A DNA stretch of 64,000 bases, taken from Thermoanaerobaculia bacterium. Lineage in GTDB: Bacteria > Acidobacteriota > Thermoanaerobaculia > Multivoradales > UBA5704. Positions 1-64,000 of this stretch are shown here, one piece after another. Within the stretch, counting starts at the first letter, position 1; the number at the start of each line of letters is the position of its first letter. The notes below the pieces were generated by a model. The model was not told where the DNA came from and made no database searches. It saw only the letters and a list, made by a program, of their open reading frames with translations. Both the position numbers and the translations under genes were made by a program. The stretch lies in contig DASZZM010000026.1 in assembly GCA_035544895.1 (NCBI GenBank), positions 35,914 to 99,913 of the forward strand, in the 5' to 3' direction.

Positions 1-7073: not shown

Positions 7074-9064
7074 CAAGCGAACGGACGATGAACGCACTGC
7101 TGGGGCAGCCGGGCACCGTATTGCTCCCCGCGTCGGCGGGTGCGGTGAGGCGGCAGGTTCCCGTCGATGAGCTGCTGTCCGCGGCGGCCGCCGAGGGCGC
7201 GGCGGTCTGGCATCTCCACTGCGATTTCGCGGAGGGCGGGCCGTGGGCGGGAGTGCGCGACCTCTTTCGTTCGTTGCTTGACGACATCCGCCGGCAGCGG
7301 CCTGACCTGATCGAGATGCATGACTACGAGCTGCTCTATGTGCTCCCGGAGCTGAGAAGGCAGATGAAGCTGCGCAACCCGTGCCTGACCGACATCGCCA
7401 CGGCGGAGGAGCGGATCCGCAACTATCCCGCTGACCGCGCGTTCCGGATCACGCACGGCCTGATCGATCTCCTGGCCGAGTACAAGCAGACCACGGCGGC
7501 GGGAAGGACCTGGCTGTGGGTCTGCGCCGACTACGACTCTGCCGGCGCCATGGCCAGCCATTTCCTTCAGGAGCTGATGCGCCGGCGAGGCGAAGAATTG
7601 CGGCTTGTGCTGCTGCCGGTGTTCTCGGGACGAGGACCGGACGCTGGTTCCCTCGGCTTCTCCTGCGCCGTGCGCGAGCTGCCGTTTGGAGTTGCCGTTC
7701 CCGTGCGAGAGGCCCTCGACCCTCGCGAGGCCGCCCGCCAGGCCGCGGTCCTCGATCTGGAGATCGATGCCAACGCGCTGGGCCGTACCGCGAAGCTCCC
7801 CGATGTCATTTATCTCTGGAGCCTCGCCGGGCGCAAGGACAAAGTGCTGCGCCGATGCACCCATGCGGTCGAATCCTACAACGTGCTGGGGTTGTATCGG
7901 GACGCCCAGCGCTACGGCGAACGGGCCCAAAGCTTGCTGGAATGCCCCGAGGCGGAGGCCGGAGACAAGGAGCTGCGCTGGTGGGTTGTCTACAAGGTAT
8001 TCCTCTCTTACCTGGGGACGGGGGAGCCTGAGAAGGCGCTGGCGCTGGTGAGCGTGCTCGACCGACCGGATGCGGGTATCGATGATCGGCGGCTGATCGC
8101 GTTTTGCTATCTCATGGCGATGCTCCATGCGCGCTTCCTGCCCGAGCGCGACCTGGCCCGGGGAGAGGAGTACCTGGACCGCGGCCTGCGGCACCTGGAA
8201 AACGCCGGCCTGGCGGCGCCGGACTACTGGTTCCAATATGTATTCAATCGCAACGGCCTCGCCATGATCCGGAGCTTCCAGGGCCGGTTCGAAGAGGCGC
8301 TGGAGCTTTGTGTCACGGGATTCAGGATCCTCGAAGAGCGCCTCAGCAAGGTCCAGCACAACCTGCATCGCTCGGTCCTGCTGTTCAACATGGCGCAGGT
8401 CTACGTTCAGACCGGCCGGCTCGATCTGGCGATCGAGCATCTCTCCGCGGCCATGGAGATGGACCCCAACTACTCGGAATACTTCAACGACCGCGGCAGC
8501 CTCTACCTGAGACTGGGCCGCCTCGACGAGGCCGAGCGCGACTACCGGCAGGGCATCGCGCTCAGCCCGCCCTATCACGAAATCTGGACCAATCTCGGCA
8601 GCTGCCTCCGCCTGCAAGGCCGCTTCGACGAGGCGGTGCTGGCGTTTTCCAGGGCGCTGGACCTCAAGCCGGCGGCGCCCGCAAGCCTCTTCGGCCGCGC
8701 GCAGGCCCGCGAGGCCCTGGGTGCCGCGGCGGATGCCCTGGCCGACTATGCCGCCGTGCTGGAGGCGAATCCGACCCATTGGCAGGCCTGTGCCGCCCGG
8801 GCGGTGCTGCTTTACGAGGGGGGAAGGATCGAGGAGTGCCTGGCAGACCTCGATCGGGCCGTTGCGCTGGCCCCCAGGGAGGCCGATCTCTACATGAACC
8901 GCGCCGTGGCGCTGGCCGACCTCCAGAGACCGGACGACGCGAAGAAAGACCTTGAAAAGTACCTGGATCTCTGCCCCGACGCGCCGGACCACGAGGGCGT
9001 CCAGGCGCGTCTCGCGGCCCTCGACGACATGATGCGGCCCGCGTATACGGCCAGCGCCGGATAG
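7070..9064 (+). CDS. Large TPR-repeat protein. An N-terminal ~400-aa domain of unknown function is followed by about 7 TPR units. Translationally coupled to the upstream gene.
   Basis: The start ATG overlaps the stop of the preceding gene (ATGA). The C-terminal half has clear TPR units (e.g. YFNDRGSLYLRLGRLDEAERDYRQGIALSPPYHEIWTNLGSCLRLQGRFDEAVLAFSRALDLKP). The N-terminal domain has no P-loop or other recognisable motif. Confidence 0.75.
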   Translation: MTSERTMNALLGQPGTVLLPASAGAVRRQVPVDELLSAAAAEGAAVWHLHCDFAEGGPWAGVRDLFRSLLDDIRRQRPDLIEMHDYELLYVLPELRRQMKLRNPCLTDIATAEERIRNYPADRAFRITHGLIDLLAEYKQTTAAGRTWLWVCADYDSAGAMASHFLQELMRRRGEELRLVLLPVFSGRGPDAGSLGFSCAVRELPFGVAVPVREALDPREAARQAAVLDLEIDANALGRTAKLPDVIYLWSLAGRKDKVLRRCTHAVESYNVLGLYRDAQRYGERAQSLLECPEAEAGDKELRWWVVYKVFLSYLGTGEPEKALALVSVLDRPDAGIDDRRLIAFCYLMAMLHARFLPERDLARGEEYLDRGLRHLENAGLAAPDYWFQYVFNRNGLAMIRSFQGRFEEALELCVTGFRILEERLSKVQHNLHRSVLLFNMAQVYVQTGRLDLAIEHLSAAMEMDPNYSEYFNDRGSLYLRLGRLDEAERDYRQGIALSPPYHEIWTNLGSCLRLQGRFDEAVLAFSRALDLKPAAPASLFGRAQAREALGAAADALADYAAVLEANPTHWQACAARAVLLYEGGRIEECLADLDRAVALAPREADLYMNRAVALADLQRPDDAKKDLEKYLDLCPDAPDHEGVQARLAALDDMMRPAYTASAG

Positions 9065-9079
9065 GCCAAGGAGAACAAA

Positions 9080-10003
9080 ATGCGCAAGTCACTTCAGCTC
9101 ATCGTCCCGTTCGCCCTGCTGACCAGCCTGCCGCTCCAAGGCCAGAAGCCGGACCTCCCGCGTCTGGAGGGCCACTGGGAGGGGGTGGCCGTGTCGGTCC
9201 CCGGCGAGATGGAGGCTGACGTCGAGATCGATATCGCCCGCACCGGCGAGAAGCTCCAAGGGCGCTTCGATTTTACGACCCAAGGGAAGACCTACGAGAT
9301 CCAGGACCTGCTGCTGCGCGACCATGCCGTCTCCTTCGCGGTGGTGGACGAGCAGAAGGTCACCGACTTTTTCAACGGCACCATCTCCCCGGACAGTTCC
9401 GAGATCACGGGCAAGATGACAGAGAACCTGCAGAGCTTCCCCTTCACCCTGCACCGCCGGGAGCCGACGCCGGACCGGGCGGACTTCCTCCCCCCGGTGC
9501 TGCGAGTCGCCGACGATGGCGCGGAGCTCCGCCAGGCCTTCAACGGCGACCAGGGGCACGTACGCCTCCTGATGACACTTTCGCCGACCTCTCCCTACAG
9601 CAAAATGCTCCTGCGTATCGTCCAGAGATACGTTTTGGATCCGATCGCAAGCTCGGACCTCAGGGTCTACGTCGTCTGGGAGCCGGTCGCCCGCGCTGAC
9701 TCAGAGCAAATATCCTACGCAGCCTCGCATCTCGTTTCCGACCCCCGCCTCCGCCAGTTCTGGTCCGCGTCCCGCTTCACCGGTCATGCCTTTGCACACC
9801 TTGCCGGCCATGACGGCAAACCCCTCGCGAATTCCTTTCTGGTCTTCGACCGCGACAAGAAGTGGACCGACCAGCCGCCAACTCCGGATCACACCCGCCT
9901 CCCGCTCCAAAACGGCGTGAACCCGCCCGCCGACCAGCGACTGAACGGCGCGAAGCTCGCAGACGACCTCAACGCCCGCCTGCTCCCCAAGCCCGGCCGC
10001 TGA
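9080..10003 (+). CDS. Secreted hypothetical protein.
   Basis: RBS AAGGAG. Signal peptide MRKSLQLIVPFALLTSLPLQGQ. 307 aa with no family recognised. Confidence 0.6.
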   Translation: MRKSLQLIVPFALLTSLPLQGQKPDLPRLEGHWEGVAVSVPGEMEADVEIDIARTGEKLQGRFDFTTQGKTYEIQDLLLRDHAVSFAVVDEQKVTDFFNGTISPDSSEITGKMTENLQSFPFTLHRREPTPDRADFLPPVLRVADDGAELRQAFNGDQGHVRLLMTLSPTSPYSKMLLRIVQRYVLDPIASSDLRVYVVWEPVARADSEQISYAASHLVSDPRLRQFWSASRFTGHAFAHLAGHDGKPLANSFLVFDRDKKWTDQPPTPDHTRLPLQNGVNPPADQRLNGAKLADDLNARLLPKPGR

Positions 10004-10526
10004 AGCCGCACGCCTATCCTCCCCGCGGCGCGGCGAGCCCGACGACGGCAGGCGCCGCCGCCGTCAGCAATCGACCCTGCTTCCCCCAAGGCGCGATCGG
10101 TTGTCGGGGACTGCGGCTTGGACACCCTCGTACGCTACCAGCCGTCGAACCGCGGCCAGGAGGCGAGGACATCGTCGCCTCCGCTCAGCACTTGATATGT
10201 CGCGTGCTGGGCGGCCGTTATGGAGGCGCGCTTTCTGCCACTCCGCGTACGTAAAGCGCAGTGGCCTATCACGGGCTGCTTCACCTGCTCGGCGACGACG
10301 CCGCCGAGTTCATGGCCATCTTCACGCACGGGAAGCTGGAATCGCTCGACTCGATCGTTGAGGAGGTCTCCGACGCATGCCGCTGTCTGGGGCGAGGGAT
10401 GCTCTGGACGCGGGATGCCTGGTAATTCCCATCCGATGTACGGGTGACCGCTTCGCCGTCTGGCAGTACGGCGAGGCGGTCGCCTCTCTCTTCCTTCAGC
10501 TGCGTATTCCGGGGGAAGCCGGCCAG

Positions 10527-10625
10527 GGATTCCGACGTGAAGGCGGCCACCATTCCGGAGTGAAGGCGGCCACCATTCCGGAGTGAAGGCGGCCACCGTT
10601 TCCGACGCGAAGGCGGCCACTTTTT
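10527..10625. repeat. Array of ~4.5 tandem copies of a 23-bp unit (TGAAGGCGGCCACCATTCCGGAG), followed at 10636-10671 by two copies of a partially inverted motif (GGAAGGGTGGCCG).
   Basis: Direct reading: two identical copies at 10538-10560 and 10561-10583, then degenerating copies at 10584-10606 and 10607-10625. The array lies in the ~740-bp gap between the secreted-protein gene and the DUF3631 gene. There are no spacer-like unique segments, so it is not CRISPR. Confidence 0.7.
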
Positions 10626-10745
10626 GATGGTCGTCGGAAGGGTGGCCGGCATCGATCGGAAGGGTGGCCGCTTTCCGGTCGGAACGAATGACGAGTTGGG
10701 CTCCGACGCTGTGGCATCCTCGTCCTTCACGACGAAGGGAGGGCA

Positions 10746-11786
10746 ATGCCGGCACGGAGACTCAGCATGAGGAGAGTTCAGGAGGTGTTGCGGTTGCTTC
10801 TGGTTTGCGGTTTGAGCCAGCGGCAAGCCACGTCTTCGTCTACTGCGGTAACAACTTCGGCTGCAAGTTCAATCCTTGGGACGGAGCGATTGACTTCAAC
10901 GTCACCGTGGGAGCGGCGCGGCCGTGAGATCCTCGAAGAGCTGGAGACGGCCGCCGGCGCGCTGCCGGTGCGGGAAGGATCGAACGAGCAGGCATTAGGC
11001 GCCACAGAAGCAGGCTCATCAGGGCGCACCGTCGCCGACTCGCCCGCGGACCCCGTGGAAGCCACGCTGTCGGCCCTTGGTGCCGCTGCCGACGCCAGGG
11101 CAGCCGAGCCCCACCTTCGCCAGCTCGGGAAGGCCCTGCGGGTCTCAGACGCTCTCCAGCGGGCAACGGTGCGTGAACGTGCGATCTTGGCTCTTGGCGA
11201 CAAGGTGAACGCTCCGGCGCACCTGGTGGACGCGGCTCTCACTCCATGCCGGCCGGCGTCACCAGGACAGGGCCAAGCGGTAGGCTTCGAGGACCCGGAG
11301 CCATGGCCTGATCCTGTGGACGGCGCAGCACTTCTTCTGGACCTGGCCGCCGTGCTCAAGCGCTACGTGGCGCTTCCAGCTCATGCCGACGTTGCAGCCG
11401 CCTTGTGGAGCATCCACGCCCACGCGCTCGCCGCCGCCGACACCTCGCCCATCCTGTCGTTGATCTCACCCGAGAAGCGATGCGGAAAGACACGGACCCT
11501 GTTGGTGCTCAGCCGCCTGGTCCCGCGGCCTCTCTCAACCTCCAACATCACCCCCGCCGCTGTCTTCCGTTCCATCGAGGTTTTCTCACCGACGTTGCTG
11601 ATCGATGAGGCGGAGACCTTTCTAGGCGAGCGCGAGGAGCTACGCGGCGTGCTCAACAGCGGCCACAGCCGGGATGCAGCATTTGTCGTGCGGACGACGG
11701 GGGATGACCATGAGCCCCGCCGCTTCTCGACTTGGGCGGCGCCCTGCTTACCCGTGAGCGACCAGCGAGAGCGACACGGAGGCTAA
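10746..11786 (+). CDS. DUF3631-family protein, associated with mobile elements and primases. Apparently C-terminally truncated at the island boundary, with an IS21-IstA-like first 20 residues.
   Basis: The core ...SPILSLISPEKRCGKTRTLLVLSRLVPRPLSTSNITPAAVFRSIEVFSPTLLIDEAETFLGEREELRGVLNSGHSRDAAFVVRTTGDD matches the conserved DUF3631 block. The N-terminus MRRVQEVLRLLLVCGLSQRQ resembles IS21 transposase N-termini. The ORF stops at 11786, 15 bp before the tRNA-derived repeat. Confidence 0.55.
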   Translation: MPARRLSMRRVQEVLRLLLVCGLSQRQATSSSTAVTTSAASSILGTERLTSTSPWERRGREILEELETAAGALPVREGSNEQALGATEAGSSGRTVADSPADPVEATLSALGAAADARAAEPHLRQLGKALRVSDALQRATVRERAILALGDKVNAPAHLVDAALTPCRPASPGQGQAVGFEDPEPWPDPVDGAALLLDLAAVLKRYVALPAHADVAAALWSIHAHALAAADTSPILSLISPEKRCGKTRTLLVLSRLVPRPLSTSNITPAAVFRSIEVFSPTLLIDEAETFLGEREELRGVLNSGHSRDAAFVVRTTGDDHEPRRFSTWAAPCLPVSDQRERHGG

Positions 11787-11801
11787 AGCATTGAATCTAA
11801 T

Positions 11802-11848
11802 GGTGCAGATGGGAGGACTCGAACCCCCGACCAAGAGTTTAGGAAACA
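11802..11848. repeat. Right copy of the 47-bp tRNA-3'-half direct repeat (att-like).
   Basis: tggtgcagatGGGAGGACTCGAAcCCcCGACCAAGAGTTTAgGAAAC. The reverse complement has a canonical T-arm (GGGGG-TTCGAGT-CCTCC), an acceptor 3' strand and CCA. No complementary 5' acceptor strand lies upstream, so this is a 3' fragment only. Its anticodon-loop position reads CCT. Confidence 0.6.
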
Positions 11849-11889
11849 GCAGATTGGCGGCACCGCCTTCGACGAGGCGACTGTGCGCC

Positions 11890-13533
11890 TCACGACCCCT
11901 CCCAGTCCGCCGCCAGGCGCGCGAAGAGGACGGCGAAGATCTCGATGCCGTCCCACAGGTTTTGCAGCCGCAGGTTCTCGTCGGCGGCGTGCTGATTGTT
12001 GTCGTGGTTGACCGTGGGCAGGATGATCACGGGCGAGCCGAGGAGGCCGCTGAACAGGTACATCGGGATGCTGCCGCCGAGGCTCGGAATCCTGAGCACC
12101 GGTCCTCCCACTCCCTCCTCCACCGCCCGCACCACGGCGCGCGAGACCGGCAGGTCCATCGAGGTGCGCGCCGCGGGATAGCCGTCCCCCCACTCCAGGC
12201 GCACGATCCGCGGGTGGGCGCGCCGGGTCTCGGCGCCGGGCTCCCGGTCGGCGATCCAGAAGCCGCTGGCCCGCAGGTGCTCCTCGAAGAGCCGGCGCAC
12301 CTTCTCCGGCGTCTGGTCGGGCACCAGGCGGAAGTCGAGCGAGGCCGTGGCTTCGCTCGGGATGGCGTTGCGCGCCTGGGCGCCCACCTGGGCCGCGCGC
12401 AGGCCACGCAGGTTGAGCGCCGGGCGCAGGAGGAGCTCCTGCAGGCGCTCTCCGCCCCCTTCCGTCCACGCCAGCTGCAGCTCCCGCCGCAGGTCCTCCT
12501 CGACCGGCGGCAGCGCCGCGCTCGCCTGCCGCTCGCTGGCGCTCGGCGGCCGCACGTCGTCGTAGAAGCCGGCGATGCGGATCTCGCCGTCGGGGCCGCG
12601 CAGGCCGGCCAGGAGCTGCACGAGGAGCGCCGCCGGGTTGGGCGCCCAGTTGCCGTAGTGGCCGCTGTGCAGGGCGCGCACCGGACCGTAGACCGTCAAG
12701 TCGACCCCGGTGACGCCGCGCGCGCCGAAGCAGACCTGCATGCGCCGGCTCTGGTGGACCGGACCGTCGGCGAGGACCCAGGCATCCGCGGCGAGCAGGC
12801 CGCGGTGCCGGCGCAGGATGGCTTCGAGGTGGGGCGAGCCCGCCTCCTCCTCGCCTTCGAAGAAGAACTTGAGATTGACCGACGGCGGCACCCGCGAGGC
12901 GCGCAGCGCGTCGAGGGCGGCGAGCATCGCTACGATCGGTCCCTTGTCGTCGCTCGCCGCGCGGCCATAGAGGCGCCACTCGGCGGGGATCGGAGATGGG
13001 GCGCTCGCGAGCTCCACCTCCCGGCCCCCGGCCGCGGGCGCCGCCGTGCGCAGCACCGGCCGCCAGGGGTCGCTCTTCCACTCCGCGGGGTCGGCCGGCT
13101 GCCCGTCGAAGTGGGCGTAGACCATGAGAGTGCGCCGCGCGCCCCCTGCGGACGTTGCGGGCAGCTCGCCGTAGACCGCGGGCGGCGCGTCGCCGGCGGT
13201 AAGCAGGCGCGCGGCGATGCCGCGGCGGCGCAGCATCCCGGCCAGCTCCTCGGCGTTGCGCGCGATGTCCGCCCGGTCGGCAGCCACGTTGCGCAAAGCG
13301 ACAAAGCGCGCCAGCTCGCCGACGATCTCCCGTTCGTGGGCGAGCCTGTAGGCGCGCACACCCGCGCGCAGCGCTGCCGGCTCCGGCGGTTCCGGCGGTT
13401 CCGGCGGTACCGGCGGTACCGGCGGTACCGGAGCCAGGGCGGCCGGTCCGCTCGCTCGCCCCGAGGACGCCAGCGCCAGCAGCAGCGGGACCGCCAGGCT
13501 GACGGAAAACAGCCGTCTCATCGGCGCGCTCAT
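11890..13533 (-). CDS. Secreted M20-family metallopeptidase (dipeptidase or carboxypeptidase-like).
   Basis: Signal peptide MSAPMRRLFSVSLAVPLLLALASSG. A Pro-rich linker is followed by M20 signatures (YAHFDGQP, GRAASDDKGPIVAML, FFFEGEEEAGSP, TVNHDNNQHAADENL). The 879-aa ORF shown in the track is an over-extension of this gene. Confidence 0.8.
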   Translation of the reverse strand: MSAPMRRLFSVSLAVPLLLALASSGRASGPAALAPVPPVPPVPPEPPEPPEPAALRAGVRAYRLAHEREIVGELARFVALRNVAADRADIARNAEELAGMLRRRGIAARLLTAGDAPPAVYGELPATSAGGARRTLMVYAHFDGQPADPAEWKSDPWRPVLRTAAPAAGGREVELASAPSPIPAEWRLYGRAASDDKGPIVAMLAALDALRASRVPPSVNLKFFFEGEEEAGSPHLEAILRRHRGLLAADAWVLADGPVHQSRRMQVCFGARGVTGVDLTVYGPVRALHSGHYGNWAPNPAALLVQLLAGLRGPDGEIRIAGFYDDVRPPSASERQASAALPPVEEDLRRELQLAWTEGGGERLQELLLRPALNLRGLRAAQVGAQARNAIPSEATASLDFRLVPDQTPEKVRRLFEEHLRASGFWIADREPGAETRRAHPRIVRLEWGDGYPAARTSMDLPVSRAVVRAVEEGVGGPVLRIPSLGGSIPMYLFSGLLGSPVIILPTVNHDNNQHAADENLRLQNLWDGIEIFAVLFARLAADWEGS

Positions 13534-13590
13534 GGCGGCCCATCGTAGCTCAGCGCGGCCGAAGCTCCTCCTCGGGGATATGATCCCCTC

Positions 13591-14412
13591 ATGGCCGATC
13601 TCAGAGGCAAGACCCTGTTCATCACCGGCGCCAGCCGCGGCATCGGCAAGGCGATCGCCCTGCGCGCCGCCGCCGACGGCGCCAACGTGGTCATCGCGGC
13701 CAAGACGACCGAGCCGCACCCCAAGCTGCCGGGCACCATCTATACCGCCGCGGCCGAAGTCGAGGCGGCCGGCGGCAAGGCCCTGCCCATCGCGCTCGAC
13801 ATCCGCGACGAGGAGCGGGTGGCGGCCGCGGTCGCCGAGGCCGCCGCCGCCTTCGGCGGCATCGACATCCTGGTCAACAACGCCAGCGCCATCAACCTGA
13901 CCGCCACCCTCGAGACGCCGATGAAGCGCTTCGACCTGATGTGGTCGGTCAACGCCCGCGGCACCTTCGCCTGCAGCCAGGCCTGCTTGCCCCACCTGCG
14001 CAAGGCTGCCAACCCGCACATCCTGACCCTCTCGCCGCCGCTCAATCTGTGCTCGAAGTGGCTGCCGCGCTTCGTCGCCTACAGCATCTCCAAGTACGGC
14101 ATGAGCCTGTGCGTTCTCGGCATGGCCGAGGAGTTCCGCGCCGACGGCATCGCGATCAACGCGCTGTGGCCGCAGACCGTCATCGCCACCGCCGCCATCG
14201 CCATGCTCGGCGGCCTCGTCGCGCCGGAGAACTGCCGCAAGCCGGAGGTCGTCTCCGACGCCGCCTGGCACATCCTGACCCGCGACAGCCGCGCCACGAC
14301 CGGCAACTTCTTCATCGCCGAGGAGGTCCTCGCCGCGGCGGGCGTGACCGATCTCGATCGCTACGACGTCCAGCCTGGCGCCCACCTGATCAGCGACCTG
14401 TTCGTCGAATAG
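13591..14412 (+). CDS. SDR-family oxidoreductase (HSDL2-like).
   Basis: TGASRGIG Rossmann motif and the YxxxK active site (YSISKYG). Confidence 0.85.
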   Translation: MADLRGKTLFITGASRGIGKAIALRAAADGANVVIAAKTTEPHPKLPGTIYTAAAEVEAAGGKALPIALDIRDEERVAAAVAEAAAAFGGIDILVNNASAINLTATLETPMKRFDLMWSVNARGTFACSQACLPHLRKAANPHILTLSPPLNLCSKWLPRFVAYSISKYGMSLCVLGMAEEFRADGIAINALWPQTVIATAAIAMLGGLVAPENCRKPEVVSDAAWHILTRDSRATTGNFFIAEEVLAAAGVTDLDRYDVQPGAHLISDLFVE

Positions 14413-14629
14413 AAAGGTTTTCAGGCACGTTTTCAGACCTGCCCGCACCGCCATTTCGGCTCTCGCGGCGAGCGCTCGCGAGGGATTCGAGGAATGCCAT
14501 GCTGGCGCTCCCGCATGCCAGAAAATCACGCGCAGGAAAGCCGGCGCCCATGGGTTTCCTGGTCAACCGGCGGTCAGTGACGACCGCCGGAAAACCGATC
14601 GACAAACAGATCCGTCGAAAGGAGACAGC

Positions 14630-14920
14630 ATGAAGCGCAACATCGCCATGATGCTCATGATCCTGTTCCTGGCCACGCTGCCGCTCTCCGTTGCCACCGC
14701 CGCGCCGGCAGGCAAGGGCAAGCCCGCCGCGGCCCGGGCAGAGCACCCGCGCGTCGTCCGCGCCATCCACGCCATCGAGGGCGCCATCGACGAGCTGCAG
14801 AAGGCCCCGGACGACTTCGGCGGCCACAAGGACGAGGCCATCGAGGCCTGCCGCAACGCCATCGCCCAGCTCAAGAAGGGCCTCCAGTACCAGGACCGCC
14901 ACGAGAAGACCGGCCCGTAA
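14630..14920 (+). CDS. Small secreted hypothetical protein (96 aa).
   Basis: RBS AAAGGAGACAGC. Signal peptide MKRNIAMMLMILFLATLPLSVATAAPA. Confidence 0.55.
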   Translation: MKRNIAMMLMILFLATLPLSVATAAPAGKGKPAAARAEHPRVVRAIHAIEGAIDELQKAPDDFGGHKDEAIEACRNAIAQLKKGLQYQDRHEKTGP

Positions 14921-15260
14921 TAGGACCCCCTTCGCAGTAGTTGGCGCCGCCGGTGGGCTTCCTCGCGGTAGAAGCGGCGCTGCGATGCGGCCGCGGTGGA
15001 CTACTCAAAGCATCTATTGGATCTCCCCCCGCAACCCCTCGATCCCCTTCCCTCCCCTCCGGGGGGGAAGGGGACGCCCCCGCCCCTGACGCACGCACGA
15101 GCTCGCCGGGTCGCGGCCTTTACCTCGGAATGGGCGTGCGGCGCGGCTCTGTTATAGGGTGAGACGCGGGGGCTGTCGCTGCTATACTGCACGAACGCAG
15201 CATGGCCGCCGCGGGCTCCCGCCGTAACCGTCGATCCAGCCAGGAGGGAAGTCACCCTGC

Positions 15261-16210
15261 ATGTCCAATAGCGATAAGAGCCCCTACCACCGGGTCATCA
15301 TCCTGGGCTCGGGGCCGGCTGGCCTGACCGCCGCGCTGTACGCCGCCCGCGCCGATCTGGCGCCGCTGGTGCTCGAAGGCAACCACCCGGGCGGCCAGCT
15401 CACCATCACCACCGACGTCGAGAACTTCCCCGGCTTCCCCGAAGGCATCCTGGGGCCCGAGCTGGTGGACCGCATGCGCGAGCAGGCGCGGCGTTTCGGC
15501 GCCACCGTCAAGTTCGAGGCGGCGACCGCCGTCGACCTCGACAGGCGCCCCTTCACCGTCACCACCGACGAGGCCGCCTATCGTTGCGACGCGCTGATCA
15601 TCGCCACCGGCGCCACAGCCAAGCTGTCCGGCCTCCCCGCCGAAAAGGAGCTCATGGGCTACGGCGTCTCCGCCTGCGCCACCTGCGACGGCTTCTTCTT
15701 CCGCGGCAAGGAGGTCGTGGTCATCGGCGGCGGCGACTCGGCCATGGAAGAGGCCAACTACCTGACCAAATTCGCCCCCAAGGTAACGGTCGTCCACCGC
15801 CGCGAGAAGCTGCGCGCCTCCAAGATCATGCAGGACCGCGCCTTCGCCAATCCCAAGATCGCCTGGATCTGGAACACCGTGGTCAAGAACATCTTCGGCA
15901 CCCGGGAGGGCGGGGTCACCGGCGTCGAGCTGCACAACAAGAAGACCGGCCTCGACAGCACCTATGCCACCCAGGGGGTGTTCTACGCCATCGGCCACGA
16001 GCCCAACACCGCGCTGTTTCGCGGCAAGCTGGAGATGAACGACGTGGGCTACCTCAAGGTGGCCGAGCCGACGAGCAAGACCAACGTGCCGGGAGTCTTT
16101 GCCTCCGGCGATGCTATGGATCCCATCTACCGCCAGGCGGTCACCGCCGCCGGCACCGGCTGCCGCGCCGCCATCGACGCCGAGCACTGGTTGCGGGAGC
16201 TTCAAGACTG

Positions 16211-16211
<1 letters not shown>
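15261..16211 (+). CDS. trxB: Thioredoxin-disulfide reductase.
   Basis: GSGPAG FAD motif and the CATCDG redox-active disulfide. Length 316 aa. Confidence 0.9.
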
Positions 16212-17722
<1,511 letters not shown>

Positions 17723-17753
17723 CGCCACGAGCGGCCACCGGCCGGCCACCGCC

Positions 17754-18842
17754 ATGCGTCACCAATACCTCTACCTCGACCCTGAGCTGATCCGGCAGCT
17801 CCTCGCCGGCCTCGACCTCTTGCGGCTGTTCAACCAGCTCGTGCTCGCCTCGGGCGGCGAGGTCGAGGAAGCGATGGACTGGATGCGCTATCTCCAGCGG
17901 CAAGGCTACCTGCCCGAAGAGCTCGACCTCGACCAGTTCTTCGGCTCGCTCGAAGAGCAGAACCTGGTCGGGCGCGACCGCGAAGGGGCGCTGCAGCTCA
18001 CCACCGGCGGCGAGCGGCGCATCCGCAAGAGCGCTTTCGAGGAGATCTTCTCCAAGCTCGACCGCGCCGGGCCGGGCTATCACCCCGTGCGCCAGTCGGG
18101 CGAGGGGATCGAGCGCCTGCCCGAGACCCGGCCTTACAAGTTCGGCGACGACATCCACCTGCTCGACTCGACCCGCTCCCTGGAAAACGCCATGCGGCGC
18201 ACCCACGGCGAGCTGACGCTCGCCGAAGACGATCTCGAGGTCTTCGAGACCGAGCACCTGACCACCTGCGCCACCGTGGTGGCGATCGACATCAGCCACT
18301 CGATGATCCTCTACGGCGAGGACCGCATCACCCCGGCGAAGACCGTGGCGCTGGCCTTGACCGAGCTGATCACCGGCAAGTACCCGAAAGACCACCTGTC
18401 GGTGATCCTCTTCGGCGACCGCGCCGAGCAGGTGGCTCTGACCGACCTCCCCTACATCCAGGCCGGCCCCTACCACACCAACACGCGCGAGGCGCTGCAG
18501 CTCGCGCGCGGCCTGCTGGCGCGCCAGAAGCAGCCCAACAAGCAGATCTTCCTGATCACCGACGGCAAGCCCTCGGCGATCACCGAGAACGGCCGCATCT
18601 ACAAGAACCCTTTCGGCCTCGACCTGCGCATCGTCAACCTGACTCTCGAAGAAGCCGACCAGTGCCGCCGCCAGAAGGTCGTGGTCACCACCTTCATGCT
18701 GGCGACCGACCCGATGCTCACCCAGTTCGTCGAAAAACTCACCCAGATCAATCGCGGCCGAGCCTACTTCGCCTCCCCCTACAACCTCGGCGAGTTCATC
18801 CTCGCCGACTACATCCGCAACCGCCGCCGGCGCATCCGGTAG
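17754..18842 (+). CDS. von Willebrand factor A (vWA) domain protein, partner of the ChlI-like ATPase.
   Basis: MIDAS-like motif VVAIDISHSM...TDG in the C-terminal half. Gene order ATPase then vWA, as in ChlI/BchD-like pairs. Confidence 0.8.
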   Translation: MRHQYLYLDPELIRQLLAGLDLLRLFNQLVLASGGEVEEAMDWMRYLQRQGYLPEELDLDQFFGSLEEQNLVGRDREGALQLTTGGERRIRKSAFEEIFSKLDRAGPGYHPVRQSGEGIERLPETRPYKFGDDIHLLDSTRSLENAMRRTHGELTLAEDDLEVFETEHLTTCATVVAIDISHSMILYGEDRITPAKTVALALTELITGKYPKDHLSVILFGDRAEQVALTDLPYIQAGPYHTNTREALQLARGLLARQKQPNKQIFLITDGKPSAITENGRIYKNPFGLDLRIVNLTLEEADQCRRQKVVVTTFMLATDPMLTQFVEKLTQINRGRAYFASPYNLGEFILADYIRNRRRRIR

Positions 18843-18922
18843 TCCGCAATCGTCACGCAGGGCCGTCGCGAATGCCATGGGCCACCCAAGAGCCTGATGG
18901 CTGCCGCCCACCGGGAGGCCAG

Positions 18923-19342
18923 GTGCTAGACTGCCCCCTCGTGAGCGCACCTCCCGCCCTGATCGCGGCCCTGCGCGGCGCCTTGGCCGGCCGCCGGGAT
19001 GTCCAGCTCGCCCTGCTCTTCGGCTCTCTCGCCCGGGGCCACGGCCGCCCCGATTCCGACGTCGACGTAGCCGTTCTGGGCACGGCAATCGACGAGCTCC
19101 AGCTCGCCGCCGACCTCAGCAAGGCAGCCCGGCGCGACGTGGATATCGTGCCGCTCGAAAGGGCCGGCTACCCTTTGCGGCGCGCCGTCCTGCGGGACGG
19201 GATCATTCTTCACGAGGGCAAGCCCGGGGCGGCCGCGCGCTGGTGGACCCGGGCCATCCTCGAAACCGAGACCGACCGGCCATGGTTCGAACGCATGCGC
19301 GACGCCTACCTGGAGCATCTTGCGGAAGGCGGCCATGGTTGA
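18923..19342 (+). CDS. Nucleotidyltransferase-fold protein (MNT-type antitoxin of a HepT/MNT pair).
   Basis: GSLARGHGRPDSDVDVAV (GSxxRG...DxD) motif. GTG start with GGGAGG upstream. Confidence 0.7.
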   Translation: MLDCPLVSAPPALIAALRGALAGRRDVQLALLFGSLARGHGRPDSDVDVAVLGTAIDELQLAADLSKAARRDVDIVPLERAGYPLRRAVLRDGIILHEGKPGAAARWWTRAILETETDRPWFERMRDAYLEHLAEGGHG

Positions 19343-19760
19343 TGCCGACCTGCTCTCCAGCAAGTTTCGGGAATTGAGTCGCCGGCTGGTGCAGATCAGG
19401 CGGCACTGCGCGCCTGATGCCGCCTCGCTGGCCGCCAACCCTGACGCTCTCGACCTGGTCTCCTTCAATCTCATGCTCGCCGTGCAGGCTTGCCTCGACA
19501 TCGCGAGCCACCTGATCGCGGATCAGCACTGGCTGCCGGCGGAGAGCCTGGGCGAGGCTTTCGAGCGCCTGGGCGAGCGCGGGGTTCTTACCCGCGCGAC
19601 GACCGAGGCGCTGCGTGGCGCCGCGGGGCTGCGCAACATCGTGGCGCATGGCTACGAAGGACCGAGGGCTGACCTGATCCACGCCGCCGCCACTGACGGG
19701 ATTCGAGATCTGGAACGCTTTGCCGCTGAGGTGAGCAGTTGGGTGCGCAGTCAACGGTAG
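19320..19760 (+). CDS. HepT (DUF86) family toxin, RNase-like.
   Basis: Conserved RNIxxHxY motif (LRNIVAHGY). Overlaps the MNT gene. The true start may be the ATG at 19335. Confidence 0.75.
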   Translation: MRKAAMVDADLLSSKFRELSRRLVQIRRHCAPDAASLAANPDALDLVSFNLMLAVQACLDIASHLIADQHWLPAESLGEAFERLGERGVLTRATTEALRGAAGLRNIVAHGYEGPRADLIHAAATDGIRDLERFAAEVSSWVRSQR

Positions 19761-19788
19761 ACCTGGGCGCTTGGAAAGGAGAGGCGAG

Positions 19789-20505
19789 ATGACCATTGCC
19801 AAGAGCCGGCTTTTGTCACCGGTCGTGCATCCAGCCTCGTGCCAGGTCCCGCCCGCGGCCACTGGCGGAGCAGCAAATCCGGCGCCGTGCCCGGCCCGGG
19901 TTCCGAGATCGGCTGTCGCCCGGACGGCGAGTCGGGCCTCGACCCTGATCCTCGCCCTGGCGACCCTGCTTGCCGGCGGATGCGGCCAGGGAGGCGGCGG
20001 GAAGGCCGGGCAGCGGGCTGGCCCGGCGGCCAAGGGGGACAAGACCTTCTCCGGGACCCAGCCGGCCCAGGTCGATGCTTGCGAGCTGCTCCCGCCGGCG
20101 GACGTGCAGGCGGTGTCCAGGGACGTGGCGGGGTCGCTGAGCAGCACCCTCGACGACGCGGTGGGACACGACCCCACGCAGTGCACCTACGGCCTGGCCG
20201 GAGGGGCGCCGCCCAAAGTGGTGGGCCTGGTCATCCGCCAATCCGCGGCCCCTGAGCAGGCGGCGCGCCTGCACGAGGCCGCCGAGGCCGGCCTGGGCTC
20301 GCTGGCGGGCTCTCGGGTCGAGCCGCTCGCCGGGCTCGGCGACGGCGCCTTCTGGGTGGGCGGGCGCCTGCAACAGCTCCATGTCCGCAAGGGCGCCACC
20401 CGGCTGATCTTCACCGTCCAGCTCGACAAGGACGCCCTTCCCGCGGCCAAGACCCTCGCCGCCAAGGCCCTCGCCCGCCTGGCCGCCGCCAAGCCGTCTC
20501 CCTAG
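19789..20505 (+). CDS. Lipoprotein of the DUF3558-like type. Paralog of 21082..21627.
   Basis: Lipobox LLAGGC. Conserved DACELLPPADVQAV and TQCTYGLAGG blocks are shared with the downstream paralog. Start uncertain. Confidence 0.5.
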   Translation: MTIAKSRLLSPVVHPASCQVPPAATGGAANPAPCPARVPRSAVARTASRASTLILALATLLAGGCGQGGGGKAGQRAGPAAKGDKTFSGTQPAQVDACELLPPADVQAVSRDVAGSLSSTLDDAVGHDPTQCTYGLAGGAPPKVVGLVIRQSAAPEQAARLHEAAEAGLGSLAGSRVEPLAGLGDGAFWVGGRLQQLHVRKGATRLIFTVQLDKDALPAAKTLAAKALARLAAAKPSP

Positions 20506-20561
20506 ACCGGCCGCGGGCCAGCCTCGCGCGCCGCCGGGCACAGTGGTACCTTGTTATCACC

Positions 20562-21026
20562 ATGATACGGACCCAGATCAGCCTGTCTGAAGCAGACTAC
20601 AGCGCTGCCAAGCGCGAGGCTCAGCGGCTGGGGATCTCCTTAGCAGAGTTGCTGCGCAGGTCCCTCCGCGGGATCTTGCCGGTAGACGAGTCGAAGCCAT
20701 GGATGCGCCATGCGGGCTTGGTCGAATCCGAGGACCCGCAATCCAGTCAGCGCATCAACGACATCGTCTATGGCCAGAAGGACTTGGAACAACAAGTGAG
20801 CCAGCGGGAGGTCAACCAGCATCTGACCCGCTATGTGAAGGCGGCCGAAGCCGGGGAACGGATTGTCATCACGCGGCGTGGCAGACCTGTGGCCGTTCTC
20901 TCTCCGTTGCCTTCGCGGGAGACGCCTCTGGACGCGGCACAGGAGACGGCGCTGGAGCGCATCCTCGGCCAGAGCCATCACCTGGGCGGTCGGGCGCCAT
21001 CGCGGGACGAGCTGCATGAGCGTTGA
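20562..21026 (+). CDS. Two-domain antitoxin-like protein: a ribbon-helix-helix (CopG-like) N-terminal domain fused to a Phd/YefM-type domain.
   Basis: Residues 1-60 (MIRTQISLSEADYSAAKREAQRLGISLAELLRRSL) fit an RHH domain. Residues ~75-154 (VSQREVNQHLTRYVKAAEAGERIVITRRGRPVAVLSPLP) fit a Phd/YefM domain. Both are in one frame with no stop between them. No toxin gene is adjacent. Confidence 0.55.
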   Translation: MIRTQISLSEADYSAAKREAQRLGISLAELLRRSLRGILPVDESKPWMRHAGLVESEDPQSSQRINDIVYGQKDLEQQVSQREVNQHLTRYVKAAEAGERIVITRRGRPVAVLSPLPSRETPLDAAQETALERILGQSHHLGGRAPSRDELHER

Positions 21027-21081
21027 GCGCCTCAGCCTCGACTCCAACAGCAGCCGCGTCACGCGCCAATCGTTGGCAGCC

Positions 21082-21627
21082 ATGAAACGACCTCGATCGC
21101 GGCTCGTCACGCCGCCAGCCGTCATGCTGCTGCTCCTGGTCTCGTCGGTCGCCGCTTGCCGGGGCAGGACCGCCGGGCCGTCGGCAAGCGTCATGACCGA
21201 CGCCTGCGGCCTGCTCACGCAAGCGGACGCCGAGGCGCTGCTGGGCGGGCCGGTCACTCCGCCGCAGACGGGCAGCACCGCGGCGCCGGGGACGGTCTCT
21301 TCGACGCGCTGCAGCTACCTGTCGGCATCCGGCAGCCCGGTCAAGGTGGTGACCTTGCTGCTCAGGCGTTATGCCTCCCCGGCGGCGGCCGCCGACGCCT
21401 ACGAACGGGCGCTGGCGATGTCGCGGTCCATCTCGGGGGCCGAGCCGGCGGACGAAGCCGGTCCCTCTCTCGGCGGTCAGCGGGCCTACTGGGCCGGCGG
21501 CACGGTCAACCAGCTCAACGTCCTGCGCGACGACGCCTGGCTGATCATCGGCAGCAGTCTCGGCCCCGGGCTCGACCAGCGGTCCTCCTCGCGCGCGGTC
21601 GCCGCCAGGATCCTGACCCCGCGGTAG
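21082..21627 (+). CDS. Lipoprotein of the DUF3558-like type. Paralog of 19789..20505.
   Basis: Signal plus lipobox LVSSVAAC. DACGLLTQADAEAL and TRCSYLSASG blocks. Confidence 0.5.
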   Translation: MKRPRSRLVTPPAVMLLLLVSSVAACRGRTAGPSASVMTDACGLLTQADAEALLGGPVTPPQTGSTAAPGTVSSTRCSYLSASGSPVKVVTLLLRRYASPAAAADAYERALAMSRSISGAEPADEAGPSLGGQRAYWAGGTVNQLNVLRDDAWLIIGSSLGPGLDQRSSSRAVAARILTPR

Positions 21628-21693
21628 CGCCCGCGGTCGCGGCCGCCGCAAGCCGCAACGCCTGCTTCCCATGGCGCACAGTGATCTTCTCGC

Positions 21694-22212
21694 TCACGCC
21701 GGCCTGATCTCCTCGCCGGGGCCGAGCTCCGGCGGCTGGGCGTGCCGCATCCGCCGGGCGCGCTGCCGCAGGACCTCGTACACCGCGACTCCGACCGAGG
21801 TCGAAAGGTTGAGAGAGCGCAGCGCCGGGTCAGCCATCGGGATCGACACCAGGCGATCGCGGTAGCGCTTGCGCAGCACGAGCGGGAGCCCGGCGCTCTC
21901 CTTGCCGAAGACCAGCACCACCCGCTCGGGATAATCGACGCTCCACAGGTCGCGCGACGATTCCGAGGTAAAGAAGAACGGCTCGCCCATCTCGGCAAGA
22001 TGCTCCTCCAGCTCGTCCCAGGCCGGCCAGACTCTAGGCTGGACGCGCGGCCAGTAGTCGAGGCCGGCGCGGCGCACCTCCCTGTCGTCGAGGGAGAAGC
22101 CCAGCGATTCGACCAGGTGCAAGCGTGCGCCCGCCGCCAGGCACGTGCGGCCCGCGTTGCCCGTGTTCCAGTGGATCTCGGGCTCCACAAGCACAACGTG
22201 CAAGCTGTCCAC
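21694..22212 (-). CDS. trmL: SpoU/TrmL-family tRNA 2'-O-methyltransferase.
   Basis: LHVVLVEPEIHWNTGNAGRTC at the N-terminus and the SpoU motif SLNLSTSVGVAVYE near the C-terminus. GTG start inferred. Confidence 0.7.
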   Translation of the reverse strand: MDSLHVVLVEPEIHWNTGNAGRTCLAAGARLHLVESLGFSLDDREVRRAGLDYWPRVQPRVWPAWDELEEHLAEMGEPFFFTSESSRDLWSVDYPERVVLVFGKESAGLPLVLRKRYRDRLVSIPMADPALRSLNLSTSVGVAVYEVLRQRARRMRHAQPPELGPGEEIRPA

Positions 22213-22344
22213 GCCCCAGAGCTTACTCCCCTTACCGCGCCCCCGCCCCTCGCAGCAGGCAAGTTCGTTCTCGAGCGGCGCGGGCGAGTGGACTGTGCGA
22301 CACTGAGAATTCCTGGTGTCGGTGCATGGACGGCGGGAATCTCG

Positions 22345-23130
22345 ATGACCGACGAGCGCTATCGCGGTGAAGGGGAAGACAGGGGCCGCGACGAGGAGCG
22401 CTACGGTGATTTCTTCGCCTTCGCGGGCAGGAGCGCCGTCCTCGGCCGCATCTGGCGGGGAGTCTTCGGCGCCGAGTATCCCGAGGAGCTGGAGCCCTTC
22501 GGCTTCGTCACCCTTTCCGACCTCGGGCGGATCCGAGACGCGCTGGCCATCGGCCATGGCGACCTCCTGGTCGACCTCGGCTGCGGCAAAGGCGGGCCAG
22601 GACTGTGGGTCGCGCGCGAGCTGGGAGCCCGGCTGGTGGGGATCGACGTCCTCGCGGCCGCCGTCGCGCAGGCGCGCCGCTTCGCTCGCCAGTTCGAGCT
22701 GGCCTTCCCTGGCAGGTTCGAGACCGGCAGCTTCGTTCACACCCGCCTCCCCGATGCTTCCGCCGGGGCGGTCATGAGCGTCGACAGCTTCTGGATGGTG
22801 GCCGACCCCGACGCCGCCCTGGAGGAGGTCAGGCGAGTGCTGGCCTCCCGCGCGCGCTTCGTCTTCACCACCTGGGAGCCTCTGCTCTCGGACCTCCGCG
22901 CTCAGCTCTCCGACCATGGCTTCGAGGTGCTGGCCTATGACGAGACCCCGGGCTGGCTGGAGCGGCAGCTCGCGGTCTATGAGCAGCTCCTGGCCAGCCG
23001 CGACGAGCTGTTGCAGGAGATCGGCGCGGGACCCGCGTCCATCCTCATCTCCGAAGCCGAGTCCGTGCCCGCCATCCTCCCGAACACTCCGCGCGTCCTC
23101 GTCGTTGCCGAGAGAGCCAGCTCCGGGTAG
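22345..23130 (+). CDS. Class I SAM-dependent methyltransferase.
   Basis: Glycine-rich motif LLVDLGCGKGGPG and the downstream acidic-loop pattern of a Rossmann-fold methyltransferase. Confidence 0.7.
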   Translation: MTDERYRGEGEDRGRDEERYGDFFAFAGRSAVLGRIWRGVFGAEYPEELEPFGFVTLSDLGRIRDALAIGHGDLLVDLGCGKGGPGLWVARELGARLVGIDVLAAAVAQARRFARQFELAFPGRFETGSFVHTRLPDASAGAVMSVDSFWMVADPDAALEEVRRVLASRARFVFTTWEPLLSDLRAQLSDHGFEVLAYDETPGWLERQLAVYEQLLASRDELLQEIGAGPASILISEAESVPAILPNTPRVLVVAERASSG

Positions 23131-23305
23131 GGGACCCGGCGCTTTCCGGGCTCGATTCGAACCGAGCGGGCACTACTTACATGGAGGAGTCCGTGCGCCG
23201 TCGGTCGCGAAGCCGTGCCTGCCGCCATTCCTGTATCGTCAAAGCGAACCACGCGGAGCGCCGGGCCCGGGGAGCGGCCTCCGCGCCAGATCGAGGAGAG
23301 TTGCG

Positions 23306-24769
23306 ATGGCGGCGAGCCGGCGTGATTTCTTTCGTCTCGGAGTCGGCGTGGCCGCGGGCTGGGTGGCGGCGCGACGGGGCAGCGCCGCCTCTGCTCAGCC
23401 GGCGCGCGGCGGCGGCGGAGCATCGGTTCCGTCCAGCGCCGCCGCAACGGAGCGCTCGCCGGTTTCTCCCGGCCTGCTCCCCGTGACGACTCCCGACCTG
23501 CCCAGGCTCCCCTGGACGCTGGACGACGGAGTCAAAGTGTTCCACCTCGCCTGCGACGTGGTGAAGAGCCGGTTCGTGCCCTGGAGGGAGTTCAACACCT
23601 GGGGATATAACGGCTCGACGCCCGGGCCGACCGTCGAGGCCGTGGAGGGTGACCGGGTACGCTTCGTGGTCGAGAACCGGCTGCCCGAGGCGACCACCCT
23701 GCACTGGCATGGGCTGGCGGTGCCGCACGCCATGGATGGCGCCGAGGGGATCAGCCAGGGCCTGATCCCTGCCGGCGGCAAGTTCGTCTACGAGTTCACT
23801 CTCCGCCAGCACGGCACGTTTTTCTATCACTCGCACCGCCCCATGCAGCAGATGATGGGCATGGTCGGCCTGTTCCTGATTCACCCCCGGCAACCCTACG
23901 AGCCGCCGGTTGACCGCGACTTCGCCTGGATCCTTCAAGGCTGGGCGGCGCTGCCCGGTAACCCCACGCCCAACAGCATGTCCATGGAGTTCAACTGGCT
24001 GACGATGAACGGCAAGTCGGCTCCTGCCACCACGCCGGCGCTGTGCCGGCTCGGCGAGCGGGTGCGGTTGCGCTTCGTCAACCTCGGCATGGACCACCAC
24101 CCCATGCATCTCCACGGCCACACCTGGGTGGTCACCGGCACCGAAGGAGGGCGCATCCCCGCCGCGGCCTGGACGCCGGGCAACACCGAGCTCGTCGGGG
24201 TAGCCCAGGCGCGCACCGTCGAGCTGGTGGCCGACAACCCGGGCGACTGGATGATCCACTGCCACCTGCCCCACCACATGATGAACGCCATGTCCTCGCG
24301 GGTCGGCCCTCTCACGGCTCCGGGCGCCGGCCTCCCCGCGGACGGCCGCATGGAAGAAGGGATGGGCATCCAGAGCAGAGGCCATGCCCTCGACCCCGAG
24401 ATGGGGCCGAGCCTGGGGCGCACGACCGGCGTGAACGCCGCGGAGCTGGTCCCGCATGCGGCCGGGCCGGCGAGCGATGCGACAACGGGGCACGCCGCCC
24501 ATCACCGCGGCGGCGAGCGCGCCGCTTCCGACGCCCGCTCCGCGCCAGGCTACCCGCAGGACATGTTCATGGTGATGGACGACCGGATCGCCAAGCCCGA
24601 AACCCATGGCCTGCGCCCTGGCTGGACCGGCGGCATGATGGGGATGATGACCCTGCTGCGTGTCCTGCGCCCCGATCAGTACGACGAGATCATGGCCCTC
24701 GAGGCGCGGCAGGACGCCGCCTCGCCGCCCGCCGCGGACCGCGGCCAGGCGCCCGGGGGCCGCAAGTGA
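23306..24769 (+). CDS. Multicopper oxidase (CopA/CueO-like), Tat-secreted.
   Basis: Twin-arginine signal RRDFFRLG. Copper-centre motifs HWHG, HSH, HLHGH and HCHLPHHMMNAM. A Met/His-rich C-terminal region. Confidence 0.85.
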   Translation: MAASRRDFFRLGVGVAAGWVAARRGSAASAQPARGGGGASVPSSAAATERSPVSPGLLPVTTPDLPRLPWTLDDGVKVFHLACDVVKSRFVPWREFNTWGYNGSTPGPTVEAVEGDRVRFVVENRLPEATTLHWHGLAVPHAMDGAEGISQGLIPAGGKFVYEFTLRQHGTFFYHSHRPMQQMMGMVGLFLIHPRQPYEPPVDRDFAWILQGWAALPGNPTPNSMSMEFNWLTMNGKSAPATTPALCRLGERVRLRFVNLGMDHHPMHLHGHTWVVTGTEGGRIPAAAWTPGNTELVGVAQARTVELVADNPGDWMIHCHLPHHMMNAMSSRVGPLTAPGAGLPADGRMEEGMGIQSRGHALDPEMGPSLGRTTGVNAAELVPHAAGPASDATTGHAAHHRGGERAASDARSAPGYPQDMFMVMDDRIAKPETHGLRPGWTGGMMGMMTLLRVLRPDQYDEIMALEARQDAASPPAADRGQAPGGRK

Positions 24770-25950
24770 AGATCCGGCGCCGGCGCCTCGCCACCTTCGC
24801 AGCCCTGGCCGCCCTGGCCGAGATTGTCGCGATCTCGGCGCTGCCTGCCGCCATCGCGGCCTCGGCCGGGTCCGCCACGCTCACGGCCTCCGCCGTTCCT
24901 CCCTCCGCGGCCGCGCCGCCCGTCGTCCGCCTGGCGGATGCCGAGAAGCAGGCCTTGCTGCACAACCAGGCCATGGCTGCCGCCGAGGCGGCGCTGCGCA
25001 GCGTCGACGAGCAGATCAAGAGGGCTGGCTCCCCTGGCTCCAATACCGCCCTGGGCCGCAAGCTCACGCAGACGCGCGCCCAGCTTCTGGCCGAGCGGCA
25101 GCGCATGGCGGTGAAGTTCCGCACCCTGTACTTCCATACCCTGCACGATCAGCGGCGTCTCGAGTTGCGCGGGCGGCTCGCGCGGGTGGCGCGCGAGGCG
25201 GCCGGCGTCACCGATCAGCTCTGGAACGTCGGAGCCGCGGACCGCCCCGACCGTCTGGCGATCGAAAACGAGGCGCAGGTGCTCGAAGCCGCCGCCGCCG
25301 CGGCCCAGATCGAGCTCGACGAGCTGCGCACGGTCCTCGAGGCGACGATCGGCGACCCGTCGCTCGACCTGCGGCACCTGGATGGGGATCTCGTCGCCGA
25401 GATGCCCAAGATCGATCGCGAGGAGTGGCGGCAGCGCCTGCTGCGCGAAAGCCCCTCCCTGCTGGGGATCCGCGCCGAGATCGCCCAGCAGGAGGAGGCG
25501 CTGGCACGGGCGCGCCGCGACCCCGGGGCGACGGGGACCGCCGCGGCGGAGGCGGCGCTGGCCCAGGCCCGGCTGCGCGCCGAGCAGGTCCGCATCACCA
25601 TCGAGGTCAGCTTTGCCGAGACCTACGGAGGCTACCGCTCGGCGGCCCGGCAAGTCGAGTCCTACTACGGCGGCGTCCTGGCGCGGGCGGAGCGCGCCTA
25701 TGAGGAGACGCTGCATCAATACCAGCAGATGACGGCTGCCTATCCACAGGTGCTGATCGCCAGGCGCAACCTCTTCCAGATGGAGGACGCGGCCCTCGAC
25801 GCTCTGCAGAGAGCCTGGTCGTACGCGATCGACATCCAGGCGCTGCTGTCGTACGAGCTGCCGCAGAACCTGGCTCCCCCCCTCGCCCCTGCCGCCCCCA
25901 GCCAGGCAACACCCCCACCCGGCGGCCGCGGCGCGAGCGGGCGCGACTGA
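24766..25950 (+). CDS. TolC-like outer-membrane efflux protein, shorter than canonical TolC.
   Basis: Signal peptide, then heptad-rich coiled-coil segments and a C-terminal region typical of outer-membrane efflux proteins. GTG start overlapping the multicopper-oxidase stop. It ends 15 bp before the NRPS start. Confidence 0.55.
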   Translation: MKIRRRRLATFAALAALAEIVAISALPAAIAASAGSATLTASAVPPSAAAPPVVRLADAEKQALLHNQAMAAAEAALRSVDEQIKRAGSPGSNTALGRKLTQTRAQLLAERQRMAVKFRTLYFHTLHDQRRLELRGRLARVAREAAGVTDQLWNVGAADRPDRLAIENEAQVLEAAAAAAQIELDELRTVLEATIGDPSLDLRHLDGDLVAEMPKIDREEWRQRLLRESPSLLGIRAEIAQQEEALARARRDPGATGTAAAEAALAQARLRAEQVRITIEVSFAETYGGYRSAARQVESYYGGVLARAERAYEETLHQYQQMTAAYPQVLIARRNLFQMEDAALDALQRAWSYAIDIQALLSYELPQNLAPPLAPAAPSQATPPPGGRGASGRD

Positions 25951-25964
25951 CCGAGGCCGACGGA

Positions 25965-28900
25965 GTGCCGACTCCCGCGACGCTTCTCGCCATGGACCCC
26001 GGCGAGCGCCTTCCGGCCCTGATTTCGTACCTGCGCCAGCAGGCCGCGCGCGCGCTGCGCCTGGGCCCCGAGGCCGTCGATCCGCGGCGGCCGTTGACCG
26101 GCTACGGTCTCGACTCGCTTGCCGCCGTCGAGCTCGGCTTCGCGGTCCAGACCGACCTCGGGATCGACCTGCCGTACTACGAGCTGCTGGAAGGATCGAC
26201 GCTGGCCGAGCTGGCCGGGCAGCTGCTGGCGCGGCTCGCCGCGGAGGAAAGGCCCGTCTCCGAGCCACCGGCCCCCCCGCCCGGCGCGAGCCAGCCCGAA
26301 GGCCCCGCCGGCGCCGGCCGCGCTGACCGCGCCGGCCGCGCTGACCGCAGCCAGGTGCCGGCAAACGACGCGGGCGAACCCCTGTCCCACGGGCAGAAGG
26401 CTCTCTGGTTCCTGCACCGGTTGGCGCCGCAGAGCCCGGCATACACCATCGCCGTGGCGCTGCGGGTGCGCGGCACTCCCGCCGGCACTCCACTGGCAAG
26501 CGTCCTGGGCCGCGCTCTCGCGGCCCTCGCCAACCGTCACGAAAGCCTGCGCGGCTGCTTCGCCGTCAGCGCCGGCGAGCCGGTGCACCGGCTCGGCGAG
26601 GGCGTCGCTCCCGCCCTGGAGGTGATCGATGCGCGGGGCTGGGACGCCGCCCGGCTGCGCCGCCGCCTCAACGACGAGGCCTGGAGACCGTTCGACCTGG
26701 CCGAGGGTCCGCTGCTGCGCGCCCGGCTGTTCACCGGCGGGCCGGGAGAGGCGGTCCTGCTCTTTGCCATTCATCACATCGCCGCCGATCTCTGGTCCCT
26801 CGCCATCGTGGCGCGCGAGCTCGGAGCGCTCTGTTCCGGGGAGCCGCTGGCGCCGGTGGCGGCCTCCTACGGAGATTGGGTCCGCCGCCAGCAGGAGAGG
26901 CTCGCCGGCGCCGAGGGTGAGCGGCTCTGGGAGTACTGGCGCCGCCGGCTCGGCGGCGAGCTGCCGGTCCTCGAGCTGCCCGCCGACCGCCCGCGTCCCG
27001 CGACCCAGAGCTTCCTGGGAGCCGTCCGCTCGCGCCGCCTGGCGGAGAGCGCGGAGGGTGCGCACCGCCTGGCTGGCGCGGCGGCGGCCCATCGGGCGAC
27101 CCTCCATTCGTTGCTCGCCGCGGTCTACCTGGCGCTGCTCCACCGCTACACGGGGCAGGCGGACATCCTGATCGGGACGCCGGCCGCGGGCCGCGGCGCC
27201 GCGGATCTCGCCGGCGTGGTCGGCTACTTCGTCAACCCGGTGGTGGTGCGGGCCGACCTGGCGGGCAATCCGACCTTCGGCGAGCTCTTCGCCCAGGCGC
27301 GGGAAGCGATGCTCGCGGCCCTCGCCCACCAGGATTTCCCCTTCCCTTTGCTGGCCGAGCGCCTGCGTCCGGAGCGGGACCCCGGCCGTTCGCCTCTCCT
27401 CCAGACCGTTTTCGCGCTGCAGAGGGCGCCGGTCCAGGGCCCGCCCGAGCTGGCCGCGGTCGCGCTCGGCGAAGACGGGGTCCGGTTCCGCGCCGGCGCC
27501 CTGGAGCTGGAGTCGGTGGCGCTCGAGACCCCGTTCTCGCAGTTCGACCTGGCGCTGTCCGCGGCCGAGATCTCGGGCTCTCCATCTCTCGGCTTGGGCC
27601 TGACGGCGCAGTACGCGACCGATCTCTTCGACGGCGCGACCATGGACCGGCTTCTCGGGCATTTCGCGGCCTTGCTGGCGGGAGCGGCGGCCGATCCCCG
27701 GGCCCGGGTGTGGGAGGTGCCGCTGCTCGACGAGGCGGAGCGGCGGCAGCTCGCGGCATGGAGCGGCGCCGGGGAGCGCCACGCCGTGCGCGGATCGCTG
27801 CACGGCCGGTGGGAGATCTGTGCGCGGAGGCGGCCGGACGCGGTGGCGCTGGCCTGGGAGGACGAGTCGGTGAGCTACGGCGAGTTCGACCGGCTGGGCA
27901 ACCGGTTGGCGCGGCGGCTGCTGGCAGCAGGGGTGGAGCCGGGCTCTCGGGTGGGACTGGCGGCCGGGCGTGGCGTGGGGCTGGTGACCGGCATCCTGGG
28001 GATCCTCAAGGCCGGCTGCGCCTACGTGCCGCTCGATCCGAGTTATCCGCGGGAGCGGCTGGCCTGGGTGCTGGAGGACGCCGCGGCGGCTGCCCTCGTG
28101 AGCGAGCCCGAGGCGCTGGCCGAGCTGCCGGCGTGGCCGGGCCGGGTGCTGCCGCTGCTGCCCGCCGCCGACGCCGCCGACCCCCCCAAGCAGCAGAGCG
28201 GCCGCGGGAAGGCCGGGCCGGGCGGCGAGCGGGAAGCCGGCGCGGCGGCGAGCCCGGCGGTGGCGGCCGGTCCGGAATGGCCGGCCTACGTGATCTACAC
28301 CTCCGGCTCGACAGGCCGGCCGAAAGGGGTCGTGGTCACCCACGGCAACGTGCTGCGGCTGCTGGCGGCGACGCCGGGATGGTTCGCTTTCGGCGAGCAC
28401 GACGTCTGGACGCTGCTCCATTCGTTCGCCTTCGATTTCTCGGTGTGGGAGCTTTGGGGCGCGCTATTGCACGGCGGCCGCCTGGCGGTGGCGCCGTTCG
28501 CGGTGAGCCGCTCGCCGGCGAGGCTGGCCGAGCTGGTCGAGCGCGAACGGGTGACGGTGCTGAATCAGACGCCGGCGGAGTTTGCCGCGCTGCAGCCGAT
28601 CGCACTGGAGAACAGGCCGGCGGACCTGACCAGCCTGCGCTGGGTGATCCTCGGGGGCGAGGCGCTCGACACGCGGATGCTCCAGGGCTGGTGGCGGCGG
28701 CACGGGGCATCGAGTCCCGGGCTGGTGAACCTGTACGGCACCACCGAGGCGACGGTGTACCAGACCTATCGCCGCCTGGGGGAAGCCGAGATCCTCGGCC
28801 GGCCGGGAAGCGCCGGCGCCAGCGTGATCGGAGTGCCGCTGCCCGACCTGCGGGTGTGGGTACTCGACGGCTGGGGCGAGCCGCAGCCGGCCGGCGTGGC

Positions 28901-31900
28901 CGGAGAGCTGTACGTGGGCGGAGCGGGGGTGTCGCAGGGCTACCTGGGACGTCCGGACCTGACGGCGTGGCGCTTCGTGCCGGACCGTTTCGGCGCCGAG
29001 GCGGGAGCGCGCCTGTATCGGACCGGAGACCTGGTGCGCTGGCGGGGCAGCGGCGAGCTCGAGTACCTGGGGCGTATCGACCGGCAGATCAAGCTGCGCG
29101 GCTTTCGCATCGAGCTCGGCGAGATCGAGGCCGCGCTCCTCGAGCAGCCGGGCGTGGAGGCGGCGGTGGTGGTGGTGCGCGAGGACCCGCCCGCGCCGGG
29201 TAGGGACCCGGCGAATCCGACCAGCGCCGGCCGCCGCCTGGTCGCCTACGCGGTCGCGCGGGAAGGGACGGACTTTGCCGCCCTGCGGGGCCGGCTGCGC
29301 GCGCGGCTGCCGGAGCACATGGTGCCGTCGGCGTTCGTGCGGCTCGCGGCCCTGCCGCTCGGGCCCGGCGGCAAGGTGGACCGCCGCGCCCTGCCCGCGC
29401 CCGCGCCCAGCGGCGGCGGCGAGGCGGCGGGCGAGGAGCCGGCAGGCGGGCCGCGCACGCTGCCCGCGCGCCTGCTCCAGGGCATCTGGGAGGAGCTTTT
29501 CGGCGTCGACCGCGTCTCCGCGGACGACGACTTCTTCGCCATGGGCGGGCACTCGCTGCTCGCCACCCGTCTGGCCTCGCGTGTGCGCGACGTGCTCGGT
29601 CTCGAAATGCCGGTCGCCCTGGTCTTCCGCGCCCCTACCCTGGGCGGCCTGGCGGCGGCGCTGGAGCGCGAGCTCCTCGACGACCAGCCGCCCGCGCTGC
29701 TCCCACTGAGTCGGCGCGGCGCCCAGGCTGGCGCGCCGCCGGCGTCGTTCGCCCAGGAGCGGCTCTGGTTCCTCGATCGCCTGGAGCCGGGGAGCCCGCT
29801 GTACAACCTGCCGGCCGCCGTCTCTCTAGCCGGACCGTTGGTCCCCGCCGCCTTCGAGCACGCCGTCGCGGAGGTCGTGCGCCGCCACGAGGCCCTGCGC
29901 ACGCGCTTTCGAGAGGTTGCCGGCAGGCCGGTGCAGGTCATCGAGCCAATCGCTCCGGCCGATCCAGCTGCCGCCGCGCCGTCTTCCAGTCACGCTCGAC
30001 CCGCCCCCCGCGGTCCACACGGTCCGCTCGCCCCACTCGCCCTTTTCAGCATGGTGGATCTCGCGGGACTGCCTCGCGGCGCCGCGGAAAGCGAGGCGGG
30101 CCGGCTGGCCGGCGAGGAGGCGCGCCGCCCCTTCGCGCTCGACCGCGGGCCGCTCCTGCGCTGCCGGCTGCTGCGCCTCGCGCCGCGGCGCCACACCTTC
30201 CTCCTCACCCTGCACCACATCGTCGCCGACGGCTGGTCGATGGGCCTCCTGCTCCGCGAGGTCGCCGCCTTTTACCGGCTCCGCACCGGCGACGAGCCCC
30301 GCGACGGGCCTGCCGGCCTGCCGGAGCCGCCTCTGCAGTACGCCGACTTCGCCGTCTGGCAGCGCGAGTGGCTTCGCGGCGATGCCCTGGAGGTGCGGCT
30401 GGCGCATTTCCAGAAAGCCCTCCGCGGCGTCCCCGTTCTCGCCCTACCGGCCGACCGGCCCCGCCCCGCGGTCGCGGACCACGGGGGGCGGCGCCGGCCG
30501 GTCGCGCTGCCACCACCGCTCGCCGCTTCCCTGCGGGCGCTCTGCCGGCGCGCCGGCGCGACGCCGTTCATGGCCCTGCTGGCCGCCTTCCAGGCGGTGC
30601 TCGCGGCCCACGCCGGCCAGGAGGACTTCGCGGTCGGCGTTCCGGTGGCGGGCCGCACCGCCCTCCAGACGGAGGCGGTGATCGGTCTCTTCGCCAACAC
30701 CGTGGTCCTGCGCGCCGACCTCGCGGGCGACCCATCCTTCCTCGCCCTGCTCGCCCGCGTGCGCGCCGCCGCGCTGGGCGCCTACACCCACCAGGACCTT
30801 CCCTTCGAGAAGGTGGTCGAGGCCCTGGCGCCCGACCGCGACCTCTCCCGCTCGCCGCTCTTCCAGGTGATGTTCGCCCTGGCCGACTTCCCGGCCGCCG
30901 CTCCGGAGCTGCCCGGGATCGACGTGCGCGTCGTGGAGGTCGAGGCGCGGGTCGCCAAGTTCGAGCTGACGCTGGAGCTCGCCGAAGCCGGCGGGGGGTT
31001 CTCCGGCAGCCTCGAGTACAGCTCCGCTCTCTTCGACGCGGCGACCGCGAGCCGCATGGCGGACCATTTCGTCAACCTTCTCGGCGCGATGGTTGCGGCG
31101 CCAGAGCGCCCACTGTCCCTCGCATCCTGGCTCGGCGCGGGCGAGCACCACCAGGTCCTCTACGAATGGAGCGGCAGCCCGGCCCCGGCTCCACTGGCTC
31201 CACTGGCTCCCCTGGCTCCCCAGGCTCCGGAAACCGGGATCGACAAGGCGGCGGACACTATCCTCGGCGCCTTCGCGGCCCAGGCGGCGCGGTCTCCCGA
31301 TGCGATCGCCGTCCATGGGCACGGGGTGGAGCTGAGCTTCGGCTGCCTGGCGCGGCGCGCCGGCTGCCTGGCGGGACGGCTGCGCGAAATGGGAGTGGGC
31401 CAGGAAACCGTCGTGGGAGTGCTCCTCCCCGGCTCTATCGATCTGGCCGTCTCCCTGGTCGCGGTCCTCGCCGCGGGCGGCGCCTATCTGCCTCTCGACC
31501 CGGCCCAGCCGGCCGCGCGCAACGCCTCCCACCTCGCCGACGCCGGCGCCCCCTGGCTGCTGACCCGCGGCGCTCCTCCCCCGCTCCCGGGTTGGCACGG
31601 TGCCGTCGTCGACGTGAGGGAGCGTCCCCTTCCCCCCGGAGTGCGCGCTCACGGTGCTCCCGCGACACACGAGGAGAGCACTCAGTGCATGCCGGACCTG
31701 GGCTCGGGCACCGACCCCAACCAGCTCGCCTACGTGATCTACACCTCCGGCACGACGGGCCGGCCGAAGGGTGTGGCGGTGCCGCACCGCGCCCTCTTGC
31801 GGCTCGCCCTGGCGGCGGCGGAGCACTACCGGCTCGGCCCCGGTGACCGGGTGCTGCAGTTCGCCTCCCCGGCTTTCGACGTCGCCGCCGAGGAGCTCTT

Positions 31901-34900
31901 CTCTTCCTGGCTCGCCGGCGCAACCGTCGTGCTGTCGCCGCCGGGAGCGCCTGAATCGATCGCCGATTTCGCCCGCCATCTCGCGGCCGAGGCGGTGACC
32001 CTGGCCAACTTGCCGGCTTCCTTCTGGCATGCCTGGGTGGCCGAGCTGGCGGATGCGCCGCCGCCGCGCTCGCTGCGGCGGATCGTCGTGGGCTCCGAGA
32101 GGGTCGCGCCCGCGCGGCTCGCCGCCTGGCGCGCGCGGCTGGCCGACCGCGTGCAGATCGACAACGCCTACGGCGTCACCGAGGCGACGGTCACCACGGC
32201 GGTGCACGACACCCTCGCGCCGGGCCCCGCCCCGCTGACCACGGTCCCGGTCGGCCGCCCGCTTCCCGGCTCCGCGGTCCTGCTGCTCGGCCGCGCGCTC
32301 GCCGCGGTGCCGGCCGGCGCCCCCGGCGAGCTGGCGATCGCAGGCGAAGGGCTCGCCCGCGGCTACCTCGGCCGGCCCGACCTGACCGCTGAACGCTTCG
32401 TGCCTCACCCCTTCGCGGCGGTCCCGGGGGCGCGGCTCTTCCTGACCGGCGACCTCGCCCGCCACCGCCGCGACGGCACGCTCGAGATCATCGGCCGCCG
32501 CGACCGGCAGGTGAAGGTGCGCGGCGTGCGCATCGAGCCGGAAGAGGTCGAGGCGGCGCTCGAGTCGCACCCGCGGATCGGCCGCGCGGTCGTGGCCGTG
32601 CGGCCCGGACCCGAGGCGGCGGAGGCCGGGCGCCTGGTCGCCTGGACGGTGGCGCGCGGTGCCGCGGCGCCTTCCGCCGCGGAGCTGCGCTCCTTCCTCG
32701 CCGCGCGGCTCCCCGAGGCCATGCTGCCCGCCGCCTTCGTCGCGCTGGCCGAGCTGCCGCTCACCGCCGGCGGCAAGCCGGACCGCGCCGCGCTGCCCGA
32801 CCCGGGGCGGCCGGAACCGCCCGCCGGGCCGGCCGCGCCGCGCACCCTGCCGGAGACCGCCGAGACCGCGGAGGCCGCCCTGGCCGAGGTCTGGGCCCGT
32901 GTCCTGGGGCTCGAGAGGGTGGGCGTCGACGAGAGCTTCTTCGCCCTCGGCGGCGACTCGATCACGAGCCTGCAGGTGATCTCCGGCGCCCGCGCCGCCG
33001 GACTCCAGATCACCGTCCACCAGCTCTTCCAGAACCCCACGGTCGCCTCCCTGGCGGCCGTCGCGGGCCGACTCCCCGAGGCGCAAGCGCTCGCGGTGGA
33101 TCCGGCGGAGGACCCGCAGCCGGCCGGCTCCTTTCCACTGACCCCCATCCAGCGCTGGTACTTCGCGGAGGACCAGCCTGACCCCCACCACTTCAATCAG
33201 TCGCTCCTGCTCGAGCCGCGCGAGCCGCTCTCCCTGCCCCGCCTGGCCGGCGCCCTGGCGGGGCTCGTCGAGCGGCATGCCGCGCTGCGCTTGCGTTTTG
33301 CGCGCGAGGATGGGGAATGGCGCCAGTCTCTGGCCAGCGCTCCGCTCCCAGCGCTCCCTGCAATCAACGGCGGTGCTCTCCTGGCGGTGGTCGACCTGGC
33401 CGCCCTGCCGTCCGGGCCGCGGCCTCGCGCCCTGGCCGCGGCAGCCGCGGAAGCCCAGGCCAGCCTCGACCTCGGCTCGGGGCTCCTCTTCCGCGCCGTG
33501 CTCTTCCGGGCCGCCCGCCCTGAGGACACCGCCGAGGACAGCGCCGAGGAGAGACTGCTCGTCATCGCCCACCACCTCGCGGTCGATGCCGTCTCGTGGT
33601 CCATTCTCCTCGAGGACCTCGCCGCCGGATACCGGTTGCGGGTCGCGCCGCGCCCGGCCAGCACCCCATTCTGGGCCTGGGCTCGGCTTCTCGGCGCGCA
33701 CGCCGGCTCGGCGGCGGTGCGGGCGGAGCTGGCCTGGTGGCTGGCCGCCGCGCCGCGACAGGTCGCGCCGCTTCCCGTCGATTTCCCCGGCGGCGACCCT
33801 TCCGAGGCGCGGGCGCGGATCGTCACCGTCGAGCTGCCGGCCGCCGAGACGGTGGCCCTGCTGCGCGATGGCGGGCCGCCTCCCTTGCACGCTGAAGACG
33901 TGCTGCTGGCCGCCCTTGCCCGCGCCGTCGCCGGCTGGACGGAAGAGCGCCGGATCTGGATCGATCTCGAGGGGCACGGGCGGGAGGACATCTTTCCGCA
34001 CGTCGACCTGTCGCGCACGGTGGGCTGGTTCACCACCCTCTTCCCGGTCCTGCTCGATGCCGCTCCGGCCGCCAGTCCAGGCGCGGCGCTCAAGGCGGTG
34101 AAGCAACGGCTGCGCACCCTGCCCGCGCGCGGCATCGGCTACGGTCTGCTGCGTTATCTCTCGGGCCTCTCCTATGCCACGGCGCTGGCCGCCGTGCCAC
34201 GGCCGGAGATCAGTTTCAACTACCTGGGCCAGCTCGGCCGGCTGGCGGGCGGCGAGGGAGCGGACGGCCTTTTCGCCGCGGCGCTGCCGAGCGGACCCGA
34301 GCGCAGCCCGCGCGCCCGCCGCACCCACCTGCTCGAGGTTCGTGCCGTGCTGCTGGAGGGCCGCCTGCGGCTCGACTGGACCTACAGCGCAACCCTCCAC
34401 GCCCGCGCCACGATCGAGCGGCTCGCCGGCTCGATGCTCGCCGAGCTGCGCGCCCTGATCGCCCATTGCCGGAGTGCCGGCGGCGCCGTGTGGACACCTG
34501 CCGATTTCCCCTTGGCGCGCCTCGACCAGGATGCCCTCGACCGCCTCCTGGGCGGCGATCGCGAGGTCGAAGACCTCTACCCGCTCTCGCCGGTCCAGCA
34601 AGGCATGCTGTTCCACACCCGCCAGGCGCCGCGGTCCGGGTCCTATGTCGAGCAGGTCGGCTGGACCTTCGCGGGACCGATCGACGCCATGGCCTGGCGG
34701 CAGGCCTGGCTGTGGGTCACCGCCCGCCATCCGATCCTCCGTACCGCTTTTCTGGAGACCCTCGACGAGCCGCTCCAGCTGGTGCGCCCGAGGGCCGAAC
34801 CGGAATGGCGCTGCGAGGACTGGAGCGGGCTGGCGCCGGCCCGGCAGGCCGAGCTGCTGGCGAGCCGCCTCTGCGGCGACCGCGAGCGCGGCTTCGACCT

Positions 34901-37900
34901 GGCCCGCGCATCGCTCCAGCGCTTCGCCCTGATCGAGCTCGGCGGCGGCCGCCGGCAGTTCTTGTGGAGCCACCACCACCTGCTGCTCGACGGCTGGTCG
35001 GTGGGCGTGGTCCTGGCCGAGGTCCTCGCCGCCTATGAGGCTCTCTCTCGCGGGCGGGCGCCGGCCTTGCCGCCGGTCCGCCCCTTCCGCGACTACATCG
35101 CGTGGCTGGCGACGCGGGACGCCAGGGCCGACCAGGATTTCTGGCGCGCGCAGCTCGCCGGTTTCAGCGTCCCCACCTCGCTGGGGATCGACCTGCCCTC
35201 GGCGCGGGATGCCGCCGTCCCACGGGATGGCGACCTGGAGCGCGATGCCTGGGGGTCTCGCCGCCGGCTCCTGGCCGCGCCCCTGTCTGCCGAGCTGCGC
35301 GCCACCGCACGGCGGCGCGGCTGGACTCCCGGCATGCTGGTCCACGCCGCCTGGGCTCTCCTGCTCGCCCGTCACGCTGGCGATTCCGACGTGGTTTTCG
35401 GCGGCGTGGTCTCCGGGCGCGACGAGACACTGCCGGGAGCGGAGTCCCTGGTCGGGCTCCTGATCAATACGCTGCCGGTGCGCGCCGAGCTGCCCGCTTC
35501 TGGACAGCACGCCGCGAGCGCCTGGCTCGACGCCTTCCAGGCGCGGCTCTTCGACATCCGGCAGCACCAGGCCACGCCCCTGCCCGAGATCCAGGGCGCC
35601 AGCGGTGTGCCGCGACACCTGCCCCTGTTCGAGAGCATCGTCGCCTTCGAGAACTACCCGCTCGACCGCACCTTGCGCGAGTGGCAGGCCGGGACGCGCA
35701 TCGAGGGCCTCTTCTCCGCCGACCGCACCCACTACCCGCTGATCCTCATCGCCGCCCTCGAAGACCTCCTGTCCTTAAACCTTCTCTTCGCGCGCCGCCG
35801 CTTCGCGGACTCCGCCGTCGAGCGCCTGGCCGGCCACCTCGCAACCCTCCTCGGCGCCCTCGCCGCAAATCCGGATCAGCCTCTCGCCGAGCTGCCGCTG
35901 CTCACCGCGGCCGAGCGCCACCAGGCGCTGTGGGAGCACAACGACTCGGCGGCGGCCTGGCCGGCGGCCGCCTGCGTTCACGAGCTGGTGGCGGCCCAGG
36001 CGGCGAAGACGCCGGAAGCGGTGGCGGTCCACGGCGGCGGCGAGACGGTGAGCTACGGCGAGCTCCTGGCGCGCTCCGGCCGGCTCGCCCGCCACCTTGC
36101 GCGGCTGGGAGTGGGGCCGGAGGTGCCGGTGGGCATCTGCGCCGGGCGCTCGCCGGCGCTGCTGGTCGGCCTGCTCGCCGTGCTCGAGGCCGGCGGGGCC
36201 TTCGTGCCGCTCGATCCCAGCCATCCGCGGGAGCGCCTGGCTTACCTGCTCGCCGATTCCGCGGCCGGTGTCGTGCTGACCGAGCGGGCGCTGCTCGACA
36301 GGCTGCCGGCCCACGGGGCGCGAGTCGTCCTCCTCGATTTCGCCGCGCCTGCCGCGCCTGCCTCGGCCGCTGCGCCCGCCGCGGCGGAGTGGGCGGGCGA
36401 GGCCACGGCGGATGCCGGCGTGGCGCTGCCCCGCCTCGATCCGGAGAACCTGGCCTATGTGATCTACACCTCGGGCTCGACCGGCCGCCCCAAGGGCGTC
36501 GAGGTGCGTCACCGCGGAGCGGTCAACTACTTGGCGGCGATGGCCGCGCGGCCGGGCTTCGGCCCCGGCGACGTGATGCTGGCGGCGACCACGCTGTCCT
36601 TCGACCCGGCGGTTACCGAGCTGTTGCTGCCCTTGACGGTGGGAGCGCGCATCGAGCTCGTCGGCGAAAAGACGGCCCGCGACGCGGCCCTGCTGGCCGC
36701 GGCCATCGAGGCGGCCGGCGCCACCTGCGTGCAGGCGACCCCGTCGAGCTGGACCCTGCTGGTGGAGGGAGGCTGGCCCGGACGGCCAGGGCTGCGCGCC
36801 CTCTGCGGCGGCGAGGCGCTGCCCCGTGCCCTGGCGGACAAACTGCTGCCGCGGGTCGCCGAGCTGTGGAACGTCTACGGTCCCACCGAAACCACGGTCT
36901 GGGCGTCCCTGCTGCCGGTCGGTCCGGGTGAAGGCGCCGTTCCGCTGGGCCGCCCGCTGGCCAACGCCGCACTCTACCTGCTCGAGCGCAAAGCCGGAGG
37001 TGCATCCCTGGGGCCCCTCGGGCCGGCGGCGCCACTGAATACGCTCGCCGAGCTGGCCATCGGCGGCGAGGGTCTGGCCCGCGCCTACCACCGCCGGCCG
37101 GACCTCACCGCCGAGCGCTTCGTCCCCGATCCCTTCGGCGCCGCCGGATCGCGTCTCTACCGCACCGGCGACCTGGCGCGCCGGCTGCCCGGCGGCGAGC
37201 TGGAGTTCCTTGGCCGCGGCGATCACCAGGTCAAGATCCGCGGCTTCCGCATCGAGCTCGGAGAGATCGAGGCGGTGCTGGGCCAGCACCCCCTGATCGC
37301 GGCCGCAGCGGTCGTGGCGCGCCAGGACTCCCCTGGCGACAGCCGCCTGGTGGCCTACGTCGCCCCGACCCACGCGGCGCGGCGCGGCACGCCCGCCGAG
37401 TCACCCGCCGAGTCCCTCCCCGAGCTCCAGGCCGAGCATCTCGCGAGGTGGCGGGAGGTCTATGACCGGATCTATGGGCAAGACGCCACCGCGCCGCGCG
37501 CCGCCGGCGCGCCCGCGGCCGATCCCGAGCTCGACACCGCCGGCTGGGAGAGCAGCACGGCCGGCGAGCGGATCTCCTCCGGCGAGATGCGGGAACAGGT
37601 CGAACAGACCGCGGCGCGTGTGCTTGCGCTCGCGCCGCGCAGCGTGCTCGAGATCGGCTGCGGCACCGGGCTCCTGTTGGACCGGGTCGCGCCGCACTGC
37701 GCGCGTTACCACGCGACCGACCTCTCGCGCAAAGCCGTCGAGCGTGTCAGGCGCCGGCTGCGCGGCAAGGACCTGCCGCAGGTCTCCTTCGAGGTGCGGG
37801 AAGCGCACGATTTCTCGCGCATCGAGAACGGAAGCTTCGACGCCGTGGTCCTCAACTCGGTGGTGCAGTACTTCCCCGGCGCGGACTACCTCCTGCGGGT

Positions 37901-39194
37901 CCTGCGCGAGGCTTGCGCGGCCGTGGGGCCAGGCGGTTGCGTGTTCGTGGGCGACGTGCGCAGCCTGCCGCTGCTCACGGCTTTTCATGCCGCGGTACAG
38001 CTCGAGCAGGCCCCGGCAGCCCTGACCGCCCGGGAGCTGAGCCGCCGGGTGCAGGGTCGGGTTCAGCAGGAACGCGAGCTGGTCCTCGATCCGCGCTTCT
38101 TCGCTGTGCTGCGCGAGCATCTGCCGCAGATCCAAAGCGTCGTGGTCGAGCCCAGGCGCGGGCGCTACTACAACGAGCTGACCCTCTTCCGCTACGACGT
38201 GCTGCTACGCCTGGACCCGCGGCCGAGCCTGCCCGCCAGCCTGCCCTGGCGGGAGTGGGCCGAGCAGCCGCTGTCCTTGCCGGCCCTGCGTGGCCTGCTC
38301 GCCCGCGAGGCGCCCTCGGTGCTGGCGCTCGCCGGAGTTCCCAACGCCCGGCTCGCCGCCGCGACCGCAGCGCTGGAGTGGCTGGAGCGGGGCGGCCCCG
38401 AGCGGCCCGTGGGCGAGCTGCGCGCACATCTCGCACGCGGCGAGGGCGGAGGGATCGATCCCGAAGAGCTCTGGCGGCTGGAAGAAGAGGTGCCCTACCG
38501 GGTTGACGTGCGTTGGGCGGCCCACGGCCCCGAAGGCCGGTTCGACGTGGTGCTCCGCCGCCGCGGAGGACCCTGGGATGGGCTGCCCGATCCGGTCGAG
38601 CTCCACCGCGGCGGCGCCGGCCGGAGCGAGGCGGCGGCAGGGACGTGGAGCCCCTACGCCACCCGGCCGCTCGCCGGCAGGTCGGACCGCGCGCTCGCCG
38701 CCGCGCTGCGCGCTTTCCTGCGGCGCAAGCTTCCCGGCTACATGGTGCCCTCGGCGGTCGTCGTCCTCGGCGAGCTGCCGTTGACGGCCACCGGCAAGGT
38801 CGACCGCGCGGCGCTGCCGGATGCGGACCCCTCGGCCAGGGAGCGGCCGGCAAGGTTCGTGGCGCCGCGCACGCCGATCGAGGAGGCGGTGGCCGCCATC
38901 TGGCGCGAGGTCCTCGGCCTCGCGCGCGTCGGCGTCGAGGACGACTTCTTCGCCCTCGGCGGCCACTCTCTGCTGGCCGGCCGGCTGATCGCACGCCTGC
39001 GCGCCGCCTTCGGGATCGAGATCGAGCTTTCCGTCCTTCTCGACCGGCCCACGGTCGGCGCCATGGCGGCGGCGGTGGCGGCGGCGCTGGCCCGGCTGGA
39101 GGAGACCGGCCTGGACGAGCTGCTCGACAGCCTCGAGGGCATGGCCGAGGCGGAGGCCGAACGCTTGCTCGCCGAGACGGGGGGCGCGCCATGA
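25965..39194 (+). CDS. Non-ribosomal peptide synthetase 1 (4409 aa). Domain order T-C-A-T-C-A-T-E-C-A(MT)-T.
   Basis: Carrier motifs: GYGLDSLAAVEL, FFAMGGHSLLATRL, FFALGGDSITSLQV, FFALGGHSLLAGRL. C-domain HHxxxDG motifs: HHIAADLWS, HHIVADGWS, HHHLLLDGWS. A-domain cores: YTSGSTGRPKGV three times, each followed by A10 PLxxxGK. Epimerisation motif HHLAVDAVSW. An N-methyltransferase-like insert (VLEIGCGTGLLL) lies between the last A-domain core motifs. C-terminal docking tail. Confidence 0.95.
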   Translation: MPTPATLLAMDPGERLPALISYLRQQAARALRLGPEAVDPRRPLTGYGLDSLAAVELGFAVQTDLGIDLPYYELLEGSTLAELAGQLLARLAAEERPVSEPPAPPPGASQPEGPAGAGRADRAGRADRSQVPANDAGEPLSHGQKALWFLHRLAPQSPAYTIAVALRVRGTPAGTPLASVLGRALAALANRHESLRGCFAVSAGEPVHRLGEGVAPALEVIDARGWDAARLRRRLNDEAWRPFDLAEGPLLRARLFTGGPGEAVLLFAIHHIAADLWSLAIVARELGALCSGEPLAPVAASYGDWVRRQQERLAGAEGERLWEYWRRRLGGELPVLELPADRPRPATQSFLGAVRSRRLAESAEGAHRLAGAAAAHRATLHSLLAAVYLALLHRYTGQADILIGTPAAGRGAADLAGVVGYFVNPVVVRADLAGNPTFGELFAQAREAMLAALAHQDFPFPLLAERLRPERDPGRSPLLQTVFALQRAPVQGPPELAAVALGEDGVRFRAGALELESVALETPFSQFDLALSAAEISGSPSLGLGLTAQYATDLFDGATMDRLLGHFAALLAGAAADPRARVWEVPLLDEAERRQLAAWSGAGERHAVRGSLHGRWEICARRRPDAVALAWEDESVSYGEFDRLGNRLARRLLAAGVEPGSRVGLAAGRGVGLVTGILGILKAGCAYVPLDPSYPRERLAWVLEDAAAAALVSEPEALAELPAWPGRVLPLLPAADAADPPKQQSGRGKAGPGGEREAGAAASPAVAAGPEWPAYVIYTSGSTGRPKGVVVTHGNVLRLLAATPGWFAFGEHDVWTLLHSFAFDFSVWELWGALLHGGRLAVAPFAVSRSPARLAELVERERVTVLNQTPAEFAALQPIALENRPADLTSLRWVILGGEALDTRMLQGWWRRHGASSPGLVNLYGTTEATVYQTYRRLGEAEILGRPGSAGASVIGVPLPDLRVWVLDGWGEPQPAGVAGELYVGGAGVSQGYLGRPDLTAWRFVPDRFGAEAGARLYRTGDLVRWRGSGELEYLGRIDRQIKLRGFRIELGEIEAALLEQPGVEAAVVVVREDPPAPGRDPANPTSAGRRLVAYAVAREGTDFAALRGRLRARLPEHMVPSAFVRLAALPLGPGGKVDRRALPAPAPSGGGEAAGEEPAGGPRTLPARLLQGIWEELFGVDRVSADDDFFAMGGHSLLATRLASRVRDVLGLEMPVALVFRAPTLGGLAAALERELLDDQPPALLPLSRRGAQAGAPPASFAQERLWFLDRLEPGSPLYNLPAAVSLAGPLVPAAFEHAVAEVVRRHEALRTRFREVAGRPVQVIEPIAPADPAAAAPSSSHARPAPRGPHGPLAPLALFSMVDLAGLPRGAAESEAGRLAGEEARRPFALDRGPLLRCRLLRLAPRRHTFLLTLHHIVADGWSMGLLLREVAAFYRLRTGDEPRDGPAGLPEPPLQYADFAVWQREWLRGDALEVRLAHFQKALRGVPVLALPADRPRPAVADHGGRRRPVALPPPLAASLRALCRRAGATPFMALLAAFQAVLAAHAGQEDFAVGVPVAGRTALQTEAVIGLFANTVVLRADLAGDPSFLALLARVRAAALGAYTHQDLPFEKVVEALAPDRDLSRSPLFQVMFALADFPAAAPELPGIDVRVVEVEARVAKFELTLELAEAGGGFSGSLEYSSALFDAATASRMADHFVNLLGAMVAAPERPLSLASWLGAGEHHQVLYEWSGSPAPAPLAPLAPLAPQAPETGIDKAADTILGAFAAQAARSPDAIAVHGHGVELSFGCLARRAGCLAGRLREMGVGQETVVGVLLPGSIDLAVSLVAVLAAGGAYLPLDPAQPAARNASHLADAGAPWLLTRGAPPPLPGWHGAVVDVRERPLPPGVRAHGAPATHEESTQCMPDLGSGTDPNQLAYVIYTSGTTGRPKGVAVPHRALLRLALAAAEHYRLGPGDRVLQFASPAFDVAAEELFSSWLAGATVVLSPPGAPESIADFARHLAAEAVTLANLPASFWHAWVAELADAPPPRSLRRIVVGSERVAPARLAAWRARLADRVQIDNAYGVTEATVTTAVHDTLAPGPAPLTTVPVGRPLPGSAVLLLGRALAAVPAGAPGELAIAGEGLARGYLGRPDLTAERFVPHPFAAVPGARLFLTGDLARHRRDGTLEIIGRRDRQVKVRGVRIEPEEVEAALESHPRIGRAVVAVRPGPEAAEAGRLVAWTVARGAAAPSAAELRSFLAARLPEAMLPAAFVALAELPLTAGGKPDRAALPDPGRPEPPAGPAAPRTLPETAETAEAALAEVWARVLGLERVGVDESFFALGGDSITSLQVISGARAAGLQITVHQLFQNPTVASLAAVAGRLPEAQALAVDPAEDPQPAGSFPLTPIQRWYFAEDQPDPHHFNQSLLLEPREPLSLPRLAGALAGLVERHAALRLRFAREDGEWRQSLASAPLPALPAINGGALLAVVDLAALPSGPRPRALAAAAAEAQASLDLGSGLLFRAVLFRAARPEDTAEDSAEERLLVIAHHLAVDAVSWSILLEDLAAGYRLRVAPRPASTPFWAWARLLGAHAGSAAVRAELAWWLAAAPRQVAPLPVDFPGGDPSEARARIVTVELPAAETVALLRDGGPPPLHAEDVLLAALARAVAGWTEERRIWIDLEGHGREDIFPHVDLSRTVGWFTTLFPVLLDAAPAASPGAALKAVKQRLRTLPARGIGYGLLRYLSGLSYATALAAVPRPEISFNYLGQLGRLAGGEGADGLFAAALPSGPERSPRARRTHLLEVRAVLLEGRLRLDWTYSATLHARATIERLAGSMLAELRALIAHCRSAGGAVWTPADFPLARLDQDALDRLLGGDREVEDLYPLSPVQQGMLFHTRQAPRSGSYVEQVGWTFAGPIDAMAWRQAWLWVTARHPILRTAFLETLDEPLQLVRPRAEPEWRCEDWSGLAPARQAELLASRLCGDRERGFDLARASLQRFALIELGGGRRQFLWSHHHLLLDGWSVGVVLAEVLAAYEALSRGRAPALPPVRPFRDYIAWLATRDARADQDFWRAQLAGFSVPTSLGIDLPSARDAAVPRDGDLERDAWGSRRRLLAAPLSAELRATARRRGWTPGMLVHAAWALLLARHAGDSDVVFGGVVSGRDETLPGAESLVGLLINTLPVRAELPASGQHAASAWLDAFQARLFDIRQHQATPLPEIQGASGVPRHLPLFESIVAFENYPLDRTLREWQAGTRIEGLFSADRTHYPLILIAALEDLLSLNLLFARRRFADSAVERLAGHLATLLGALAANPDQPLAELPLLTAAERHQALWEHNDSAAAWPAAACVHELVAAQAAKTPEAVAVHGGGETVSYGELLARSGRLARHLARLGVGPEVPVGICAGRSPALLVGLLAVLEAGGAFVPLDPSHPRERLAYLLADSAAGVVLTERALLDRLPAHGARVVLLDFAAPAAPASAAAPAAAEWAGEATADAGVALPRLDPENLAYVIYTSGSTGRPKGVEVRHRGAVNYLAAMAARPGFGPGDVMLAATTLSFDPAVTELLLPLTVGARIELVGEKTARDAALLAAAIEAAGATCVQATPSSWTLLVEGGWPGRPGLRALCGGEALPRALADKLLPRVAELWNVYGPTETTVWASLLPVGPGEGAVPLGRPLANAALYLLERKAGGASLGPLGPAAPLNTLAELAIGGEGLARAYHRRPDLTAERFVPDPFGAAGSRLYRTGDLARRLPGGELEFLGRGDHQVKIRGFRIELGEIEAVLGQHPLIAAAAVVARQDSPGDSRLVAYVAPTHAARRGTPAESPAESLPELQAEHLARWREVYDRIYGQDATAPRAAGAPAADPELDTAGWESSTAGERISSGEMREQVEQTAARVLALAPRSVLEIGCGTGLLLDRVAPHCARYHATDLSRKAVERVRRRLRGKDLPQVSFEVREAHDFSRIENGSFDAVVLNSVVQYFPGADYLLRVLREACAAVGPGGCVFVGDVRSLPLLTAFHAAVQLEQAPAALTARELSRRVQGRVQQERELVLDPRFFAVLREHLPQIQSVVVEPRRGRYYNELTLFRYDVLLRLDPRPSLPASLPWREWAEQPLSLPALRGLLAREAPSVLALAGVPNARLAAATAALEWLERGGPERPVGELRAHLARGEGGGIDPEELWRLEEEVPYRVDVRWAAHGPEGRFDVVLRRRGGPWDGLPDPVELHRGGAGRSEAAAGTWSPYATRPLAGRSDRALAAALRAFLRRKLPGYMVPSAVVVLGELPLTATGKVDRAALPDADPSARERPARFVAPRTPIEEAVAAIWREVLGLARVGVEDDFFALGGHSLLAGRLIARLRAAFGIEIELSVLLDRPTVGAMAAAVAAALARLEETGLDELLDSLEGMAEAEAERLLAETGGAP

Positions 39195-42100
39195 GCGGTG
39201 GGAGGGCCGACCGGCTGGCGCGGCTCGAGAAGCTGTCGCCGGCCAAGCAGGCCCTGCTGGCGCGCGCGCTGCGCGAGCGCGCGGCGCGGCAGCAGGGCGG
39301 CGCCATTCCGCGCCGCCCCGGCTCCGAGCGCGGCGGGCGCGGCGGGAGCAGCCCGGCGCCGCTGTCGTTCGGACAGCAGCGGCTGTGGCTGGAGCGGCAG
39401 ATGAGCCCGGACAGCCCGGTTTACAACCTGCCGGTCGCGGTCCGCATCGAAGGGAGGCTCGACGCGCGGGCCCTGGCGGCGGCGCTCTCGGAGGTGGTGC
39501 GCCGCCACGAGGTGTTGCGCAGCGGGATCGAGCGCCGGGGCGAGGAGCTGGTGCAGGTCGTCGCGCCGGCGGCTGCCGTGCCGCTGGCGCTGGCCGACCT
39601 GTCGGGCCTGCCCGCCAGCGGCCGGCAGGCGGAGGTGGCGCGGCTCGGAGCCGACCATGCCCGGCGGCTCTTCGACCTCTCCCGTCCGCCCCTCGTGCGC
39701 GCCGCCCTGCTCGCGCTCGGCGGCGACGAGCACCGGCTGCTCCTTGCCCTGCATCACATCGCCGCCGACGGGTGGTCGAGCGCCATCCTGGTGCGCGAGC
39801 TCGGAGAGCTGTACGCCGCCCGCGCGGCCGGCCGGCCTTCGCCGCTGGGCGAGCTGCCGATCCAGTACGCCGACTGGGCCGCCTGGCAGCGCGGGCGGCT
39901 CGCGGGCGAGCTTCTGGCGGCCGAGCTCGATTACTGGCGCGAGCGCCTGGCGGGCCTGCCGCCGCTCGAGCTCCCGGCCGATCGGCCGCGGCCGCCGGCG
40001 GCAAGCTTCCGCGGCCGGCGCCGGGAGCGGCTCCTGGCGCCGCGGCTGCACGGCGCGCTGGCGGACCTGTCGCGCCGGCAGGGGGCGACCATGTTCATGA
40101 CCCTGGCCGCCGGCTTCGCCGCCCTGCTCGGCCGCTGGACCGGCCAGGACGACCTGGCGGTGGGCACGCCGGTCGCGGGCCGCACTCGCCTCGAGACCGA
40201 AGGGCTGATCGGGTTCTTCGTCAATATCCTGGTGCTGCGGGCGGACCTCGCCGGCAGCCCTTCTTTCACCCAGCTCCTGTCGCGGCTGCGCGCCACGGTA
40301 GCGGCTGCACACGCCCACCAGGAGCTTCCTTTCGAGCGCCTGGTCGAGGAGCTCGCCCCGGCTCGCGATCCGGGCGGCCATCCCCTGGTGCAGGCCATCC
40401 TCGCTCTGCACAACGCCGCGCGCGAGCAGCTGGCGCTGCCGGGCCTGGCCCTGACGCTCTTGGAGACCGACACCGGTACGGCGAAGCTCGACCTCGCCCT
40501 GGAGATCGTCGAGCAGCCGGAGGGCGGGCTCGCCGCCGGGCTGGAGGTGGCCAGCGACCTCTTCGACGCCACCACTGCCGCGCGCCTGCTCGGTCATTTC
40601 GAGGCGCTTCTCGCCGGGGCCGCCGCGGCGCCCGCAATGCCGTTGCGCGATCTTCCGTTGCTCGGCGCGGCCGAGATCCACCAGCTCGTGCGGGAGCACA
40701 ACGACACGCGGAGCGCCTATCCGCGGGACTCCGCGGTGGCCGAGCTGTTCGCAGAGTGGGCGCGCGCGGCGCCACAGGCGCCTGCGGTGCTGGCCGAGGG
40801 GAGGGAGCCGTGGAGCTACGGCAGGCTCGCGGCGGAGTCGCACCGCCTCGCCTGGCACCTGCGCTCGCTCGGGGTCGAGCGGGAGTCGCGGGTAGGGGTG
40901 TCGATGGAGCGTTCGCCGGAGCTGATCGCGGCGCTGCTCGCGATCCTCCAGGCGGGCGGAGCCTACGTTCCACTCGACCCCGGTTACCCGGACTCCCGGC
41001 TGCGATTCATGTTGCAGGACACCGGGACACGGCTCCTGCTCGTCCATGAGCCGACGCGGCAGCGACTGGCCGCGCTGGAGTGGCCGGACGGCGCGCCGCC
41101 GGTCCGGCTCCTATGTGTGGATGCGGAGCGCGAGGTGATCGCCGGCCGCGGCAGCGCGCCGCCGCCGCGAAGCCCTGTCTCCGCGGGTGCCGAGGGGCTG
41201 GCTTACGTCCTCTACACCTCCGGCTCGACCGGGCAGCCGAAGGGAGTGGCGGTGCCGCACCGTGCGATCGCGCGGCTGGTGCGAGGCACGAATTACGTCC
41301 GGCTGGGGCCGGCGGACCGGGTGGCGCACCTGTCGAACATCAGCTTCGACGCCGCGACGTTCGAGATCTGGGGGGCGCTGGCCAACGGCGGAGCTACGGT
41401 GGTAATCGAGCGCGAGGCGGTGCTGTCGCCAGCGCGCCTGGCGGCGCGGTTGCGCGAGGCGGCAGTGACCGCGATGTTCCTCACCGCCGCCTTGTTCGAC
41501 CAGGTGGTTGGCGAGCAGCCGGCGGCTTTCTCCGCGCTGCGCCATCTGCTGGTGGGGGGCGATGCCCTGGACCCGCAGTCGGTGGCGCGGGCCCTCGCCG
41601 CGGGGCCGCCGGAGCGGCTGCTCAACGGCTACGGGCCGACCGAGAGCACGACGTTCGCGGTCTGGCACGAGGTGAGGCACGTCCCGCCCGGATCGCTCTC
41701 GGTGCCCATCGGCCGGCCGCTTGCCAACACGACCGCTCACGTGGTTGACCGGCGAGGCGAGCTGGCATCGACGGGTCAGGTCGGCGAGCTCTGGCTGGGC
41801 GGAGACGGGCTGGCGCGCGGGTATCTCGGCCGGCCGGACCTGACCGCGGAGAGGTTCGTGCCCGACCGCTGGAGCCGGGAGCCGGGAGGGCGGCTCTACC
41901 GCACGGGCGACCTGGCGCGCCGGCGCTGGGACGGGGTGATCGACTGCCTGGGGAGGATCGATCAGCAGGTCAAGATCCGAGGGTTCCGTGTCGAGCCCGG
42001 GGAAATCGAAGCGGTGCTTGCCGCCTGCCCGGGAGTGCGCGACTGCGCCGTGGTGGCGCGCCTGCAAGTCAGTTCCCCGGCGCATCCGATCACCTCCCCG

Positions 42101-45100
42101 GCGCCTCCGATCCGATCCCCGGCGCTGGTGGCCTACGTCGTCGCCGCGCCCGCGGCGGGGCTGCGCGAGGCCTTGGTGTGGGAGCACCTGAGGCGGTCGC
42201 TTCCCGGGTACATGCTGCCCGTGGCTTGCCGCTTCGTCGAGTCGTTGCCGCTGACGCCCAACGCCAAGCTGGACCGGGCGGCGCTGGCCGCGCTGGACCC
42301 GCTGGACCTGCTGGAAATCACCGCGGGGCCGCCGGCGCAAGACTACGCGGCGCCGCGCGACCCGATCGAGGAGCTGCTGGCCGGCATCTGGGAGAAGGTG
42401 CTGGGGATCGACCGCATCGGCGTCCGGGACGACTTCTTCGTTCTCGGCGGGCACTCGTTGCTGGCGGCGCGGCTGGCGGCGCGGGTGCACCAGGTCTTCG
42501 GGATCGACCTGCCCCTGCGCACCCTGTTCGAGACGCCGACCGTGGCGGGCGTGGCCGCCGCCATCCGCGCCACCCTGGCCACTCGCTCCCCCCGCTCCGA
42601 CACCGTTTCCGGGGTCCAACCGCCGGCGCCCATCCCACGCGCCGGCCGCGGCGAGGGCGGCCCGCGGCCGCTGTCCTTCGGCCAGCAGCGTCTCTGGTTC
42701 ATCTATCAGATGAACCCCCGGAGCGCGGCCTACAACCTGCTGGTCGCCCTGCTGCTGGCCGGCGCTCTGGATCGCCGCGCCCTCGCCGCCGCCCTGGCGG
42801 AGGTCGTGCGCCGCCATGAAGTCCTGCGCACCGCCATCGTGGCCGAGGGGGGACCGGCGGGAGCGGCGCAGCGGCTGACGCCGCCCCCCGCCCCCCGCCT
42901 TCCCGTGGTCGACCTGTCGGGGCTGGCCGAGCCGGTTGCCGGCGCCGAGTCCCTGCGGCTCGCGGCCGCGGAAGCGCTGCAGCCGTTCGACCTGGGCCGC
43001 CCGCCGCTGCTGCGCGCCGCTCTCCTCGCGCTCGCCGCGCCCGCCGATGGGCCCGCCGGTGGGTCAGCCGGCGGCGGGCCACCCCGGCACCTGCTCGTCC
43101 TCACCCTCCACCACATCGCGGCGGACGGCTGGTCGAGCGCCATCCTGGTCCGCGAAACGGCGGCGCTCTACGCGGCCTTCGCGGCGGGCCGGCAATCGCC
43201 CCTGCCCGAGCCGCCGCTGCAATACGCCGATTGGGCCGCCTGGCAGCGCGGCCGCCTGAGCGGAGAGCTCCTGGCCTCCCAGCTCGCCTGGTGGCGGCAG
43301 CGCCTGGCCGGGCTGCCGGATCTCCGCCTGCCGGCCGACCGGCCGCGTCCGGCGGTCGAGAGCTTCCGCGGCCTGCGGCGCTCGCGCTTGCTGCCGGCCG
43401 GGGCGAGCGCACGGCTCGACGAGCTGTCGCGGCGCCAGGGGGCGACCCTGTTCATGACCCTGGCCGCGGCGTTCGCGGCGGTTCTCCGGCGCCTGGGCGG
43501 CGAGGAAGACTTCGGCCTCGGCACGCCGATCGCCGGCCGCACCCGGATGGAGACGGAGGGGCTGATCGGCTTCTTCGTCAACACCCTGGTCCTGCGCTTC
43601 GACGTGCCTGGAGACCCGGCGTTTTCCCGGCTGCTCGCTCACGCGCGGGAGGCGCTGCTCGAGGGCTACTCGCACCAGGACCTGCCCTTCGAGCGGCTGG
43701 TCGAGGAGCTCGCCCCCCGGCGCGACCTCTCCCGCCAGCCGCTGGTCCAGGCCTTCGTGGTCCTGCAGAACACACCCCGCGAGCCGCTCGCCCTGCCCGG
43801 GCTGACCGCGACCGAGCTCGCGGTCGACAACCGGACGGCGAAAACCGATCTGACCCTCGACGTCGCTCGCGCGGGCGGCGGCCTGCGCGCGGAGCTCGAG
43901 GCCAACCACGACCTCTTCGACGCCGCCACCGCGGCCCGGATGCTCTCCCATCTCGAGACCCTGCTCGCCGCCGCGGCCGCCGACCCCGAACAGCCGCTGT
44001 CGCGCCTGCCGCTGCTCAGCGCGGCGGAACGCCACCAGATGATCGTCGAGTGGGGTGGGCTCGCCGAAGCGCGGGCGCCTGCCGGATGGACCCTGCACAA
44101 CGCTTTCGAGTCTCGGGCGCGGCTCTCCCCCGCCGCCCTCGCCCTCTCCTGCGCGGGGGAGCAGGTGAGCTATGGCGAGCTCGACGCCCGCGCCAATCGG
44201 CTGGCGCGCCACCTGCGCAGCCTCGGCGCCGGGCCGGAGGTGCGGGTCGGCCTCTGCCTCGCGCGCTCGGCCGAGACGGTGGTCGCGCTGCTTGCCGTCC
44301 TCAAGGCGGGCGGAGCCTATCTGCCGCTCGACCCGGACTATCCGCGCGAGCGGCTGGCCCTTCTCCTCGCGGATGCCGCCGCCCCGCTGGTCGTCACCCG
44401 CTCCAACCTCGCCGGCCTGCTGCCAGCGGCCGGTCCGCTCCAGATCCTGCTCGACCGCGATGCCGAGGCGATCGCGCGCCAGCCATCCGGCCCCCTGCCG
44501 CCCGCGGCCGGCCCCGATCATGCTGCCTACGTGATCTATACCTCCGGCTCGACCGGGCGCCCCAAGGGCGTCGTCGTCACCCATCGCAACGTCGCCCGCC
44601 TGTTCATCGCGGCCGCGCCCTGGCTCGAGCTAGCCGGCGACGACGTCTGGACCTTGTTCCACTCCTTTGCCTTCGACTTCTCGGTCTGGGAGATCTGGGG
44701 CGCCCTCCTCCACGGCGGCCGTCTGGTCGTCGTCCCTTACTGGGCAAGCCGCTCTCCCGACACCTTCCGCGGACTGCTGCGCGACGAGCAGGTAACGGTG
44801 CTCAACCAGACCCCCTCGGCCTTCCGCCAGCTGGTCGAAGCCGAGGAAAGGGTGGTGCCGGCGCCGACGGGTCCCTACCCGGCGGTTCGATCGGGCGCGC
44901 TGGGTCCCTACCCAGCGATTCAATCGGATGCGCCGGGTCCCTACCCGGCGCTGCGCCTCATCCTCTTCGGGGGCGAGAGTCTCGATCCCCGCCACCTGCG
45001 CACGTGGTTCGCGCGCCATGGCGACCGGCGTCCCCGCCTGTTCAACCTGTATGGGATCACCGAGACCACCGTGCACGTCACCTGCCGTCCGCTCGCCGCG

Positions 45101-48100
45101 GCCGATGCGCGGAGCGGCAGGAGCGAGGTCGGGCGGCCGCTCGCCGACCTCGCGGTGCGGGTGCTCGATCCGGGTCTCCGGCCGGCGCCGATCGGCATCC
45201 CGGGAGAGCTCTGCGTCGGCGGCGCGGGCCTGGCCCGCGGCTATCTCGGCCGGCCGGAGCTGACCGCCGAGCGTTTCGTTCCCGATCCCTTCGCCCGCTC
45301 CGCTGGCGACGGCGGCGCGCGGCTCTATCGCTCCGGGGACCTCGCCCGCTGGCGGCCCGACGGCGACATCGAGGTGCTCGGGCGCATCGATCTCCAGGTC
45401 AAGATCCGCGGCTTCCGCATCGAGCCCGGGGAGATCGAAGCCGCCCTCCGCGAGCACCCCGGGGTTCGGGAGTGTGCGGTCCTGGCGAGCGAGGAGGCCG
45501 GCGGCCACCGCCGCCTGATCGCCTACCAGGTGTCGCGCGGCGAGCCGGTTCCGGCCGCCGAGCTGCGGGCCTTCCTGGCCGAGCGCCTTCCCGGACCCAT
45601 GCTGCCGGCGGGCTTCGTGGCGCTCGCCAGCCTGCCCCTCACCGCTCACGGCAAACTCGACCGCCGCGCCTTGCCCGCTCTCGCGCCCGCTGCCATGCGC
45701 CCGAGCGGAGAGGCCGCCCGGCCGCAAACACCGCGCACGCCGGTCGAGCAAGCGATCGCGGCGAGCTGGTCCGAGGTCTTGGATGTACGGCGCGTCGGCC
45801 TCGACGACGATTTCTTCGCCTTGGGCGGCGACTCGATCCGCGGCATCCAGGTGCGGGTGCGGGCCGAAGAGCGCGGGGTGAGCTTCACCCTGCGGCAGCT
45901 CTTCCAGCACCCCACCGTCCGCAATCTTGCGGAGGTGGCGGCGGAGGTGGATGCGGAGGGGTCCGAAATGACCGGGCCGGCGGTCGGGCCCGGCACGCCG
46001 CCCTTTTCCCTGATCTCGGCGGCCGACCGCTCCCGGCTCCCGGAGGGGGTCGAAGATGCCTATCCGCTGACCCGCACCCAGGCCGGCCTGGTCTTTCACA
46101 GCGAGTACGGCCGCGACTACCAGATCTACGTGAGCAGCCTGCACCTGCGGGCGCCGCTCGACGTCGGCAGGCTGCGGCTCGCCCTCTCCCGGCTCGTCGC
46201 CCGGCACCCCCTGCTGCGCACCTCTTTTGCCCTGCAAGGCTTCTCCGCGCCGCTTCAGCTCGTCCACCGTGCGGGGCGCGAAGGAGAGCCGCTCCGGCCC
46301 GAGCTGGCGGTGGTGGACCTGCGTGGCCTCGCTCCGGCGGTCCAGGAAGAGGTGGTCACGCGCTGGCTCGCCGTCGAGGTGCGGCGCAAGTTCGACTGGG
46401 GACGGCCGCCTCTCATCCGCCTGCACCTCCACCCTCGCGGCGAGGACACTTTCCAGCTCACCCTCTCCGAGCCCTTCCTCGACGGCTGGAGCGTGGGCCT
46501 CTTCCTGACCGAGCTCTTCACCCGCTATCTGGCTCTCGTCGCCGCTGCCCGTCCCCAGCTCGGCCTGCCGGCCGAGCCGCCCGACGAGCGGCCGCTCGCC
46601 AGCTCCTTCGCCGACTATGTCGCCCTGGAACGAGACGCGCTGGCCTCCGCCGAGCAGCGGGCCTTCTGGGAGCTGCGCGGTGATCGCGGCGATGGCGGCG
46701 CCTCGCGCCTGCCGCGCAATTGCCCCGTCGTCTGCGCCGTCGTCCGCGCCGCGCCTGGCGCCGGCCCGCCACCGCCCGTGGTGCGTCTCGAAGTGCCGGT
46801 CCCGCGGACCGTCTCGCTCGGCCTGCGGCAGGCGGCACTCGGGGCCGGCGTGCCGCTCAAGGACCTGCTGCTCGCGGCCCACCTTCGGGTCCTTGCGTTC
46901 TTGACTGGGGAATCGGACGTGGTCACCGCCCACCTCATCAACGGGCGCCCCGAAGGCGCCGACGGCGACCGGATCCTCGGCGGCTTCCTCAATGCCATGC
47001 CTTTCCGCATGCGCCTGGTCCCGGGCTCCTGGCTCGACCTGGCAAGGCAAACCTTCGCCACCGAGCTCGAGCTGCTCCCCTTCCGGCGCTATCCCCTGGC
47101 TGAGATGGCCGAGATGGCCGAGCTGCAGCGCCGGCGCCCGGCCGATCCGGTCGACCCGGCAGCAGGGAATCGACCGGAGGGCGGCGGGTCCCTGCCCGCC
47201 GCCATTGGACGGCCACCTTTCGACACGCTCTTCAACTTCACCCACTTCCATCTCTACGAGCGTCTGCAGAGGATTCCAGGACTGGCCGTCCTGGGCAGCG
47301 CGGGCTCGGAGCAGACCTACTTTCCGCTGACCGCGCAATTCAACCTCGACGAGATCACCGCACAGGTCACCCTCGGCCTCGACTACCTGGCGGCCGAGCT
47401 CGCACCGGCCGAAGCGTCGGCCATTGCCGCCCGCTACGACCGGGTCCTGGCAGCCATTGCCCGCGCGCCGCTCTCTCCTCACGACGGCCTCTGCCTGCTC
47501 TCCCCGGCGGAGCGCCAGCAGGTCGTCCTGGAGTGGGGGGAAATGGATGCCCCCTACCGCTTCTCGGAGCAGAGGAGTTTCCTGCGAGGAGAACCCGTAA
47601 CCGGCCTCGCGCATGAGCTGTTCGCGGCCCAGGCGGCGCGGCGGCCCGACGCCCGCGCCTTGCTCTGGGAACAGACCACGCTGACCTACGGCGAGCTCGC
47701 CGCGCGCGCTTCGAGCCTGGCGCGCCGCCTCGCCGCGGCAGGGGCGGGCCCCGAAGCGCGGGTCGGCGTGCTTCTCGAGCGCTCTCCGCAGATGGTCGCG
47801 GCAATCCTCGGCGCGCTGGCGGCCGGCGCCGCCTATGTCCCCCTCGACCCCGGCTATCCGCCCGAGCGGACCGCCGCGATGATCGCGGGCGCACGGGCCG
47901 GAGTGGTGGTGACGCGGCGCGGCCTCGTCGAGCTGCTGCCGCCGGAGGTCTCGTGCCTGCTGGTCGACGAGCCGGACGAGGGTGCGCCCGTGCCAGCCAA
48001 TCTATCGGATCGCCCCCTGCGACCTGCCGGGAGTGCCGCCAATGGCGGGAGCGGCGGCCAACCCCTCGATCCCCCTCCCACCCTCTCGCAGCACGGAGTT

Positions 48101-51100
48101 TCGTCTTTCCACCCGGACGGACGCGGGGCGCTCCCCGCAAACCTCTTTGCCGTGATCTTCACCTCGGGCTCGACGGGACAACCCAAGGGAGTCGCCATCG
48201 AACACCGCGGCGTCAGCCACTTCCTGGCCGCCGCCGCGCGCCTCTTCGGGCCCGCGGACCGCGCGGGCGTTCTGGCCGCCGCCTCGATCTGCTTCGACCT
48301 CTCGATCTTCGAGCTGTTCCTGCCGCTCGCCAACGGCGGCACGGCCGTTCTCGCCGGCGGTGCGCTCGACCTTCCCCGCCTGCCGGCGCGCGAGGACGTC
48401 ACCATGGCTTGCCTCGTGCCTTCCACCGCCGCGGACCTGGTGCGTTCCGGCGGCGGCTTTCCGGACTCGTTGCGGGCCCTCACCCTCGGCGGCGAAGCCC
48501 TTCCCGCTCCGCTCGTCCAGGCGCTCGTCGCAAGCGGTGCGGCTTGCCGGGTTTCCAATCATTACGGACCGACCGAGGCCACCATCTACTCGCTGTTCGC
48601 CCCCGTCGATTGCAAGGGAGGGGGCGGGGGCGGCGCCGATGCCGGCGCGCCGCCGATCGGCCGGGCGGTCGCGGGAGAGCGCGCCCTGCTGCTCGACGGC
48701 TGGCTGCAACCGGTCGCTCCCGGAGTGCCGGGCGAGATCTGCCTGGGCGGCAGCGGCCTGGCGCGTGGCTATTTCGCGCGTCCCGACCTCACCGCCGAGC
48801 GCTTCGTGCCGGATCCCGCCTCCGCGCTCCACGGCGAGCCCGGCGCACGCCTGTACCGCACCGGCGACCTCGCCCGCCAGCTCCCCGACGGCCGGATCGA
48901 ATTCCTGGGCCGCCGCGACCACCAGGTGAAGGTGCGCGGCTTCCGCATCGAGCTCGGCGACGTGGAGGCGGCGGTCGCTCGGCACCCCGAAGTCGCCCAG
49001 GCCGTGGTGGTGGCGCGTGGCGAAGAGGGCATCGGTCCGGACGGCGTCCGGCTGGTGGCCTACGTCGTGGCGCGCGATTCTCGGCGGACCTCCGCCGCCG
49101 GGCCGGCTGCCCAACCGCTAGCCCACGACGCTTCCTGGGCCGCTGAGCTGCGCGACTTCGCCGCGCTGCGCCTCCCGCCTTTCATGGTCCCCTCCGTCTT
49201 CGTCACGCTGGACGCCCTGCCGCTCACCCCCGCCGGCAAGGTCGACCGCCGAGCCCTCCCGGCGCCGCCCGACCGGCGCGGCGGCGGCGGCGCGCGGCCC
49301 CTGGTCGCTCCGCGCACGCCGGTCGAGGAAGTGCTCTGCGGGCTGTGGGCCGAGGTCTTCGGCATGGAGCGGGTGAGCGCCGGCGACGATTTCTTCGCTC
49401 TCGGCGGCCACTCCCTGCTGGCCACGCGCCTGATCTCGCGGCTGCGCGCCGCCTTCCGGCTGGAGCTGCCGCTCGACGCCCTGTTCGCGGCGCCGCGCCT
49501 CTCCGACCTGGCGCGGGTGATCGAGGGCGAGCTCGCCGGCGGAGACGCCGCGGGTCCCGCGGAGCCGCCGCTGGCCGCCGGTCCGCGGCCGGACGCCGTG
49601 CCTCTCTCCTTCGCCCAGCAGCGGCTCTGGTTCCTCGACCGCCTGCAACCGGGGAGCTGCCTGTACAACATCCCGAATGCCACCCGCTTGCGCGGCGGGC
49701 TCGCCGCGCCGGCACTGGCCGCCGCCTGCCTGGAGATCGTGCGCCGTCACGAGGTCCTCCGCACCCGCTTTCCGGCGGTCGAGGGACGGCCGGTCCAGGA
49801 GGTCTCGGCGGAGCCGGAGGCGCCATTGCCGCTGCTCGATCTCGCGGCGCTCTCGGTCGCTGCACGCGAGGCCGAGACGGCGCGCCTGTGCGCCGCCGCG
49901 GCCCGCCGCCCCTTCGATCTCGGGAGCGGCCCCGTCCTGCGGCTCCTGCTCTTGCGGCTGGCGTCCGAGGAGCACGTGCTGCTCTCGGTGGTGCACCATA
50001 TCGCCGCCGACGGCTGGTCGGTCGATGTCTTCCTGCGCGAGCTGGCGCTGCTCTACCGCGCCTTCTCTGCCAAGGAGCGGTCTACCGCGCCGCCCTTGCC
50101 CGCGCTCCCGCTGCAATACGCCGATTTCACCTTGTGGCAGCGCGCCCGCCTGCAGGGCGCGGTGCTCGACCGCCAGCTCGCCTGGTGGCGCGAGCGGCTG
50201 CAGGGCGTCCCGCCGTTGACTTTGCCGGCCGACCGTCCCCGGTCGTCGACCCCGGCCTACCGGGGGGCCCGCCGCCGCCTCGAGCTGCCGGCCGGCGTGG
50301 CGGAGGCCGCGGCCGGCCTCGCCCGCCGCGAAGGGGCGACCCTGTTCATGACCGTCCTCTGCGCTTTTGCGGCGGTGCTCGGACGGCATGCCGGGCAAGA
50401 GGACTTTGCAATCGGCTATCCCATCGCCAATCGCAACCGGTTGGAAATCGAGCCCTTGATCGGGTTCTTCGCCAACACCTTGGTGCTGCGCGCGGATCTC
50501 GCCGGCGACCCCGCGGGGCGGGACCTGCTCGGCCGCTGCCGCGAGGCGGTGCTCGGCGCCCATGCCCACCAGGACCTGCCGTTCGAGAGGCTGGTCGAAG
50601 AGCTGCGCCCCGAGCGCGACCTCTCGCGGACGCCGCTCTTCCAGGCGGCGCTGGCGTTTCAGAATGCCCCTCCGGCGGACGTCGCCCGGATCGATCTGCC
50701 AGGCCTCGCCGCTACCCCCGTCGAGATCGAGCCGGGGGCCGCCCGTTTCGAGCTCACTCTCTTCCTGGTCGAGCAACGCGACGGATGCCCGGGGAGCGCG
50801 GCTGCCCTTGCGGGCGAGCTCGAATGGAACGCCGACCTCTTCGACCGGGCCACCGCCGCCCGCTTCCTCGGCCATTTCAGGATCCTGCTCGCGGACCTCG
50901 CCGCCGACGCGGGGCGGCGGCTCTCGGAGCTGTCCCTGCTGACCGAGGCGGAGCGCCACCAGGTCCTTTACGAGTGGGCGAAGGGAAGGCTGCCCGAGAT
51001 CGGCGAAGCCGGAGAGGTCGGCGCGGCCGAGCCGCTGGTTCACCGGCTCATCGCGGCGCAAGCGGCACGGACACCCGCGGCGGCCGCGATCGCCCACGCG

Positions 51101-53617
51101 GGTGGCGAGCTGCTGACCTACGGCGCCCTGGCAGCGCGCACCCAGCGACTCGCCCGCCGCCTGCGGGCCAGCGGCGTTGGTCCCGAGGTCGTGGTAGGTA
51201 TTCGCATGGAACGCGGAGCCCCGGCGCTGGTGGCGATCCTCGCCGTGCTCGAGGCGGGCGGGGCCTACCTGCCGCTCGACCCGTCCTACCCGGACGAGCG
51301 ACTCGCCTTCATGCTCGCCGACGCCGGCGTCCGGCTCGTGCTCGACGAGAGCTCCGAGAGCGCGGTGGCAGACTCCGAGCCGGCCTCCAACGCCGGGCAG
51401 GGACCCGGCGATGTCAGACCGTCCGATCTCCAGCCCCTGCCCGAGAACGCCGCCTATGTGATCTACACCTCGGGCTCCACCGGCCAACCGAAAGGAGTGG
51501 TGGTGAGTCATCGCGCGCTCCTGCGCTCGACGCGCGCCCGCCTGCAGGGCTACTCCGGGCTGGTGCCGGCTTTTCTGCTGCTCCCCTCCCTGGCCTTCGA
51601 CAGCTCGGTAGCGGTCATCTTCTGGACTCTCTGCCAGGGAGGCCGCCTGGTCATTCCGGACAGGAGCCGGCAGTCCGACCCCGTCGAGCTCGCGCGCCTC
51701 ATCGCCGAGCACGGCGTCTCGCATTGGCTGAGCATTCCGCCGCTCTACGCCCAGCTGCTCGCCCATCACCCGCAGCCCTCCGACCTTGGCCCGCTGCGCA
51801 CCGTCATCGTGGCCGGCGAGCCTTGTCCCGCCCAGCTCGTGGCCGAGCATCACGCCCGCCTTCCGGGCGTGATGCTCCACAATGAGTACGGACCCACCGA
51901 GGCCACGGTGTGGGCGACCGTCGACGCGCCGGCTCCCGGAGGAACGGTGACGATCGGCCGGCCGATCGCGGGCGTCGAGGCCCGCCTGCTCGATCGCGCC
52001 CTGGCGCCGGTGCCCGCCGGCGTCGGCGCCGAGCTCCTGATCGGCGGAGCCGGCCTGAGCCGCGGCTACCTCGGCCGGCCCGGCCTGACCGCGCGGCGCT
52101 TCATTCCCGACCCGCTCGCCGGGATCTCGGCCGAGCCCGGCGCCCGGCTCTATCGCACCGGCGACCTCGCGGGCTGGCTGCCCGACGGCCGCCTGGAGCT
52201 CCGGGGACGGATCGACCGCCAGGTCAAGATCCGCGGCTTCCGCATCGAGCTGGGCGAAGTCGAGGCTGCCTTGCTGCGCCACCCTGGCGTGCGGCGGGCC
52301 GCCGCGCTCGCCCGCGATCTCCCCTCCGGCGGCCGCGGGCTGGTGGCGTGCTTCGAGCCGGCGGCGGAGCTTCCGGCGGCCGCTCTGGCGCCCGCCGAGG
52401 CGCGCCGTTACCTGGCCGAGCGCCTGCCCGCTCCCATGGTCCCTGCCGAGCTGTTCGCGCTCCCGGCTCTGCCGCTGCTGCCCAATGGCAAGGTGGACGA
52501 TCGGGCCCTGCTCGCCCTGCTGCCGGCGAGCGCGGACTCCGCGGGGCGCCAGCCCGGGACGCCCGCGGACGAGCTGGAGACGCGCCTGGCGGGACTCTGG
52601 GCGGACCTCTTGGGCCTCGCCGCGGTGGGTCGGAGCGACAGCTTCTTCGAGCTGGGCGGCCATTCGCTCCTGGCCGTCGAGCTGATGGCCCGGATCCAGC
52701 GGGAGCTCGGACGCAAGCTCCCTCTCGCCGCGCTCTTCCGCGGCGCCACCGTCGAGTCCATGGCCGCCGCGCTGCGCCAGGAAAGCGGCCCGCTGCTCGC
52801 CAGGCCGCTCGTCGCCATCCGGCCGCGCGGGGCCGAGCGCCCCTTCTTCTGGGTCCACCCGCTGGGAGGCCGCACGCTTTGCTACGCCGATCTCGCCCGC
52901 CGCCTGGCCGGCCGTCCGAGCTACGGGCTCGAGGCGCCGGGGAGTGACGGCCTCGGCGAACCCTCCGCCAGCGTCGAGGAGCTCGCGGCGCTCTACGTCG
53001 AGGCCCTCGGCCGGGTCCAGACGAGCGGGCCCTACTTGCTTGGCGGTTGGTCTTTCGGCGGACTGATCGCCTGGGAGATGGCCCGGCAGCTCGCCGAGCG
53101 CGGCGCGGCAGTGGCGCTCGTGGCCCTCCTCGACACGACCCTGCCGAGCCCGCGGACTCTGCGGACCCTGCGGACCCTGCAGACCCTGCGGGGACCGGCC
53201 GGAGAGCCTTCGCGCCGCGACGACGTCTCTCTCTCCGCTCTGCTGCGCGCCGAACCAGGTGGCGCGGCCCTCGACCAGCGGCAGCTCGACCGTCTCCTCG
53301 CGGTCGTCGAGGCGCATCTGCACGCCTTCGCCGCCTATCGTCCGCGGCCCCTCGCCTGTCCCGTCGCGCTCCTGGGGGCGGAAGAGCGCCCGCCCGCGGC
53401 CGGCGCCGGCGCTCGCGGAGTCGCGGCCTGGCGCCGCCTGGCGCGCGGTCCGTTCCACTATCGCCGGATCCCGGGAGATCACTACGCCATGCTGCGCGAG
53501 CCCCGGGTCAGCCACGTTGCCACCGAGCTGGAAGCGCTCCTGGCTCGCACAGCGCGGAATTCTCGCCGGCAGGCGTCGCAAGGAGACGCGGCTCCACGGC
53601 CGAGCGAGGTAAACTAA
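39191..53617 (+). CDS. Non-ribosomal peptide synthetase 2 (about 4800 aa). Domain order C-A-T-C-A-T-C*-A-T-C-A-T-TE.
   Basis: The ATG at 39191 overlaps the NRPS1 stop (ATGA). Four A domains (SGSTGQPKGV or SGSTGRPKGV) and four T domains. Three canonical C domains (HHIAADGWS). One C-like domain where the motif is SEPFLDGWS. Terminal thioesterase (GGWSFGGLIAWE). The 5034-aa ORF in the track begins in a different frame upstream. Confidence 0.95.
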   Translation: MSGGRADRLARLEKLSPAKQALLARALRERAARQQGGAIPRRPGSERGGRGGSSPAPLSFGQQRLWLERQMSPDSPVYNLPVAVRIEGRLDARALAAALSEVVRRHEVLRSGIERRGEELVQVVAPAAAVPLALADLSGLPASGRQAEVARLGADHARRLFDLSRPPLVRAALLALGGDEHRLLLALHHIAADGWSSAILVRELGELYAARAAGRPSPLGELPIQYADWAAWQRGRLAGELLAAELDYWRERLAGLPPLELPADRPRPPAASFRGRRRERLLAPRLHGALADLSRRQGATMFMTLAAGFAALLGRWTGQDDLAVGTPVAGRTRLETEGLIGFFVNILVLRADLAGSPSFTQLLSRLRATVAAAHAHQELPFERLVEELAPARDPGGHPLVQAILALHNAAREQLALPGLALTLLETDTGTAKLDLALEIVEQPEGGLAAGLEVASDLFDATTAARLLGHFEALLAGAAAAPAMPLRDLPLLGAAEIHQLVREHNDTRSAYPRDSAVAELFAEWARAAPQAPAVLAEGREPWSYGRLAAESHRLAWHLRSLGVERESRVGVSMERSPELIAALLAILQAGGAYVPLDPGYPDSRLRFMLQDTGTRLLLVHEPTRQRLAALEWPDGAPPVRLLCVDAEREVIAGRGSAPPPRSPVSAGAEGLAYVLYTSGSTGQPKGVAVPHRAIARLVRGTNYVRLGPADRVAHLSNISFDAATFEIWGALANGGATVVIEREAVLSPARLAARLREAAVTAMFLTAALFDQVVGEQPAAFSALRHLLVGGDALDPQSVARALAAGPPERLLNGYGPTESTTFAVWHEVRHVPPGSLSVPIGRPLANTTAHVVDRRGELASTGQVGELWLGGDGLARGYLGRPDLTAERFVPDRWSREPGGRLYRTGDLARRRWDGVIDCLGRIDQQVKIRGFRVEPGEIEAVLAACPGVRDCAVVARLQVSSPAHPITSPAPPIRSPALVAYVVAAPAAGLREALVWEHLRRSLPGYMLPVACRFVESLPLTPNAKLDRAALAALDPLDLLEITAGPPAQDYAAPRDPIEELLAGIWEKVLGIDRIGVRDDFFVLGGHSLLAARLAARVHQVFGIDLPLRTLFETPTVAGVAAAIRATLATRSPRSDTVSGVQPPAPIPRAGRGEGGPRPLSFGQQRLWFIYQMNPRSAAYNLLVALLLAGALDRRALAAALAEVVRRHEVLRTAIVAEGGPAGAAQRLTPPPAPRLPVVDLSGLAEPVAGAESLRLAAAEALQPFDLGRPPLLRAALLALAAPADGPAGGSAGGGPPRHLLVLTLHHIAADGWSSAILVRETAALYAAFAAGRQSPLPEPPLQYADWAAWQRGRLSGELLASQLAWWRQRLAGLPDLRLPADRPRPAVESFRGLRRSRLLPAGASARLDELSRRQGATLFMTLAAAFAAVLRRLGGEEDFGLGTPIAGRTRMETEGLIGFFVNTLVLRFDVPGDPAFSRLLAHAREALLEGYSHQDLPFERLVEELAPRRDLSRQPLVQAFVVLQNTPREPLALPGLTATELAVDNRTAKTDLTLDVARAGGGLRAELEANHDLFDAATAARMLSHLETLLAAAAADPEQPLSRLPLLSAAERHQMIVEWGGLAEARAPAGWTLHNAFESRARLSPAALALSCAGEQVSYGELDARANRLARHLRSLGAGPEVRVGLCLARSAETVVALLAVLKAGGAYLPLDPDYPRERLALLLADAAAPLVVTRSNLAGLLPAAGPLQILLDRDAEAIARQPSGPLPPAAGPDHAAYVIYTSGSTGRPKGVVVTHRNVARLFIAAAPWLELAGDDVWTLFHSFAFDFSVWEIWGALLHGGRLVVVPYWASRSPDTFRGLLRDEQVTVLNQTPSAFRQLVEAEERVVPAPTGPYPAVRSGALGPYPAIQSDAPGPYPALRLILFGGESLDPRHLRTWFARHGDRRPRLFNLYGITETTVHVTCRPLAAADARSGRSEVGRPLADLAVRVLDPGLRPAPIGIPGELCVGGAGLARGYLGRPELTAERFVPDPFARSAGDGGARLYRSGDLARWRPDGDIEVLGRIDLQVKIRGFRIEPGEIEAALREHPGVRECAVLASEEAGGHRRLIAYQVSRGEPVPAAELRAFLAERLPGPMLPAGFVALASLPLTAHGKLDRRALPALAPAAMRPSGEAARPQTPRTPVEQAIAASWSEVLDVRRVGLDDDFFALGGDSIRGIQVRVRAEERGVSFTLRQLFQHPTVRNLAEVAAEVDAEGSEMTGPAVGPGTPPFSLISAADRSRLPEGVEDAYPLTRTQAGLVFHSEYGRDYQIYVSSLHLRAPLDVGRLRLALSRLVARHPLLRTSFALQGFSAPLQLVHRAGREGEPLRPELAVVDLRGLAPAVQEEVVTRWLAVEVRRKFDWGRPPLIRLHLHPRGEDTFQLTLSEPFLDGWSVGLFLTELFTRYLALVAAARPQLGLPAEPPDERPLASSFADYVALERDALASAEQRAFWELRGDRGDGGASRLPRNCPVVCAVVRAAPGAGPPPPVVRLEVPVPRTVSLGLRQAALGAGVPLKDLLLAAHLRVLAFLTGESDVVTAHLINGRPEGADGDRILGGFLNAMPFRMRLVPGSWLDLARQTFATELELLPFRRYPLAEMAEMAELQRRRPADPVDPAAGNRPEGGGSLPAAIGRPPFDTLFNFTHFHLYERLQRIPGLAVLGSAGSEQTYFPLTAQFNLDEITAQVTLGLDYLAAELAPAEASAIAARYDRVLAAIARAPLSPHDGLCLLSPAERQQVVLEWGEMDAPYRFSEQRSFLRGEPVTGLAHELFAAQAARRPDARALLWEQTTLTYGELAARASSLARRLAAAGAGPEARVGVLLERSPQMVAAILGALAAGAAYVPLDPGYPPERTAAMIAGARAGVVVTRRGLVELLPPEVSCLLVDEPDEGAPVPANLSDRPLRPAGSAANGGSGGQPLDPPPTLSQHGVSSFHPDGRGALPANLFAVIFTSGSTGQPKGVAIEHRGVSHFLAAAARLFGPADRAGVLAAASICFDLSIFELFLPLANGGTAVLAGGALDLPRLPAREDVTMACLVPSTAADLVRSGGGFPDSLRALTLGGEALPAPLVQALVASGAACRVSNHYGPTEATIYSLFAPVDCKGGGGGGADAGAPPIGRAVAGERALLLDGWLQPVAPGVPGEICLGGSGLARGYFARPDLTAERFVPDPASALHGEPGARLYRTGDLARQLPDGRIEFLGRRDHQVKVRGFRIELGDVEAAVARHPEVAQAVVVARGEEGIGPDGVRLVAYVVARDSRRTSAAGPAAQPLAHDASWAAELRDFAALRLPPFMVPSVFVTLDALPLTPAGKVDRRALPAPPDRRGGGGARPLVAPRTPVEEVLCGLWAEVFGMERVSAGDDFFALGGHSLLATRLISRLRAAFRLELPLDALFAAPRLSDLARVIEGELAGGDAAGPAEPPLAAGPRPDAVPLSFAQQRLWFLDRLQPGSCLYNIPNATRLRGGLAAPALAAACLEIVRRHEVLRTRFPAVEGRPVQEVSAEPEAPLPLLDLAALSVAAREAETARLCAAAARRPFDLGSGPVLRLLLLRLASEEHVLLSVVHHIAADGWSVDVFLRELALLYRAFSAKERSTAPPLPALPLQYADFTLWQRARLQGAVLDRQLAWWRERLQGVPPLTLPADRPRSSTPAYRGARRRLELPAGVAEAAAGLARREGATLFMTVLCAFAAVLGRHAGQEDFAIGYPIANRNRLEIEPLIGFFANTLVLRADLAGDPAGRDLLGRCREAVLGAHAHQDLPFERLVEELRPERDLSRTPLFQAALAFQNAPPADVARIDLPGLAATPVEIEPGAARFELTLFLVEQRDGCPGSAAALAGELEWNADLFDRATAARFLGHFRILLADLAADAGRRLSELSLLTEAERHQVLYEWAKGRLPEIGEAGEVGAAEPLVHRLIAAQAARTPAAAAIAHAGGELLTYGALAARTQRLARRLRASGVGPEVVVGIRMERGAPALVAILAVLEAGGAYLPLDPSYPDERLAFMLADAGVRLVLDESSESAVADSEPASNAGQGPGDVRPSDLQPLPENAAYVIYTSGSTGQPKGVVVSHRALLRSTRARLQGYSGLVPAFLLLPSLAFDSSVAVIFWTLCQGGRLVIPDRSRQSDPVELARLIAEHGVSHWLSIPPLYAQLLAHHPQPSDLGPLRTVIVAGEPCPAQLVAEHHARLPGVMLHNEYGPTEATVWATVDAPAPGGTVTIGRPIAGVEARLLDRALAPVPAGVGAELLIGGAGLSRGYLGRPGLTARRFIPDPLAGISAEPGARLYRTGDLAGWLPDGRLELRGRIDRQVKIRGFRIELGEVEAALLRHPGVRRAAALARDLPSGGRGLVACFEPAAELPAAALAPAEARRYLAERLPAPMVPAELFALPALPLLPNGKVDDRALLALLPASADSAGRQPGTPADELETRLAGLWADLLGLAAVGRSDSFFELGGHSLLAVELMARIQRELGRKLPLAALFRGATVESMAAALRQESGPLLARPLVAIRPRGAERPFFWVHPLGGRTLCYADLARRLAGRPSYGLEAPGSDGLGEPSASVEELAALYVEALGRVQTSGPYLLGGWSFGGLIAWEMARQLAERGAAVALVALLDTTLPSPRTLRTLRTLQTLRGPAGEPSRRDDVSLSALLRAEPGGAALDQRQLDRLLAVVEAHLHAFAAYRPRPLACPVALLGAEERPPAAGAGARGVAAWRRLARGPFHYRRIPGDHYAMLREPRVSHVATELEALLARTARNSRRQASQGDAAPRPSEVN
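48020..48059. repeat. Single copy of the 40-bp REP-like element, inserted in-frame in the third A domain of NRPS2.
   Basis: CGACCTGCCGGGAGTGCCGCCAATGGCGGGAGCGGCGGCC, encoding PAGSAANGGSGG in the variable loop before the SGSTGQPKG core motif. Confidence 0.65.
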
Positions 53618-53681
53618 TCCGCTGGGTTCCCGTATCAGCCTTGCGTTACGTCATCGGGCAATCCGCCCGAGAGAGGTGCAC

Positions 53682-55043
53682 ATGAAGCGTTTCAATGCAC
53701 TGCTGCTGGCGACGGTTGCCGCCCTGCTCCTGATCTCCGCGACCGCATCGGCCGCCGTTGCTCCACCCCAGCCGGGCGCCCCTCCGCAGACGGAGACCGC
53801 GACCGCCCATCTCGACCCCGACGCGGCCACCGCGGCCTATCTCGCCCGGCTGTCCCCCGAGGCGCGGGCCAAGTCCGACGCTTACTTCGAAGGCGGCTAT
53901 TGGCTGATCCTGTGGGACTTCCTGGCCGGCCTCGCCGTCGCCTGGCTGTTCCTGGGCACGCACCTTTCGTCACGCATGCGGGACTGGGCAGAGCGCATCA
54001 CATCCTCCAGAGGGCTGCAGACCGCCATCTACTCGGCCCTCTACATCTTGATCTCCTCCGTGGTGTTGTTGCCGTTGGCTGCCTACGAAGGCTACTTCCG
54101 CGAGCACCAGTACGGCATGTCCAACCAGGACATGAGCGCCTGGCTCGGAGACCAGATGAAGGGGCTTGCGCTCGGGCTCGTCTTCGGCACCCTCGCCTTT
54201 ACGGCGATCTACGCCGTCATCCGCAAGGCGCCGCGCACCTGGTGGCTCTGGGGGGCGCTCGTCGCCATCGGATTGGCCATGTTCGCCGTGGCCATCGCAC
54301 CCGTGTACGTCGAGCCTCTGTTCAATAAATTCAAGCCGCTGACCGAAAGCCCGCTCAAGCACCAGATCCTCTCCATGGCGCGGGCCAACGGCATCCCGGC
54401 CAGCGACGTGTATGAATTCGACGCTTCCAAGCAGACCAAGCGCATGAGCGCGCACGTGAGCGGCTTGCTCGGCACCACGCGAATCAGCATGAACGACAAC
54501 CTGATGAAGCGCGGCTCGCCGGAAGAGATCGAGGCGGTGCTGGGCCACGAGATGGGCCATTACGTCCTGAACCACGTCTACAAGGGCATCGTCTTCATCG
54601 GCATCATCGTCGTCGTCGGTTTCGCCTTCTTGCGCTGGTCCTTCGGCAGGCTGCAAGCCAGCCGCGGACTGCGCTGGGGGATCCGCGATATCGGCGACGT
54701 CAGCGGCTTGCCACTGCTGCTCGTTCTGTTTTCGGTGTTCATGTTCGTGCTGACGCCGGTGCTGAACACCCTCACCCGCACCATGGAAGCGGAGGCGGAT
54801 GCCTTTGGCATGAACGCGTCGCGCCAGCCGGACGGCTTCGCCCAGGCGGCGCTGCACCTCTCCGAGTACCGCAAGATGCAACCCGGGACCATCGAGGAAT
54901 ACTTCTTCTACGACCATCCGAGTGGCTGGAACCGCATCCACCGCGCCATGGTGTGGAAGGCGGAGCACCTCAACGACGCCGACATCGCTGCATACGACGC
55001 CGCGCATCGCCTGGCGGCAATCGCTGCGCCGGGCAAGAAGTAA
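53682..55043 (+). CDS. M48-family (HtpX/Ste24-like) membrane zinc metalloprotease.
   Basis: HEMGHY (HExxH) zinc site with the downstream EAEAD. Signal peptide and multiple TM segments. Starts 65 bp after the NRPS stop. Confidence 0.85.
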   Translation: MKRFNALLLATVAALLLISATASAAVAPPQPGAPPQTETATAHLDPDAATAAYLARLSPEARAKSDAYFEGGYWLILWDFLAGLAVAWLFLGTHLSSRMRDWAERITSSRGLQTAIYSALYILISSVVLLPLAAYEGYFREHQYGMSNQDMSAWLGDQMKGLALGLVFGTLAFTAIYAVIRKAPRTWWLWGALVAIGLAMFAVAIAPVYVEPLFNKFKPLTESPLKHQILSMARANGIPASDVYEFDASKQTKRMSAHVSGLLGTTRISMNDNLMKRGSPEEIEAVLGHEMGHYVLNHVYKGIVFIGIIVVVGFAFLRWSFGRLQASRGLRWGIRDIGDVSGLPLLLVLFSVFMFVLTPVLNTLTRTMEAEADAFGMNASRQPDGFAQAALHLSEYRKMQPGTIEEYFFYDHPSGWNRIHRAMVWKAEHLNDADIAAYDAAHRLAAIAAPGKK

Positions 55044-55164
55044 CCCAAGGCCGATGTCGCCGGTGACCCGCTTCAGACGAAAAGTATCTGGGGGGCGGCT
55101 CGCGCCGTGTTAGGCTGTCATCCGGGGAAGGCTCGGGCGCCTTCGTCACCGTGGCAAGCACGCG

Positions 55165-55521
55165 ATGAAATCAAGACTCCTCTCCGCCTTCGTTGCGGCC
55201 TTGCTTTTCGTTGCCAGCGGTTTCGGGCCTCATCCTTGCCACCCCCGCGACCGGATCTCGGCGACCTCCAGGCCAGCGGCGATGCCCGCCTGCCACCAGG
55301 CCGCGGCGGGGGAAGCTCCCGGCCAGGGCGTCCCGGCCCTCAGCGCCGCGGGGCGCGATTGCTGCGGCAGCGTGTGCGAGCACGCCTGCCTGAGCTCGGG
55401 GGACCGGCAAGAGAGCATGCTTCTCTGCCCGCTGCGCATGGCTTCGGCGGCCTCGCCTGAAGCGGCGCAAGTCGTCCCGCCCCTCCTCGTTTCGAGCATC
55501 GAGCACGTCCCTCTCTCCTAG
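55165..55521 (+). CDS. Small secreted Cys/His-rich protein. Putative periplasmic metal-binding protein.
   Basis: Signal peptide. Motifs HPCHP, ACHQ, DCCGSVCEHAC, LLCPL. Sits between the M48 protease gene and the CopB-like gene. Confidence 0.45.
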   Translation: MKSRLLSAFVAALLFVASGFGPHPCHPRDRISATSRPAAMPACHQAAAGEAPGQGVPALSAAGRDCCGSVCEHACLSSGDRQESMLLCPLRMASAASPEAAQVVPPLLVSSIEHVPLS

Positions 55522-55649
55522 CAGCTCCTGATCTCCGCTGTCGCCGTTCGCGTCGAGGATCGACGGTCCCCAACGGCGGCACCTCCTTCAACTGACCGGT
55601 TGCGGGCCTGCCAAGAGCTTGGCGAGGACTGCGCCTCAGGAGCTGCACC

Positions 55650-57167
55650 ATGGACAAGAGCCGCCCAAAGTTTCGACTTGGAAGCCGCACCCGACTCGCA
55701 CTCGCCCTGGCGCTACTAGCCGGAGCCCCGGCATGGGGCCAGCATCAGCACCCTCCTTCCTCCACGCCCGCGCCGCCGCCACAGCCGGCCGCGCCGGCGC
55801 CGCCCGCGTCACCTTCAGAGCCCGGCACCGGAGAAAGCAAGAGCCCGCCGAGCACCGGGCCTCAGCATCCGCCGGACGCTCACGGGCAGCCCGCCGATCA
55901 CGGCGCCATGCCGGGCATGGAAGGGATGGCGGGCATGGCGAGCATGGAGGGTATGCACGGTATTCACGGCATGGCCGCCCTCTTCGGCCCCTACGCCATG
56001 ACCCGCGAAGCCTCGGGCACATCGTGGCAGCCCGAGTCCTCCCCCCATGAAGGACTTCACTGGAACCTCGGACCCTGGCAGCTTATGACCCACGGCTACG
56101 CGATGCTGATCCATTCCGACCAGGCCGGCCGCGAGCGCGCCACCAAGACCTTCGGCGAGAACATGCTCATGAACATGGCTTCGCGACCGCTGGGGCCGGG
56201 GCGCCTGGGCTTGCGCGCCATGCTCTCCGCGGAGCCATGGACGGTTGGCAAGGCCGGCTATCCGCTCGTCTTGCAGACGGGCGAGACCGCCGACGGCGTG
56301 ACGCCGCTCAGGGACCGCCAGCACCCCCACGACCTGTTCATGGAGCTGGCCGCCAGCTACAGTCTGCCCATCGGCGGGGACGGCTCGGTCTTCCTTTACC
56401 TCGGCGAGCCCGGCGAGCCGGCGCTCGGCCCGCCCGCCTTCATGCACCGCTTCTCCGGGCTGGACAACCCCGAGGCGCCGCTCGCGCACCACTGGCTGGA
56501 CGCCACCCACATCTCCTATGGCGTCGTGACCCTCGGCTGGGTGCGCGGCGGCTGGAAGCTCGAGGGCTCGGCCTTCAACGGCCACGAGCCCGACCCCAAG
56601 CGCACCGACCTGGACGCCCCGAAGCTCAACTCGTACTCCTTCCGCGCCTCTTTCCAGCCCGCTCCCAACTGGTCGCTGCAGGCGAGCGCCGGGCACCTCA
56701 GCCGCCCCGAGCAGCTCGAGCCCGGTGTCGACGTCACCCGCACCACCGCGTCGGCGATGTACAACCGGCCGCTCGCCGCCGGCAGCTGGCAGACCACCCT
56801 GGCGGTGGGGCGCAACGATCGCAACCCGGGGAAGGCGACCGTGGCCCTGCTGCTCGAGAGCGGCGCCAGCTTCGCCGGGCGGCACACTCTGTTCGGCCGC
56901 CTCGAGCGGCTCGACAACGACGAGCTGCTCGGCAACGGCAAAGTCGCGGCGGTCGGCAAGCTCTCGCTCGGCTACATCTATGACGCGCTCGCCGTCGATA
57001 AGTTGAAGGCGGGCGTCGGCCTCGTCGGGAGCGTCGCCCGGGTGCCACCTGCCCTCGAGTCCCGCTACGGCAGCCGGACGCTCTACTCCTGGATGGCCTT
57101 CCTGCGCCTCAAGCTGACCGGGCCGGCGATGGACGCCTCGATGCACATGCCGGCGAGCACGCCGTGA
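55650..57167 (+). CDS. CopB-like outer-membrane copper-resistance protein. Met/His-rich N-terminal region plus a predicted beta-barrel.
   Basis: N-terminal repeats MPGMEGMAGMASMEGMHGIHGM are typical of copper-binding Mxx(M/H) tracts. The remainder is rich in alternating beta-strand patterns. Confidence 0.6.
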   Translation: MDKSRPKFRLGSRTRLALALALLAGAPAWGQHQHPPSSTPAPPPQPAAPAPPASPSEPGTGESKSPPSTGPQHPPDAHGQPADHGAMPGMEGMAGMASMEGMHGIHGMAALFGPYAMTREASGTSWQPESSPHEGLHWNLGPWQLMTHGYAMLIHSDQAGRERATKTFGENMLMNMASRPLGPGRLGLRAMLSAEPWTVGKAGYPLVLQTGETADGVTPLRDRQHPHDLFMELAASYSLPIGGDGSVFLYLGEPGEPALGPPAFMHRFSGLDNPEAPLAHHWLDATHISYGVVTLGWVRGGWKLEGSAFNGHEPDPKRTDLDAPKLNSYSFRASFQPAPNWSLQASAGHLSRPEQLEPGVDVTRTTASAMYNRPLAAGSWQTTLAVGRNDRNPGKATVALLLESGASFAGRHTLFGRLERLDNDELLGNGKVAAVGKLSLGYIYDALAVDKLKAGVGLVGSVARVPPALESRYGSRTLYSWMAFLRLKLTGPAMDASMHMPASTP

Positions 57168-57226
57168 GCGACCAGGGCCGCACCTTCGTCTCTTCCTGGG
57201 TGAGACCACAGGGGCGCAGGGAGGGC

Positions 57227-57258
57227 TTGACATTGGACTCGATTCCAGGGTTTAGGAT
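57227..57258 (+). promoter_or_regulatory. Candidate MerR-type promoter: a -35 TTGACA, a 19-20 bp spacer containing a dyad, and a -10 TAGGAT.
   Basis: TTGACA-ttggactcgattccagggt-TTAGGAT. The over-long spacer is the hallmark of MerR-family regulated promoters. TGGA-n6-TCCA dyad in the spacer. It lies 40 bp upstream of the MerR-family gene. Confidence 0.4.
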
Positions 57259-57298
57259 GCCCGCATGACGCATTGCACCTGCCCCGTCGAGTCCGGCG

Positions 57299-57763
57299 AT
57301 GCGCACTGGTGAGCTCGCCGCTTCGGCAGGCGTCAGCCCCGACACGGTGCGCCACTACGAGCGCGCCGGCCTCCTGCCGCGCGCCGCGCGCTCGGCCAAC
57401 GGCTACCGCGAGTTTCCCGTCGAGACCTTGGAGCGGCTGCGCGTCGTGCGCGCCGCACTTGCGGTCGGCTTCACGGTCGAGGAGCTGTCGCGCGTCCTGC
57501 GCGAGCGCCTGCGCGGCGGCGCCCCTTGCCGCTCGGTGCGCAACCTGGCGGCCAGCAAGCTTGCCGCGATCATCCGCCAGGAGCGCGAGCTGCGCGCGCT
57601 GCGCCGCACTCTGACCGCCCTGATCGAAGATTGGGACGCCCGGCTCGCCAACCAACCCGCCGGAACACCCGTCCACCTCCTCGACGACCTCGGCCGCCGC
57701 GCCGATCCCTCGAGACCTGGCATCCATCCGCGCCTCCGCCGGACGCACAAGGAGAACCCATGA
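57299..57763 (+). CDS. MerR-family transcriptional regulator, possibly metal-responsive.
   Basis: N-terminus MRTGELAASAGVSPDTVRHYERAGLLP (MerR HTH). A C-terminal coiled-coil with one Cys (GGAPCRS). Confidence 0.85.
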   Translation: MRTGELAASAGVSPDTVRHYERAGLLPRAARSANGYREFPVETLERLRVVRAALAVGFTVEELSRVLRERLRGGAPCRSVRNLAASKLAAIIRQERELRALRRTLTALIEDWDARLANQPAGTPVHLLDDLGRRADPSRPGIHPRLRRTHKENP

Positions 57764-58380
57764 CCGACCGTCATCGCCTCGCTCTGCTGCTCGCCGCCGT
57801 CGTGCTCTTCGCAACTCCGTCACCGTCCCTCGCCAACAGCGCCGCCGCGCCTGTCGATGCGCACGCCGGCGATGCCATGCCGTCCGACTGCCCGCTGCAC
57901 GCCGCGCACATGGCGGCGGCCAAGGCGGACACGGCCTCCGCCGCCGCGGCACCGAAGGCCCACGACCACTTCGCCGGCGTGAGCGCTCGCGGTGCACGGG
58001 CGATGGGCTTCTCGCAGACGGCCACCACACACCATTTCCTGCTCCACTCCGACGGCGGCGAAATTCGCGTCGAGTCCAACGCCCCGGAGGACACCACCAG
58101 CCGCGACCAGATCCGCCGCCACCTCTTCGAGATCGCACGCGGCTTCACGGCTGGCGACTTCCACACACCAATGGTCGTCCATGACCAGATCCCGCCTGGA
58201 GTCCGCGCTCTCGAGCGTCTGCGCGCCATGGTTACCTATTCCTACTCGGACACCGACCGCGGCGGCCGTGTCGAGCTGCGCACCATCGACGCCGAGGCTC
58301 TGCGGGCGATCCACGAGTTCCTGCGCTTCCAGATCCGGGAGCACCAGACGGGCGACCCGCTCACTCCACCGGCTCGCTGA
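57760..58380 (+). CDS. Secreted His-rich hypothetical protein in the MerR operon.
   Basis: The ATG overlaps the MerR stop (ATGA). Signal peptide. Segment HAGDAMPSDCPLHAAHMAAAKADT...KAHDHFAG. Confidence 0.55.
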   Translation: MTDRHRLALLLAAVVLFATPSPSLANSAAAPVDAHAGDAMPSDCPLHAAHMAAAKADTASAAAAPKAHDHFAGVSARGARAMGFSQTATTHHFLLHSDGGEIRVESNAPEDTTSRDQIRRHLFEIARGFTAGDFHTPMVVHDQIPPGVRALERLRAMVTYSYSDTDRGGRVELRTIDAEALRAIHEFLRFQIREHQTGDPLTPPAR

Positions 58381-58433
58381 GTCGTGGTCGTTACCAGTTG
58401 ACACACACGACTGCCAACTGCTAGAACGAAAAG

Positions 58434-59606
58434 GTGCCGCGCTGGTACCTTCTGATCCACCAGTTGCCGCCCAAACCCCTTTACTTGCGGGCACGCATTC
58501 GGCAGCGCCTGGCGCGGGTGGGGGCGATCGCGCTCAAGAACTCGGTCTACGTCCTTCCCCACTCGGAGGTCAGCCTCGAGGACTTCCAATGGATCGCCGA
58601 AGAAGCCGTGGCAGGCGGTGGCGAGGCGTTCCTCTGCGAGGCCGACTTTTTCGGCCGGCCCTCCGGCGAGGAGATCGAGGCGCGCTTCCGGCGGGAGCGC
58701 GCGGCCGACTATGACCGTCTGGCTACCGAGGCCCGCGAGCTGCTGCGCCTGACCAGCCGCCGCGGCGCCGCCGTCGCCAGCGAAGCGGACCTTGCCCTGC
58801 GCTTCAGCCGCTTGCAGAAGCGGCTCGGCGAGGTGGCGGCGATCGATTTCTTCGCCGCCCCCGAGCGGGAGAAGGTGGAGGCCTTGCTGGGCCAGGTCGC
58901 GGTCCGCCTTCGGGCGGGCCAGGCGCCGGCACCCGCGGCGAGCCAGCCCGCTGAGCACGCCGGCCTCGCCGGCCGGACCTGGGTCACCCGCAAGGGCATC
59001 CACATCGACCGGATCGCCTCGGCATGGCTCGTCCGCCGCTTCGTCGATCCGGCCGCCCGCTTCCGCTTTGTCGATTCCCAGACTCCCGAGGCTGCGCCGG
59101 GTGAGATCCGTTTCGATACGGTGGGCGGCGACTTCACCCACGAGGGGGATCGCTGCACCTTCGAGACGCTCGTCGCGCGGCTCGGTCTCGCCGATCCGGC
59201 GCTGGCGCAGATCGCCGAGATCGTCCACGACATCGACCTCAAGGACGGGAGGTACGGCCGCCCCGATGCCGCGGGGATCTCGCAGCTGTTGACCGGCCTC
59301 GTCCTCGCCCATCCCGACGATTTCGAACGCCTCGACCGCGGTTTCGCTCTTCTCGACGACTTGTACGGGTCGTTTCGACCTGCCGGGAGTGCCGGCAATG
59401 GCGGGAGCGCCGGCCGACCTGCCGGGAGTGCCGGCGACCTGCCGGGAGTGTCGCCAATGGCGGGAGCGGCGACCAATGGCGGGAGCGCCGGCCGACCTGC
59501 CGGGAGCGCCGGGAAGGGACCCGGCGCTTCCGATCAGACCGCCGGCCGCAAGCGTCTGCCGCGGAGCGCCTCGCCGGCGGTGCGGGCGGCGCGGCGAGGC
59601 CGCTAA
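58434..59606 (+). CDS. ChrB-domain (chromate-resistance regulator-like) protein. Its C-terminal extension is built from a repeat element.
   Basis: N-terminus MPRWYLLIHQLPPKPLYLRARIRQRL...KNSVYVLP fits ChrB. The last ~80 aa (PAGSAGNGGSAGRPAGSAGDLPGVSPMAGAATNGGSAGRPAGSAGKGPG) are encoded by tandem copies of the 40-bp element. Confidence 0.7.
   Translation: MPRWYLLIHQLPPKPLYLRARIRQRLARVGAIALKNSVYVLPHSEVSLEDFQWIAEEAVAGGGEAFLCEADFFGRPSGEEIEARFRRERAADYDRLATEARELLRLTSRRGAAVASEADLALRFSRLQKRLGEVAAIDFFAAPEREKVEALLGQVAVRLRAGQAPAPAASQPAEHAGLAGRTWVTRKGIHIDRIASAWLVRRFVDPAARFRFVDSQTPEAAPGEIRFDTVGGDFTHEGDRCTFETLVARLGLADPALAQIAEIVHDIDLKDGRYGRPDAAGISQLLTGLVLAHPDDFERLDRGFALLDDLYGSFRPAGSAGNGGSAGRPAGSAGDLPGVSPMAGAATNGGSAGRPAGSAGKGPGASDQTAGRKRLPRSASPAVRAARRGR
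59383..59513. repeat. Tandem array of about 4 full or partial copies of a 40-bp REP-like element (CGACCTGCCGGGAGTGCCGGCAATGGCGGGAGCGCCGGCC), read through in-frame.
   Basis: The same element (38 of 40 identical) occurs at 48020..48059 inside the NRPS2 gene. It contains two short GC hairpins (GCCGG-gagtg-CCGGC and GGCG-ggag-CGCC). Confidence 0.7.
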
Positions 59607-60658
59607 CCGACCTCGACTTCCTCCCAGCGGCGCGGTTCGGCCATGCCCACGACGATCTTGCGATCGCCCGAGTACGAGGCTCGCCCGTGGGCAACCAGGA
59701 GATTGTCGAGCATGAGGAGGTCTCCCTCCTGCCAGGGGATGCTCACCTTCTCCTCGCCGTAGATCCCGCGCAGCTCGTCGAGGACCGAAGGCTCGATCGG
59801 AGAGCCGTCCCCATAGTAGGAGTTGCTCGGCAGGTCCTCCTCGTCGAACTCGGCGAGCAGGGCCTCGCGCACCAGCGGAATCAGGGTCGATACGTGGAAG
59901 AAGGTGGCATGATTGAACCAGGTCATCTCCCCGCTCTGCGGGTGCCGGACCGCGGCCGGTCGGACGGCGCGGGTTCGCAAGCGGCCGTCGCTCTTCCACT
60001 CCGCTTCGATACCGTGCTCGCGGCAGTGGTTTTCGACGGCCGCCTTGTCGGTGGTTTGGAAGACGGTCTGCCACGGCAGGCCGAAGCCGTCGCCGTAGTT
60101 ACGGACGACCATCCATTTCTTCGTCCGGAAGCGCTCTCGGATCGCCGGGTCGATACGGTTGTAGACCTTGCGGCAGTCGGCGATGGGCGTCGCCCCGCCC
60201 TCCGACGCGGCCACCACGCAGAAAAAGAAGATCTTCATCGGCCAGATGTGCTGGTAAGAGTTCTCGTTGTGCAGAAAAATCTCCTGGTCCGCCGGATAAT
60301 CGGTCGAGGTGTAGACCCGGCCGCTGACCTGACTGCGCGGCGAGGACCGCTCGCGGTACTCGACGAGCTCCATGGAGATGGCGCGGGTGAACTGCTCGAA
60401 CTGCTCGACGGTCCGCTCCTCGAAGTTGCGGAAAACGACCCCGCCGTGTCGCACCACCAGACCCTGCACCAGCTCCCGGTTCGCGGCCGCCCAGGTGACC
60501 AGGCTCATGCCCTTGAACGCCGGCTGGACGATGAGCGGCAGACTCTGGCCGGGCGCCGGCAGCTCCTGATGGACCATCGCCTCTTGCGAGACGGTGACCG
60601 GCTTGCGGCGGGGGATCGCTAAACTCATGGGTCTGTCCTTGCCTTCCTGCTCGATCAT
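59603..60658 (-). CDS. TauD/TfdA-family Fe(II)/2-oxoglutarate-dependent dioxygenase (SyrP-like).
   Basis: 351 aa with conserved blocks FLHNENSYQH (the HxD/E region) and ...FNHATFFHVS. Convergent with the ChrB-like gene. Start at MIEQ or MSLA is uncertain. Confidence 0.75.
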   Translation of the reverse strand: MIEQEGKDRPMSLAIPRRKPVTVSQEAMVHQELPAPGQSLPLIVQPAFKGMSLVTWAAANRELVQGLVVRHGGVVFRNFEERTVEQFEQFTRAISMELVEYRERSSPRSQVSGRVYTSTDYPADQEIFLHNENSYQHIWPMKIFFFCVVAASEGGATPIADCRKVYNRIDPAIRERFRTKKWMVVRNYGDGFGLPWQTVFQTTDKAAVENHCREHGIEAEWKSDGRLRTRAVRPAAVRHPQSGEMTWFNHATFFHVSTLIPLVREALLAEFDEEDLPSNSYYGDGSPIEPSVLDELRGIYGEEKVSIPWQEGDLLMLDNLLVAHGRASYSGDRKIVVGMAEPRRWEEVEVG

Positions 60659-60880
60659 CGGTTCCTCGGACTGCGGGACCATCAGCCTACCGGAAGCAGC
60701 GCAAGAGGTCCCGTGCTTCGGGCGCTGCGGTTCGCCATGATCCGGGAGCACGCGGGCACACCTCACCAGAAATCTATTGTGCAGGCAGGAGGCGTCCCAG
60801 AGACGAACATTCGAGAAGCTGGCCACTACTGACCTTATCCCGCGAGCCGGGTTGTTTCCGCTTGGCACTGGCCTCGCCCG

Positions 60881-61600
60881 TCAGGGGGCCGTTCCCGGCT
60901 GCTCGGCAATGCGGGCGAGAACGGCCTCGACCAGGCGGTCGCAGCGGAGGCCCTCGAAGGCGAAGGCGTCGCGACAAGCAGTGCTTGCCTGCTCGGCGAC
61001 CCGGCGGCGCAGCATCCCGCGCGCGCGATGGAGACGGGTCTTCACGGCTGAGATCTCGAGGTCCAAGCACTCGGCCGTGGCGGCGGTGCTCAGTCCCTCC
61101 ACGTCGCGAAGCACCAAGACCAGCCGATATGGCGCGGGCAGGGCGTCGATCGCGGATTCGAGGATCGTACGCAGGTTGCGCCGGATCGCGCGCTGCTCGG
61201 GACCGAGCTCGGTCGAGCGCAGCGAGGCAATGGACTCCTTCTGAACATCGGGCATGGCATCGATCTCCACGAGGCGGCCGCGACGCCGGGCACGCGCCGC
61301 CGCCTCGTAGACGGCAATTCTGGTCAGCCAGGTGGCAAAGCGGGCGCCTCCCGAGAACTGGCCGAGGTGATGAAAGGCGCGCACGTAGGCGTCTTGGACC
61401 ACGTCCTCGGCCTCGTCGTCGTCGCCCACGATTCCGCGGGCAACGCGATAGAGCCGCCGGTTGTACCGGCGCATCAGGATCTCGAATAGTTGGCGTTCGC
61501 CGGCGAGGACACGCCTCACCACCTCCTCGTCGCTCGAGGCATCGCCCTGAAGATCGGGCGATCTGGCCTGGCCTGCATCATCGAAGGTCCGCGTCCTCAT
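60881..61600 (-). CDS. ECF-type RNA polymerase sigma-70 family factor.
   Basis: Sigma-2 region (DVVQDAYVRAFHHLGQF) and sigma-4 HTH (RLVLVLRDVEGLSTAATAECLDLEISAVKTRLHRAR). Confidence 0.85.
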   Translation of the reverse strand: MRTRTFDDAGQARSPDLQGDASSDEEVVRRVLAGERQLFEILMRRYNRRLYRVARGIVGDDDEAEDVVQDAYVRAFHHLGQFSGGARFATWLTRIAVYEAAARARRRGRLVEIDAMPDVQKESIASLRSTELGPEQRAIRRNLRTILESAIDALPAPYRLVLVLRDVEGLSTAATAECLDLEISAVKTRLHRARGMLRRRVAEQASTACRDAFAFEGLRCDRLVEAVLARIAEQPGTAP

Positions 61601-61757
61601 GGCTCCTGCCCGAGACTACAGAGTCGCCGCCTGGCAGAAGGTTACGCCTATTGCGCCGGCTCCGCCAACTTGTAACCTCCGGCGCGCTGCCGACTCTGTA
61701 GAGGTTGGGCGGAGCCGATCGGCCCCGCCAAGGAGATCGCGAGAAAGGAGGTTGACG

Positions 61758-62156
61758 ATGCAACCGAGTCACACGCCCGCGGCACAGGCCTTCCAGATCC
61801 TGCACGTCGGGTTCACGGTGGCGCCGCTGCTGGCGGGGATCGATAAGTTCACTCACCTGCTGGTCAACTGGGACCAGTACCTGGCGCCCAGCGTGGAGCG
61901 CTTGCTGCCTTTCTCGGGCCACACCTTCATGCAGCTCGTGGGCGTCGTCGAGATCGCCGCCGGGCTCATCGTCTGGTTCAGGCCGCGCTTCGGGGGCTAT
62001 CTGGTGGCCGCCTGGCTGTGGGGCATCATCCTCGATCTGCTGCTGGTCCCGGGCTACTTCGACGTTGCCCTGCGCGACTTCGGTCTGTCGTTGGGGGCTC
62101 TGGCGTTGGCGCGCCTGGCCGTCGCCGAGGCTCCCGCCGGCGTTCGGCAGGCCTGA
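61758..62156 (+). CDS. Small membrane protein, DoxX-like.
   Basis: RBS AAAGGAGG. About 132 aa with 3-4 hydrophobic segments. Low-level fit to the DoxX family. Confidence 0.45.
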   Translation: MQPSHTPAAQAFQILHVGFTVAPLLAGIDKFTHLLVNWDQYLAPSVERLLPFSGHTFMQLVGVVEIAAGLIVWFRPRFGGYLVAAWLWGIILDLLLVPGYFDVALRDFGLSLGALALARLAVAEAPAGVRQA

Positions 62157-62211
62157 CCAGCCGAGGCGCTGTACACCAACTGAAGGAACGCGAGAAAGAG
62201 AGGCCGAAGAA

Positions 62212-62841
62212 ATGAGCACCCAATTCTCCAGGACTCTGGTCGTGTTCACAGCGCTGGCAGTGCTGAGCTGCGTCGTCTCCGCACCCGCACTCGCCGCGGG
62301 GAAGACCGACGCGTCCCAACTGCGCGTCGACATGCGCAAGTTGTGGGAGGACCACATCACCTGGACCCGGCTGTGGATCGTGAGCTTTGCCGCGGGACTC
62401 CCGGACCAGGAGGTCGCGGCCGGACGCCTGATGAAAAACCAGGAGGACATCGGCAATGCCATCAAGCCGTTTTACGGCGGCGCGGCGGGGACGAAGCTCA
62501 CCGGCTTGCTCAAGGAACATATCCAGGGGGCGGTCGAGCTGGTGACCGCGGCCAAGGCAGGCGACGCTGCCAAGATCGCAGCCGCCAAGACCGGGTGGTA
62601 CAGAAACGGCGACGACATCGCCGCCTTTCTCTCCGGCGCAAATCCGAAGAACTGGCCGCTCGGCGACATGAAGGCAGGGATGAAGGAGCACCTCGACACG
62701 ACGCTGCAGGAGGCGCAGGACCGCCTCGGCGGCAAGTGGGCCGAGGACGCCAGAGACTACGATCGGGTGAAGGAACACATCCTCGCCCTGGCCGACACGC
62801 TGACCAAAGGCATCGTCAGACAGTTCCCCGACCGCTTCTAG
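62212..62841 (+). CDS. Secreted hypothetical protein.
   Basis: Signal peptide MSTQFSRTLVVFTALAVLSCVVSAPALAAG. No family recognised. Confidence 0.55.
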   Translation: MSTQFSRTLVVFTALAVLSCVVSAPALAAGKTDASQLRVDMRKLWEDHITWTRLWIVSFAAGLPDQEVAAGRLMKNQEDIGNAIKPFYGGAAGTKLTGLLKEHIQGAVELVTAAKAGDAAKIAAAKTGWYRNGDDIAAFLSGANPKNWPLGDMKAGMKEHLDTTLQEAQDRLGGKWAEDARDYDRVKEHILALADTLTKGIVRQFPDRF

Positions 62842-62875
62842 ACCTGGGATCACTCCAGAGCTCGGGTCCACCTCG

Positions 62876-64000: not shown

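What the first reader, a model, noticed from the sequence alone, without database searches (positions are those of the whole stretch)
25965..53617. Two-gene, seven-module NRPS with an N-terminal carrier-protein starter, an embedded N-methyltransferase, one epimerase and a terminal thioesterase.
About 27.6 kb, in two coupled genes (ATGA overlap with docking tails). NRPS1 begins with a free T domain followed by a C domain. This suggests that an acyl or aminoacyl starter is loaded in trans, as in a lipopeptide or a split loading module encoded elsewhere. The combined domain order is T-C-A-T-C-A-T-E-C-A(MT)-T / C-A-T-C-A-T-C*-A-T-C-A-T-TE. The product is probably a heptapeptide with one D-residue and one N-methylated residue. 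No loading adenylating enzyme, MbtH or transporter is in the window.
Basis: partly seen in the sequence, partly recalled or inferred. Interest (0 to 1): 0.7.

Follow-up and report, generated by a model that had tools for sequence, protein, structure and literature searches.

The report
Orphan seven-module NRPS from an acidobacterium
This is a real but uncharacterised two-gene peptide-synthesising assembly line from an uncultured soil acidobacterium; it is ordinary in kind, but it starts with a bare carrier domain and contains a dehydrating domain that lacks the usual catalytic histidines.

Summary
Two translationally coupled genes (25965/25992-39194 and 39191-53617, + strand) encode T-C-A-T-C-A-T-E-C-A(MT)-T / C-A-T-C-A-T-C*-A-T-C-A-T-TE.

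The source is an uncultured Thermoanaerobaculia (Acidobacteriota) MAG. No close characterised relative was found. The nearest sequences are a 95-97% identical metagenome strain and a ~65% identical metagenome orthologue.

- **Starter.** The N-terminal T0-C1 pair belongs to a family in which 71 of 127 related loci have a fatty-acyl-AMP ligase (FAAL) fused or adjacent upstream. Only 7 loci start with T, as this one does. No FAAL, MbtH or PPTase is in the window. T0 is ACP-like (GLDSL). An acyl starter loaded in trans is likely but unproven.
Its HHxxxDG motif is replaced by SEPFLDG. This His-less "EP" variant recurs in about 20 metagenomic NRPSs, always directly after a Thr or Ser module.
- **Predicted product.** (Acyl)-Thr-D-Xaa-NMe-(Gly-like)-Val/Ile-Dhb-Xaa-His.

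Verdict: a new member of a known kind, with one undocumented domain variant. Interest is moderate.

The parts
25965..39194 (+). NRPS gene 1 (4400-4409 aa): T0-C1-A1-T1-C2-A2-T2-E-C3-A3(MT)-T3 plus a C-terminal docking tail. The start is either GTG 25965 (GAGG lies 8 nt upstream) or ATG 25992 (the start called in the JGI relative).
25992..26276 (+). T0: N-terminal carrier domain, ACP-like motif GLDSL. Nothing is fused upstream of it.
   Evidence: dN/dS against the 95% relative is 0.30 (only 7 substitutions)
26379..27752 (+). C1: LCL-like condensation domain (HHIAADLWS). It belongs to the family that normally follows FAAL-ACP.
27819..29375 (+). A1, Stachelhaus code DFWNIGLVYK (Thr-like, 8/10 to DFWNIGMVHK)
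29472..29663 (+). T1 (GGHSL)
29739..31157 (+). C2 (HHIVADGWS), LCL group
31284..32777 (+). A2, code DVENVGAVTK (unassigned; loosely Orn/Lys-like from memory of published codes)
32877..33065 (+). T2 (GGDSI, the form typical upstream of E domains)
33150..34511 (+). E: epimerisation domain (HHLAVDAVSW, EGHGRE)
34581..35927 (+). C3: DCL-type condensation domain
36000..38798 (+). A3 interrupted by a methyltransferase (MT core 37587-37997, VLEIGCGTG). Code DPTQLGVVWK (Gly-like in positions 4-10).
38886..39077 (+). T3
39078..39358 (+). Inter-protein junction: C-terminal tail of protein 1 (...LDELLDSLEGMAEAEAERLLA...), ATGA overlap at 39191-39194, and the N-terminal 56 aa of protein 2 (...RLARLEKLSPAKQALLARALRERAARQ...). 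Both tails are conserved in the 65% orthologue.
39191..53617 (+). NRPS gene 2 (4808 aa): C4-A4-T4-C5-A5-T5-C6*(CmodAA)-A6-T6-C7-A7-T7-TE
39359..40687 (+). C4 (HHIAADGWS)
40760..42268 (+). A4, code DAFFLGGTFK (Val/Ile-like)
42374..42565 (+). T4
42668..44041 (+). C5 (HHIAADGWS)
44117..45655 (+). A5, code DFWNLGLVHK (Thr)
45752..45940 (+). T5 (GGDSI)
46013..47590 (+). C6*: CmodAA (dehydrating) condensation domain of the His-less 'EP' variant. SEPFLDG at 46466-46486 replaces HHxxxDG. The CmodAA helix motif KDLLLAAH is retained.
47633..49240 (+). A6, code DLFCTGHIYK (unassigned; orthologues have DLFAVGQIYK / DLFAFGAVYK / DALFVGAIYK)
49331..49522 (+). T6
49601..50965 (+). C7 (HHIAADGWS)
51062..52492 (+). 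A7, code DSALIAEVWK (identical to a published His code)
52583..52774 (+). T7
52841..53536 (+). TE: thioesterase (GWSFG)

Best explanation
This is an intact, orphan type-I NRPS assembly line on two docked proteins, from an uncultured Thermoanaerobaculia (Acidobacteriota) bacterium.

**Shown**
- Seven complete C-A-T modules, preceded by an extra N-terminal carrier T0.
- One E domain after module 2, followed by a DCL domain.
- A TioS-like methyltransferase inserted in A3.
- A CmodAA-type condensation domain between modules 5 and 6.
- A terminal TE.

**Inferred mechanism**
1. T0 is ACP-like. Its homologues are mostly fused to an FAAL. I infer that an adenylating enzyme encoded outside the window, most likely an FAAL, acylates T0.
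2. C1 joins that acyl group to Thr-T1.
3. The chain grows as Thr1, D-Xaa2 (epimerised; possibly cationic), N-methyl-Xaa3 (Gly-like pocket) and Val/Ile4.
4. Thr5 is dehydrated to dehydrobutyrine by C6* while still on T5, before or during condensation with residue 6. This is the order established for CmodAA domains.
5. Xaa6 and His7 are added, and the TE releases the product, either linear or macrocyclic.

C6* belongs to a recurrent, previously undescribed subgroup of CmodAA in which the HH dyad is missing (…SEP[FL]LDGWS). An invariant Glu-Pro sits there instead, so this subgroup must do its chemistry without the canonical histidine.
For: - **Architecture and intact core motifs:**
- **E and DCL:**
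- **N-MT-type interrupted A domain:**
- **CmodAA assignment:** the best solved relatives of C6* are McyA (8jbr, 4.8e-92) and AmbE (7r9x, 2.7e-44), against 1e-19 or weaker for ordinary C domains. The subclass-specific [K/R]SVLLAAH helix is present as KDLLLAAH.
- **Donor-side dehydration before condensation:** this is the published behaviour of CmodAA domains (PMC10880069, PMC11342130).
- **The EP variant is conserved, not a lesion.** It occurs in L068 and L029, in P0135/6/7, P0145, P0174 and P0177, and in 12 of the 149 best 50%-cluster representatives. Identity to the window domain is 43-61%.
- **Every EP domain with context follows a Thr or Ser A domain:** 10/10, plus L068 (Ser) and L029 (Thr).
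- **Selection on the whole line.** A 64.7% identical orthologue of gene 2 has the same architecture and the same or near-identical specificity codes. It is preceded by a 65.7% orthologue of the end of gene 1, with conserved docking tails.
- **Starter.** T0-C1 homologues are FAAL-fused or FAAL-adjacent in 71 of 127 loci, and have an FAAL further upstream in 23 more. T0 has the ACP-type GLDSL motif, whereas the other seven carriers have GGHSL or GGDSI. T-first genes recur (L068, L086, L093, L148, L149, L047), and L047 has an FAAL-NRPS gene 2.6 kb upstream.
- **A7 = His:** exact match to a published code.
Against: - No loader was found. There is no FAAL or free A domain in 26 kb upstream or 10 kb downstream. 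None lies in the 10 kb upstream of the T-first relatives L068 and L093 either. L068 has only a truncated A-domain fragment there.
- C1 looks like an ordinary LCL domain (Txo1/2 are the best hits; CDA-C1 only 3e-10). It is not a classical starter C.
- C6* lacks the second His. That residue was required in AmbE (H1497A). Condensation or dehydration by an EP-type domain has never been shown.
- The EP group is not recovered as a robust clade once the motif columns are removed (2 of 50 NJ bootstraps), although its members are each other's nearest neighbours.
- The A2, A3 and A6 codes match nothing in the searchable literature, so three of seven residues are guesses.
- The codes were read off an alignment to a GrsA sequence recalled from memory. 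It was validated only by reproducing the canonical DAWTIAAICK and the residue numbering.
Confidence: 0.6

Rival explanations
1. T0 carries an amino acid rather than a fatty acid. It would be loaded by A1 acting on both T0 and T1, or by a stand-alone A domain elsewhere. The product would then be an uncapped octapeptide (for example Thr-Thr-...), not a lipopeptide.
For: C1 is LCL-like (peptidyl/aminoacyl donor type) by its best PDB matches, Txo1/2, TycC and DhbF-like. No FAAL lies within 36 kb. L068 keeps an A-domain remnant upstream.
Against: T0 has the ACP-type GLDSL motif, unlike the PCP-type GGHSL of the other carriers. The T0-C1 family is overwhelmingly FAAL-linked (94 of 127 loci), and C domains that follow FAAL-ACP in those loci are the closest relatives of C1.
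Confidence: 0.15
2. T0 is a leftover of a lost FAAL-T loading unit and is not used. C1 would take acyl-CoA directly, as classical starter C domains do, or module 1 would start the chain with a free amine.
For: The gene begins exactly at T0, only 15-42 bp after an unrelated OEP-like gene. This is compatible with a deletion that removed the FAAL. T-first is the rare state (7 of 127).
Against: The T0 serine motif is intact. T0 evolves like C1 and A1 between two strains (dN/dS 0.30 against 0.34; few sites). The same T-first layout is found in at least five other, distantly related (40-48% identity) loci, which argues for a working arrangement.
Confidence: 0.12
3. C6* is catalytically dead because it lost both histidines. 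The assembly line would be broken after module 5, and modules 6-7 would be unused or decaying.
For: HHxxxDG is replaced by SEPFLDG. The second His is needed in AmbE.
Against: The variant is conserved in about 20 sequences down to 43% identity, with invariant E-P and an intact DGWS and KxxLLAAH. Downstream modules and the TE are intact here and in the 65% orthologue. His-less CmodAA domains with real functions are already known in the bleomycin family.
Confidence: 0.08
4. C6* makes Dhb5 but then promotes a conjugate (Michael) addition rather than, or in addition to, ordinary amide formation. An example would be the His7 imidazole or a residue-6 amine adding to Dhb, giving a cross-linked or branched peptide.
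For: Published CmodAA domains that lack both histidines (BlmVI/TlmVI/ZbmVI-C2) do conjugate addition instead of amide formation, and another CmodAA group does side-chain conjugation. In the EP group a His module sits two modules downstream in 3 of 4 scorable cases (5 of 6 counting P0237 and P0241), against 1 of 56 for other CmodAA domains (Fisher p = 5e-4).
Against: The His-containing cases are one gene-cluster family, so they are not independent. Other EP domains are followed by Ala-, Gly-, Leu- or Dab-type modules with no His. A mid-chain addition in place of an amide bond would leave the chain tethered to T5.
Confidence: 0.12

Closest known systems
FAAL-ACP-C lipoinitiation modules of lipopeptide NRPSs (e.g. 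PvdL; FAAL/ACP systems of cyanobacterial and myxobacterial lipopeptides)
   Same: T0-C1 is homologous (40-49% identity) to the ACP-C pair that follows an FAAL in most related loci. The carrier motif is ACP-type.
   Different: The FAAL is absent from the gene and from the 64 kb window. Only about 6% of related loci share this T-first layout.
CmodAA / dehydrating condensation domains (McyA-C1, AmbE-C, AlbB-C2/C3, Crz1-C2)
   Same: They are the best solved relatives. The domain has the KxxLLAAH helix and DGWS, sits directly after a Thr module, and follows a GGDSI-type carrier.
   Different: The HH dyad is missing and is replaced by S-E-P, two residues shorter. The documented exceptions are F-G/F-A (bleomycin type) or single-His substitutions. 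No paper in the searchable library mentions an SExxxDG or EP form.
Aryl-capped siderophore NRPSs with an N-terminal carrier loaded in trans (HMWP2, PchE, MbtB; from general knowledge)
   Same: An N-terminal carrier domain is followed by a condensation-family domain, and the loader is a separate enzyme.
   Different: Those use ArCP plus a cyclisation domain and a neighbouring salicyl/DHB-AMP ligase. Here C1 is LCL-like, relatives use an FAAL, and no ligase is nearby.
TioS A4-M-A4 interrupted adenylation domain (PDB 5wmm)
   Same: End-to-end match of the A8-MT-A9/A10 region, E = 1.4e-84, with the SAM motif intact.
   Different: The substrate pocket differs (DPTQLGVVWK, Gly-like). The methylation site (N, as opposed to a side chain) was not tested.
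Uncharacterised metagenomic orthologue (JGI 3300063339 contig Ga0599171_0000817; P0237/L085)
   Same: Gene 2 is 64.7% identical over 4700 aa, with identical module order, identical Thr and His codes, the EP-type C* and conserved docking tails.
   Different: The genes are separated by ~58 nt rather than overlapping. An aminotransferase follows gene 2, instead of the M48 peptidase. The 5' end of gene 1 is off the contig.

Membership tests
Modular type-I NRPS | Repeating C-A-T modules with intact core motifs (HHxxxDG, A-domain cores and Lys517, a Ser in each T) | tested here: met
   C6* is the one exception: it lacks HH.
Modular type-I NRPS | Terminal release domain (TE with GxSxG) | tested here: met
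   Thioesterase E = 5.7e-31; GWSFG
FAAL-ACP-C lipoinitiation | A fatty-acyl-AMP ligase fused to, or encoded next to, the carrier | tested here: not met
   tblastn with an FAAL from a relative finds only weak A-domain matches in the window.
FAAL-ACP-C lipoinitiation | Carrier plus C domain homologous to those downstream of FAALs | tested here: met
   71 of 127 homologous loci are FAAL-fused or FAAL-adjacent, and 23 more have an FAAL upstream
Classical starter C domain (Cstarter, acyl-CoA/acyl-ACP acceptor at the N-terminus) | Sequence clusters with Cstarter domains such as CDA-C1 or SrfA-A C1 | tested here: not met
   Best PDB hits are LCL domains (Txo2 7e-69, Txo1, TycC). CDA-C1 scores only 3e-10. 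No full phylogeny with NaPDoS references was run.
CmodAA (dehydrating) condensation domain | Closest to McyA-C1 / AmbE-C rather than to LCL, DCL or E domains | tested here: met
   8jbr 4.8e-92 and 7r9x 2.7e-44, against 1e-19 or weaker for the others
CmodAA (dehydrating) condensation domain | [K/R]SVLLAAH donor-side helix motif (PMC11342130) | tested here: met
   KDLLLAAH; K/R in 75 of 76 and H in 75 of 76 aligned homologues
CmodAA (dehydrating) condensation domain | Sits directly downstream of a Ser/Thr (or other beta-hydroxy) module | tested here: met
   A5 is DFWNLGLVHK. All EP-type relatives follow Thr or Ser.
CmodAA (dehydrating) condensation domain | Second His of HHxxxDG (needed in AmbE) | tested here: not met
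   SEPFLDG at 46466-46486. The literature notes that some CmodAA domains lack it.
CmodAA (dehydrating) condensation domain | Actual dehydration activity | not testable with these tools
   Needs biochemistry or the product structure
Epimerisation domain plus DCL partner | E-specific motifs, and a downstream C domain of the D-clade | tested here: met
Interrupted A domain with backbone N-methyltransferase | MT inserted between A8 and A9, with a SAM-binding motif | tested here: met
Interrupted A domain with backbone N-methyltransferase | Methyl transfer to the alpha-amine rather than to a side chain | not testable with these tools
   Inferred only from similarity to TioS A4-M
A characterised (MIBiG) cluster | High-identity, collinear match to a cluster with a known product | not testable with these tools
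   No MIBiG copy was available. Indirectly: the best non-strain relatives are 65% identical or less, all from MAGs or metagenomes, and no paper links Thermoanaerobaculia to a characterised NRP.

The most novel reading that the evidence does not exclude
The "EP-type" CmodAA domains (…SEP[FL]LDGWS, no histidine dyad) would be a functionally distinct class of condensation domain. They would dehydrate the upstream Ser/Thr using a different base, either the invariant Glu or the retained helix His. In the window's gene-cluster family they would set up a Dhb-Xaa-His C-terminus in which the His imidazole adds to Dhb, a histidinobutyrine-type cross-link. The result would be a new cross-linked lipopeptide scaffold from uncultured Acidobacteriota, started from a carrier domain that is loaded by an unlinked enzyme.
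Probability: 0.15. Interest if true: 0.7.

Novelty: new member of a known kind. Interest (0 to 1): 0.45.

Why it matters
Acidobacteriota are abundant in soil, almost uncultured and rich in NRPS genes, yet essentially none of their peptides has been characterised. This cluster is complete on one contig, compact (two genes) and has a 65% orthologue, so it is a realistic target for synthesis-based or heterologous discovery.

Two features could teach something general:
- How a carrier-first NRPS gets its starter when no loader is linked to it.
- How a conserved subgroup of dehydrating condensation domains works without the histidine dyad that textbook C-domain chemistry relies on.

Otherwise it is one more orphan NRPS.

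Tried and rejected
- **Whole-protein homology search with gene 1:** timed out.
- **Source genome and close relatives.** Scans of GTDB genomes and JGI metagenomes with T0-C1 gave nothing above 49% identity. The source contig could be traced only through exact protein look-ups, to a Thermoanaerobaculia MAG of 103.5 kb and short Logan contigs. The rest of that genome could therefore not be searched for an FAAL.
- **Literature look-ups** for the A2, A3, A4 and A6 codes, and for an SExxxDG/EP motif, found nothing.
- **Horizontal transfer.** The NRPS is 73-77% GC against 63-70% in the flanks. GC3 is similar (0.87-0.90 against 0.81-0.96), and the excess is at codon position 1, which reflects amino-acid composition. 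I do not claim an island.
- **Promoter and terminator scans** around both gene ends were uninformative.
- **L068's upstream AMP-binding hit as a trans loader.** It is only the C-terminal half of an A domain.
- **L011 (Sorangium).** The ~536 aa upstream of T0 gave no Pfam hit.
- **The "NN" variant** (SSYNNILLDGWS) in four Terriglobia loci is not preceded by Ser/Thr modules, so it was not pooled with the EP type.
- **A clean EP clade.** NJ bootstraps did not support it (2 of 50). An earlier, slower attempt timed out.
- **Nearby genes.** The TauD-family gene 6 kb downstream resembles At3g21360-type enzymes, not the known NRPS beta-hydroxylases I checked. It, the upstream methyltransferase, the multicopper oxidase and the OEP gene were not assigned to the cluster. 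Only the near-identical strain shares these flanks, and the 65% orthologue has different ones.
- **Structure prediction** was not run, because the tools would not return residue-level geometry for the EP loop.
Full report

Yes. The window holds two long + strand ORFs, 25965..39194 and one ending at 53617. The stop of the first overlaps an ATG of the second as ATGA at 39191-39194.

Pfam finds these domains:

| Protein | Condensation | AMP-binding | PP-binding | Other |
|---|---|---|---|---|
| 1 | 5 | 3 | 4 | one class-I methyltransferase |
| 2 | 4 | 4 | 4 | Thioesterase |

A phmmer self-scan with the window's own domains places them in this order:
- Protein 1: T0-C1-A1-T1-C2-A2-T2-E-C3-A3(MT)-T3
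- Protein 2: C4-A4-T4-C5-A5-T5-C6*-A6-T6-C7-A7-T7-TE

- All eight carriers keep the phosphopantetheine serine. The MT has VLEIGCGTG and the TE has GWSFG.
- The start may be GTG 25965, which has GAGG 8 nt upstream. It may instead be ATG 25992, the start called in a near-identical JGI contig. Either way the protein begins with the carrier.

**2. Domain identities**

- **E domain.** It has HHLAVDAVSW and EGHGRE. Its best solved relatives are the E domains of PvdL, TycB, TycA and GrsA.
- **C3.** It follows E, and its best matches are McyB, PvdL, bacitracin synthase 3, SrfA-C and TycB, all acceptors of D-donors. It is DCL-type.
- **A3.** The A8-to-A10 stretch, with its ~420 aa insert, matches the interrupted A-M-A domain of TioS (5wmm) end to end, E = 1.4e-84. 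That supports a backbone N-methyltransferase. The atom methylated cannot be tested here.
- **C1.** It carries HHIAADLWS, and its best relatives are LCL domains (Txo2, Txo1, TycC). CDA-C1, a classical starter C, scores only 3e-10.

**3.

C6* (window 46013-47590) is a CmodAA, or dehydrating, condensation domain.

- Its best solved relatives are McyA (8jbr, 4.8e-92) and AmbE (7r9x, 2.7e-44). Ordinary C domains score 1e-19 or weaker.
- It keeps the subclass-specific donor-side helix [K/R]SVLLAAH as KDLLLAAH.
- It follows a Thr module (A5, DFWNLGLVHK).
- The carrier before it has GGDSI, the form seen before E domains.
- Published work shows that CmodAA domains dehydrate the donor Ser/Thr on the upstream carrier before condensation (PMC10880069, PMC11342130).

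What is unusual is the active-site motif. HHxxxDG is replaced by SEPFLDG (46466-46486). In a MAFFT alignment of 76 relatives the segment is two residues shorter and contains no histidine.

This is not a private lesion:
- The same [SVCAY]-E-P-x-[LF]-D-G-W-S form occurs in two genome loci, L068 and L029.
- It occurs in six database fragments.
- It occurs in 12 of the 149 best 50%-identity cluster representatives.
- Identity to the window domain is 43-61%.

Every such domain whose context could be read sits directly after a Thr- or Ser-specific A domain. That is 10 of 10, plus L068 (DVWHVSLVDK) and L029 (DFWNIGMVHK). Among other CmodAA-like domains in the same set, 62 of 112 met my strict Ser/Thr pattern.

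Two cautions apply:
- EP members are each other's nearest neighbours, but NJ bootstrapping with the motif masked does not recover them as a clade (2 of 50).
- I found no paper that mentions this form. The corallorazine paper documents other His-less CmodAA domains (bleomycin-type F-G/F-A, which do conjugate addition) and a few single-His substitutions.

**4. Substrate predictions**

Codes were read from an alignment to GrsA-PheA. That sequence was recalled from memory; it reproduced DAWTIAAICK and the 235/322/517 numbering.

| Domain | Code | Reading |
|---|---|---|
| A1 | DFWNIGLVYK | Thr-like |
| A2 | DVENVGAVTK | unassigned |
| A3 | DPTQLGVVWK | Gly-like in positions 4-10 |
| A4 | DAFFLGGTFK | Val/Ile-like |
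| A5 | DFWNLGLVHK | Thr |
| A6 | DLFCTGHIYK | unassigned |
| A7 | DSALIAEVWK | His |

- Only A7 has a documented exact match, a His code (PMC12283262).
- The Thr, Val/Ile and Gly-like readings rest on my knowledge of published codes. The loosely cationic reading of A2 (Orn/Lys-like) also rests only on that.
- Nothing was found in the literature for A2, A3 or A6.

**5. The carrier-first start**

T0 carries GLDSL, an ACP-type motif. The other carriers have GGHSL or GGDSI.

T0-C1 has no close relative: the best is 49% identical across a 5.8-billion-protein collection, GTDB genomes and JGI metagenomes. The family, however, is large. I classified the 127 fetched loci that have a T0-like carrier directly before a C1 homologue:

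| Upstream context | Loci |
|---|---|
| FAAL fused or within 400 nt | 71 |
| Other domains fused upstream, FAAL further upstream | 23 |
| Other domains fused upstream, no FAAL in the sequence held | 12 |
| Undetermined | 14 |
| T-first | 7 |

- The T-first loci are the window, L068, L086, L093, L148, L149 and L047. All those with a named source are Acidobacteriota.
- In L047 an FAAL-T-C-A-T-C-A-T gene lies 2.6 kb upstream.
- In L068 only a truncated A-domain fragment lies upstream.
- The window has no FAAL, MbtH or Sfp-type PPTase.
- Between the window and a 95-97% identical JGI strain, which has the same OEP-to-T0 junction, T0 shows dN/dS 0.30. C1 and A1 show 0.34-0.35. T0 has only seven substitutions, so this is weak evidence.

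I conclude that T0-C1 is a lipoinitiation-type pair whose loader is unlinked. Loading in trans by an FAAL is the most likely reading, but it is inference.

**6. Source, context and relatives**

Exact look-ups place the flanking proteins in "MAG TPA: Thermoanaerobaculia bacterium" (HVT15586-HVT15612, locus tag VHQ90_), on a 103,553 bp contig.

The flanks are:
- SpoU methylase, a class-I methyltransferase, a multicopper oxidase and an OEP-like gene upstream, all on the + strand except SpoU;
- an M48 peptidase, MerR, ChrB and a TauD-family gene downstream.

Only the near-identical strain shares these flanks. A true orthologue (JGI 3300063339; P0237/L085) has these features:
- 64.7% identity over residues 60-4776 of protein 2;
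- the same module order and the EP-type C*;
- identical Thr and His codes;
- an upstream fragment 65.7% identical to the end of protein 1;
- clearly conserved docking tails;
- an aminotransferase downstream instead of the peptidase.

I therefore assign only the two NRPS genes to the cluster. The higher GC of the NRPS comes from codon position 1, not GC3, so it is not evidence of transfer.

**7. Comparison with the known, and verdict**

This is a bona fide NRPS whose every domain falls into a described class. It fails one defining feature of FAAL-ACP-C initiation (no FAAL present) and one usual feature of CmodAA domains (no second His). It meets the others.

No characterised counterpart was found, and the phylum has no characterised nonribosomal peptides in the searchable literature. 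MIBiG itself could not be queried.

I rate it a new member of a known kind. It has a recurrent, undocumented His-less CmodAA variant and a rare carrier-first start as its two points of interest.

The boldest reading not excluded concerns the window's cluster family. There a His module lies two modules after the EP domain in 3 of 4 scorable cases, or 5 of 6 counting P0237 and P0241. For other CmodAA domains the figure is 1 of 56 (Fisher p = 5e-4). These cases are phylogenetically non-independent. In this reading the EP domains set up a Dhb-His conjugate addition. I give that about 15%.

Noticed in passing
window 59603-60868 (- strand): A TauD/TfdA-family Fe(II)/2-oxoglutarate dioxygenase (421 aa, Pfam E = 1.2e-50) lies 6 kb downstream of the NRPS. 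Its best solved relatives are At3g21360-type proteins, not the NRPS beta-hydroxylases. A link to the cluster is unknown.
   Followed up: partly
window 22916-25950 (+ strand): A multicopper oxidase gene and an OEP/TolC-like outer-membrane gene sit directly upstream of NRPS gene 1, on the same strand. Only 15-42 bp separate the OEP stop from the NRPS start, and no terminator-like site was found. Co-transcription with the NRPS is possible.
   Followed up: partly
window 1682-11901 compared with L083: In the 95-97% identical JGI strain (L083), window 1-1681 is directly adjacent to window 11902 onward. A ~10.2 kb block (AraC-like regulator, MacB/FtsX permease, M50-like protein, TPR protein and others) is therefore present here and absent at that place in the relative.
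   Followed up: no
window ~26310-26360 (linker between T0 and C1): A short Ala/Gly/Arg/Asp repeat (AGRADRAGRADR) differs by a 3-residue indel from the JGI strain (AGAGRAGRADRADRADR). It is a small repeat-length polymorphism inside the coding sequence.
   Followed up: no
L084 5760-17723 and protein P0241: An N2-like NRPS (56-59% identity) whose first module lacks its A domain (C-T-C-A(Thr)-T-C*EP-A-T-C-A(His)-T-TE). L084 is also broken into several called genes, probably by frameshifts. It starts after unrelated BREX/helicase-like genes, with no N1-like gene in the 5.7 kb held upstream.
   Followed up: partly
L023, L028, L030, L049 at ~13560-14910: Four Terriglobia loci carry a CmodAA-like domain with Asn-Asn in place of the His dyad (SSYNNILLDGWS), next to a normal HH CmodAA further downstream. 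Unlike the EP type, they do not follow Ser/Thr modules. Upstream codes are DIWHISLVEK, DALDSGTVQK and DAWQFITVDK.
   Followed up: partly
L068 5256-5999: A free-standing ORF encodes only the C-terminal half of an adenylation domain (motifs A5-A10, 45% identical to A1). It lies 4 kb upstream of another T-first NRPS, beside a B12-radical-SAM gene and an ABC transporter. It is either a remnant or a split subdomain.
   Followed up: partly
L047 32-9861: An FAAL-T-C-A-T-C-A-T gene ends in a carrier domain. It is followed by a 797 aa protein with no NRPS domain, and then by a T-first NRPS. Two carriers would have to hand over across proteins, or one FAAL serves two lines.
   Followed up: no
window 21694-23130: Two overlapping long ORFs on opposite strands each have a real Pfam hit in non-overlapping parts: SpoU methylase on the - strand (~21777-22203) and a class-I methyltransferase on the + strand (~22570-22866). 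The true genes are shorter than the listed ORFs, which illustrates ORF inflation in this high-GC DNA.
   Followed up: yes

Follow-up and report, generated by a model that had tools for sequence, protein, structure and literature searches.

A probable REP/BIME-like repeat family of Thermoanaerobaculia with in-frame copies in an NRPS adenylation domain and a ChrB-like protein

Introduction

REPs are known in two superfamilies, tagged by GTAG or CGTC at one end of the palindrome, and a minority of them lie wholly within ORFs, to which they add 13 to about 80 residues (PMC3733652). Palindromic repeats inserted in frame in unrelated ORFs have also been described as RPEs (Ogata et al. 2000, summarised in PMC10969869 and PMC3733652). 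RPE-1 is ca. 100-150 bp long and encodes a conserved peptide, and almost half of RPE copies are intragenic (PMC10969869, PMC3733652). MITEs and intragenic ERIC elements are small non-autonomous repeats that are able to make in-frame fusions (PMC10969869, PMC3184786). In IS200/IS605 and RAYT/TIRYT systems a hairpin is recognised together with adjacent sequence, and TIRYT-type Y1 transposases are known from Acidobacteria (PMC6006769, PMC3733652).

Here, we analyse a 64,000-nt stretch of a Thermoanaerobaculia contig (DASZZM010000026.1), referred to below as the window. An earlier sequence-only reading had proposed that a 40-bp REP-like element is inserted in frame in two unrelated genes of the window, and had called this unusual. 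The latter word is too strong, as there are documented cases of REPs within ORFs and of RPEs inserted in frame in Rickettsia (PMC3733652, PMC10969869). The repeat is, with good confidence, a member of a REP/BIME-like family that has in-frame intragenic copies and was previously undescribed; a search of the literature for a description of the family found none.

Results

Anatomy of the repeated unit

The sequence at 48020-48059 (+ strand), within an NRPS gene, matches two sites in a ChrB-like gene, 59376-59415 and 59435-59474, with two mismatches each. Zero such 40-mer matches are expected by chance and none was seen in 100 dinucleotide-preserving shuffles, so the near-identity reported for these sites holds. 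Both loci are inside long ORFs, as in-frame insertion in two unrelated genes requires, and the ORF translations agree with the predicted Gly/Ser/Ala-rich peptide, which would be read as ...RPAGSAANGGSGG... in the NRPS and as RPAGSAGNGGSAG... in the ChrB-like protein. No further copy with up to four mismatches was found on either strand of the window, and a covariance-model search likewise added none.

The repeated unit is 39 nt long, i.e., 13 codons, rather than 40 nt. It consists of a 15-nt conserved box, CGACCTGCCGGGAGT, followed by a 6-bp stem (6-7 bp across the family) that closes a 10-12-nt loop; the stem is flanked by ..GGGAGT at its 5' side and by CC or CG at its 3' side. Two short hairpins had been drawn in the element. 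Single-strand folding of two loci was no better than that of shuffled sequences (z = +0.18 and -1.4) and this picture was therefore dropped, whereas covariation supports one 6-bp stem. In a 33-unit alignment, which was built from copies picked for the presence of a hairpin, stem positions are paired in 100% of cells and three of the six pairs covary (CG/GC, 18:15; CG/AU/GC, 20:7:6; CG/UA, 31:2). The non-circular control is the presence of a stem at a fixed offset from the box: among the matches listed, a perfect 6-bp stem is found there in 32 of the 36 box matches in Thermoanaerobaculia-type MAGs vs. 1 of 80 in other taxa. RNAalifold recovers the identical stem unaided, and three units in the window have three different stems, every one fully paired.

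No GTAG or CGTC tag is present at the palindrome end; GTAG was seen only within the loop of one subfamily (caatGGTAGatg). Thus, the term "REP-like" is apt for the behaviour of the repeat and does not denote membership in a REP family. The 39-nt unit has no terminal inverted repeats.

The NRPS insertion

The insertion in the NRPS gene extends beyond the 40-mer. It comprises 102 nt (34 codons; 47987..48088, + strand) in the A2-A3 loop of an NRPS-2 adenylation domain and encodes PVPANLSDRPLRPAGSAANGGSGGQPLDPPPTLS. Three parts can be distinguished, all on the + strand. The left arm of a mosaic-repeat fragment (..ATCTATCGGATCGCCCCCTG; 47987..48019) matches intergenic mosaics of the MAG SMAG_U6239 (GCA_035544875.1), with 18/18 positions in locus L029. 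The 39-nt unit follows at 48020..48058 (covariance model, 63.9 bits, E = 4e-14), with its box at 48020-48034, 5' stem GCCGCC at 48035-48040, loop AATGGCGGGAGC at 48041-48052 and 3' stem GGCGGC at 48053-48058. The right arm of the mosaic fragment (CAACCCCTCGATCCCCCTCCCACCC..; 48059..48088) matches mosaics of L037, L079 and L019 at 24/25 positions and window positions 15032-15052 at 20/21. In mosaic repeats the two arms are contiguous; in the NRPS they are split by the unit. Since CGATCC of the right arm pairs with GGATCG of the left arm, the unit is inside the loop of that hairpin.

The window also contains, at 14975..15095 (- strand), an intergenic mosaic palindromic repeat that lacks the 39-nt unit. 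It shares 90% identity with the L037 mosaic along 121 nt (E = 1e-34), is classed as layer 0, and represents the kind of host element of which the NRPS insert holds a fragment.

Comparison with orthologues lacking the insert had been suggested by the sequence-only reading. L115 is a syntenic sister contig (95.5% nucleotide identity, collinear over window positions 48087-60835). It lacks exactly the 102 nt (34 codons), with flanks matching at 32/32 and 20/20 nt, and its empty site reads GACGAGGGTGCG directly followed by CAGCACGGAG. The NRPS unit is 97.5% identical to an intergenic unit of the same contig (L115, 13811-13851). The polarity of the indel was read from this one close relative and distant outgroups, the latter being relatives of at most 59% identity that were returned by a protein search for NRPS orthologues and served as outgroups only. 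None of the proteins listed is as long as the true NRPS orthologue. The corresponding loop is shorter in the six paralogous A domains and in 58%-identical homologues.

The NRPS copy, a single one as had been claimed, is within the AMP-binding domain upstream of the A3 core motif FTSGSTGQPKG. In a structure model, the insert falls inside a segment with pLDDT<50 (residues 127-182; 10-residue block means of 28-34 over residues 131-180) that lies between two confident strands. By this model, the A2-A3 host loop is disordered and structurally permissive.

The nested array of the ChrB-like gene

The ChrB-like gene (58434-59606, + strand) carries a repeat-derived insertion of 171 nt (57 codons; 59376..59546, + strand) in its C-terminal tail, between ..LYGSF and RKRLP... 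About four tandem copies had been counted here. Four units are indeed present, all on the + strand, but they do not form a simple tandem. Unit 1 (59376..59414; stems GCCGGC/GCCGGC; 66.4 bits) is, by alignment, missing in L115. The 5' part of unit 2 (59415..59434; box and GCCGG) is broken by unit 3 (59435..59473; 60.5 bits), whose stems GTCGCC/GGCGAC are a compensatory variant; the 3' part of unit 2 (59474..59492; C, loop and GCCGGC) brings the reading frame back. When 59415-59434 is joined to 59474-59492, the exact sequence of unit 1 is restored, i.e., unit 3 splits unit 2 cleanly. Being nested, unit 3 is in a different reading frame, +2, where it reads DLPGVSPMAGAAT. Unit 4 (59493..59546) has an expanded loop and nevertheless gives a full-length model match (32.3 bits). 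Its loop contains a palindrome, here called Y (AGCGCCGGG aaggga CCCGGCGCT), and then TCCGAT; this Y module matches window positions 44923-44952 (28/30) and 29193-29213. An A/B half-unit model of the array (20-nt and 19-nt halves ordered A-B-A-A-B-B-A) was superseded by nesting, given the hairpin anatomy.

The repeat had been taken to form the C-terminal 80 amino acids of the protein. In fact, it contributes 57 of the 78 C-terminal residues, beginning three residues beyond the C-terminal boundary of Pfam ChrB_C (aa 312 of 390). ChrB orthologues carry zero to four forward units, and the sets of units in the window, L115 and L116 are not the same. The F...RKRLP frame is preserved in homologues P0002 and P0003. 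The ChrB tail of L117 contains a diverged unit in reverse orientation, which indicates that the association of this tail with the repeat is an older one. An origin of the unit in situ from an ancestral "RRLPAGA" tail was set aside, as RKRLP is retained downstream of the array. Exact look-up of the window's ChrB product and of P0001 showed neither to be on record. A window-specific 1.1-kb segment nearby (57199-58314) gave no Pfam match and no transposase.

An assembler that collapses or mis-joins repeats might have made the in-gene copies, and related repeats are indeed common at contig ends, where they disturb assembly. However, each of the two inserts is flanked on both sides by sequence collinear with an independent JGI contig (3300062721, Ga0599163), the reading frame is kept exactly in both (102 and 171 nt), and the nested ChrB structure recurs in L115, which was assembled independently. 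We consider an assembly artefact most improbable.

A dispersed family in Thermoanaerobaculia

A scan of species-representative genomes with the box sequence retrieved at least 114 loci, with at least 36 exact matches in Thermoanaerobaculia-type MAGs; SMAG_U6239 alone has at least 19 box-matching loci. The unit is dispersed through Thermoanaerobaculia MAGs and soil metagenomes on both strands, and most inspected copies are intergenic, so that copies are not restricted to coding loops, a point the sequence-only reading had raised. Coding context was called by spanning-ORF translation and Pfam; calling based on GC3 was dropped as too noisy at 70% G+C.

The arrangements are varied. In L082, units are found between sufB and sufC and also after sufD, one antisense and one sense. 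In L037, placement is after ssb, to which the copy is antisense, and between convergent genes. Units form tandem arrays in L105, L067, L039 and L143 and a head-to-head pair in L015, and are frequently embedded within bigger mosaic palindromes. The mosaics of SMAG_U6239 form a three-layer series whose final step is the placement of exactly 39 nt in a palindrome loop, and this single MAG holds mosaic repeats both with and without exactly these 39 nt. The unit is also the centre of a 204-206-nt MITE-like element with terminal inverted repeats of ca. 19 nt.

Three filled/empty comparisons revealed no target duplication beyond a 1-nt ambiguity, and no conserved tetra- or pentanucleotide target was evident at insertion sites. 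Location of the unit inside the loop of a larger hairpin is not significant over all copies (9 observed; permuted controls average 5.7). A given unit subfamily is mostly accompanied by one particular host context, and much of the spread may thus be that of larger mosaics and not of the unit.

The box is almost invariant among several species-level MAGs and compensatory changes preserve the stem. Together with the frequent location of copies just downstream of genes or inside operons, this could be the mark of a selected cis-element, e.g., a site bound by a protein or a module that stabilises or terminates RNA, roles that have been suggested for REPs and BIMEs. Its copies within genes might then influence how the host mRNA is translated or how stable it is. 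Against this, orientation relative to flanking genes is inconsistent, as the copies in L082 and L037 show, no T-run follows the hairpin, and no Rfam match at gathering thresholds was found in the window and nine repeat-bearing loci. Moreover, close relatives differ in the copies that they have, in the way of dispensable DNA. A selected cis-element is therefore improbable.

Other coding copies and related modules

In related MAGs, in-frame units were found in three further NRPS or histidine-kinase contexts: inside a Condensation domain in L071, where Pfam reports the domain as two stretches, in a T-C linker in L080, and ahead of the HAMP domain of a histidine kinase in L104.

Related modules occupy other NRPS loops of the window. 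In another NRPS-2 A domain, the A4-A5 loop has an in-frame tandem repeat of 33 nt x 2.5 (GPYPAxxSxA; 44868..44950, + strand) made of palindrome Y and ATCGGAT. Compared with paralogues and with homologues P0121, P0124 and P0125, this loop has at least ca. 20 additional aa, and the repeat is probably related to the mosaic-module material. An A8-A9 loop contains an in-frame tandem repeat of 21 nt x 2.5 (42074..42125, + strand) that has CCCGGCGCATCCGAT in common with 44923-44937, in opposite orientation. Among A domains of NRPS-1, an A8-A9 loop has an in-frame palindrome Y + TCCGA module (29193..29220, - strand; 27/28 to 44924-44951, E = 2.6e-7), and an A2-A3 loop has a 26-nt piece of mosaic outer stem (GAGGGAGCGTCCCCTTCCCCCCGGAG; 31616..31641, + strand; 21/22 to about ten SMAG_U6239 mosaics). 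Finally, the last A domain of NRPS-2 has in its A2-A3 loop a copy of palindrome Y (51391..51410, + strand) that was found in L115 too. A search with the insert peptides gave no match at E <= 10, probably due to low-complexity filtering.

These data bear on another explanation, that no DNA element exists and that the similarity is one of a biased-codon Gly/Ser/Ala-rich linker or of a coding segment copied between genes. The two window loci do share a frame, RPAGSAxNGGSxG, and the G+C content of the genome is ca. 70%. However, the unit would be read in at least three frames or orientations: the frame differs both in L104 and in the nested unit of ChrB, and L117 has a reversed copy. Most family members are intergenic and on both strands, and the matches are far from chance expectation, which is 0. 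The boundaries are conserved and the stems covary at the nucleotide level, contrary to the codon-biased, low-complexity sequence without conserved boundaries that the sequence-only reading had set against its own proposal. A peptide-only origin, already refuted by the intergenic copies and the covariation, is scarcely conceivable.

Discussion

We are thus quite confident of the identity of the unit as a dispersed REP-like repeat with in-frame insertions. Like REPs and BIMEs, it is a 20-40-nt stem-loop repeat with conserved sequence beside the palindrome, appears to have many dispersed copies, mainly intergenic among those inspected and often directly 3' of ORFs, and is found singly, in pairs, in arrays and combined with further motifs in mosaics; the three-layer SMAG_U6239 mosaics, the L015 pair and the arrays of four loci are organised in a BIME-like way. 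It differs in that the 15-nt box before the stem replaces the GTAG/CGTC tag, the stem is short (6-7 bp) and the loop is 10-12 nt, and in being a discrete 39-nt insertion nested in other palindromes; Thermoanaerobaculia are, moreover, outside the clades surveyed for REPs. With RPEs it has in common the in-frame insertion in unrelated genes at positions that appear compatible with the fold, where an extra peptide would be read. Unlike RPEs, the unit is 39 nt long, mostly intergenic and devoid of a CGTC tag, its peptide is of low complexity and read in several frames, its host is free-living and of high G+C, and no sequence relationship with RPEs was seen. Similarity to MITEs and intragenic ERICs lies in small size, dependence on other functions and in-frame fusion and, for MITEs, in the 204-206-nt host element with its terminal inverted repeats, whereas the unit itself lacks both such repeats and, in the three filled/empty comparisons, target-site duplication.

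We infer both that the unit is mobile and how it moves. Its usual habitat would be between genes, alone, in tandem arrays or at the apex of bigger palindromic mosaics, and it behaves as a discrete module of precisely 39 nt, present or absent without target duplication. In the lineage of the window, a 102-nt mosaic fragment with one unit would have entered the NRPS A2-A3 loop, and several units would have entered the disordered C-terminal tail of the ChrB-like protein, the arrays being altered later by more insertion or slippage. Coding copies may persist because their total length is a multiple of three, because their G+C-rich sequence is free of stop codons in the frames used, and because the sites appear structurally permissive, giving a flexible Gly/Ser/Ala/Pro-rich peptide.

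Our preferred guess for the agent is a trans-acting HUH/RAYT-type enzyme working on single-stranded hairpin DNA, since this fits the lack of target duplication and the insertions into hairpin loops. As in IS200/IS605 and RAYT/TIRYT systems, a hairpin with adjacent sequence would be recognised, target duplication is lacking in the three filled/empty comparisons, and insertion would be into potentially single-stranded DNA. The unit differs from these systems in having no transposase gene linked to it in the loci examined and no conserved tetra- or pentanucleotide target, and in being much smaller than any IS. The enzyme-mediated mechanism, taken alone, is a tentative proposal. Still more speculative, and rather doubtful, is a stricter form of it, in which the 39-nt box and hairpin would be a minimal mobile module, the smallest non-autonomous kind, precisely excised and inserted by the putative enzyme into single-stranded hairpin loops, those of its own copies included, without target duplication.

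Nearly as likely as HUH/RAYT-type action is spread without a transposase, which contests only this mechanistic step and not the identity of the element; we regard it as possible, if somewhat unlikely. Hairpins would promote template switching, gene conversion and microhomology-mediated recombination, by which units or mosaic fragments are copied into other hairpins and into box-like coding sequence, e.g., CTGCCGG (Leu-Pro-Gly/Ala/Glu codons). The NRPS insert, being a mosaic fragment and hence an incomplete element, fits recombination or template switching better than transposition. Native box-like sequence adjoins units in L071 (CTGCCGGAGCTGCCGG), L080 (CTGCCG) and the L117 ChrB tail (CGCCTGCCGGCCGG), and the association of subfamilies with particular host contexts points the same way. 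So does the tblastn result, as a weak test: queries approximating IS608 TnpA and E. coli RAYT revealed no mobilising enzyme in 8-kb loci around matches. On the other hand, exactly 39 nt are present or absent, with clean boundaries, in three unrelated contexts, and the long conserved box resembles what may be a protein recognition site, while the putative microhomologies are short.

Intragenic REPs and RPEs being already known, what is added here is a REP/BIME-like family from Acidobacteriota (Thermoanaerobaculia). As it is outside the two tagged REP superfamilies, it bears on the origin and spread of such repeats and on the need for a RAYT. In practical terms, the repeats break metagenome assemblies and, in high-G+C MAGs, give rise to false ORFs and to gene ends that vary. 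With its empty site, the 95.5%-identical relative would provide a clean, dated example in which selfish or structural DNA has turned into protein, and the nested ChrB copies illustrate how one DNA unit gives different peptides in shifted frames. For NRPS engineering, the inserts mark sites that tolerate 10-35 added residues, namely the A2-A3, A4-A5 and A8-A9 loops, a C-domain loop and the T-C linker. If the unit is indeed a mobile module, its predominantly 3n length and the absence of stop codons would let it supply large multidomain enzymes such as NRPSs repeatedly with new surface loops and linkers, and its copies would show where A, C and T-C linker regions naturally tolerate insertions.

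Repeat Copies in the NRPS and ChrB Genes

Within the window (G+C ~70%), the 40-mer at 48020-48059 has two counterparts, at 59376-59415 and 59435-59474, each differing from it at two positions; such matches were found in none of 100 dinucleotide-preserving shuffles of the sequence. Sub-patterns shorter than the 40-mer are confined to these NRPS and ChrB loci, and scanning the window with a covariance model revealed no additional copies. Both loci lie inside long ORFs. The NRPS copy precedes the A3 core FTSGSTGQPKG in an AMP-binding (adenylation) domain; the enzyme is ~4,800 residues long. The ChrB-like protein has 390 aa, its copies begin three residues past the Pfam domain ChrB_C, and it is 100% identical to a protein of a Thermoanaerobaculia (Acidobacteriota) MAG. 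The sequence-only reading had described an in-frame repeat in two unrelated genes, and this was confirmed, the NRPS carrying a 102-nt insert and ChrB a 171-nt segment with the flanking frame kept.

The sister contig L115 (JGI) shares synteny with the window over a stretch that starts in the NRPS and runs past ChrB (DNA identity 95.5%), and it provides a gene without the insert: its NRPS site is empty, with GACGAGGGTGCG joined directly to CAGCACGGAG. The window contains 102 extra nucleotides here (47987-48088, 34 codons) with exact flanks. The single copy before the core motif was correctly placed by the sequence-only reading, but the insert is larger than the 40-mer, being a fragment of a nested-palindrome mosaic with the unit nested inside. 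Most similar to it is a unit lying between genes at L115 13811-13851 (97.5% identity), which has the stem and loop of the window NRPS copy; synteny with the window stops ~1.4 kb upstream of that unit. The loop at the insertion site is much shorter in 58%-identity homologues and in six paralogous A domains. In an AlphaFold model of the A domain (pTM 0.77), the insert falls in a ~55-residue stretch with pLDDT ~30, flanked by two confident strands. Two indels distinguish the window from L115: 15 nt at window 55092-55106 correspond to a GH25 lysozyme gene at L115 7119-7900, and 1.1 kb at window 57199-58314, in which no Pfam matches were found, is absent from L115 (position 9882).

The repeat-derived segment of ChrB (59376-59546, 171 nt, 57 codons) sits between ...LYGSF and RKRLP..., the latter motif being in-frame in orthologues too. 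It holds four units, as had been counted, yet not in simple tandem order, since one is nested and, because of the nesting, is translated in another frame, as DLPGVSPMAGAAT. In the last unit the loop is enlarged and holds a second palindrome, Y. The first unit is absent from L115, an orthologue with 91% identity (locus L116) has one aberrant unit, and more distant orthologues have zero forward units. In the ChrB homologue of another Thermoanaerobaculia MAG, SMAG_U6239 (locus L117, 10974-11020, minus strand), a diverged reverse-orientation unit lies in the C-terminal tail, ..RLPAGAASRGQAGTPRGS... Since similar tails are seen in many ChrB orthologues, the end of this gene has hosted the repeat repeatedly or long-term. 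It is unlikely that the inserts are assembly artefacts, because they are collinear with an independent assembly and the reading frame is kept exactly.

Anatomy of the 39-nt Unit

When species-representative genomes were scanned for the pattern of the unit's 5' half, GACCTGCCGGGAGYGYCGS, at least 114 loci matched. Among the matches listed, about a third of the loci were from Thermoanaerobaculia-type MAGs, and those from Streptomyces and other taxa had no 3' half and seem to match by chance; SMAG_U6239 alone had at least 19 loci. The repeat is real, but its length of 40 bp had to be corrected: true copies are 39 nt (38 in some) and consist of a box, CGACCTGCCGGGAGT, a 5' stem arm of 6-7 nt, a loop of 10-12 nt and a 3' arm complementary to the 5' arm. 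Stem variants include GCCGGC/GCCGGC, GCCGCC/GGCGGC, GCCGCA/TGCGGC, GCCGCG/CGCGGC, GTCGCG/CGCGAC and GTCGCC/GGCGAC, and the three full units of the window have three different stems, each fully complementary. In an alignment of 33 units the stem cells all pair and 3/6 pairs covary, shifted-register controls collapse, and RNAalifold finds the identical helix unaided. Since this alignment was built from copies selected for having the hairpin, a separate, non-circular control was run. Among the matches listed, a perfect 6-bp stem was present at a fixed offset in 32 of 36 exact box matches from Thermoanaerobaculia-type loci and in 1 of 80 from other taxa. The "two short hairpins" proposed earlier are unsupported, because thermodynamic folding of the loci was not better than that of shuffles. 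The unit has no Rfam match.

Genomic Settings of the Family

In related MAGs, copies are mostly intergenic, for example between sufB and sufC and after sufD (L082), or after ssb and between convergent genes (L037). Copies are found on both strands, and four settings recur: the apex of a ~230-nt nested-palindrome mosaic in SMAG_U6239; the middle of a palindromic element of 204-206 nt that resembles a MITE and has terminal repeats CTAGTGTCCCGAGTCAGAA; tandem arrays in which the period is 38-39 nt (L105, L067, L039 and L143); and solitary copies. The MITE-like element, whose terminal inverted repeats are ~19 nt long and end in CTAG, is present in several Thermoanaerobaculia MAGs and soil metagenomes, frequently at contig ends (L040 2060-2263, L111 820-1025, L112 7251-7456 and L131 440-645). 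A metagenome scan with the window loop variant AATGGCGGGAGC gave 25 matches, eight of them true units, four of which lie within this element; the in-gene loop variant is therefore also an ordinary non-coding repeat. An intergenic mosaic of ~120 nt (window 14975-15095) shares 90% identity with mosaics from a different Thermoanaerobaculia MAG; it contains no unit and represents the host element in its "empty" form. That the repeat is a peptide motif rather than a DNA element is excluded by the intergenic copies, the copies on both strands and in multiple frames, and the covariation at the nucleotide level.

The Unit as an Inserted Module

In three independent filled/empty comparisons, the two forms differed by exactly 39 nt, and apart from a 1-nt ambiguity no target sequence was duplicated. 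SMAG_U6239 mosaics occur as CCGCCGGGTCCC(GA/TG)CCCGGCGG or with the unit in the loop of that palindrome. In ChrB, 59415-59434 and 59474-59492 together make exactly unit 1, the two pieces being separated by unit 3, whose insertion point is the stem/loop junction. In the NRPS, the unit interrupts ...GGATCGCCCCCTG and CAACCCCTCGATCC..., which are unbroken in mosaics. These alignments are evidence that the unit behaves as a discrete inserted module. A rule that it is always in the loop of a larger hairpin fell short of significance across copies.

The lack of target duplication, the long conserved box beside a hairpin and the loop insertion suggest that the unit might be mobilised by a single-strand, HUH/RAYT-like process; a search of the retrieved loci detected no HUH/RAYT-like gene, which is a weak test. 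Spread by hairpin-promoted template switching or recombination fits about as well, as the NRPS insert is a mosaic fragment only and box-like native sequence is present at some coding sites.

Other In-Gene Copies and Related Repeats

Three further in-frame units were found in genes of other MAGs: within a Condensation domain (L071), in a T-C linker (L080) and, in frame 2, upstream of the HAMP domain of an NtrY-like histidine kinase (L104). The last gene, from SMAG_U6239, contains at ~5400-5700 a ~65-residue in-frame block of several different hairpin repeats, one of them the 39-nt unit.

In the window, other mosaic modules, namely palindrome Y with TCCGAT and an outer-stem piece, occupy variable loops of A domains, in-frame, at 29193-29220, 31616-31641, 42074-42125, 44868-44950 and 51391-51410. 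These pieces include tandem repeats (33-nt x 2.5 and 21-nt x 2.5), copies, in either orientation, of the 20-nt palindrome GCGCCGGGtnnnACCCGGCGC with TCCGAT after it, and part of the outer stem of the mosaic. All of them probably derive from the same repeat system, the links being 15-30-nt matches (E 1e-7 to 0.06) that are weaker than the main result. A 23-nt tandem array, ATTCCGGAGTGAAGGCGGCCACC, of 4-5 copies at 10506-10620, just upstream of the ORF 10746-11786, may be regulatory or iteron-like. Tandem Repeats Finder alone reported 9-nt repeats at 53137-53191 in the 3' part of NRPS-2 (GACCCTGCG x 6) and at 13383-13431 (CCGGCGGTA x 5.4).

Relation to Known Repeats

The repeat is a dispersed REP/BIME-like family with copies occasionally inside ORFs, which supports the earlier interpretation in substance. 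In-ORF copies persist when the site is a loop, linker or tail, the number of nucleotides is divisible by three and the frame read is stop-free. The phenomenon is not new, since REPs that lie inside ORFs and encode about 20 to 82 residues are on record from several species, and the in-frame RPEs of Rickettsia are a classic case (PMC3733652, PMC10969869). The 39-nt family itself appears undescribed; searches of a literature library for Acidobacteria or Thermoanaerobaculia repeats turned up nothing relevant. Known REP superfamilies are defined by a GTAG/CGTC tag that this family lacks. Given this, and with neither an Rfam nor a literature match, we regard it as working like REP/BIME or RPE without belonging to those families. 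The general principle of repeats inside ORFs is already established. The repeat family appears novel and offers a clean example of recent, datable origin, and it stands out for the nesting of its units and for its repeated use of NRPS loops.
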